Part shown: piece after piece, positions 1 to 64,000 of the stretch
Layout of the letters: each line of letters opens with the position of its first letter
Position numbering within the stretch: position 1 is the stretch's first letter
NCBI GenBank assembly: GCA_002269645.1
Contig: NIVC01000102.1
Span: forward strand, 329,950 to 393,949
Direction of reading: 5' to 3'
Length of the DNA stretch: 64,000 bases
DNA from: Macrostomum lignano
Taxonomy: Eukaryota
The notes under the pieces: model-generated
Told to the model about the DNA's origin: nothing
What the model saw: the letters and a program-made list of their open reading frames with translations, nothing else
The model's database searches: none
Translations under genes and position numbers: made by a program

Positions 1-39
1 TATGCACGATTTTCTGTAAGCTACTCAATTCACACTCAC

Positions 40-530
40 AGGTGTTATAATCATAATGTAGTGCATCAGTCACGTTCTCTTCCATAGCCTTGATTGCTTT
101 CAGCAGCTCCACGGCGGGCGTGTTGTACCGAACGTTGTCTGATTTGAGAATGTCGAACTTCATCAGTCGCTTACAGTCGGAGTTGCAGGTGGTCAGCCGA
201 GTCAAGAATAAGATGTCCGTCTGAGGACTGACTCGGCTCATGGTCACGGTGTCGGTGGGACAGAAGTACACGTCAGAAACTCGAATGGCAGCGTGGTAGA
301 CAAGCTGGTGGAGAGCGGCACACTGGCGAACTGCAGGCCCAGGGTGTGCACATGTGGTAGGTGAACCCGCCGTAGGTGCCCAGCAGGAAGCAGAGCCACA
401 GGGTTCTGCCGAAGGTGCTGGCCTGGGCCCCGAATCTGCCCAGTCCGTGGGCGGTGGTGCAGCTGCAGAACTCATTCAGGTAGCTGCGAATGGCGCTGCC
501 GTCAGATGCTTCGTTGCTCCTCTCGGACAT
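40..530 (-). CDS. DEG/ENaC (ASIC/FaNaC-like) channel, first coding exon; two apparent 1-nt frameshifts; gene continues off the left edge
   Basis: ATG at 530 gives MSERSNE...FCSCTTAHGLGRF (pre-TM1 HG motif) then hydrophobic TM1 (RTLWLCFLLGTYGGFTYHM). After shifts at about 346 and 275 it reads TLGLQFASVPLSTSLSTTLPFEF(P)DVYFCP..., resembling the post-TM1 FPxVTxC motif, and stays open to a GTGAGT donor at 39. Confidence 0.8.
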
Positions 531-789
531 TAGTAGAGTTATCCTATTGAAGTGTATCTGCACAAATCCAAAACGCATAGATTTTGAGCTGAGCCGCCAG
601 TTGCTCAGTATTAAAGAGGCACTCCCATGCAGCTGGATAATTACCGCCATTTTTATAAGCAGCAGTCATGCAGCCTAGTTTGTCAAGATTTATCCGACTT
701 CATGAGCTCCAACAGTATAACAACAAAATACAACAAAATACGCTGTCAGGATGGCAAAAGTCAGCGTCACAGGGCGCGCTTCATGGCTG

Positions 790-1570
790 CACCGGCTGTG
801 GGCAGTACGAATCGGCGCGGATGAGATGGCCTGCGAGCTGGAGTCGCCGACGGCGCATTAGATCGCTTGGACGTGGCAGGCCAGCGCGGTGATAGAGTGC
901 CGCGTTGTTGACTCGCTCGAGGCCGATGTTGAAGGCGGCGCGCAGCAGCTGCCAGCGTGCGCCACGTCGACTTGCTGTTCGAGTGAGTCCGTCAGCGTCC
1001 AGGTCTCGGCGTTGTAGAGCAAGACGGTCTCGATTACCACCTGGAACAGCGCCGCCCTCTGGCGGTCCGGTAGGGCCTCAGACTGCAGGACTGCCCTCAC
1101 AGAACGAAAGGCAGCCAGGTTCAGCGGGTTGCGCCGCTTTTGCCCCGTCAGAGCGTTGATGGCGGACCAGGCCACGCGCCCTCTGGCATCGGGCCCAGCG
1201 GCAGAGACAGCCTGAATGGCGTCATCGACAGCCGCTTGTTGGCGCTGCAGGTAGATAGCTGCCAGAGCTGCCTCTGCCTCGCGGGTTGGTCGCCTGCTCA
1301 AGTGGAGCCTCTCCAGATCTTCCCTCGCTGCCTGAATCGCGGGGTCGTCCTGCCAGACCGGCTGCCCACGTTGAGCCGGTTGCATCATCGGGACTGCTTG
1401 CTCAGCGGCGGTTCTGACTGCAGCGCACACTTCCGCATACTCTACACTTCCACGCTTGTCGCCCAGCGCAGTGTTAAAGGCGCTAGCAAAGCGACGCTGC
1501 GTATCGGTGGCTCTGAGCGCGCGGTAGTAGCGCCGTGGTGGCCGCTTCGGCGGACGGTAGAGCGTCCAAC
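790..1570 (-). mobile_element. RTE-clade non-LTR retrotransposon fragment, internally deleted (RT core missing)
   Basis: ORF 858-1430 joins a pre-RT linker (ARGRVAWSAINALTG...NLA) directly to the post-RT C-terminus (AFRSVRAVL...LLYNAETWTL). A second frame continues LLRAAFNIGLERVNNAALYHRAGL...RRRRLQLAGHLIR. No YADD motif. Confidence 0.8.
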
Positions 1571-2199
1571 AGTATGTAATTAATTATATAGGGTTTGAAA
1601 TTAAAAATTGCATTCACGACATTTCCAGCCTCCTCAACTCGGGCCTCTCAGGCGGTGCAGTTGGCATGGGTGGGGGCTGCATAACTGCATAATTAGCCGC
1701 TCATTAAAATCAAGTTGGCATTTCATTTCAGCTAAGCCTCAAAGCCACTCTATCTACACTGCATATAGAATTGACTAGCAAGCGCCACTGTCAATTTAAA
1801 TGAGCTGGCGTATCCAGCAATTGAGCAAATTAAGTATGACGAAGAATTTCCTCAAGCACTACTGAACCAGTGACTACCAGCTACTTAAGTTGAGTAGTCC
1901 TTGTACCGAATCGCAGCTTTTAAAACTGTCAGAAGGGGCTGCCGAGTGACGCAGGACGGGCAGGTCTGATCCAGCCGTGTTCACATGAAACTGGCATACA
2001 GGCGTCCAAATTTTCTCACCAAGTAGTTGCTATTGCATAGTTTTCAAACTTTTGCTTTTGTGTAGTTTTTGAATAACCCTGCGTGAGACAGCTTTTACGA
2101 TATAAGTATAATCGAGTAAAAGAAGAATAGATTTCCAACTTGCGGTTGAACAGAAGAGGCATTGAAGTTATAAGACATATTTGTCACAGTTTCCTGTGG

Positions 2200-2655
2200 C
2201 TAATGCTCATCTTGGACAGTCTTGGACTTTCTTGGACTTTCTTGGACTTTCTTGGAAAGAAAGTTTCGAAACTTCTTTGAAATGCCGCTCAACGAGTTGT
2301 TCTCGTACGGATAGGAGCTGAACGATGGCGGCACGTACACCGCTTCCATGGAGTCGTTTGTCAGCGGATGCTTGGCCTCGTACCGCTCCAAGATTCTCGT
2401 CAGTCCAACTGGTCCAGCAAAGCAGAGAATGTCCCGTTTCGGCTGAATGAGAGACCGCTGGTCGAGCACAAACCTGTAGAACCTGTGCCCTGGCGCCGAC
2501 ATGAGGAAGGCGCGACTGGGCGCAGGTCTTATGGGCCAGTAAGGCCCGAAACTGTTGGCGACGGTTGCAGATCGTTTGCTGTGTCTGAAATCCTGTCGAT
2601 CAGGAAGGTGAGAATCGCTCGATTACCTTTTGTACTAATGAGCGAGCTCGAAAGC
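2200..2655 (-). CDS. Possible orphan coding exon, product unknown
   Basis: GC-rich island, stop-free frame of about 140 codons ending at TAG 2200-2202 (ORF-track part MSAPGHRFYRFVLDQR...). Pyrimidine tract and CAG upstream near 2655-2720. No family recognised. Confidence 0.3.
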
Positions 2656-3497
2656 TGTACATAACTCGACTCTCGTAGCCAAATAAAAGAAAGAAGGCTG
2701 ATCGAAAGAAAGAAAGAAAGAAAGAAGAAAGAAGTACAATCGCTGATTTCCATTTTTTGCACTTTGATTTTGCAGTTGGCAGTGCGAAAATATTCATAGT
2801 AAAACAAAACTGCAATTTTATCGTTTAATTTTGCTGCGGCTATCTGCATATTAGGTTTACTGACTTCCTTTGCACTGGCTAATTTTTCTACCTCTTTATT
2901 AGTAACGCTAACAGCTTAAAATTAGCAACTGCTACCAATAGACTACCCTTTGCTATGGGTAAGGCATTGCAACGCGGGCTTTATTGGTGGTGACAATTGA
3001 GCCAATGCATGTTCTATTGAATAATGACGAAAGCTCAGTAGAAGTTATGGTAGAAAGAGGAGGGACATTGCTGTTGGGTCAAACTAGGGAATCAAAGTTA
3101 AATGTGCTGAGTCAGAGCAACTCAGGACTGCCTGTCTTTTAAATTTTAGATTTTAATGATTATATTTACCGAAGTAGCTTAGCCAGTCAGCAGCACTATT
3201 TCATGCTAACAAAATGAAATGATTGTATCGATAAACTGGAAATCTCGATAAAAACAATTTAATCCCACAGGGTTAGCAAGTACCACCGAGGAAAGACACT
3301 AGGACAAACAATGTCTCGGGGAATATCGGAGCAAAAGCAGGATACGCAAAATTAAATTTAAGTGTTTGTCTAAAACAAAATTATTTTTTAAAAAGACGCA
3401 GCTCAAGACTATCAGCAGTAGTTTGTTTGTGGTAGTTTGAACAAAAATCTGAAGTTTTGAAGAAATATAAAAGTGAAAATCAACATAGATTATATTC

Positions 3498-3538
3498 TTT
3501 CGACGCGTTTCGGTCCAACTAGGGCCATCTTCAGGTCT
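3498..3538 (-). ncRNA. Penelope-type minimal hammerhead ribozyme motif (degenerate stem I)
   Basis: Minus strand AGAC-CTGAAGA-T-GGCCC-TAGTT-GGACC-GAAA-C-GC-GTC-GAA: CUGANGA and GAAA core, palindromic CGCG, GUC triplet. Stem II has one mismatch. Confidence 0.55.
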
Positions 3539-3799
3539 GGTATATTTTTAGTCACACAACAACTTTTATAAGAGATAAGCGAACAAATGTTTACTGTACA
3601 GTCCAAGGGGCATATCATGGGCAGAATTTTCAAAGTAAATGAGCAGAGATTACGGGTACATTGTTCAGGTTTGTGCCTTCACTTAGAAAACCTTGAGCAA
3701 ATGGCCCGCACCACAATGGGAGAGCTGAATATTCAGATTTGGTTTTTGGTTTTTAATGTACATGGATTCAAGTATATTAAGCCTAAAGTTAGTCCCAGT

Positions 3800-4045
3800 C
3801 CCCTCTCTCTTCTCCCCCTCTCTACTATCTTCCCTCAATCTCCCCTGTCCCTCTCTCCTCTCTCCCTTCTCTCCCCTATCTTCTCTTCTCCCTCCTCTCT
3901 CCTCTCTCCTCTCTTACCTCTTTCTTCGCCCCTCTCCTCTCTTACCTCTCTCTTCGCCCCTCTCCTCTCTCCCCTCTCTCTTCTCTCTTTTCTCATCTGT
4001 CCCCTTTTTCCTCATCTTGTCTTGTTTCTTATCTATTCTACTCCA
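3800..4045 (+). repeat. CT-rich low-complexity tract
   Basis: Runs of ctctcccc/ctctctt; explains ORFs 3587-4138 and 3756-4232. Confidence 0.85.
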
Positions 4046-6062
4046 TCTCCTTTCCTCTCTCGTCTGGCCCATAGCCATGAGCTGGACTCTTCATCCGGCC
4101 ATTGCGGTAAAAAAGTTTGCCGACCGAATAATTCTTAAATACACGGGAAATTGTTATTTAAATCCGACTAACACACTCTTAAGAGCCATAAACATTATTT
4201 TCAATCTTCAAAACTTGAAGTGCAGGGCATAGTTAAGCCAAGGATCATTTTAGTTATAGACTGGACTTCTAGTCTAGAAGTCCTTGAGTTAAGCATTTGA
4301 ATGCGTTTTGAACTTGTTACAAAAACTATCTAAGCTCGACCGCGAAGTAGTCAATTACTTTGTTATTACTTTGTGTTATACGAGTTCTATGGGCATACTG
4401 TTTAAAAAGCTGCTTACCGCTTCGAAAGAATTCACCTATTTTACTTTTTTGAACAGTCAGTCAAGTCTAGTAGAGCAGTCTTGCCCCAAGCATTTTCAGT
4501 GCTCCAATCGGTTAGCCAGTAAAGCTAGTGGAATTTTTCTGCAGCAGCCTTCATCAGAGCCGTAGAGGAATTACAGATCCGTGTGATTTGTGCATGCCCC
4601 AACTGCCAGCAGAGCTTTGAACGGCGGTGAAGTCAATAAGGGGGATCATGGAAGACTTTAGATGTCGAATTCAGCCTCATGGCTTTCAATCTGTCTTGTC
4701 GCTATTATCAGCAGTGCGCCCGCGGAACTCGTCAGACAGGTCTTCGCAGTTGTCAAACTTCAGCAGCTTCTGTAGTTCGATCTCTCTGGCCACAGCTGCT
4801 TTAGACTGGCGCTCTGGTTCTCTTCCTGAGGTTTGTTTTGAAAAATAAAAAAACTACACTGCACACTCACGGTCGTTTTTATTTCTCTACATTATTTACT
4901 GGTTTTCCCTTCAATTCAATACACACCGACGTCGACATTTACATCACATCGACGGATAAGGACGTACTAGTAATATTGGCCTGCCAGCTGTTAAGCCCGT
5001 CGGAGAAGGGCCGCAGTCTGGTTGAGGCTGAACGTTGATGAAATGTAAAAGTACGTATCTGTCATCGACATCGGCCTAAATACGTCGGATTGCTTTATAC
5101 GGGAATGTACGGGAATGTATGAGTATAACAAATATTGTGAATTAACGTGAGTTATTTTTTGTACAACATGCAATTTTGTTTCGTCTGATAGCTCACTCAT
5201 TTTTGATAGGGGATTAGAACTATTGTTGGACTTAGTTTACGAGCTAGTTTACAGGTACTTTTATTAGCGCGTACATTTGGCTGGTTAGTTGTAGCTAATT
5301 AGCTTTAGCTTGATCATTAACTTTGTTTGAATTGCAAACCGTATTCGAGAACTAACAAATACAAGAAATACATCAATCTCTGAATACTTTCGTTACAATT
5401 TAGCTATTTATAGCCACATATGCAAAACTTAACGATGGGACAAATAATACAACTGGCTGAAGCGCGTAATCTTTCTGATTCCTGAGATATATTATACTAA
5501 TGTACAAAACAGACACGCGTAATCTCAGCATTCAAAGAAAACACTAACAAGTTTGAGCTCAGAATCCATGTACATTGTGGTGCTTGTATGCGTAATATAT
5601 TATTAGCGATATAACTTTTTTATTTCACAACAACAAACGGCAGACTTTCATTTGAAGCGGGCTTTGCACAAATATTCATCCTAATGTCTTAACGTTAAAA
5701 CTAACTTCGATACAAAAAACAGTTGAAAAATTGCTTAGGATTGACATACAAAAATATGTATATGAATCTACAAATTCATTTTAATGTATTGCAAGTTTTT
5801 CATCAAATATCAATATTCTAATTATAGAAAACGAAAAAAGTTGACATAATTCAAATTTTTAAGCCGTGGAATGAATCTAAACAGTTGCGAGCGTGAACTT
5901 GAAGCTGAGTTGCCGCTAACATCGACCCAATCGAGCATGCTTTAGTGGACAAGACACTTTGCTAAATAAATGTGCGACTGCAGTATTCGTTGTCTTTGAT
6001 TTATAAGCAAGCTTAGCTCTATGTGTGTGTACATGTTTTTTTTAGTTTTCTAATCATAAGAA

Positions 6063-6236
6063 GGGGACGCTAGAATTCGCGCGACTTGGCATTCACACGA
6101 CTAGATTTTGAACTACGAGTAACTGGAATCCTAGCGACTGAATTTCGCAGGAATGGATTTAAACACATTTACACCAACAAATACTCCTTTCTAAACCCTC
6201 TAACTCAAATCCAATTGCGCGAATTCTAGCGTCCCC
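6063..6236. mobile_element. 174-bp MITE-like non-autonomous DNA transposon
   Basis: Perfect 20-bp TIRs GGGGACGCTAGAATTCGCGC (6063-6082) and GCGCGAATTCTAGCGTCCCC (6217-6236), flanked by the direct repeat TAAGAA (6057-6062 and 6237-6242). Confidence 0.8.
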
Positions 6237-6794
6237 TAAGAAGCTTAGCTTGTGAGTAAATTTTAAAGCCCTAAACTAAGCTGTGGAGCATCCATAACAC
6301 AAATTAATTCGTAGAATCTCTTTCAAATAAGACCAGCTAGAAATGATGCAATTAAGCAATTTCATACCGTAGCGAAATTCAAAAAATGCTACTTAGAATG
6401 AATACTAATTAGTAGTATATGCACATTAAACTTACTACATTGTTTTCAAAACTGAGAATGCTTGAAAGTCAAAGCCAGTACGAGCTAATGAATATATACA
6501 AAATTACAAGCAAAATACGCATCCTAGAACAGAGCATTGTGACCCATCTGGATATGCAAAATACAATTTACTACCTTAGTTCAAATATTTTTTTTTGTTT
6601 TCTTTGAAGGTAAGCGTCATTCTACTTTAATTATCTGTACTACAGTAAGCAGAGAGTTGTTATTACTGCCATCTGAGTCTTTAATAACAATCACCAGGTA
6701 AATTGTGTTCAGTGGATAAGATAAAAAGCACATTACTTTTAAGCGAATGAGAAGGTGTTTTGTGAACCAATTCAGATGTTAAAAGCACGCTTTT

Positions 6795-28098
<21,304 letters not shown>

Positions 28099-28279
28099 TT
28101 TTCCGGCTTTCTGCCTTCTTTTAGAAGAAGCAGAACTATAACTACAGCTGAAATTCTCACTAACTAATCAGCTCATGCTTGCTGGTTTCTGAGGGCGCAG
28201 TAGTACTCGATACATTAAAAAAAAGAAAATGGCCCTGTGTGTGTGTGGTGTGCCTGATAAACACTAATGAAGGGCCACC

Positions 28280-28287
28280 ATTGGCTG
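28280..28287 (-). promoter_or_regulatory. CCAAT box upstream of cassette A
   Basis: Sense-strand CAGCCAAT about 182 bp upstream of the ATG. Confidence 0.5.
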
Positions 28288-28454
28288 CTGCAAACCAATC
28301 CAATCTCTGGGAATCTTTCCTCAAATCATGGAAACTCTAAAGCTAGACATCTGGGAAGGAAGCAAAGGGGAAGTCGCAGAAATGTCGAAAATGTTAAACC
28401 CTAATTTCTAAGAAATTCCTAATTTATTGATAAAAGAGTGAGATTATAGATTCT

Positions 28455-29125
28455 AAGGTGAGACTGATAGACGCAGTGGTGAGACTGATAGATTCAGGGG
28501 TGAGACTGGTAGATGCAGGGTTGAGATTGATAGATGTAGGGTTGAGATTGATAGATGAAGGGTTAAGATTGATAGATGCAGGGTTGAGACTGATAGACGC
28601 AGTGGTGAGACTGATAGATGCAAGGTTGAGACTGGTAGATGTAGGGTTGAGATTGATAGATGCAGGGTTGAGATTGATAGATGCAGGGTTGAGATTGATA
28701 GATGCAGGATTGAGATTGATAGATGTAGGGTTGAGATTGATAGATGCAGGGTTGAGACTGATAGATTAGTTGTGAGACTAACCAATGCAGGTTTGAGACT
28801 ATTAGATGCAGGGATGAGACTGATAGACGCAGAGGCAAGACTGATGGACGCAGGGGCGAGACTGTTAGACGCAGAGGCAAGACTGATGGATGCAGGGATA
28901 ACACTGATAGATGCAGGGATGACACTGATGGATGCAGGGATAACACTGATAGATGCAGGGATAACACTGATAGATGCAGGGATGACACTGATGGATGCAG
29001 GGATAACACTGATAGATGCAGGGATGACACTGATGGATGCAGGGGTGAGACTGATGGATGCAGGGATAACACTGATAGATGCAGGGATGAGACTGATGGA
29101 TGCAGGGATGAGACTGATGGATGCA
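28455..29125 (+). repeat. 21-bp minisatellites (two related variants)
   Basis: Units gagattgatagatgcagggtt and acactgatagatgcagggata. Confidence 0.92.
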
Positions 29126-29597
29126 CAGTTTGGCTCCAGATTGTCTCTAATTCTCCTTAACCCATCCAACAGCCCATTGTGCTCTCAGCAAACACGCTGC
29201 CTTGACTTTTCAAAACTCCCTTGGCAAACCCGGGCATCCCTCGAGATCCCGACGCCTTCTTGCCAGCCTGCGCAGCATCCCATCAATTCTCCCTACACCC
29301 AAGTCAGGCCAGGCGCTTTGACAAGAAAAAAAACAGACTCAGGCAAGCTCTGCTGAGAGCATGGGCTTCTCCCTTTTGGGAATTGGACCTAAAAATTTCT
29401 GAATTATATTTGCCGTCATACCTGCGACATCCCATCTCCCCGCTACCCCAGTGAACGGTGAAAGATGCATTCATCTTAGCCAAGGGAGTTCCATTGTTAG
29501 ATTAAAGTGCTTCAACTGATGCATAGGGTTGACTTTTGTAATGCGTTTCTATGGTCAAATATTAGATATTTATACACCCTATGAAGTTGTATCTGAA

Positions 29598-30125
29598 GCA
29601 CCTGACTCTATTAATCTCAACTAATAATCTAGAAGTCTCACACCTGACTCTACCAATCTCAACTAATAATCTAGAAGTCTCACACCTGACTCTACCAATC
29701 TCAACTAATAATCTAGAAGTCTCACACCTGACTCTACCAATCTCAACTAATAATCTAGAAGTCTCACACCTGACTCTACCAATCTCAACTAATAATCTAG
29801 AAGTCTCACACCTGACTCTACCAATCTCAACTAATAATCTACAAGTCTCACACCTGACTCTACCAATCTCAACTAATAATCTACAAGTCTCACACCTGAT
29901 TCTATCAGTCTCCTAATTTAATCTAAAAGTCTCACACCTGACTCTATCAATCTCCTAATTTAATCTAAAAGTCTCACACATGACTCTACCAATCTCCTAA
30001 TTTAATCTAAAAGTCTCACACATGACTCTACCAATCTCAACTAATAATCTAGAAGTCTCACACCTGACTCTACCAATCTCAACTAATAATCTAGAAGTCT
30101 CACACCTGACTCCATCAATCTCAAC
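29598..30125 (+). repeat. 42-bp minisatellite
   Basis: Unit cacctgactctaccaatctcaactaataatctagaagtctca. Confidence 0.95.
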
Positions 30126-30619
30126 CATTTAATTGGCATGTCACTCGTCTGACCTCTGCATGCATCAATTCCTTCCTTTATCTTTTTAGAATATCTTTTT
30201 TCATTTATCAGAATAATATAATCAGAATAATTCTCTTTCAAGCAAAAGATTTTTCTTGACTTAGCAATGAAGATCCTCTTTAGAAAAAAATCTGACTTCT
30301 TAATCATGTTGAGCACGTTTCTCCTGAATCTTCAGCCTCTCATTACACGGCCCTTTTGAACGAACTCCCCTCAGACCCTTAGAATCGATATCTGCAAAAT
30401 ATTTCAGTTTTAGCACAGCCCGTCGTTGCACAAAGATTGAGAAGAAAAATATGTCACAAAGAAAGAAAGAAAAAGCCAACTGTGCATTTTCTGTTCATAA
30501 AGTACCAAATGAAGAAGATAATACTGCCCATTTCACGGAAAGCTCGTTTTGATCAGAGTCTTGAAATAAAATTTCGAATTTCATTTTGGTGTTACACTTT
30601 TCAAACTATAGTGAATTAT

Positions 30620-31800
30620 GTAAACTACAGTAAATTCTGTAATCTACAGTAAGTTCTGTAAACTACAGTAAGTTCTGTAAACTACAGTAAATTCTGTAAA
30701 CTACAGTAAATTCTGTAAACTACAGTAAATTCTATAAACTACAGTAAATTCTGTAAACTACAGTAAATTCTGTAAACTACAGTAAATTCTATAAACTACA
30801 GTAAATTCTGTAAACTACAGTAAATTCTGTAAACTACAGTAAATTCTGTAAACTACAGTAAGTTCTGTAAACTACAGTAAATTCTGTAAACTACAATAAA
30901 TTCTGTAAACTACAGTAAATTCTGTAAACTACAGTAAATTCTGTAAACTACAGTAAATTCTGTAAACTACAGTAAATTCTGTAAACTACAGTAAATTCTG
31001 TAAACTACAGTAAATTCTGTAAACTACAGTAAATTCTGTAAACTACAGTAAATTCAGTAAACTACAGTAAATTCTGTAAACTACAGTGAATTATGTAAAC
31101 TACAGTAAATTCTGTAAACTACAGTAAGTTCTGTAAACTACAGTAAGTTCTGTAAACTACAGTAAATTTTGTAAACTACAGTAAATTCTGTAAACTACAG
31201 TAAGTTCTGTAAACTACAGTAAATTCTGTAAACTACAGTAAATTCTGTAAACTACAGTAAATTCTGTAAACTACAGTAAATTCTGTAAACTAGGGTAAAT
31301 TCTGTAAACTACAGTAAATTCTGTAAACTACAGTAAATTCTGTAAACTACAGTAAATTCTGTAAACTACAGTAAATTCTGTAAACTACAGTAAATTCTGT
31401 AAACTACAGTAAATTCTGTAAACTACAGTAAATTCTGTAAACTAGGGTAAATTCTGTAAACTACAGTAAATTCTGTAAACTACAGTGAATTATGTAAACT
31501 ACAGTAAATTCTGTAAACTACAGTAAATTCTGTAAACTACAGTAAATTCTGTAAACTACAGTGAATTATGTAAACTACAGTAAATTCTGTAAACTACAGT
31601 AAATTCTGTAAACTACAGTAAATTCTATAAACTACAGTAAATTCTATAAACTACAGTAAGTTCTGTAAACTACAGTAAGTTCTGTAAACTACAGTAAGTT
31701 CTGTAAACTACAGTAAATTCTATAAACTACAGTAAATTCTGTAAACTTTAGTAGATTCGGTAAACTATAGTGAATTTAGTAAACAACAGTAAATTCTGAA
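30620..31800 (+). repeat. 19-bp minisatellite, about 1.2 kb, hairpin-prone unit
   Basis: Unit taaactacagtaaattctg; contains the inverted repeat CTGTA-AAC-TACAG across the unit junction. Confidence 0.97.
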
Positions 31801-32014
31801 AACTACAACAAATTATTTATACAGGGACAGTTTATCGTACTAGATATTTTCAGATTCTTTGCTGATTTTATTTCAATATTTTAAGTTCACTACTTAGGAG
31901 TAGACTAACTAGAAAATGTTCCCGCTTAAGAAAACATATTTTAGTAGAATATTTCTGCTCCACAAAGCCTCATTTCGATACATATCGGCGCCTTGCGAAA
32001 TCGATTTCTTTTAC

Positions 32015-32370
32015 CAGAATAATCTGTGCCAATTTTCTCGGTGAAAGCGGTGTGCAGGTCCTGATCAGAGAACCGGCCGCCGTAGGTGTCCATGAACTCA
32101 GCCTTCTTGCCCATGGCTTGCCATTCTTTGTTTAAATCCATCATTAGCAGGCTGCAGCCGTCCTTGGTATAGCCATAGTTCCACGAGTACAAGCCGAAGA
32201 ACCTGCTCCAGTTGTTCGTGATGAAGATTCGCTTCAGAATCGAGCGCATCAATTCGCCGCTATCGAAGCTGACTCGGGCGAAAATCTTGTTTCTATATTT
32301 GATTTTTTCTGGATCGCGGAATGTCGACTCAACTGAGCCGATGCTCACGACCGGCTTGTTCCAGATGGCA
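32015..32370 (-). CDS. rGC variable cassette B, exon 2
   Basis: CCGCAG acceptor (phase 2); AIWNKPVVSIG...IFARVS...NNWSRF...DGCSLL...EKIGTDYS; phase-1 GTAAAA donor at 32014. Confidence 0.8.
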
Positions 32371-32452
32371 CTGCGGGAGAATTGTCCATGAATTTCTTTT
32401 TTTAATTTTATTAACTGGCTTAGTGGCAAACAGTACAGATTAAACGATTTTT

Positions 32453-32490
32453 GGCCTGAGGAAGAGCCCCGAGGCTCGAAACCGGTAGCC
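32453..32490 (+). ncRNA. Minimal type-I hammerhead ribozyme, Penelope-like-element type, intact core
   Basis: GGC-CTGAGGA-A-GAGCC-ccga-GGCTC-GAAA-C-CG-G-TA-GCC: perfect 5-bp stem II, palindromic CCGG in stem III, GUA cleavage triplet, 3-bp stem I. Confidence 0.7.
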
Positions 32491-32679
32491 CATACTAAAT
32501 TAATTATTTTTTAAACACGCCGTGACCTCTCTTCTCTCTCTCTCTCTACCTCTCTCTCTCTCACTCTCTCTCTCTCGCTTGCTAAACAAGTAGAAATACC
32601 GACACTAAAAATATCAAACCTCATTTTAAAACATTATTAAATCTCAACCTATCAACCCATCAAATCTCACTCTACATCC

Positions 32680-33680
32680 CCATAAAGTCTCCCTCTACAA
32701 CCCCATAAAATCTCACTCTACTAACTCAATCAAATCTCGCTCTACTAACCCAATCAAATCTCACTCTACTAACTCAATCAAATCTCACTCTACTAGCCCA
32801 ATCAAATCTCACTCTACTAACTCAATCAAATCTCACTCTACTAGCCCAATCAAATCTCACTCTACTAACTCAATCAAATCTCACTCTACTAACTCAATCA
32901 AATCTCACTCTACTAACTCAATCAAATCTCACTCTACTAATTCAATCAAATCTCACTCTAATAACTCAATCAAATCTCATTCTACTAACTCAATCAAATC
33001 TCACTCTACTAACTCAATTAAATCTCACTCTACTAGCCCAATCAAATCTCACTCTACTAACTCAATCAAATCTCACTCTACTAACTCAATCAAATCTCAC
33101 TCTACTAACTCAATCAAATCTCACTCTACTAATTCAATCAAATCTCACTCTAATAACTCAATCAAATCTCATTCTACTAACTCAATCAAATCTCACTCTA
33201 CTAACTCAATCAAATCTCATTCTACTACCTCAATCAAATCTCATTCTACTACCTCACTCAAATCTCATTCTACTACCTCACTCAAATCTCATTCTACTAA
33301 CTCAATCAAATCTCACTCTACTAACTCAATCAAATCTCATTCTACTACCTCAATCAAATCTCATTCTACTACCTCAATCAAATCTCATTCTACTAACTCA
33401 ATCAAATCTCACTCTAATAACTCAATCAAATCTCATTCTACTAACTCAATCAAATCTCACTCTAATAACTCAATCAAATCTCACTCTACTAACTCGATCA
33501 AATCTCACTTTACTAACTCAATCAAATCTCGCTCTAATAACTCAATCAAATATCACTCTACTAACTCAATCAAATCTCATTCTACTACCTCAATCAAATC
33601 TCACTCTACTAACCCCATCAAATCTCACTCTACAACCCTATCAAATCTCACTCTACCGTCATCCATCAAATCTCACCTGA
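32680..33680 (+). repeat. 24-bp minisatellite, about 1 kb
   Basis: Unit actaactcaatcaaatctcactct. Confidence 0.95.
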
Positions 33681-34489
33681 CCACCCCATAAAAATTTGAG
33701 CTCTGCCATATGCAACTCCATCAGAACTCAGCCTGAAGTCTCACTCTGCATGTAAGTCTTCCTCACTCAAAAATAATTCTTGAACTGAATCAGTCAGAAA
33801 GCCCACTAATTCAGTAGGGCAACCGAAGCCGCACAATCGAGAATCTAGTTAATATTTTTTTGGCTAAACACTGCAAAGATTTCTTTTACTGGTTTGCATT
33901 TAAATCATTTACTGCCAGACTAAATGCTAATCCCCGTCTATAAAAGTGCTTTTTACTGATCTATATTTTAGACTAGAATAAATGACAGGGAAAAACACAC
34001 TAAGGCAACAGTACATGTCATGTCTGGGCCTATCTGCAGAACCAAAAATCCCTAATCTTATATCTTCTTGTATCTTATTCTTTATCATCTTACTGCCTGA
34101 AGAGCCTCAGCTCCCGTCCACTCCGCCTCTTCCTGGACCATCCATTTACTCAACTATCAGACAATATCCCCTGTCTCTTCATCCTTGCATTCGTATGGCA
34201 GGATGTAAATTTAATTAGCATAATTAATTCACGACCGGACCATCAATATACCAGCTTGCGTGCATTTTCCATTAATGGCTTGTATAGTAGAACATATGCT
34301 ATCATCAAACACTGAGAACCAACAGTCACAGTAAATAATAGTTGAGCTTGTCCAGATAACAGTGCAAAATATTACACTACCCTGCTATCTTAGGATTTTT
34401 AACTTGCAAGACAGCAGTTGGGAAAGAAAGGACAGCGTTTCAATATTCACGATACACAGCCGGCCAATTTCCCAGCCCTTCAATACGCC

Positions 34490-34860
34490 ACCACCCCAAC
34501 ACGCCAACCCCCCAACACGACAACCCCCAACACGACAACCCCCAACACGACAACCCCCAACACGCCAACCCCCAACACGATAACCCCCAACACGCCAACC
34601 CCCCAACACGATAACCCCCAACACGCCAACCCCCCAACACGACAACCCCCCAACACGACAACCCCCCAACACGACAACCCCCAACACGCCAACCCCCAAA
34701 CACACCAACCCCCAACAAACCACGCCCTAACAAACCAACTCCCCAGCTCAACAACCCTGGATTACAACCCCCCAAACAAGCCAACCGTAATAGACCAACC
34801 CCACAAAAACGCCAACTGCCCAACATGCCAACCCCCCAACACGCCAACCCATGACACTTT
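34490..34860 (+). repeat. 14-15-bp C-rich minisatellite
   Basis: Unit ccccaacacgacaa and variants. Confidence 0.88.
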
Positions 34861-35148
34861 AATCATTAGCCAGCAAATTTACCAAGCCCTGTCAAGCAAA
34901 CAGATTTTTTAACAAAAATAAAAAACAGATTTCTGTTTCATTTCAAGTCGTCAAGCAGAGAAGCTGAGAGCTCAAATTAATCATGAATTTAATGGATTCC
35001 TACGTTAAATTAACACTTGTTTGATGTAGGTAATTTTTCATACAAAAATTGGCACGCAGAGAAAAGTGCAAAAGCCTGGTTCTCTCTAGAAATTACCAGA
35101 TCCTAAGTCTTTGATAATAAAAATTGTAACACAGTAAGCAATTAAAAG

Positions 35149-35455
<307 letters not shown>

Positions 35456-35478
35456 AAAAGGTAGATAAACAGACTCAC

Positions 35479-35876
35479 TTGGAGTACTGCACCACCTGGC
35501 TGCAGCTCTCGGGACACGGCAGGCCAACAAAGCCGTCAACCCAGCCAGAATAATAGTACTGCATCGCAGGCACAGCTGCCAGGTTGGAGCAGGTGGACGC
35601 CTCAAAGCTGATGTTGATGCTGAACTGGTCTGCTAGGCCACGCCTCGTCAGCTCGGCGTTGATCAGGCTCTGGCTCGGCAGGATGTACCGCATGTCGAAC
35701 TGATAATTAGACTGATTGGGCAGCAGACACAGCAGGCGGTATGGCAGCGGCTGCTTCAACGCTGCCATCGAGGCCTGACTCTGGACGGCCTGGCGCCCCA
35801 GGCTAATTACTATAATTAGTTGCCATGCAGTCACGATTGACAACCTGAGCCTGTTGTCTGCTTGTAGATCTAGCAT
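35479..35876 (-). CDS. rGC variable cassette B, exon 1
   Basis: ATG 35876; hydrophobic LSIVTAWQLIIVISLG; YRLLCLLP...ASTCS...VDGFVGLPCPESC; phase-2 GTGAGT donor at 35478, in frame with 32370. Confidence 0.78.
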
Positions 35877-35986
35877 GAAGATTTTCTTTTTTTTTAATTT
35901 TCTTTTCAAACAAAAATTGTGACAGATGCTTCCAGCTGCTCAGATCGTCTTAAATAACGAGACTCTCTCCGTGTCGCGACTTGTCT

Positions 35987-35998
35987 TGATTGGCTGTG
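35987..35998 (-). promoter_or_regulatory. CCAAT box upstream of cassette B
   Basis: Sense CACAGCCAATCA about 111 bp upstream of the ATG; identical 12-mer upstream of cassette C. Confidence 0.55.
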
Positions 35999-36586
35999 AC
36001 GGCCTACAGCCAGTGAATGCTTCTGCTCCAGGAAATTTTGATCAGTTATCATATAGCTGCTGCTGCGTGTGTGTTTTGGTTTCAACTTGACCTCTCTGTC
36101 TTTCCCTCTACCTCTCAGTTTTTATCTGAACAGTGGCTGGCATCTGCGGAGGCTGAGAGGGTGCATGACTGCGCTGCACTTCAGGACCAACCCCGGGTTG
36201 CCGCACCCCACCCTCTCCAAACCCCTCTCTAGCAAGAGGAGAGAGTGGCGGCGGTTTCTGCTACACAGAGCGCCTGTTTCAAATAAAAGCAACGCACATA
36301 AGGCCATTTAGAATACGTAAAAGTCGAAAATATACCCAGTTTTCAAGGCCGTCGCTATTCGTTTTAATTAGGGTTTGTTGCTGGTGGGGAGGCCTGCAGG
36401 CCGCTTCACTTGACAGTGATTCAGTGGTCACCTGCAGTGTACTGTATACGATCTTTACCTGCTTTCAAGTGCAGCTCTTATTGCCACAGATTTAATCGCA
36501 GTGGGCTTTTGCCGTCCTCAGTTGGATTGGCAGTTGGATGGACACCTGTCCGCCTGTTCATGGGTACCGTCTGCCTGCCTGTTTAA

Positions 36587-36901
<315 letters not shown>

Positions 36902-37559
36902 AGAAAAACAAAGCAGCCCCGTTTTCTCAACCAGCTGCATTACTTCAGAACTGGAGCGTGTGCACCAAGCGCCCTAAATGCAGCTTCAGTACCCGAGTTG
37001 AGCTGCCCAACAATGCACTTTTATTCGTACTTAAGCGAGATGGATGAAGGCGGCCGCTTAGAAGCTGAATAAATGAGCTCGGCATCTTGATGCAGCACCA
37101 GATCTGCTTCACGCCACAATAAGCTTTGCAGTTTTTAGCGTGGGAATATCTGGAGATGCCAAGGCTGATGCCTAATGCGTTGATGCTTTAAGAGTTGACT
37201 TGCTAGTAGGCTGCACTTTTTGCTGCACATTTTCTCCAGAGAATGGGAGTTTCTTTCTTTAAAAACTTTATAGAAACTATGCATTTATTGATAGATTTGA
37301 AAATTGAAAATTTGATAAACAGAAAGATGTTTTCTACCGAAGATTGCGAGGCAAGCAAAGTTCCAGAGAATATTCATCCGCTTCTGTCTCCCTAGGGTAC
37401 TTTTTCCTAGCAAGGATTCTACTCTGACCGGATTAGTCTATGGCTAAAACCCATTTAGCGCTATTGAAAAAAATCAAATCACTGCAAAATCAATAGACAA
37501 TAGGACTGTAGATTGAGAGTTAATACTCTCTTCAATAAAACTCTTATAATTTTTTCTTC

Positions 37560-38230
37560 TCACCCTCTCTACCCTCCCTGACTACCCTGTCTATACCCTC
37601 CATGCCTCACCCTCTCTATACCCTCCATGCCTCACCCTCTCTATCCCCTTAATGTCTCACTGTCTCTGTACCCTCCCTGTCTCACCGTCTCTGTACCCTC
37701 CCTGACTACCCTGTCTATACCCTCCATGCCTCACCCTCTCTATACCCTCCATGCCTCACCCTCTCTATCCCCTTAATGTCTCACCGTCTCTGTACCCTCC
37801 CTGTCTCACCGTCTCTGTACCCTCCCTGACTACCCTGTCTATACCCTCCATGCCTCACCCTCTCTGTACCCTCCCTGACTCACCCTCTCTATACCCTCCA
37901 TGCCTCACCCTCTCTATACCCTCCATGCCTCACCCTCTCTATCCCCTTAATGTCTCACCGTCTCTGTACCCTCCCTGTCTCACCGTCTCTATACCCTCCA
38001 TGCCTCACCCTCTCTGTACCCTCCCTATCTCACCCTCTCTATACCCTCCCTGACTCACCCTCTCTATACCCTCCCTGACTCACCCTCTCTATACCTTCAA
38101 TGCCTCACCCTCTCTGTACCCTCCCTGACTCACCCTCTCTATACCCTCCCTGACTCACCCTCTCTATACCCTCCCTGACTCACCCTCTCTGTACCCTCCC
38201 TGACTCACCCTCTCTGTACCCTCCCTGTAT
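37560..38230 (+). repeat. ~23-25-bp C/T-rich minisatellite
   Basis: Unit ccctccctgactcaccctctctata and variants. Confidence 0.9.
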
Positions 38231-38994
38231 CATCCTCTCTTACCCACAGTCTCATTGCAGTGTTTCTTCTCTCGCCAAGTCATATTTTGTTCTGTTAGCT
38301 GGCACCTATCTTCCAGTATCGCAAATAAGAATGCTTTGAGGATGAAGGCAACATGCCACTGACGATATTTCACCCACAGCACGTTGACTATTGCTGACAA
38401 ACTTAAAATTGTAAGTGCACCTGGGATTCCTTCATTTTATCAGAAATTTCTTCAATACGCACATAAGAGTAGGAGTTTAGCGTTGCCAAATAGCTGGAAT
38501 TGGAAAAGTACACAGAGATCTCGGCTTGTTTTGCACTGTAGAGATAACATCCCGTATGTAGATTTCTACATGTCACGCACCTGGCATAGCAACAGATATT
38601 GTCGCTTCTCCCCATTTCCGCATGGGAGATAAATAAAAAGAGGGATCCGAGAGGATCAAAGCTACAAGTTTATCAGTCAGCTTCATCCCCAGGTTTACCA
38701 CCTTCCAGCAACTACTAAGATATGGTTATAGAAAATGTCAGTTCACTATAGGAACCGAACCGCCTTATGAAGCGGTAGTGAATCCAGGACATCAATTCGC
38801 CTCTCAGTCGAGCCCCCCCCCCCTTCCCGATGTGCAGCTGCAGAAAGTCACGTAAAAAATGGGGCGGCATCAATCTTCTAGCCAGTCTGGGGTGAACATC
38901 CTCCTTTTCTCCTCCTTTCTCTGCTATCTGCTCCGCGCTTGTCAAATTTCTTACCTTGCTTGTGTTTCTCCTCTCTGCTACCTCTGTGCTCACC

Positions 38995-39830
38995 CATCCC
39001 GTGTCACCCTCCCTGTTTCATCATCCCTACCCTCTCTGTGTCACCCTCTCTACCCTCCCTGTGTCACCCTCCCTACCCTCCCTGTGTCACCCTCTCTACC
39101 CTCCCTGTGTCATCCTCCCTACCCTCCCTGTGTCACCCTCTCTACCCTCCCTGTGTCACCCTCCCTACTCTCTCTGTGTCACCCTCTCTACCCTCCCTAT
39201 GTCACTCTCTCTACCCTCCCTGTGTCACCCTCTCTACCCTCCCTGTGTCATCCGCCCTACCCTCCCTGTGTCACCCTCCCTACCCTCTCTGTGTCACCCT
39301 CTCTACCCTCCCTGTGTCATCCTCCCTACCCTCCCTATGTCACTCTCTCTACCCTCCCTGTGTCACCCTCTCTACCCTCCCTGTGTCACCCTCTCTACCC
39401 TCCCTATGTCACTCTCTCTACCCTCCCTGTGTCACCCTCTCTACCCTCCCTGTGTCACCCTCCCTACCCTCCCTGTGTCACCCTCTCTACCCTCCCTGTG
39501 TCATCCTCCCTACCCTCCCTGTGTCACCCTCTCTACCCTCCCTGTGTCACCATCACTACCCTCCCTGTCTCACCCTCAGTGTCTCATCCTCTTTACCCTC
39601 CCCGTGTCTCCCTCTCTACCCTTCCCGTGTTACTCTCTCTACCCTCCCTCTACCCTCTCTACCCTCCCTCTACCCTCTCTACCCTCCCTCTACCCTCTCT
39701 ACCCTCCCTCTACCCTCTCTACCCTCCCTCTACCCTCTCTGTCTCCTTCTACCATCCATGTGTCACCCTCTCTACCCCCCTGTCCCACCCTCTCTACCCT
39801 CCCTACCTCACCCTCTCTACACCGCCTCAG
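38995..39830 (+). repeat. 23-bp C/T-rich minisatellite related to 37560-38230
   Basis: Unit ccctccctgtgtcaccctctcta. Confidence 0.9.
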
Positions 39831-40829
39831 TTTCACCCTCTCTTCGCTCACAATGTCTCCTATTCCTTATCGTTCTCTCACCCATGTTTTTATCCCAAAT
39901 ATGAATATTATAAAGATAAAAACACACTGTGCACTCATGTATAATACCCATAGCATGATGAAGATTCCCTGACCAGCTTAAGCAAGCAGAGATGCTGACC
40001 CAGCTTCATTTTCGCTCGCACTTTTCCTCTCACGATCCACAAACGGCTGTGTTCCCCCTTTTTGCGCTTTTGGTTAGTTGCCACTCAAGCAGGGGCTCTT
40101 TCTTTACTGGGATCAAATACCTGCTGACTGACTTTAACGAACCAAACGCTCAAACAGTGTAATGCTTGACTTCCTTCATTATTCAATCTGAAAAGCAGCA
40201 TATGGGCCGCATGTGCATCAGTGCAAGAGCTCATAGAAGTATGGAAAAGTACACTGTCATGTTTATTAAGTTCGTGATACATTTCGCGATTCCTACGCGA
40301 ATGAGTCATAAGAAGCTACGAGTAGAATGAGTTAATAGATGTAAAAAAGTAATAAAACATTCTTAAATGAGTCACAAGATGCTAAATTGAGTCATAGAAT
40401 ACTAGAATGAGTCATAAGATGCTACAATGAGTCATACGAATCTACCGGCTTGAATTTACCAGAAAGATGCATGCCTAACTTTTCCTATTTTTTGCCGCAG
40501 AGATCAGACAGAAGAAAATTGGAAAAGGCAACCTGTGCTCAAACATTGAGATCATAGCGAAATTTCGATCGATTTTATTTGCTCTCAAATTTTGTCTTGT
40601 TACCTTTGCATTCTTTTATTTCTTTTTTAGCAATGATTTTTTGAAAATTTTAGACGAATCCTAGCAATCCTACTTTAGGTAGAAATATAGGGACATTATT
40701 GGAGCAGAGCATCTCAGTGGTAAACGCGTCTGAATCTCGGGCCACGACAAGTGGTTTGAGTTCGTTGGTCGCAACAATCATTTAGGGCTTGTGCACGAAA
40801 ATTGGCCTCTCTTCTCCCTGTCCCCCTGT

Positions 40830-42135
<1,306 letters not shown>

Positions 42136-42774
42136 TTGTCTCCCTCTTACTGTCTCCCTCTCACTGTCTCCCTCTCAGTGTCTTCCCGTCTCCCTGTCTC
42201 TTTGTCTCCCTGTCCTACTCTCCACCCCTTCTTATGCTGCATCAACACTAATATATCTCAATCCCAATTTACCTTCTCATGTGCATCTTTATCAACCGCC
42301 CTCCTTCCTCCAGTCCCATCAATCTATTTTTCTGCACCCTTCATCTTTCCCATTTTTCATTTTTCTCCCGAAATCCTCAATCCATCGACGCACAGACCGC
42401 ACAGATAACAACCCCCGCTCTCCACTCCCCCCAGATCCGTTTGTTGCCAAAAGCATTGAGCGCCATCATCAAAAAGCTGTGTCTTTCGGGGGCCCAATTG
42501 CCTTCGGGTGTGAAAGCTGTTCGTGCAGCTATCATATAATCATAAATCAAAGCATGCAGCATTCCCCACCCAGCAGGCCTTGAGGACATTTTTCTTCTGA
42601 TCAGCTGCTGGGAGTCTGCGTGCATGATGCAGCTTCTCTGCTGTCAATCGATTCCATATGCTGGCCGGCATTGCTAAAATCGCTATTCATTTAGAGATTA
42701 AAGATCAACAGACAGATAGATGGATGGGTGGATATTCGGACGGGCTGTGAGCATCCTGGCGCAACACCCTGTGA

Positions 42775-43910
42775 GAATAGGAGACAGAGAGACAGGGAGA
42801 CAGGGAGACAGGCAGACAGGCAGACAGGGAGACAGGCAGACAGGGAGACAGGGAGACAGGCAGACAGGCAGACAGGGAGACAGGCAGACAGGGAGACAGG
42901 GAGACAAGGAGACAGGGAGACAGGGAGACAGGGAGACAGTTAGACAGGGAGACAGGCAGACAGGGAGACAGCCAGACAGGGAGACAGGGAGAGAGGGAGA
43001 CAGGGAGACAGGGAGACAGGGAGACAGGGAGACAGGCAGACAGGGAGACAGGGAGACAGGCAGACAGGGAGACATGGAGACAGGGAGAGAGAGAGAGACA
43101 GGCAGACAGGGAGACAGGGAAATAGGGAGACAGGCAGACAGGCAGACAGGCAGACAGGCAGACAGAGAGACAGCCAGACAGGGAGACAGGGAGACAGGGA
43201 GACACGGAGACAGGGAGATAGGCAGACAGGGAGACAGGCAGACAGGGAGACACGGAGACAGGGAGACAGGCAGACAGGGAGACACGGAGACAGGGAGACA
43301 GGCAGACAGGGAGTCACGGAGACAGGGAGACAGGCAGACAGGGAGACAGGCAGACAGGGAGTCACGGAGACAGGGAGACAGGCAGACAGGGAGACAGGCA
43401 GACAGGGAGACACGGAGACAAGGAGACAGGCAGACATGGAGACAGGGAGACAGGGAGACAGGGAGACACGGAGACAAGGAGACATGCAGACAGGGAGACA
43501 AGGAGACAGGGAGACAGGCAGACAGGGAGACAGGGAGACAGGGAGACAGGGAGAGAAGGGAGACAGGCAGACAGGGAGACAGGCAGACAGGGAGACACGG
43601 AGACAAGGAGACAGGCAGACACGGAGACAGGGAGACAGGGAGACAGGGAGACAGGCAGACAGGGAGACACGGAGACAGGGAGACAGGTAGACAGGGAGAC
43701 AGGCAGACAGGCAGACAGGGAGACACGGAGACAGGGAGACAGGCAGACAGGGAGACAGGGAGACACGGAGACAGGCAGACAGGCAGACAGGGAGACACGG
43801 AGGCAGGGAGACAGGCAGACAGGGAGACACGGAGACAAGGAGACAGGCAGACAGGGAGACAGAGAGACAGGGAGACAGGGAGACAGGGAGACAGGGAGAC
43901 AGGGAGAGAA
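42775..43910 (+). repeat. 8-bp minisatellite, about 1.1 kb
   Basis: Units gggagaca/ggcagaca. Confidence 0.95.
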
Positions 43911-45169
43911 GGGAGATTTGTAACCTTAAATCCTAGGTAAGCCCCAATAAGGTTACCGGTAACATTAAGCTAGGACACTGCTAACATGATAATTCTACAA
44001 TCAGAAACGCGAACTCAACAACAGGCGCACCCCAGCAGTTGCCTTAAAAGGAGCTGCTAACGAGAATTATGAAGACTCTTGTCAGAGCTTTGCGCGAAAC
44101 ACTGAGAGGGCCGGTGGGGCGGTGTGACTGAGAGCAAAGAGCCAAGCAGATTATAACAAAGATACAGGGCAGACTGTTGTCGCCAGCCGCTCCCAGCCAA
44201 GAAAACTTGCTTAGCCTTACAGCATGAAGCCTCAAAGGACTGTAACTGACTAACTGACTTGATCAGCTTTCAACAGCTTTTTTGATACAGTTTCTGTGAA
44301 AAAGCAGACTCTGTACATAAAAGTACATATTAGGGCCACCTGCCATGTTGCCAAATTTCATTAGTAAAATTGTTATCTGATACTTATTTATATCATTAGT
44401 GAAAACAAATATTAAAGTAAAATCTCTTTTAGTAAAAATAAACAAAACTAAAGTGAATCGATAGAATCGTTCTAAAGGTCGCGAGCTCGAGTCCCGATTG
44501 AGACTAATAATCTTTTCCGAGTTACAAAGACACCCCAAAAAGGTGGCAGAAACTGTCAAGTTTTATTCCCAGTAACACACTTTTAGTATTGTTTGAAATT
44601 TACCTCATCACTTACTTGAAATTTAGTAGAATTTTTACCGTACGATATGTATCGAAAAGACGCTTCCGTAATGGGAAAAAAGTATGCGTAGACATTATAT
44701 CTAGCTAGTGAATAACCAAGGAGCGTCCTAATTGTGACCGCAGTTACATCTAAATGCTTTCACGGCTCTTCTTAATGTACTCATCGATTTTTTTTATTCA
44801 AAATCCCAAAGGAATTCCAAAAGTTTTATGCTGGAACTTCTTCTGTCCTGGTGCCTCGATAATTAGGGCGCACGCACTCGGGCCGGGGTTGCAAGAGTTT
44901 CCTCAGCGGCCCGAATCCGCTCAACCGCAACGGCTTTTTTCAAGGTTCTCCGAAGCCTCTCCAGCGATTTTAAGTCCATCAGTGGGACAGAGAAATCTCC
45001 CATCTTTTTTTAATATCCACTACCGCCTCCATTATATTCCATGAGCGGTGCTTCTTCTAGGTAGGAGAAATTTCTATTTCATATAATTTACCCGCTCGAG
45101 TGAATAGAAGTACAGAATAGAAAGTCAATTCAGATTACCCAAGATAGATATACTCAAGATAGAATTATC

Positions 45170-45470
45170 CGAGATAGAATCACCCAAGATAGAATCACCC
45201 AAGATAGAATCACCCAAGATAGAATCACCCAAGATAGAATCACCCAAGACAGAATCACCCAAGATAGAATCACCCAAGACAGAATCACCCGAGACAGAAT
45301 CACCCAAGACAGAATCATCTAAGATAGAATCACCACAGATAGAATCACCACAGATAGAATCACCCAAGAAAGAATCACCCAAGATAGAATCACCCAAGAA
45401 AGAATCACCCAAGATAGAATCACCCAAGACAGAATCACCCAGGATAGAATCAGCCAAGATAGAATCACCC
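45170..45470 (+). repeat. 15-bp minisatellite
   Basis: Unit gatagaatcacccaa. Confidence 0.95.
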
Positions 45471-45914
45471 TAGATTTACCTGTTTCAAATTGACCGTTGA
45501 TGTATTTCGCATTTTAGTCTTTACTGTTTATTTGTAATTCCTGACTGTTATCTTAAAAATATTTTGCCATTTTTAGTTGCACGATAACAATTGGAAAGGA
45601 CAAAATGAAAGCTCAGTATTTTACCTAATTTGTTTTTACACAAGGCAGACAAACAGACAGGCGCAAAGCTCCAAAGCTTTAGCAATTTTATTTAAAATTG
45701 AAAAGATAAAATCACTGTGCATATCGCCTTTGTTCTTCAGATTTTAAGTTCAGATAATTTGACTCATGGCTGGATTGTAATGAAAAAATGGGTTTAAAAT
45801 TCGAGTGCAAATTTGAAAGCAAACAATTGAGTCTTGCTGCTTCAGCGAAAGTACTTTAATTTATAGGCTGCAAATTTCTAGCATCATTTTATTTATGATC
45901 CTTTAGGCCACTCA

Positions 45915-47150
45915 GCATCACCCTATCTATGATTCTTCAGGCCATCGTCCTTATCTATGATTCTTAAGGCCACCATTTTTATCTATGATCCCTAAGGTCA
46001 TCATCTTTATCTATGATCCTCAAGGTCATCATCCTTATCTATGATCCTTAAGGTCATCATCTTTATCTATGATCCTCAAGGTCATCATCCTTATCTATGA
46101 TCCTTAAGGCCACCATCCTTATCTATGATCCTTAAGGCCATCATCCTTATCTATGATTCTTAAGGCCACCATCCTTATCTATGATTTCTTCAGGCCATCA
46201 TCCTTATCTATGATTTTTAAGGCTACCATCCTTATCTATGATTCTTAAGGCCATCATCCTTATCTATGATTCTTAAGGCCACCATCCTTATCTATGATCC
46301 TTAAGGCCACCATCCTTATCTATGATTCTTAAGGCCACCATCCTTATCTATGATCCTTAAGGCCACCATCCTTATCTATGATCCTTAAGGCCACCAGCCT
46401 TATCTATGATCCTTAAGGCCATCATCCTTATATATGATCCTTAAGGCCACCATCCTTATCTATGATCCTTAAGGCCATCATCCTTATCTATGATTCTTAA
46501 GGCCACCATCCTTATCTATGATTTCTTCAGGCCATCATCCTTATCTATGATTCTTAAGGCTACCATCCTTATCTATGATTCTTAAGGCCATCATCCTTAT
46601 CTATGATTCTTAAGGCCACCATCCTTATCTATGATCCTTAAGGCCACCATCCTTATCTATGATTCTTAAGGCCACCATCCTTATCTATGATCCTTAAGGC
46701 CACCATCCTTATCTATGATCCTTAAGGCCACCAGCCTTATCTATGATCCTTAAGGGCACCATCTTTATCTATGATCCTTAAGGCCATCATCCTTATCTAT
46801 GATCCTTAAGGCCACAATCCTTATCTATGATTATTAAGGCCACCATCCTTATCTATGATTTCTTCAGGCCATCATCCTTATCTATGATTCTTAAGGCTAC
46901 CATCCTTATCTATGATTCTTAAGGCCATCATCCTTATCTATGATTCTTAAGGCCACCATCCTTATCTATGATCCTTAAGGCCACCATCCTTATCTATGAT
47001 CCTTAAGGCCACCATCCTTATCTATGATCCTTAAGGCCACCAGCCTTATCTATGATCCTTAAGGCCACCATCCTTATCTATGATCCTTAAGGCCACCATC
47101 CTTATCTATGATCCTTAAGGCCATCATCCTTATCTATGATCCTTAAGGAC
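45915..47150 (+). repeat. 28-bp minisatellite, about 1.2 kb
   Basis: Unit ccttatctatgatccttaaggccaccat (contains the palindrome CCTTAAGG). Confidence 0.95.
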
Positions 47151-47984
47151 ACTCAGCAACCCCTATTATTTATGATCCGTCAGGAAACTCAGCAAACCCT
47201 ATTTATGATCCGCCAGTAGTCTTAAGCCCGTATCTGCCATATACTCGTGCAGCTCTCTGTATCCTTGAACATTATCCCAAAAAGCCACCAAAAAGGCCTG
47301 GGAATTCTCAGGATTAGAAACAAATAATGATTCCCTCATCAGAATCTGAATCGCTCTTAGCCCAGCAACACTCTCTAGTTGGATTATTCCCAGCAAATGC
47401 GTGCAGTTTACCCCGCTGACCTGCGACAGTGGCTGTCTGTCTCTCGTCTATCCCGGCAGAAAAAAAATATATATTGATCCATCGCAGCATCCATAGAAGA
47501 GCCTCATCCTGCAAGGACACTATCGGGGGTAATGCAAAACGCAATATATAACAGCAGCAACCCTGTTGAATTTTGGGAAAACGAACACTGAGAAAGCTGA
47601 GGGCTGCACTGGAGCTGCCGAGAGTGTGATGGAGAAGAGAGAGAAGAGAGCAGACTCAACTCAACAGCTGAGAATTTTAGCAGCTGTCTGGAGTCTCGCA
47701 TTCAACAGTTTGTCAATTCGCGCTCATCCCCAGCTAGCTGTATATATAATGCTAGTAGTTAAAATCCTTAAAAGCCCCTCGCTGGTCGAGATTTCCCAGA
47801 TTATTATTATTGAACAAACTGTCTTTCTTTCAATGAATTCTGCACTAAGCAAAGCTGTGGGATATGCTATATGCTAATCCCGCTGAGTTTTATGAACCAG
47901 CTGAGCTTGTGGCTCACGCATTTGAACTGCAATTTCAAATTGAGAAACCGTTTTCTCGGGGAATGTCTTTTCTCCCTGAAGAAA

Positions 47985-49000
47985 GTCCTTCTGAGGTCCT
48001 CTAAACTCATCTATGGTCCTTTTGAGGTCCTCTAAACTCATCTATGGTCCTTTTGAGGTCCTCTAAACTCATCTATGGTCCTTTTGAGGTCCTCTAAACT
48101 CATCTATGGTCCTTTTGAGGTCCTCTAAACTAATCTATGGTCCTTCTGAGGTCCTCTAAACTCATCTATGGTCCTTTTGAGGTCCTCTAAACTAATCTAT
48201 GGTCCTTCTGAGGTCCTCTAAACTCATCTATGGTCCTTCTGAGGTCCTCTAGACTCATCTATAGTCCTTCTGAGGTCCTCTAAACTCATCTATGGTCCTT
48301 TTGAGGTCCTTTTGAGGTCATCTAAACTTATCTATGGTCCTTCTGAGGTCCTCTAGACTCATCTATAGTCCTTCTGAGGTCCTCTAAACTCATCTATGGT
48401 CCTTTTGAGGTCCTTTTGAGGTCATCTAAACTTATCTATGGTCCTTCTGAGGTCCTCTAAACTCATCTATGGTCCTTCTGAGGTCCTCTAAACTCATCTA
48501 TGGTCCTTCTGAGGTCCCCTAAACTTATCCATGGTCCATCTGACGTCCTCTAAACTCATCTATGGTCCTTCTGAGGTCCTCTAAACTCATATATGGCGTT
48601 TCAGGGATCCTCTAAACTATGGTCCTTCTGGGTCCTCTAAAATCATATATCATCCTTTTATGGTCCTCTAAAAATATATATGGTCCTTCTGAGGTCCTCT
48701 AAAATCATCTATATGGACCTTCTGAGGTCCTCTAAACTCATCTATGGTCCTTTTGAGGTCCTCTAAACTCATCTATGGTCCTTCTGAGGTCCTCTAAACT
48801 CATCTATGGTCCTTCTGAGGTCCTCTAAACTCATCTATGGTCCTTCTGAGGTCCTCTAAACTCATATATGGCGTTTCAGGGATCCTCTAAACTATGGTCC
48901 TTCTGGGTCCTCTAAAATCAAATACATCCTTTTATGGTCCTCTAAAAATACGAGTATATATGGTCCTTCTGAGGTCCTCTAAACTCATCTATATGGTCTT
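47985..49000 (+). repeat. 31-bp minisatellite, about 1 kb
   Basis: Unit ggtccttctgaggtcctctaaactcatctat. Confidence 0.95.
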
Positions 49001-49603
49001 TTTGACGTCCTCTAGTTCTAATATGGTCCTTCCGGAGTCCTCTACTCCCCCCTATGATCCTTCTACGGTGCTAAAGCATTCACCTAATGGTTCCAGTCGA
49101 GGTTCTCTAACATTTCCAAGAAAGCACACCAGTATTTCTGCTCTCAAGGCATCGCAGTACAGAAGCAATTTGCAATGAGAAAAACATCCCAGACTGCGCA
49201 CCCACAGATGAAGGCTTGGGGCGGGGATGAGCTCAAGGCTGAGAAAGGCAGCCTGCTAATCTCTCCAGCTTTGGAGTTCCCGGAAACTTTTGCTAGATTA
49301 AAAAGATACAAACCAACCCCCTCCCTTTCCCCGGAGCACGCGGGTTCCTTTCCCCAGGGCAATTGGCACGCAAAAAATGCAGTATGCTTTTTTCTCTTAT
49401 TATCAGTCCTGCCCAACCCTCCTCCCGTGCTGCATTTTGCCGAATTCTGCCCGGAATTCTGTCAGGCAGGGTAGCGGAGTCAATTTGCTTGCCTGGCATT
49501 GACTGCTCATCGCTTGACAGCAAACAGAAAGAGAAATTGCAGTTGATAAATCTTTTGCTGCCTTTAGAGAGGATTGTTTGAGTTCTGCGTTTGTTAGCGC
49601 TGC

Positions 49604-50224
<621 letters not shown>

Positions 50225-50908
50225 GTGATTTAATCGTGTCAAAAAAGCATTGACAAAAATCGGGAAGTTCACTGCTCAGGGCAAAGTGGATCCCAGTGAC
50301 TTCCCTACCCGTGTGTCAGTCAAGTTTGCTTAGTGGGGCCGAGTCATGCAGCCTGGAAGAGTCACTCCCAGAGCTACAGAAAAGGAAAAGTGGTCGGGAA
50401 GCGCCGGTGCTTAGAAATCCTTTGCAGGAAATTCATATTTTTCGTCATTTTTCTACCCTTTTAGCTTGGAACGTGTGCCAGAGCATATTTTCCACTCTGA
50501 GCAGCAGGCAATGCAAAGTGTTTTGCAAGGCATTCCAAGGGGTAAAAATTAATGGGGAAATATGATTGACCCAATCGACTGTCCTCAAGAGTCGATCAGC
50601 TCCCTTGCCCTTCTCCTGTTGCCAACTTGTCAGCGGTTGGCAGTCAGGACCCACCGGTTTTAATTTTCAAGACTTGGAATTTCTTTTTCAACGTTTTGTT
50701 CCCTGCGCAGAATAAATAGTTGTTCAAATAAAGAAGATAGATGACAGGGGTGTGAGTGAGACGCTCCAGCATCAGGCCACGACATGCAGCTTCTCTGCTG
50801 CCAAGCCTTCATCACACTGTGTGCTCACTTTCATGTTTATCTTGCTTTCCATCTGGTTTGCTTAGAACTTAACCAATTCTTTACCTGCCTTCCTACATGA
50901 CCGCTGGT

Positions 50909-50970
<62 letters not shown>

Positions 50971-51164
50971 AGCTCCACTGCGCGTTAGCGACTGCGGGGA
51001 CTTCTTTCTAGTGCAAAGTCCATATAAATTCGATTTTCTCGCTTTGAGAAATTCTTCGATTGTTAATAAAAAGATTGGCTTTGAATTCAGTGAGTGTACA
51101 TGACTGACGGGGTGAAAGGTTGGCTGTCAGCTTGAGTTGCGACAGCGTCACAGATTACCTCTGC

Positions 51165-51600
51165 GATGTCCTTTCTCTTCTCTCCCCTCTCCTACCTGGT
51201 ATCTCTCTCCTGTCTCTCACTCTCACCTCTCCCCTCTCCCATCTCTCCACTCTCTGGTCTCTCCTCTCCAATCTCAATCCTCTCTCTCTCATCTCTCTGA
51301 TTTTCCAATCTCTCTCCTCCCATCCCTCTCCCCTCCCATCTCTCTCCTCTCCCATCTCTCTCCTGTCTCTCACTCTCCCCTCTCCACTCTCCCATCTCTC
51401 CACTCTCTGATCTTTCCTCTCCCATCTTAATCCTCTCTCACATCTCTCTCCTCTCAAATCTCAATCCTCTCTCCCCTCTCCCCTCTCTCTTCTCCCATCT
51501 CTCTCCTCTCCCATCTCTCTCTTTCCCTCTACCTCTCACCCTCTCCCTTTCACCCTCTCCCATCTCTCTCCCCTCCTTCTCTCCGTCCCCTCTCACTTTC
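51165..51600 (+). repeat. CT-rich low-complexity tract
   Basis: ctcccatctctc-type units. Confidence 0.85.
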
Positions 51601-53074
51601 TAATCCCTTCCCGATCAATTACACACCAGCCCCATTGCACTGTCAGTCTGTCTTACAGCACTCTCCAATTTCACCCCTAAAAACATTTTTCCATTCCTCA
51701 GTCGTCAGACTTATCTATATCTACCCAGCTCCCGATCCCAGCTTCCATGCAAGCTTGGCCATCTCTCTCTCTATCAGTAGGTCACTGATACGAGGCTTCT
51801 AGTTACTCTGCGCACCGCAGCCGCACTCTGGCAATCCATCTTCAATGGTTCCTTTTTATCTCCAGTCCACCGCGCCCCTAGCTATAGCATCTGCTATCTA
51901 CTGGTGGCATTTTAAACGTAGAAAAATTCATGGATTGTCAAAAATTCGTCCAGCGGAACCACACAACCAGCCAGTCAATTTGTTTTCTAGCCAAACCTGA
52001 AAAATATTCTTTTTTTTAACTTCATTTTCTCCAGCACTGGAAAATCAGATCAGGCCACTTGAGAGCTACGAAGATGTGAAGGTCAAGTTTTTAGGTTCAA
52101 TAAAAATTTTACCCCACCTAAAAGTACTTTTATGAAAACCATGCCCTCGCGAAAGTCGAGTTGGGACTAAATCTGATTTAATTTTGTATTAATTAAATCT
52201 GCAATAGTTGTTATCTTTGATTCGGAGGAATATTCTATAATTAAATTGTTTTTTTTTGTTTTGCATTAATTAAATTTGTTACCATTTTAAATTTTGTTTG
52301 TGAGGAACATTCTAGAAAGATCGTTAGTACTAAATCTGTTTTATTTTATTGTTTAAATTAAATTCTAAATTCTTTCAAAGCTAAATTATTAGGCATCTAA
52401 TGGTAGGAAGTATAGTTAAATCTGTTTTGAGTTTGTTTTAAATAAATGCGTACTTTTTTGAAACATCGTTCGGCAAATAAGCTTTAAAATATGGCACCAT
52501 ATTAATAAACAAGAAGTACTTGATAAAACAATTTAATAAAAATGGCTCTCAAGTGACTTCCTATAGAAAGCTTAGCTCATATAGATCTTAAACAGTGTTT
52601 ACCACAATCCAATTTTGGCGCGAATTTAAACATAATTTTATAACGTCACATCGACCATAAATATCTAGCATAGAAGGTTTACTTTTTATAGTGCTTGTAT
52701 GAGTATTTATACATGCAATATATCCATACTGTTTATACTGCCATGCACATACTAAATTGCCATGCCTTTAAAATAGTGGGGCCAAACTGCTAAATTACCT
52801 AATTACCCCCCCCCGCCAGCTAATTGCTACGGTCGAGCCAAATTAGCCGCAAAAAGGAAGGAAAGCTCTCACAATGCCTGCTGACTGCTTTAAGGATGTG
52901 ACAGTTAACCGACCACCCCCCCCCATCCCCTAGAGACTAATAATAAGCCATCGCTAGGGCGAAATTACATATTATATCCTTCTGCAAATCATCTTCTGCT
53001 TTTTGCTAACGTCACTGACTGCCTGTCTTTCTATTTTAGACCTCTTTATCTAAGCTCTGATTTGGCTCTTTTCT

Positions 53075-54296
53075 AGCCTCTACCTGTCTTCGCCCTCTTC
53101 TCTACCTGTCTTCGCCCTCTTCTCTACCTGTCTTCGCCCTCTTCTCTACCTGTCTTCGCCTTCTTCTCCACCTGTCTTCGCCTTCTTCTCTACGTGTCTT
53201 CGCCTTCTTCTCTACCTGTCTTCGCCCTCTTCTCTACCTGTCTTCGCCCTCTTCTCTACCTGTCTTCGCCCTCTTCTCTACCTGTCTTCGCCTTCTTCTC
53301 TACCTGTCTTCGCCCTCTTCTCTACCTGTCTTCGCCTTCTTCTCTACCTGTCTTCGCCCTCTTCTCTACCTGTCTTCGCCTTCTTCTCTACCTGTCTTTT
53401 CCTTCTTCTCTACCTGTCTTCGCCTTCTTCTCTACCTGTCTTCGCCTTCTTCTCTACCTGTCTTCGCCTTCTTCTCTACCTGTCTTCGCCCCCTTCTCTA
53501 CCTGTCTTTTCCTTCTTCTCTACGTGTCTTCGCCTTCTTCTCTACGTGTCTTCGCCTTCTTCTCTACCTGTCTTCGCCCTCTTCTCTACCTGTCTTCGCC
53601 TTCTTCTCTACCTGTCTTCGCCTTCTTCTCTACCTGTCTTCGCCTTCTTCTCTACCTGTCTTCGCCTTCTTCTCTACCTGTCTTCGCCCCCTTCTCTACC
53701 TGTCTTTTCCTTCTTCTCTACCTGCCTTCGCCTTCTTTTCTACCTGTCTTCGCCTTCTTCTCTACCTGTCTTCGCCTTCTTCTCTACCTGTCTTCGCCCC
53801 CTTCTCTACCTGTCTTTTCCTTCTTCTCTACCTGTCTTCGCCTTCTTCTCTACCTGTCTTCGCCCCCTTCTCTACCTGTCTTTTCCTTCTTCTCTACCTG
53901 CCTTCGCCTTCTTTTCTACCAGTCTTCGCCTTCTTCTCTACCTGTCTTCGCCTTCTTCTCTACCTGTCTTCGCCTTCTTCTCTACCTGTCTTCGCCTTCT
54001 TCTCTACCTGTCTTCGCCCCCTTCTCTACCTGTCTTTTCCTTCTTCTCTACGTGTCTTCGCCTTCTTCTCTACGTGTCTTCGCCTTCTTCTCTACGTGTC
54101 TTCTCCCTCTTCTCTACCAGTCTTCGCCCTCTTCTCTACCGGTCTTTGCCCTCTTCTCTACCTGTCTTCGCCCTCTTCTCTACCTGTCTTCGCCCTCTTC
54201 TCTACCGGTCTTCGCCCTCTTCTCTACGTGTCTTCGCCTTCTTCTCTACGTGTCTTCGCCTTCTTCTCTACCTGTCTTCGCCTTCTTCTCTACCTG
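53075..54296 (+). repeat. 22-bp minisatellite, about 1.2 kb
   Basis: Unit tctacctgtcttcgcc(c/t)tcttc. Confidence 0.96.
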
Positions 54297-55242
54297 CAGG
54301 CACGCACGCATAGACACGCTCACACGGGTGCACAGCGGCTCCTGACTTTCTAATCGTCCGGCATGTACACTTTCTGTGCCATGGGGGTTCACCCAAGGGT
54401 GTGCGTGTGAATCGCACGACAACCCACTTGGTCGATTTTCGAGTGCACCGAAATCCCAGTGCACCCAAAGGGTCACCCACCGACCATGCGTTCTTTTATC
54501 AAATTGTCCATACGAAAATTAAATCATAAATTGTTAATGACAACCTTCACATGCCTCTCTTCCACGTAGCTATATATTTTTTATCTTCACCGGGTTATAG
54601 CTTTAGCCGCAAACGGTACGCCATTTAAATCGAATCTACTAATCAAATCATATCGAGCTCTCGTTGACTGCCAAACCCCGTTCAAAATTACCGATTAAGC
54701 TGTCAAGAATGACTTCAAACACACGCGAGGCTAGCTACACAGCTCACCCTCTACCCTCCATGCCCTCCCCCCAGGGGTAACCCAGCCAGGAGACATGCTG
54801 TCTACTTCTCCCTTCCTGTGACTGACCCACGTCTTGGCCTGGCAGAAAAATCCCCGCGTCTCTCCGCGGGCAATTGAAGATAAAAGGGCATTTTGGTAAT
54901 CGCACTAAGCATACAAGAATGATATTTCTTGCATGTTGCCTCAACTACTAAAACTACATGTTAGCTACGGCCGCTTTTGAGACGCCAAATGGCTGGATGT
55001 GAAATACAGAATTAGAAACGAGTTGATTGACTGATTGATCGATCGGATACACATAGGGAGAACAGGGCGCCCCGCCCAGAAAATTGATCCTTTGTCATTT
55101 TCAAATAATTTTGTCATTTTCTTTTGACCATCGCATGCATGTCAGTGTCGATTAGTGCTTATTTGATAAGAATAATTAATAATCTTTTTATTAGAGATTT
55201 GTCTCCTAGGACAATTCTTTGACGGGGAAAAATACTTTTGCA

Positions 55243-55560
55243 AATTCCAGATTGCAGATCCCAGATTGCAGATCCCAGATTGCAGATCCCAGATTGCAGA
55301 TCCCAGATTGCAGATCCCAGATTGCAGATCCCAGATTGCAGATCCCAGATTGCAGATCCCAGATTGCAGATCCCAGATTGCAGATCCCAGATTGCAGATC
55401 CCAGATTGCAGATCCCAGATTGCAGATCCCAGATTGCAGATCCCAGATTGCAGATCCCAGATTGCAGATCCCAGATTGCAGATCCCAGATTGCAGATCCC
55501 AGATTGCAGATCCCAGATTGCAGATCCCAGATTGCAGATCCCAGATTGCAGATCCCAGAT
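55243..55560 (+). repeat. Perfect 14-bp minisatellite just downstream of the cassette C donor
   Basis: Unit cagatcccagattg, about 22 copies. Confidence 0.97.
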
Positions 55561-55636
55561 TTTGTGCTTAAACTTCGAGCCTCATCTCAAAGAATCCCAA
55601 GAAGGCATGTCTGCCGGCAACCGCCTCCCCACTCAC

Positions 55637-56405
55637 CAGCCAGTTTATTCCCAACTCTTTCCAGCAGGATCTTCCGGTACAGCTCGTCCGTAATGTTCAG
55701 CTTCAAGTCTTCATCAATTTGAGAATCCAGCGTCATTGACTCGTACATGTAGGACATGTTTTGCTTGAAATTGAATTCAAAGACTTTCTCTACGAACTGG
55801 CATTGGAACAGGTCTAGGAAGTAGCTGGGTCTGCCGTCAGTAGCCACGACACTTTTTCGTCGATTGATGAAGAATAGCCGCTTCCAGCCTCCCAGGTTGG
55901 TCATGACTGACTGCATCGTGTCGAAGATGCCTTTGCCCGTGGTGCCAACCCTGATCAAGTCGTACCTGTCGAGGCTGCCAGACAGGGCACCGGTGGAGAT
56001 GAAAGTGTCGATGCTGTGCTTGTAGTACAGAAACACATTGTTGATGGAATATGAGCACAGCAAGCCAGTGATGAGGCGCGGCTGCACTCCAGTTGAGGAC
56101 TCGTGCTGCTTGCACTTCAGGGCCATCAGCTCCCTGATTGAAGCCACGTGTTCGCAAGGGAAGTCCTCCGGCTGCTTGACCAGCTGGATTGAGTGGCCGA
56201 GAGCTTGAAGAACAGCGGGATGCTGCATTGCAACATCGAATGTAGCCTGCAGCAGTTCGAGCGGACTGACCACTTGGTGACCAACTGAGTTGTACTTTGT
56301 CGCCAACAGCAGGACCGTGATGTTTTTCTTTGTTGAAGCGGTGACAGCGGCGGACAGACACAGGCACAAAAGCAAGATTGCTGCGGCGCTTTTAGAAGCA
56401 AGCAT
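55637..56405 (-). CDS. rGC variable cassette C, single 769-nt exon (256 aa + 1 nt)
   Basis: Signal peptide MLASKSAAAILLLCLCLSAAVTA; NITVLLL...FDVAM...PCEH...ITGLLCSY...FISTGA...DLIRVG...GGWKRLFFI...FQCQF...RVGNKLA; phase-1 GTGAGT donor at 55636. Confidence 0.85.
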
Positions 56406-56593
56406 TGCGCTTAGCGATACTGTCTGTAGTTTTTGAATTTCTTAGATGCTTTCGGGAGACAACTACCAGCCGTATGCAGCATTATACACGACAGAAGTGT
56501 TTCAGCCTATTGATAACGTGTTTCGCTGCATTTTATGGAGTTGGTAAGAGAGAAGAGGAGAGAGGAGGCAGAGGCAGAGGCAGAGGCGCTGAC

Positions 56594-56605
56594 TGATTGG
56601 CTGTG
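56594..56605 (-). promoter_or_regulatory. CCAAT box upstream of cassette C
   Basis: Sense CACAGCCAATCA about 189 bp upstream of the ATG. Confidence 0.55.
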
Positions 56606-56769
56606 GTTGGTGTTGCTGGCAAGAAGAGAGAAAGAGAATCGTGGGAATGGCGCGGGTCTCCTTGGGGTTGGGAAACGCCCTTAAGCCATGGCTTTGGTTG
56701 GTTTGAACTGATTTCTTTAAACAAATTTTGTCTCATTTTAAAACAGATTAAAAATGATCTTAATATGGC

Positions 56770-57960
56770 GCCCACCGAGAGACAGGGGCGCCCAACAAGA
56801 GACAGGGGCGCCCAACAAGAGACAGGGGCGCCCAACAAGAGACAGGGGCGCCCAACAAGAGACAGGGGCGCCCAACAAGAGACAGGGGCGCCCAACAAGA
56901 GACAGGGGCGCCCAACAAGAGACAGGGGCGCCCAACAAGAGACAGGGGCGCCCAACAAGAGACAGGGGCGCCCAACAAGAGACAGGGGCGCCCAACAAGA
57001 GACAGGGGCGCCCAACAAGAGACAGGGGCGCCCAACAAGAGACAGGGGCGCCCAACAAGAGAGTAGAGACAGGGACGCCCAACAAGAGACAGGGGCGCCC
57101 AACAAGAGACAGGGGCGCCCAACAAGAGACAGGGGCGCCCAACAAGAGACAGGAGCGCCCAACAAGAAACAGGGGCGCCCAACAAGAGACAGAGGCGCCC
57201 AACAAGAGACAGGGGCGCCCAACAAGAGACAGGGGCGCCCAACAAGAAACAGGGGCGCCCAACAAGAGACAGGGGCGCCCAACAAGAGACAGGGGCGCCC
57301 AACAAGAGACAGGGGCGCCCAACAAGAGACAGGGACGCCCAACAAGAGACAGGGGCGCCCAACAAGAGACAGGGGCGCCCAACAAGAGACAGGGACGCCC
57401 AACAAGAGACAGGGGCGCCCAACAAGAGACAGGGGCGCCCAACAAGAGACAGGGGCGCCCAACAAGAGACAGGGGGCCCAACAAGAGAGTAGAGACAGGG
57501 ACGCCCAACAAGAGACAGGGACGCCCAATAAGAGACAGGGGCGCCCAACAAGAGACAGGGGCGCCCAACAAGAGACAGGGGCGCCCAACAAGAGACAGGG
57601 GCGCCCAACAAGAGACAGGGGCGCCCACCAAGAGACAGGGGCGCAAACTAAGAGACAGGGGTGCTAACCAAAAGATAAGGGCGCCAACTAAGAGACAGGG
57701 GCGCCAACCAAAAGATAGGGGCGCCAACTAAGAGACAGGGGTGCCAACCAAAAGATAAGGGCGCCAACTAAGAGACAGTGGTGCCAACTAAGAGACAGGG
57801 GCGCCAACTAAGAGACAGGGGCGCCAACCAAAAGATAAGGGCGCCAACTAAGAGACAGTGGCGCCCACTAAGAGACAGTGGTGCCAACTAAGAGACAGGG
57901 GCACCTTTCATAAAGACAGAGGCGCCTAACAAGAGACAGGGGTGCCCAAGAAAAGGTAGA
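56770..57960 (+). repeat. 20-bp minisatellite, about 1.2 kb
   Basis: Unit gacaggggcgcccaacaaga. Confidence 0.96.
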
Positions 57961-58164
57961 GGCACCCAACAAGGTCATAAAACTGCATTAAAGACCCATT
58001 TCATGAGTCGGGGGCACCTCATCGGGAGACAATTTGAATTAATTAATTTGTCAAAATGAATCGCTAATGCTGCAATTAAATAAGAGTTTTAAATAAAACC
58101 AACAGTATAGAACGACCCAAAGGTCACAAATAAAATGGTGTTTTAACTTAAATAGGGCAACTAG

Positions 58165-59450
58165 TAGTGTCCTAATGGGGCCTCTAATAGCGCCCTAATA
58201 GCGCCCTAATAGCGCACCTAATAGCGCCGTAATTGTGCCAATAATAGAATCCCTAATAGTGCACCTAAAAGCTCTCTATGGTTTCCCTAATAGCGACCCT
58301 AATAGTCCCATAATAGCGCCTTAATGGTGCCCAAAAGCTACCTAATAGCAACCCAATAGCGTCCTAATAGCGCTCCTAATAGCACCCTAATAGCGTCTCT
58401 AATAGTGCCCCTAATAGCACTCTAATAGTGCCCATAATAGCATCCCTAATAGTGCATCTAAAAGCTCTCTATGTTTTCCCTAATAGCGACCCTAATAGTC
58501 CCATAATAGCGCCTTAATGCTGCCCAAAAGCTACCTAATAGCACCCTAATAGCGCCCTAATAGCGCCCTAATAGCACACCTAATAGCGCCGTAATTGTGC
58601 CTATAATAGCATCCCTAATAGTGCACCTAAAAGCTCTCTATGGTTTCCCTAATAGCGACCCTAATAGTCCCATAATAGCACTAGCTACTTGCTGTCTCGT
58701 GGATGCTTGCTCTCGAGGGGGGATACTTGCTATTTGGGAGAGGGGGTACTGGCTACATGCATGGGATTCTTTCGATCCAGGGATGCTTGCTATTCAGGGA
58801 TTCTTGCTATCTGCAGGATGCTTGCTATTTAGGGATTCTTGCTATCTGCAGGATGCTTGCTATCTGGGTGGATGCTTCTATAATATCTGGGGGGTGCTTG
58901 CTATCTGCAGAATGCTTCTATAATATCTGGGGGGTGCTTGCTATCTGGGTGGATGCTTCTATAATATCTGGGGGGTGCTTGCTAATCTGCAGATGCTTGC
59001 TATCTGTGGTGATTCTTGCTATGAGCATTAGAGGATGCTTGCTATCTGCGATTGTTCACTTTTGGAGGGGGTTGCTTGCTGTCTTGGGAATATTTTCTAT
59101 TTAGGGAAACGATATTTTGTTGACTGTTTGTTAATTTTAGAGAAAAAGTGATTTTTTAATTTTGCAAACATCTTAGTCCGTGACAATTTTACACGAATAA
59201 GGTGATTTTTAAAATGTGAAGAAGGAATTGGTGTTTAAGAAAATGTGTTTTTTTATTGTTTTCCATGAACTATTTTTGCTCCTTTCTTATTGGGCGCCCC
59301 GAAGGGGGGCCGCACTAGATTGCTAGTAGCGTCCTAATAGCGCTCCTAATAGCACCCTAATAGCGTCTCTAATAGTGCACCTAATAGCGCCATAATAGCA
59401 TCCCTAATAATGCACCTAATAGCGCCCCAAATAAGCTCGCAGCAACCTAA
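58165..59450 (+). repeat. Degenerate ~11-bp (taatagcgccc) arrays at 58165-58680 and 59325-59450 with a ~17-bp (ggatgcttgctatctg) array between them
   Basis: Direct reading; a block of about 200 bp is duplicated within 58190-58680. Confidence 0.8.
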
Positions 59451-60284
59451 TAGAGCCCAGCTTTTATCCAGAAAAGTATTAGGTCTCAGGAAATAACCAT
59501 CCGCACAGAAGACAGGCAGACAGAAGAGATGGCGACAGGAACAAGAAGCTGTTGTGTTTTTTTGCCGCCTCAGCCAGGCAGGTAGACAGGCATGAAATGA
59601 AATTCAAAAATCGTGACGCGGAATGATTATTTTCATAATTATCAAGCCAGCCGAAATTCGGCATGCTGTACTGGAAGCATTTCACTTTAGCATGCATTGC
59701 ACTGAGCATTCCCCAGAGTCCTCAGAGCAATGCCAGTTGCTGGGGCAGTGCAGCGCAGCGCCCATACTTGAGTCAACAAGCCAGGAGCTTAAACTGCAGC
59801 TTATTCATTAAAAAAGGTGCGGGGGCAGCAATGACTGGCTTGTTTGCTAAGCGCTGCAAAATCTCGCTGAGGCAGACAGACTAAGCGGGCAGACATTCAG
59901 AAGGCCGCTGCTTTTTTCGGCTGGGGTCCGACAAGCGGAATTGTAAAATTCTCAATAATGCCTCAACAATGCTTTCAAAATTTTTAACTTAGCAATACCC
60001 CTTAATAGATTTATGCTACTATTTGCTTTTCAGTTACTGTAAGTAGTGTTTTTTAGCCAGACGAAAAGCATAAAAAATCGTTAAAAAATTTTCCCCAATC
60101 AAATTCGATTTGCAATTTGTCTACTGTTTAGAAGTAGGATAATTAGCATATTTATCATAAGATTATGTGTGGAAGATTTGCTAAATTGCATCTACAGGAA
60201 GCCTCCGAATTCACAAGTGCATGCGTGTAATGTTTTATACGTTCAATTCATGGTCCTACTCATTAAAAATCGGCTACCTGTTAG

Positions 60285-61108
60285 ATATTGTACACCCGTA
60301 AGATACTGTACGGTACATCCGTTAGATATTGTATATCCGTTAGATACTGTAGATGTGTTAGATACGGTAGATCTGTTAGATACTGAAGAGCTGTTAGATA
60401 CTGTAGAACTGTTGGATATTGTAGATATGTTAGATATTGTGGATGTGTTAGATACAGTAGATTTGTTAGATACAGTAGATGTGTTAAATATTGTAGAACT
60501 GTTCGACACACCGCAAAATCCTGTTAGACACACTGGAAACCCTGTTAGACACTGTACACCCTGTTAGACACACTGTAAACCCTTTTAGACACACTGTAAA
60601 CCCTGTTAGATACTGTACACCCTGTTGGACACACTGTAAACCCTGTTAGACACACTGGAAACCCTGTTAGACACACTGTAAACCCTGTTAGACACGCTTT
60701 AAACCCCGTTAGATACACTTTAAAATACTGTTAGACACACTGGAAACCCTGTTAGATACACTTTAAAAAGCTGTTAAACACACTGTACACCCCGTTAGAC
60801 ACACTGTAAACCCTGTTAGATACACCGTAAACTCAGTTAGACACACTGTAAACCCTGTTAGATACACTTTAAAAAGCTGTTAGACGCACTGGAAACTCTG
60901 TTAGACACACTGTACACCCTGTTAGACACACTGTAAAACCTGTTAGACACACTGTAAACCCTGTTAGACACACTGTACACCCTGTTAGACACACTGTAAA
61001 ACCTGTTAGACACACTGTAAACCCTGTTAGACACACTGTACACCCTGTTAGACACACTGTAAAACCTGTTAGACACACTGTAAACCCTGTTAGACACACT
61101 GTACACTC
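60285..61108 (+). repeat. 18-bp array grading into a 21-bp minisatellite that begins inside the cassette D donor
   Basis: Units gttagatactgtagatgt and ctgttagacacactgtaaacc. Confidence 0.93.
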
Positions 61109-61110
61109 AC

Positions 61111-61529
61111 AGGCCTTCCCAGTGCCAACTTTCCTGGTCAGCACATCCTCCCAGCTCAGCGAGCCAGCCAACTCGAACACGCAGTCGATGCCGTACAGGG
61201 CACCGGATATCCTGGTGCACCAGTTCATGAGCGCCTGGCCCAAGCCTCTCAAACTGGGGATGTCATCTGACGGCTGGTAGGCCACCTCTCTGAACACAAA
61301 GGTCACCCGCCGCCAGCTGTTGTCCCTCATGAACACTCGAATGATGTCTGGCAGCACCTCCATTCGAAACGGGGTCACCCGGATCATTCTGGTGCCCTGT
61401 CTGTCGTGAAAGACGTCTCGCACGGCTCCCGGCGTGACTTCCGGTATCCGATTGTGAAATGTGAACGGGATGAACTGCGTGATTGCGTAATCAGTCACCG
61501 GTCCGAAAAATGCGTGAATGCAGAGCTGC
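61111..61529 (-). CDS. rGC variable cassette D, internal exon (first exon not located)
   Basis: CCGCAG acceptor (phase 2); QLCIHAFFGPVTDYAITQF...EVTPGA...MIRVTP...DNSWRRVTFVF...NWCTRI...KVGTGKA; phase-1 GTGAGT donor at 61110. Confidence 0.82.
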
Positions 61530-61611
61530 CTGCGGATGGGAGAATTTGGGATTGATGTTTTTGTTTTTAGCTAATTCACCTTTTCGGATTCTGAAATCGG
61601 TAGATGTTTGA

Positions 61612-62005
61612 GATTCTGAAAATTCAGGATTCTGAGATATTCGGGATTCTGAGAAATTCGGGTTTCTGAGAAATTCGGGATTCTGAGAAATTCGGGATTC
61701 TGAGAAATTCGGGGTTCTGAGAAATTCGGGATTCTGAGAAATTCAGGATACTGAGAAATTCGGGATTCAGAGAAATTTGGGATTAAGAAAAATTCGGGAT
61801 TCTGAGAAATTCGGGATTCTGAGAAATTCGGGATTCTGAGAAATTCGGGATTCTGGGAAATTCGGGATTCTGAGAAATTCGGGATTCTGAGAAATTCGGG
61901 ATTCTGAGAAATTCGGGATTCTGAGAAATTCGGGATTCTGGGAAATTCGGGATTCCGAGAAATTCGGGATTCTGAGAAATTCGGGATTCTGAGAAGTTCG
62001 GGATT
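61612..62005 (+). repeat. 17-bp minisatellite upstream of the cassette D acceptor
   Basis: Unit gggattctgagaaattc. Confidence 0.95.
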
Positions 62006-62700
62006 CTTGCGGGATTCGAGCATCTTTGACGTAAAAATGTCAGCGGACAGCGGAGAACCGGGGAAAATGTCCCAATCTCTTATGTTGGCAACAAAAGATA
62101 TGCTCAACTCTGTAGGGAATTCAGATATAAAAATGCACGATGTGGCTACAGCCGAGGCCTACGTGATGTTTGGGACAAAAGAGAAGCAAGGGATGTTGAC
62201 CGGTTCCTGGGGGATTTTCTTTAGCAAAAAACCATGATGTTTCTCGATGAAAAGCCATGCAGGATGCTCCCTCCGGGGGGGGAGGGGCTGCATGGCCCTC
62301 AGGGTTCTCCGCATGCAGCATCGTTGCTGCCCCACCCACCCACCCCCCCCCCTACTCAAATTCTCTCGGTTCCAGGAAACAGAAAAATCCACTGGCAAAC
62401 ACGGGGTTGAAAACGCCGAGTATTCTTCTAGCAGTGGCGCCTCTGCCTTCTTGAATTGATTAGATCCGTTAAATCTACTTGAATTTGATAACGACAAATC
62501 AAATCTTCTATTTTGGTGCCAATTTAAACTGCTATAGTTGGCACTCAATTAAACAAATTTTTGACGCCAAATTAAATAATATTTGGGCTCGTAATTTTAC
62601 CGTAAGTTAAACAAATGTTTTGGCGCCAAAATAAATTTAATATTTTGGGGTTTAATTTATACCTAGTAATAGTTATAGGTAATATACCTAGAAATACCTA

Positions 62701-63099
62701 GTGAAAAAGCACCTCAAGATACACAGAGAAAGAGAACTTAGCCAAAAGCTAGAGAATCAGCAACATATTAAACTCTACAAAAACGCCTATCTCTACAAAA
62801 AAATCTGCAGGCCCGACCTTTCAGATTTCTTTCCATGTACATTTAGAAACAAAAAATTCTTAACAACCCTCCTAAAACTGAAATGCGAGATTACACCCAA
62901 CTTTTTTTCTCAAGAACCATGTAAAATGTGTGGAGCGCGAAATGGTTCTGACATTCTACACTACTTGACCGAATGTCCACAAACTGAAGAGATCAGGAAA
63001 AAATACTTCTGTCAATACCTCTTAAATAGCAATCAAATACACAAGATAGGATATGCTACAAATGAAAAGAGTCAGAAAAGAACTCACTGGTGTACCTAA
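62701..63099 (+). mobile_element. 5'-truncated LINE fragment (ORF2 C-terminal zinc-binding region)
   Basis: CKMCGARNGSDILHYLTECPQTEEIRKKY matches the CxxC...HxLxxC...R motif at the end of non-LTR ORF2 proteins. Confidence 0.6.
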
Positions 63100-64000
63100 A
63101 ATATATAAAGTCATGAATAGCTAAAACAGTTAAACAAACTGAATCAGATACATTAGCAGTGTAACAAATCCACTTTTCAGTTGTTTATTCATTTACTGTC
63201 TTTTTTAATTTCCAATAATTAAATCGTCGTTATTCGTTAAACGTAAAGTTCTTTCGAAGTATTGTTTATGTTCGTTTTTCACGCTTTGAAATATCACGCG
63301 CTTTCAAAAATACTACATCTTTTTTTTACAAACTCGCTTACCAAAGTAATCTCGCAATTAAAGCTATACCTCGTAATTTGTACTCATTTTTGTATTAATA
63401 TTTATACTCGTAGTTAGTTGTTAGTCGTCACTTTTCGTTCAAAAATACCGTAAAAATTCTGGCGCGCTTTCAAATACTTTATCTTTTACAATAACTCGGC
63501 AAATCGTCGTCAAATCGTCTTTATAAACTCCTATTGCGAAAATTTTTCCAAATACATAGCTCTATAATATATTGGCCAAACAGGCTAATTGCCTGAGCCA
63601 AATTCTCTTACTTACTACTACTTAATTTAACCTTAAGTTAAACTAATATTTTTGGCGCCAAATTCAAAATATTTGGCCCTTAATCTACCCGTAATATTTT
63701 GGCGCCGAATTAAAATAATAGTTTTATTTTGCTATTTTGTCGCCAAATAATTTAGGATTATTTTTGCGTTAAATTAAAATTCACTCTATTTTCACATATT
63801 TTCCCGAAAAGAGCTGACCGGCCCAGCACTGGCACGTCTGAACTCGAAAAAAAGTAAAATTAGTAAAACCGACCAGCTCTGGCGGCATTCCGTGACCAGT
63901 TAAAAACTGAGGGCAAAAGTGAAGAGCGAAAATAATTGAGAAGATCAGAGAGGGCCGGAAGTTGAAATTCAGAGTAGCACCGAGTTGGACAGGAAGTGAA

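What the first reader, a model, noticed from the sequence alone, without database searches (positions are those of the whole stretch)
28280..56605. Same CCAAT element in the same orientation upstream of all three ATG-bearing cassettes
Seen: sense-strand CAGCCAAT lies about 182 bp (A, 28280-28287), 111 bp (B, 35987-35998) and 189 bp (C, 56594-56605) upstream of the start codons. B and C share the exact 12-mer CACAGCCAATCA although the surrounding DNA is unrelated. I noticed no other copy by eye, but did not scan exhaustively. Established: RRCCAATCA is the NF-Y consensus, and protocadherin variable exons each carry a conserved promoter element. Inference: each cassette has its own promoter, so isoform choice would be promoter choice rather than exon skipping.
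Basis: partly seen in the sequence, partly recalled or inferred. Interest (0 to 1): 0.72.

Follow-up and report, generated by a model that had tools for sequence, protein, structure and literature searches.

The report
CCAAT-box promoters of alternative receptor cassettes
Three copies of a classic promoter motif (the CCAAT box) sit just upstream of three alternative first-exon cassettes of a flatworm receptor guanylate cyclase gene. The same motif recurs at the matching cassettes of sister genes, so each cassette very probably has its own ordinary promoter.

Summary
CAGCCAAT occurs exactly three times in the window, all on the minus strand, 182, 111 and 189 bp upstream of three ATGs. The window is Macrostomum lignano scaffold NIVC01000102.1.

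**The gene.** It is a natriuretic-peptide-receptor/gcy-28-like receptor guanylate cyclase (BOX15_Mlig000254g3). Cassettes A (2 exons), B (2 exons) and C (1 exon) each encode a Met, a signal peptide and about 250 aa of the ligand-binding domain. All three end in phase 1 and join one common acceptor at 16952. A fourth cassette (D) starts outside the window.

**Motif count versus position.** The count of the 8-mer alone is not enriched. Its position is.
- In three diverged paralogous loci with the same D-C-B-A order, GCCAAT lies within 300 bp of the ATG in 6 of 8 cassette first exons (P about 4e-4).
- Counting the window, the figure is 9 of 11.
- The other two cassettes have the motif at about -420.
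- GCCAAT is the top shared k-mer.

**Orientation.** It is not conserved in the paralogs, which fits a DNA element recognised by a protein such as NF-Y.

**Limits.** Separate promoters are well supported but unproven, because there are no TSS data. Spliced-leader trans-splicing is not excluded. Promoter choice also cannot be the whole mechanism, because exons A2 and B2 have acceptors that upstream transcripts must skip.

This is a new member of a known kind.

The parts
28278..28287 (-). CCAAT box of cassette A. It reads CAGCCAATGG and matches RRCCAATSR. It lies 182-186 bp upstream of the A start codon.
   Evidence: invariant in the homeologous copies L001 and L007
35987..35998 (-). CCAAT box of cassette B. 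It reads CACAGCCAATCA and lies 111-117 bp upstream of the B start codon.
   Evidence: invariant in L001 and L007
56594..56605 (-). CCAAT box of cassette C. It reads CACAGCCAATCA and lies 189-195 bp upstream of the C start codon.
   Evidence: the pentamer is invariant in L001 and L007. L001 has G to A at the base before CCAAT, which still fits RR.
35949..35956 (-). TATA-like element TATTTAAG. It lies about 35 bp downstream of box B and 80 bp upstream of the B ATG.
   Evidence: invariant in the three homeologous copies. Its function is inferred.
56530..56537 (-). TATA-like element CATAAAAT. It lies about 60 bp downstream of box C and 132 bp upstream of the C ATG.
   Evidence: invariant in the three copies. 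A related-species C transcript carries TATTTATATAA at -118. Its function is inferred.
28213..28224 (-). T/A-rich stretch TTTTTTTTAATG about 55 bp downstream of box A. It is only a weak TATA candidate.
27780..28098 (-). Cassette A exon 1. It carries the ATG, a signal peptide and the start of the ANF-receptor domain. Its donor is GTGAGT in phase 1.
25967..26389 (-). Cassette A exon 2. Its acceptor and its donor (GTAAGA) are both in phase 1.
   Evidence: matches P0001 at 100%
35479..35876 (-). Cassette B exon 1. It carries the ATG and a hydrophobic N-terminus. Its donor is GTGAGT in phase 2.
32015..32370 (-). Cassette B exon 2. Its acceptor is in phase 2 and its donor (GTAAAA) in phase 1.
   Evidence: the B1-B2 junction is the same as in UniProt model P0122
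55637..56405 (-). Cassette C, a single exon of 256 codons plus 1 nt. It carries the ATG and a signal peptide. Its donor is GTGAGT in phase 1.
   Evidence: 99.6% identical to residues 1-256 of P0002. The window itself is the locus of P0135, a 1172-aa member of the same 90%-identity cluster, annotated as C plus constant. An RNA contig from a related species shows C spliced to c1.
61111..61529 (-). Cassette D exon 2. It has no ATG. Its acceptor is in phase 2 and its donor (GTGAGT) in phase 1. Exon 1 of D was not found in the window or in the 2.4 kb beyond it.
   Evidence: homologous to residues 131-268 of paralog protein P0007
16841..16952 (-). First common exon c1. Its phase-1 acceptor receives all cassettes. 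It encodes (V/L/F)[36 protein letters not shown].
   Evidence: this exon boundary is conserved in mollusc homologues
6795..15827 (-). Constant exons c2-c9: 15827-15265, 14660-13912, 12959-12791, 10264-10106, 8757-8297, 7869-7626, 7164-6974 and 6884-6795 (stop). An optional 12-nt microexon lies at 12082-12093. Together they encode the rest of the ligand-binding domain, the transmembrane segment, the kinase-homology domain and the cyclase domain.

Best explanation
**What the motifs are.** The three CAGCCAAT motifs are genuine proximal-promoter CCAAT boxes of the NF-Y type (RRCCAATSR). They belong to three separate promoters.

**What the promoters drive.** Each drives one alternative 5' cassette (A, B or C) of a single receptor guanylate cyclase gene of Macrostomum lignano. 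The gene is BOX15_Mlig000254g3 and is natriuretic-peptide-receptor/gcy-28-like.

**What a cassette encodes.** Each encodes its own start codon, a signal peptide and the N-terminal two-thirds (about 250 aa) of the extracellular ANF-receptor-type ligand-binding domain.

**Proposed mechanism.**
1. A CCAAT-binding factor, most likely NF-Y, binds about 40-65 bp upstream of a TATA-like element. It helps fix initiation some 50-130 nt upstream of the cassette's ATG.
2. The transcript that starts there carries that cassette's phase-1 donor.
3. That donor is spliced to the shared acceptor of exon c1 at 16952.
4. The result is receptors with different ligand-binding halves on an identical transmembrane, kinase-homology and cyclase body.

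**Shown here.** The motif positions, the cassette and constant-exon structure with compatible phases, and the conservation of array and motif in paralogs.

**Inferred.** NF-Y binding, the TSS positions, and promoter choice as the main selector of isoform.

**An added requirement.** Promoter choice must be supplemented by skipping of the internal exons B2 and A2 in transcripts that start further upstream.
For: **Anatomy.**
- Three ORFs of 1159, 1163 and 1168 aa are obtained with canonical GT-AG sites when A, B or C is joined to c1.
- Pfam finds ANF_receptor, a kinase domain and a cyclase domain.

**Independent annotations.**
- UniProt model P0001 is A plus the constant exons.
- GenBank model P0002 is C plus the constant exons.
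- The window is the locus of P0135, a member of P0002's 90%-identity cluster.

**RNA evidence.** Logan contig L005, from a related species, is spliced C to c1 to c2.

**Conservation of the array.** Paralog loci L002 and L003 have the order D-C-B-A-constant. L004 has D, A and the constant exons.

**Conservation of the motif.**
- GCCAAT, on either strand, lies at -260 to -100 from the ATG in 9 of 11 cassette first exons. Background probability is 0.064 per window, the binomial tail is 8.6e-10, and 0 of 20000 random-position sets reach it.
- Under a composition-matched Markov null, P = 1.9e-6 for all 11 and 3.6e-4 for the 8 paralog promoters alone.
- The two exceptions carry ATTGGCT at -439 and -415.
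- An unbiased k-mer scan ranks GCCAAT and AGCCAAT first.
- All 9 promoters of the three homeologous copies keep the pentamer and the TATA-like elements.

**Orientation.** Both orientations occur in the paralogs. That fits a factor reading double-stranded DNA, not an RNA signal.

**Literature.**
- The NF-Y site is RRCCAATSR, typically -60 to -100 from the TSS, and planarians have NF-Y subunits (PMC11802806).
- C. elegans gcy-28.c and gcy-28.d have different ATGs, separately cloned promoters with different expression, and a common 3' end (PMC9249223, PMC3842693).
Against: - No transcription-start data (RAMPAGE, CAGE or 5' RACE) could be reached with these tools, so the TSS positions are guesses from TATA-like elements.
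- Cassette A has only a weak T/A-rich stretch, and most paralog promoters lack a recognisable TATA.
- M. lignano trans-splices 30-39% of its genes (PMC5730564, PMC8629364). The reported trans-acceptor motif YTNCAG occurs between the putative TATA and the ATG of A and of C (read), so the mature 5' ends could be spliced-leader sites.
- RNA contig L005 extends upstream of its own TATA-like element. That fits read-through or pre-mRNA from an upstream promoter.
- No full-length B-type product is annotated. B appears only as a truncated stand-alone model, P0122.
- NF-Y binding is untested. NFI/CTF also recognises GCCAA half-sites.
- One mollusc cassette (Lottia, L008) has no CCAAT within 600 bp of its ATG.
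- The divergence among the homeologous copies (4-9% variable columns) is too low to show constraint on the motif itself.
Confidence: 0.7

Rival explanations
1. One shared upstream promoter, for example that of cassette D or beyond, makes a long precursor. The cassette is then chosen post-transcriptionally, either by spliced-leader trans-splicing just upstream of each ATG or by cis-splicing from a common non-coding leader exon. The CCAAT motifs would then be intronic elements with some other role, such as an enhancer, an insulator or a nucleosome-positioning signal.
For: [quoted passage not shown]
- YTNCAG-type acceptors lie upstream of the A ATG (about -53) and the C ATG (about -22).
- RNA contig L005 reaches upstream of its TATA-like element.
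- No TSS data are available here.
Against: - The best-conserved upstream feature across 11 diverged cassette 5' regions is a classic promoter motif at promoter-like distance.
- The YTNCAG upstream of C is destroyed in homeolog L007, and B has none.
- L005 carries 153 nt of 5' UTR with no spliced leader.
- The C. elegans gcy-28 isoforms have separately active promoters (PMC9249223).
- Trans-splicing of a cassette's own outron would in any case be compatible with separate promoters.
Confidence: 0.15
2. The motifs are promoter elements, but they are read by a factor other than NF-Y, for example NFI/CTF (GCCAA half-site) or C/EBP.
For: - The enriched core is (A/G)GCCAAT, which contains an NFI half-site GCCAA.
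- CCAAT elements were historically assigned to NF-Y, C/EBP and NFI/CTF (PMC11802806).
Against: - The T of CCAAT is invariant in all 12 listed sites. The following base is C or G in 9 of the 11 main sites, and the two preceding bases are purines in all. That is the asymmetric NF-Y logo RRCCAATSR (PMC11802806).
- No palindromic TTGGC(N5)GCCAA arrangement is present at the three window sites.
Confidence: 0.1
3. Chance: a common pentamer happens to sit upstream of three ATGs, and the reader picked the 8-mer after the fact.
For: - The 8-mer count in the window is not above expectation: 3 against 2.08, with 37 of 100 shuffles reaching 3.
- CCAAT/ATTGG occurs 109 times in the window.
Against: - Only 1.2% of random window triples share any 8-mer.
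- Three of the 4 RRCCAATSR sites in the window are these.
- The out-of-sample test on paralog promoters gives 6 of 8, P = 3.6e-4.
- GCCAAT is the top k-mer in an unbiased scan.
Confidence: 0.02
4. The cassettes are remnants of separate, truncated tandem genes or pseudogenes, as the UniProt stand-alone model of cassette B suggests, and not alternative 5' ends of one gene.
For: - UniProt models P0122, P0137 and P0128 treat cassette B as a 249-271 aa stand-alone protein that reads into the intron.
- No B-plus-constant product is annotated.
Against: - All cassette-terminal donors (A2, B2, C, D2) are GT sites in phase 1, which matches the single c1 acceptor.
- Open reading frames, splice sites and cassette order are conserved in paralogs whose constant regions are only 66-76% identical.
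- Only one set of transmembrane, kinase and cyclase exons exists in the window.
- RefSeq isoforms of mollusc and nemertean homologues differ in the same first 240 aa or so and are then identical.
Confidence: 0.03

Closest known systems
NF-Y-bound CCAAT box of RNA polymerase II proximal promoters
   Same: - The CCAAT pentamer is invariant.
- The flanks fit the asymmetric logo RRCCAATSR at all three window sites.
- The box lies a few tens of bp upstream of TATA-like elements.
- It occurs in either orientation across the paralogs.
- Flatworms possess NF-Y subunits (PMC11802806).
   Different: Binding and the distance to the TSS (-60 to -100) are untested here. The distances known here are to the ATG only: 106-245 bp in nine cases and about 420 bp in two.
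C. elegans gcy-28 (receptor guanylate cyclase of the same NPR1-like group), isoforms gcy-28.c and gcy-28.d
   Same: - It has the same protein architecture.
- Its isoforms start at different ATGs and share the 3' end.
[quoted passage not shown]
- It is therefore experimental precedent for promoter-selected N-termini in this receptor group.
   Different: I did not verify how much of the ligand-binding domain differs between the gcy-28 isoforms, nor whether their promoters contain CCAAT boxes. The flatworm array has at least four cassettes, two of which have two exons.
Clustered protocadherins and UGT1A (variable first exons with constant exons)
   Same: A tandem array of variable 5' units, each with its own start codon and its own upstream conserved motif, is spliced to shared downstream exons. 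Choice of 5' unit changes the extracellular or substrate-binding part only. (From general knowledge.)
   Different: - Pcdh and UGT1A variable units are single exons without 3' splice sites, so promoter choice alone dictates splicing. Here A and B have second exons with acceptors.
- The Pcdh conserved sequence element is a different motif, not a CCAAT box.
- There are only about 4 cassettes here.
- Stochastic choice is not implied.
Chelicerate shortened Dscam (sDscam) 5' cassette arrays
   Same: Multi-exon variable 5' cassettes are selected by alternative promoters and joined to constant exons (PMC9258826).
   Different: sDscam cassette selection is additionally governed by docking-site and selector RNA pairing. 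My searches for such pairing found nothing here. The protein family and the number of cassettes also differ.

Membership tests
NF-Y-type CCAAT box | Invariant CCAAT pentamer | tested here: met
   Present at all three window sites. Kept in all 9 promoters of the three homeologous copies. Present within 450 bp of the ATG at 11 of 11 paralog-set cassettes.
NF-Y-type CCAAT box | Extended asymmetric consensus RRCCAATSR (PMC11802806) | tested here: met
   The sites read AGCCAATGG, AGCCAATCA and AGCCAATCA. Only 4 such sites exist in the window on both strands. In the paralog set, 8 of 11 promoters have a full match at -260 to -100.
NF-Y-type CCAAT box | Position about -60 to -100 from the transcription start site | not testable with these tools
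   The TSS is unknown. The boxes lie about 35-60 bp upstream of TATA-like elements in B and C, which would put them near -65 to -95 if initiation occurs about 30 bp after the TATA. That is an inference.
NF-Y-type CCAAT box | Bound by the NF-YA/B/C trimer, with promoter activity lost on CCAAT mutation | not testable with these tools
   Needs EMSA, ChIP or a reporter assay.
Variable-5'-cassette / constant-exon gene (Pcdh, UGT1A, sDscam type) | Tandem array of alternative 5' units, each with its own ATG, joined in frame to shared exons | tested here: met
Variable-5'-cassette / constant-exon gene (Pcdh, UGT1A, sDscam type) | Each unit has its own promoter | tested here: inconclusive
   A conserved promoter motif lies upstream of each unit, but there are no TSS or reporter data.
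Variable-5'-cassette / constant-exon gene (Pcdh, UGT1A type specifically) | Variable units are single exons lacking 3' splice sites, so the cap-proximal donor is the only one used | tested here: not met
   Cassettes A and B each have a second exon with a canonical acceptor. Only C is a single exon. This resembles sDscam multi-exon cassettes more closely (PMC9258826).
Receptor (membrane) guanylate cyclase, NPR1/gcy-28-like | ANF_receptor ectodomain, a single transmembrane segment, a kinase-homology domain and a class III cyclase domain | tested here: met
   Pfam hits on the exons. Full-length homologues carry PF01094, PF07714 and PF00211.
SL trans-spliced 5' end (M. lignano) | Unpaired 3' splice site (YTNCAG) near the 5' end that receives the 35-nt spliced leader | tested here: inconclusive
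   The motif is present upstream of the A and C ATGs, absent in B, and lost in homeolog L007 C (motif from PMC8629364). No SL-containing reads could be examined.

The most novel reading that the evidence does not exclude
The window holds one copy of an ancient array of alternative 5' cassettes selected by their own promoters. The order D-C-B-A predates the duplications that gave at least four paralogous loci in M. lignano. The array swaps the N-terminal two-thirds of the ligand-binding domain of an NPR/gcy-28-type receptor guanylate cyclase.

The same 'first 240 aa or so differ, the rest is identical' isoform pattern appears in RefSeq models of bivalves, gastropods and a nemertean. I found no description of it in the searchable literature.

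If each cassette confers a different ligand specificity and is expressed in different cells from its own NF-Y-box promoter, this would be a protocadherin/UGT1A-like diversification mechanism for a peptide-hormone receptor across Spiralia.
Probability: 0.45. Interest if true: 0.6.

Novelty: new member of a known kind. Interest (0 to 1): 0.4.

Why it matters
A CCAAT box upstream of a first exon is textbook, so the motif alone is ordinary. Its value is as a marker. It supports the view that this flatworm receptor guanylate cyclase is built like gcy-28, UGT1A or the clustered protocadherins: several promoter-equipped 5' cassettes encode different ligand-binding halves on one signalling body.

That gives a concrete, testable handle on how a single receptor gene could respond to different ligands in different cells, in an animal where transgenesis exists. 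The handles are cassette-specific promoters of 1-2 kb or less with a defined motif to mutate.

The work also corrects database models that split cassette B off as a separate protein or fuse cassettes D and A. It further shows that the same isoform pattern is annotated, apparently without comment, in many spiralian genomes.

Tried and rejected
1. **Count enrichment of the 8-mer in the window.** It is not significant. The argument rests on position and on the paralogs.
2. **Constraint from the two homeologous copies (L001, L007).** Divergence of 4-9% is too low to show selection on the motif. They show only that nothing is broken.
3. **Docking-site and selector RNA pairing that could enforce mutually exclusive cassette use, as in sDscam or Dscam.**
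   - RNAduplex was run between the 250 nt after each cassette donor and the 250 nt before c1. Z-scores ranged from -1.7 to +2.6.
   - Exact 10-mer complementarity to the last intron gave only scattered or repeat-derived hits.
   - The first attempt timed out.
   - Pairing is not excluded, because the search was crude.
4. **Exon 1 of cassette D.** tblastn did not find it in the window or in the additional 2.4 kb of L006.
5. **Cross-phylum test of the motif.**
   - The oyster isoforms were not on record.
   - The Haliotis gene spans 320 kb and its DNA was not returned.
   - The Lottia locus L008 shows a single-exon cassette with no CCAAT within 600 bp of the ATG and no second cassette within 10 kb. 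With n = 1 and an unknown TSS this is uninformative.
6. **Transcript 5' ends from public assemblies.** Only one spliced RNA contig was found (L005, from a related species). It ends 153 nt upstream of the ATG, short of where a CCAAT box would be, and includes its own TATA-like element, so it does not fix the TSS.
7. **Literature searches for a described rGC cassette array.** They returned nothing specific.
8. **A control gene.** The neighbouring DEG/ENaC-like gene's first coding exon has no CCAAT within 500 bp, so the motif is not simply upstream of every ATG exon (n = 1).

Full report
**Observation**

CAGCCAAT occurs exactly three times in the window, counting both strands. All three are on the minus strand, at 28280-28287, 35989-35996 and 56596-56603. 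The 12-mer CACAGCCAATCA occurs at 35987-35998 and 56594-56605, and no shuffle reproduces that.

Reading the minus strand places ATGs at 28098, 35876 and 56405.

The 8-mer count is unremarkable: 2.08 expected, and 37 of 100 shuffles reach 3. The bare pentamer is common, with 109 copies. What is unusual is the placement.
- Only 1.2% of random triples of 250-nt windows from this repeat-rich sequence share any 8-mer.
- The full NF-Y consensus RRCCAATSR occurs only four times on both strands, and three of those are these sites.
- Apart from the motif, the three upstream regions are unrelated.

**What the surrounding gene is**

The minus strand encodes a receptor guanylate cyclase. Pfam finds ANF_receptor, a kinase-homology domain and a cyclase domain on the larger ORF pieces.

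I built a gene model by hand from the sequence. It has nine constant exons, from c1 at 16952-16841 to c9 at 6884-6795. Three alternative 5' cassettes precede them:

| Cassette | Exons (window, minus strand) |
|---|---|
| A | 28098-27780 and 26389-25967 |
| B | 35876-35479 and 32370-32015 |
| C | 56405-55637 |

Each cassette begins with a Met and a hydrophobic signal-like segment. Each ends at a GT donor in phase 1 that fits the phase-1 acceptor of c1. The resulting open reading frames are 1159, 1163 and 1168 aa.

A fourth cassette is represented by an ATG-less second exon, D2, at 61529-61111, also with a phase-1 donor. Its first exon was not found in the window or in the 2.4 kb beyond it.

**Identity**

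The best protein matches are Macrostomum lignano guanylate cyclases. The window is 100% identical to GenBank scaffold NIVC01000102.1 of assembly Mlig_3_7. The gene is BOX15_Mlig000254g3.

Two independent annotations chose different cassettes for the same constant exons. UniProt A0A1I8HYF3 (P0001) is A plus constant. The GenBank models (P0002, and P0135 of the same 90%-identity cluster at the window's own locus) are C plus constant.

Cassette B exists in databases only as a truncated stand-alone model that reads into the intron (P0122). Another model fuses D and A (P0123).

A spliced RNA contig from a public run (L005, SRR28338163) comes from a related species. It is 84-87% identical in c1 and c2 and shows C joined directly to c1 and c2.

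**The test that matters: paralogs**

M. lignano has two further near-identical copies of this locus (L001 and L007, 94-98% identical in the 700-nt cassette upstream regions compared) and at least three diverged paralogous loci (L002, L003, L004). The constant regions of the paralogs are 66-76% identical in protein.

tblastn shows the same cassette order D-C-B-A-constant in L002 and L003, and D-A-constant in L004. All have ATG-plus-signal-peptide first exons. The array therefore predates these duplications.

The upstream DNA of the paralogs is not alignable with that of the window, so any shared motif there is informative. Scanning upstream of each ATG gave the following for the main GCCAAT site of each promoter:

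| Locus | Cassette | Site | Position from ATG | Orientation |
|---|---|---|---|---|
| L002 | A | GGCCAATCAG | -181 | sense |
| L002 | B | AGCCAATCC | -174 | sense |
| L002 | C | AGCCAATGAGG | -203 | antisense |
| L003 | A | CAGCCAATCAG | -245 | sense |
| L003 | B | AGCCAATAG | -163 | antisense |
| L003 | C | AGCCAATTG | -439 | antisense |
| L004 | D | GGCCAATGG | -106 | antisense |
| L004 | A | AGCCAATGT | -415 | antisense |

L003 A also carries a second site, AACCAATGG, at -199 (sense).

Counting the window once, GCCAAT on either strand lies at -260 to -100 in 9 of 11 independent promoters.
- Background probability is 0.064 per window. The binomial tail is 8.6e-10, and 0 of 20000 random-position sets reach it.
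- Under a composition-matched first-order Markov null, P = 1.9e-6.
- For the eight paralog promoters alone, which is a true out-of-sample test, the result is 6 of 8 and P = 3.6e-4.
- An unbiased scan of all 6- to 8-mers ranks GCCAAT, AGCCAAT and CAGCCAAT first.

In the three homeologous copies, all nine promoters keep the pentamer and the TATA-like elements. The single change is G to A just before CCAAT in L001 C, which still fits RR.

**Interpretation**

The sites fit the asymmetric NF-Y logo RRCCAATSR. NF-Y boxes are typically at -60 to -100 from the TSS, and flatworms have NF-Y subunits (PMC11802806).

In B and C a TATA-like element follows:
- B: TATTTAAG at 35956-35949, about 35 bp downstream of the box.
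- C: CATAAAAT at 56537-56530, about 60 bp downstream of the box.

If transcription starts about 30 bp after these elements, the boxes would fall in the canonical range. That step is inferred. Cassette A has only a weak T/A-rich stretch.

The motif occurs in both orientations among the paralogs. That argues for a factor reading double-stranded DNA and against an RNA-level splicing signal.

The closest functional precedent is C. elegans gcy-28, a homologue in the same receptor group. Its .c and .d isoforms have different ATGs and a shared 3' end. [quoted passage not shown]

**Limits and rivals**

No TSS data were reachable. M. lignano trans-splices 30-39% of its genes, and the reported acceptor motif is YTNCAG (PMC5730564, PMC8629364). 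Such hexamers lie upstream of the A and C ATGs. The one upstream of C is lost in homeolog L007, and B has none.

L005 has 153 nt of 5' UTR with no spliced leader, but it extends past its own TATA-like element, so it may include pre-mRNA.

A single-promoter model with post-transcriptional choice therefore cannot be excluded, and I give it about 0.15. Chance and 'separate truncated genes' are effectively excluded. NFI or another factor in place of NF-Y remains possible, at about 0.1.

**Promoter choice cannot be the whole story**

A2 and B2 have canonical acceptors. A transcript that starts at C must therefore skip both, and C-to-A2 would be in frame because both are phase 1. This differs from Pcdh and UGT1A, whose variable units are single exons. 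It resembles the multi-exon cassettes of chelicerate sDscam, where docking-site and selector RNA pairing helps selection (PMC9258826). My crude searches for such pairing found nothing.

**Wider context**

RefSeq isoforms of NPR1-like genes were compared within Mytilus (two species), Crassostrea, Ostrea, Mercenaria, Mya, Argopecten, Haliotis and the nemertean Lineus. They are 10-50% identical over roughly the first 240 aa and then 100% identical.

The c1 exon boundary is conserved in molluscs. The cassette architecture therefore appears widespread in Spiralia. I found no paper describing it in the searchable library.

A cross-phylum test of the CCAAT motif was not possible. The gene ranges were too long or the isoforms were not on record, and the one Lottia cassette examined was negative.

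**Verdict**

- The motif is best read as an NF-Y-type CCAAT box marking a separate promoter for each cassette (confidence about 0.7).
- As a finding it is a new member of a known kind.
- The more interesting object is the conserved cassette array itself.

Noticed in passing
window 61111-61529 (-): A fourth cassette (D) is represented only by its second exon, which has intact splice sites and a phase-1 donor. Its ATG-bearing first exon is not in the window or in the next 2.4 kb of the scaffold. In paralog L004 the D1-D2 intron is 3.5 kb, and D1 has an antisense GGCCAAT at -106.
   Followed up: partly
window 25967-26389 and 32015-32370 (-): The second exons of cassettes A and B have normal acceptors. 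Splicing of the C or D2 donor (phase 1) to the A2 acceptor (phase 1) would be in frame. Something must therefore prevent chimeric C-A2 or D-A2 products. No docking-site/selector complementarity was found.
   Followed up: partly
window 12082-12093 (-): A 12-nt microexon (GACAGTTCTATG, flanked by AG and GT) adds the residues RQFY, with N changed to D at the junction, in the kinase-homology domain. It is included in the GenBank model (P0002) and skipped in the UniProt model (P0001).
   Followed up: partly
window about 18560-21290 (-): A truncated LTR retrotransposon lies inside the 9-kb A2-c1 intron. It has gag/protease and integrase ORFs, and direct repeats at 18565-18861 and 20933-21283 that translate alike.
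   Followed up: no
window 56770-57730, 28450-29170, 35100-35470, 21900-23330 and 40790-43940: Large mini- and microsatellite arrays are present. Two of them lie immediately upstream of promoters: a 20-bp unit about 170 bp upstream of box C, and an array about 170 bp upstream of box A. They cause the extreme strand skews and account for most intron-length differences between the homeologous copies.
   Followed up: no
loci L001, L006 (= window) and L007: Three near-identical copies of the whole gene lie on different scaffolds. The gene spans are 66.9, 49.6 and 57.2 kb, and identity in the 700-nt cassette upstream regions compared is 94-98%. This is consistent with the duplicated M. lignano genome. 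All three are annotated as cassette C plus the constant exons.
   Followed up: partly
proteins P0122, P0137, P0128 and P0123 (UniProt models): There are annotation artefacts. Cassette B is modelled as a stand-alone 249-271 aa protein that reads into its downstream intron. One paralog model fuses cassettes D and A in series.
   Followed up: partly
proteins P0009-P0063: RefSeq isoforms of NPR1-like genes in bivalves, Haliotis and Lineus differ only in the first 240 aa or so. The Haliotis rubra gene spans 320 kb. This suggests large cassette arrays in molluscs.
   Followed up: partly
window about 276-665 (-), ATG near 530: The first coding exon of a neighbouring gene has a DEG/ENaC-like N-terminus. 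A TATAAAA lies about 140 bp upstream, and there is no CCAAT within 500 bp. Just upstream, at about 860-1580 (-), is an ORF fragment that I took on sight for part of a mobile element; it was not scanned.
   Followed up: no
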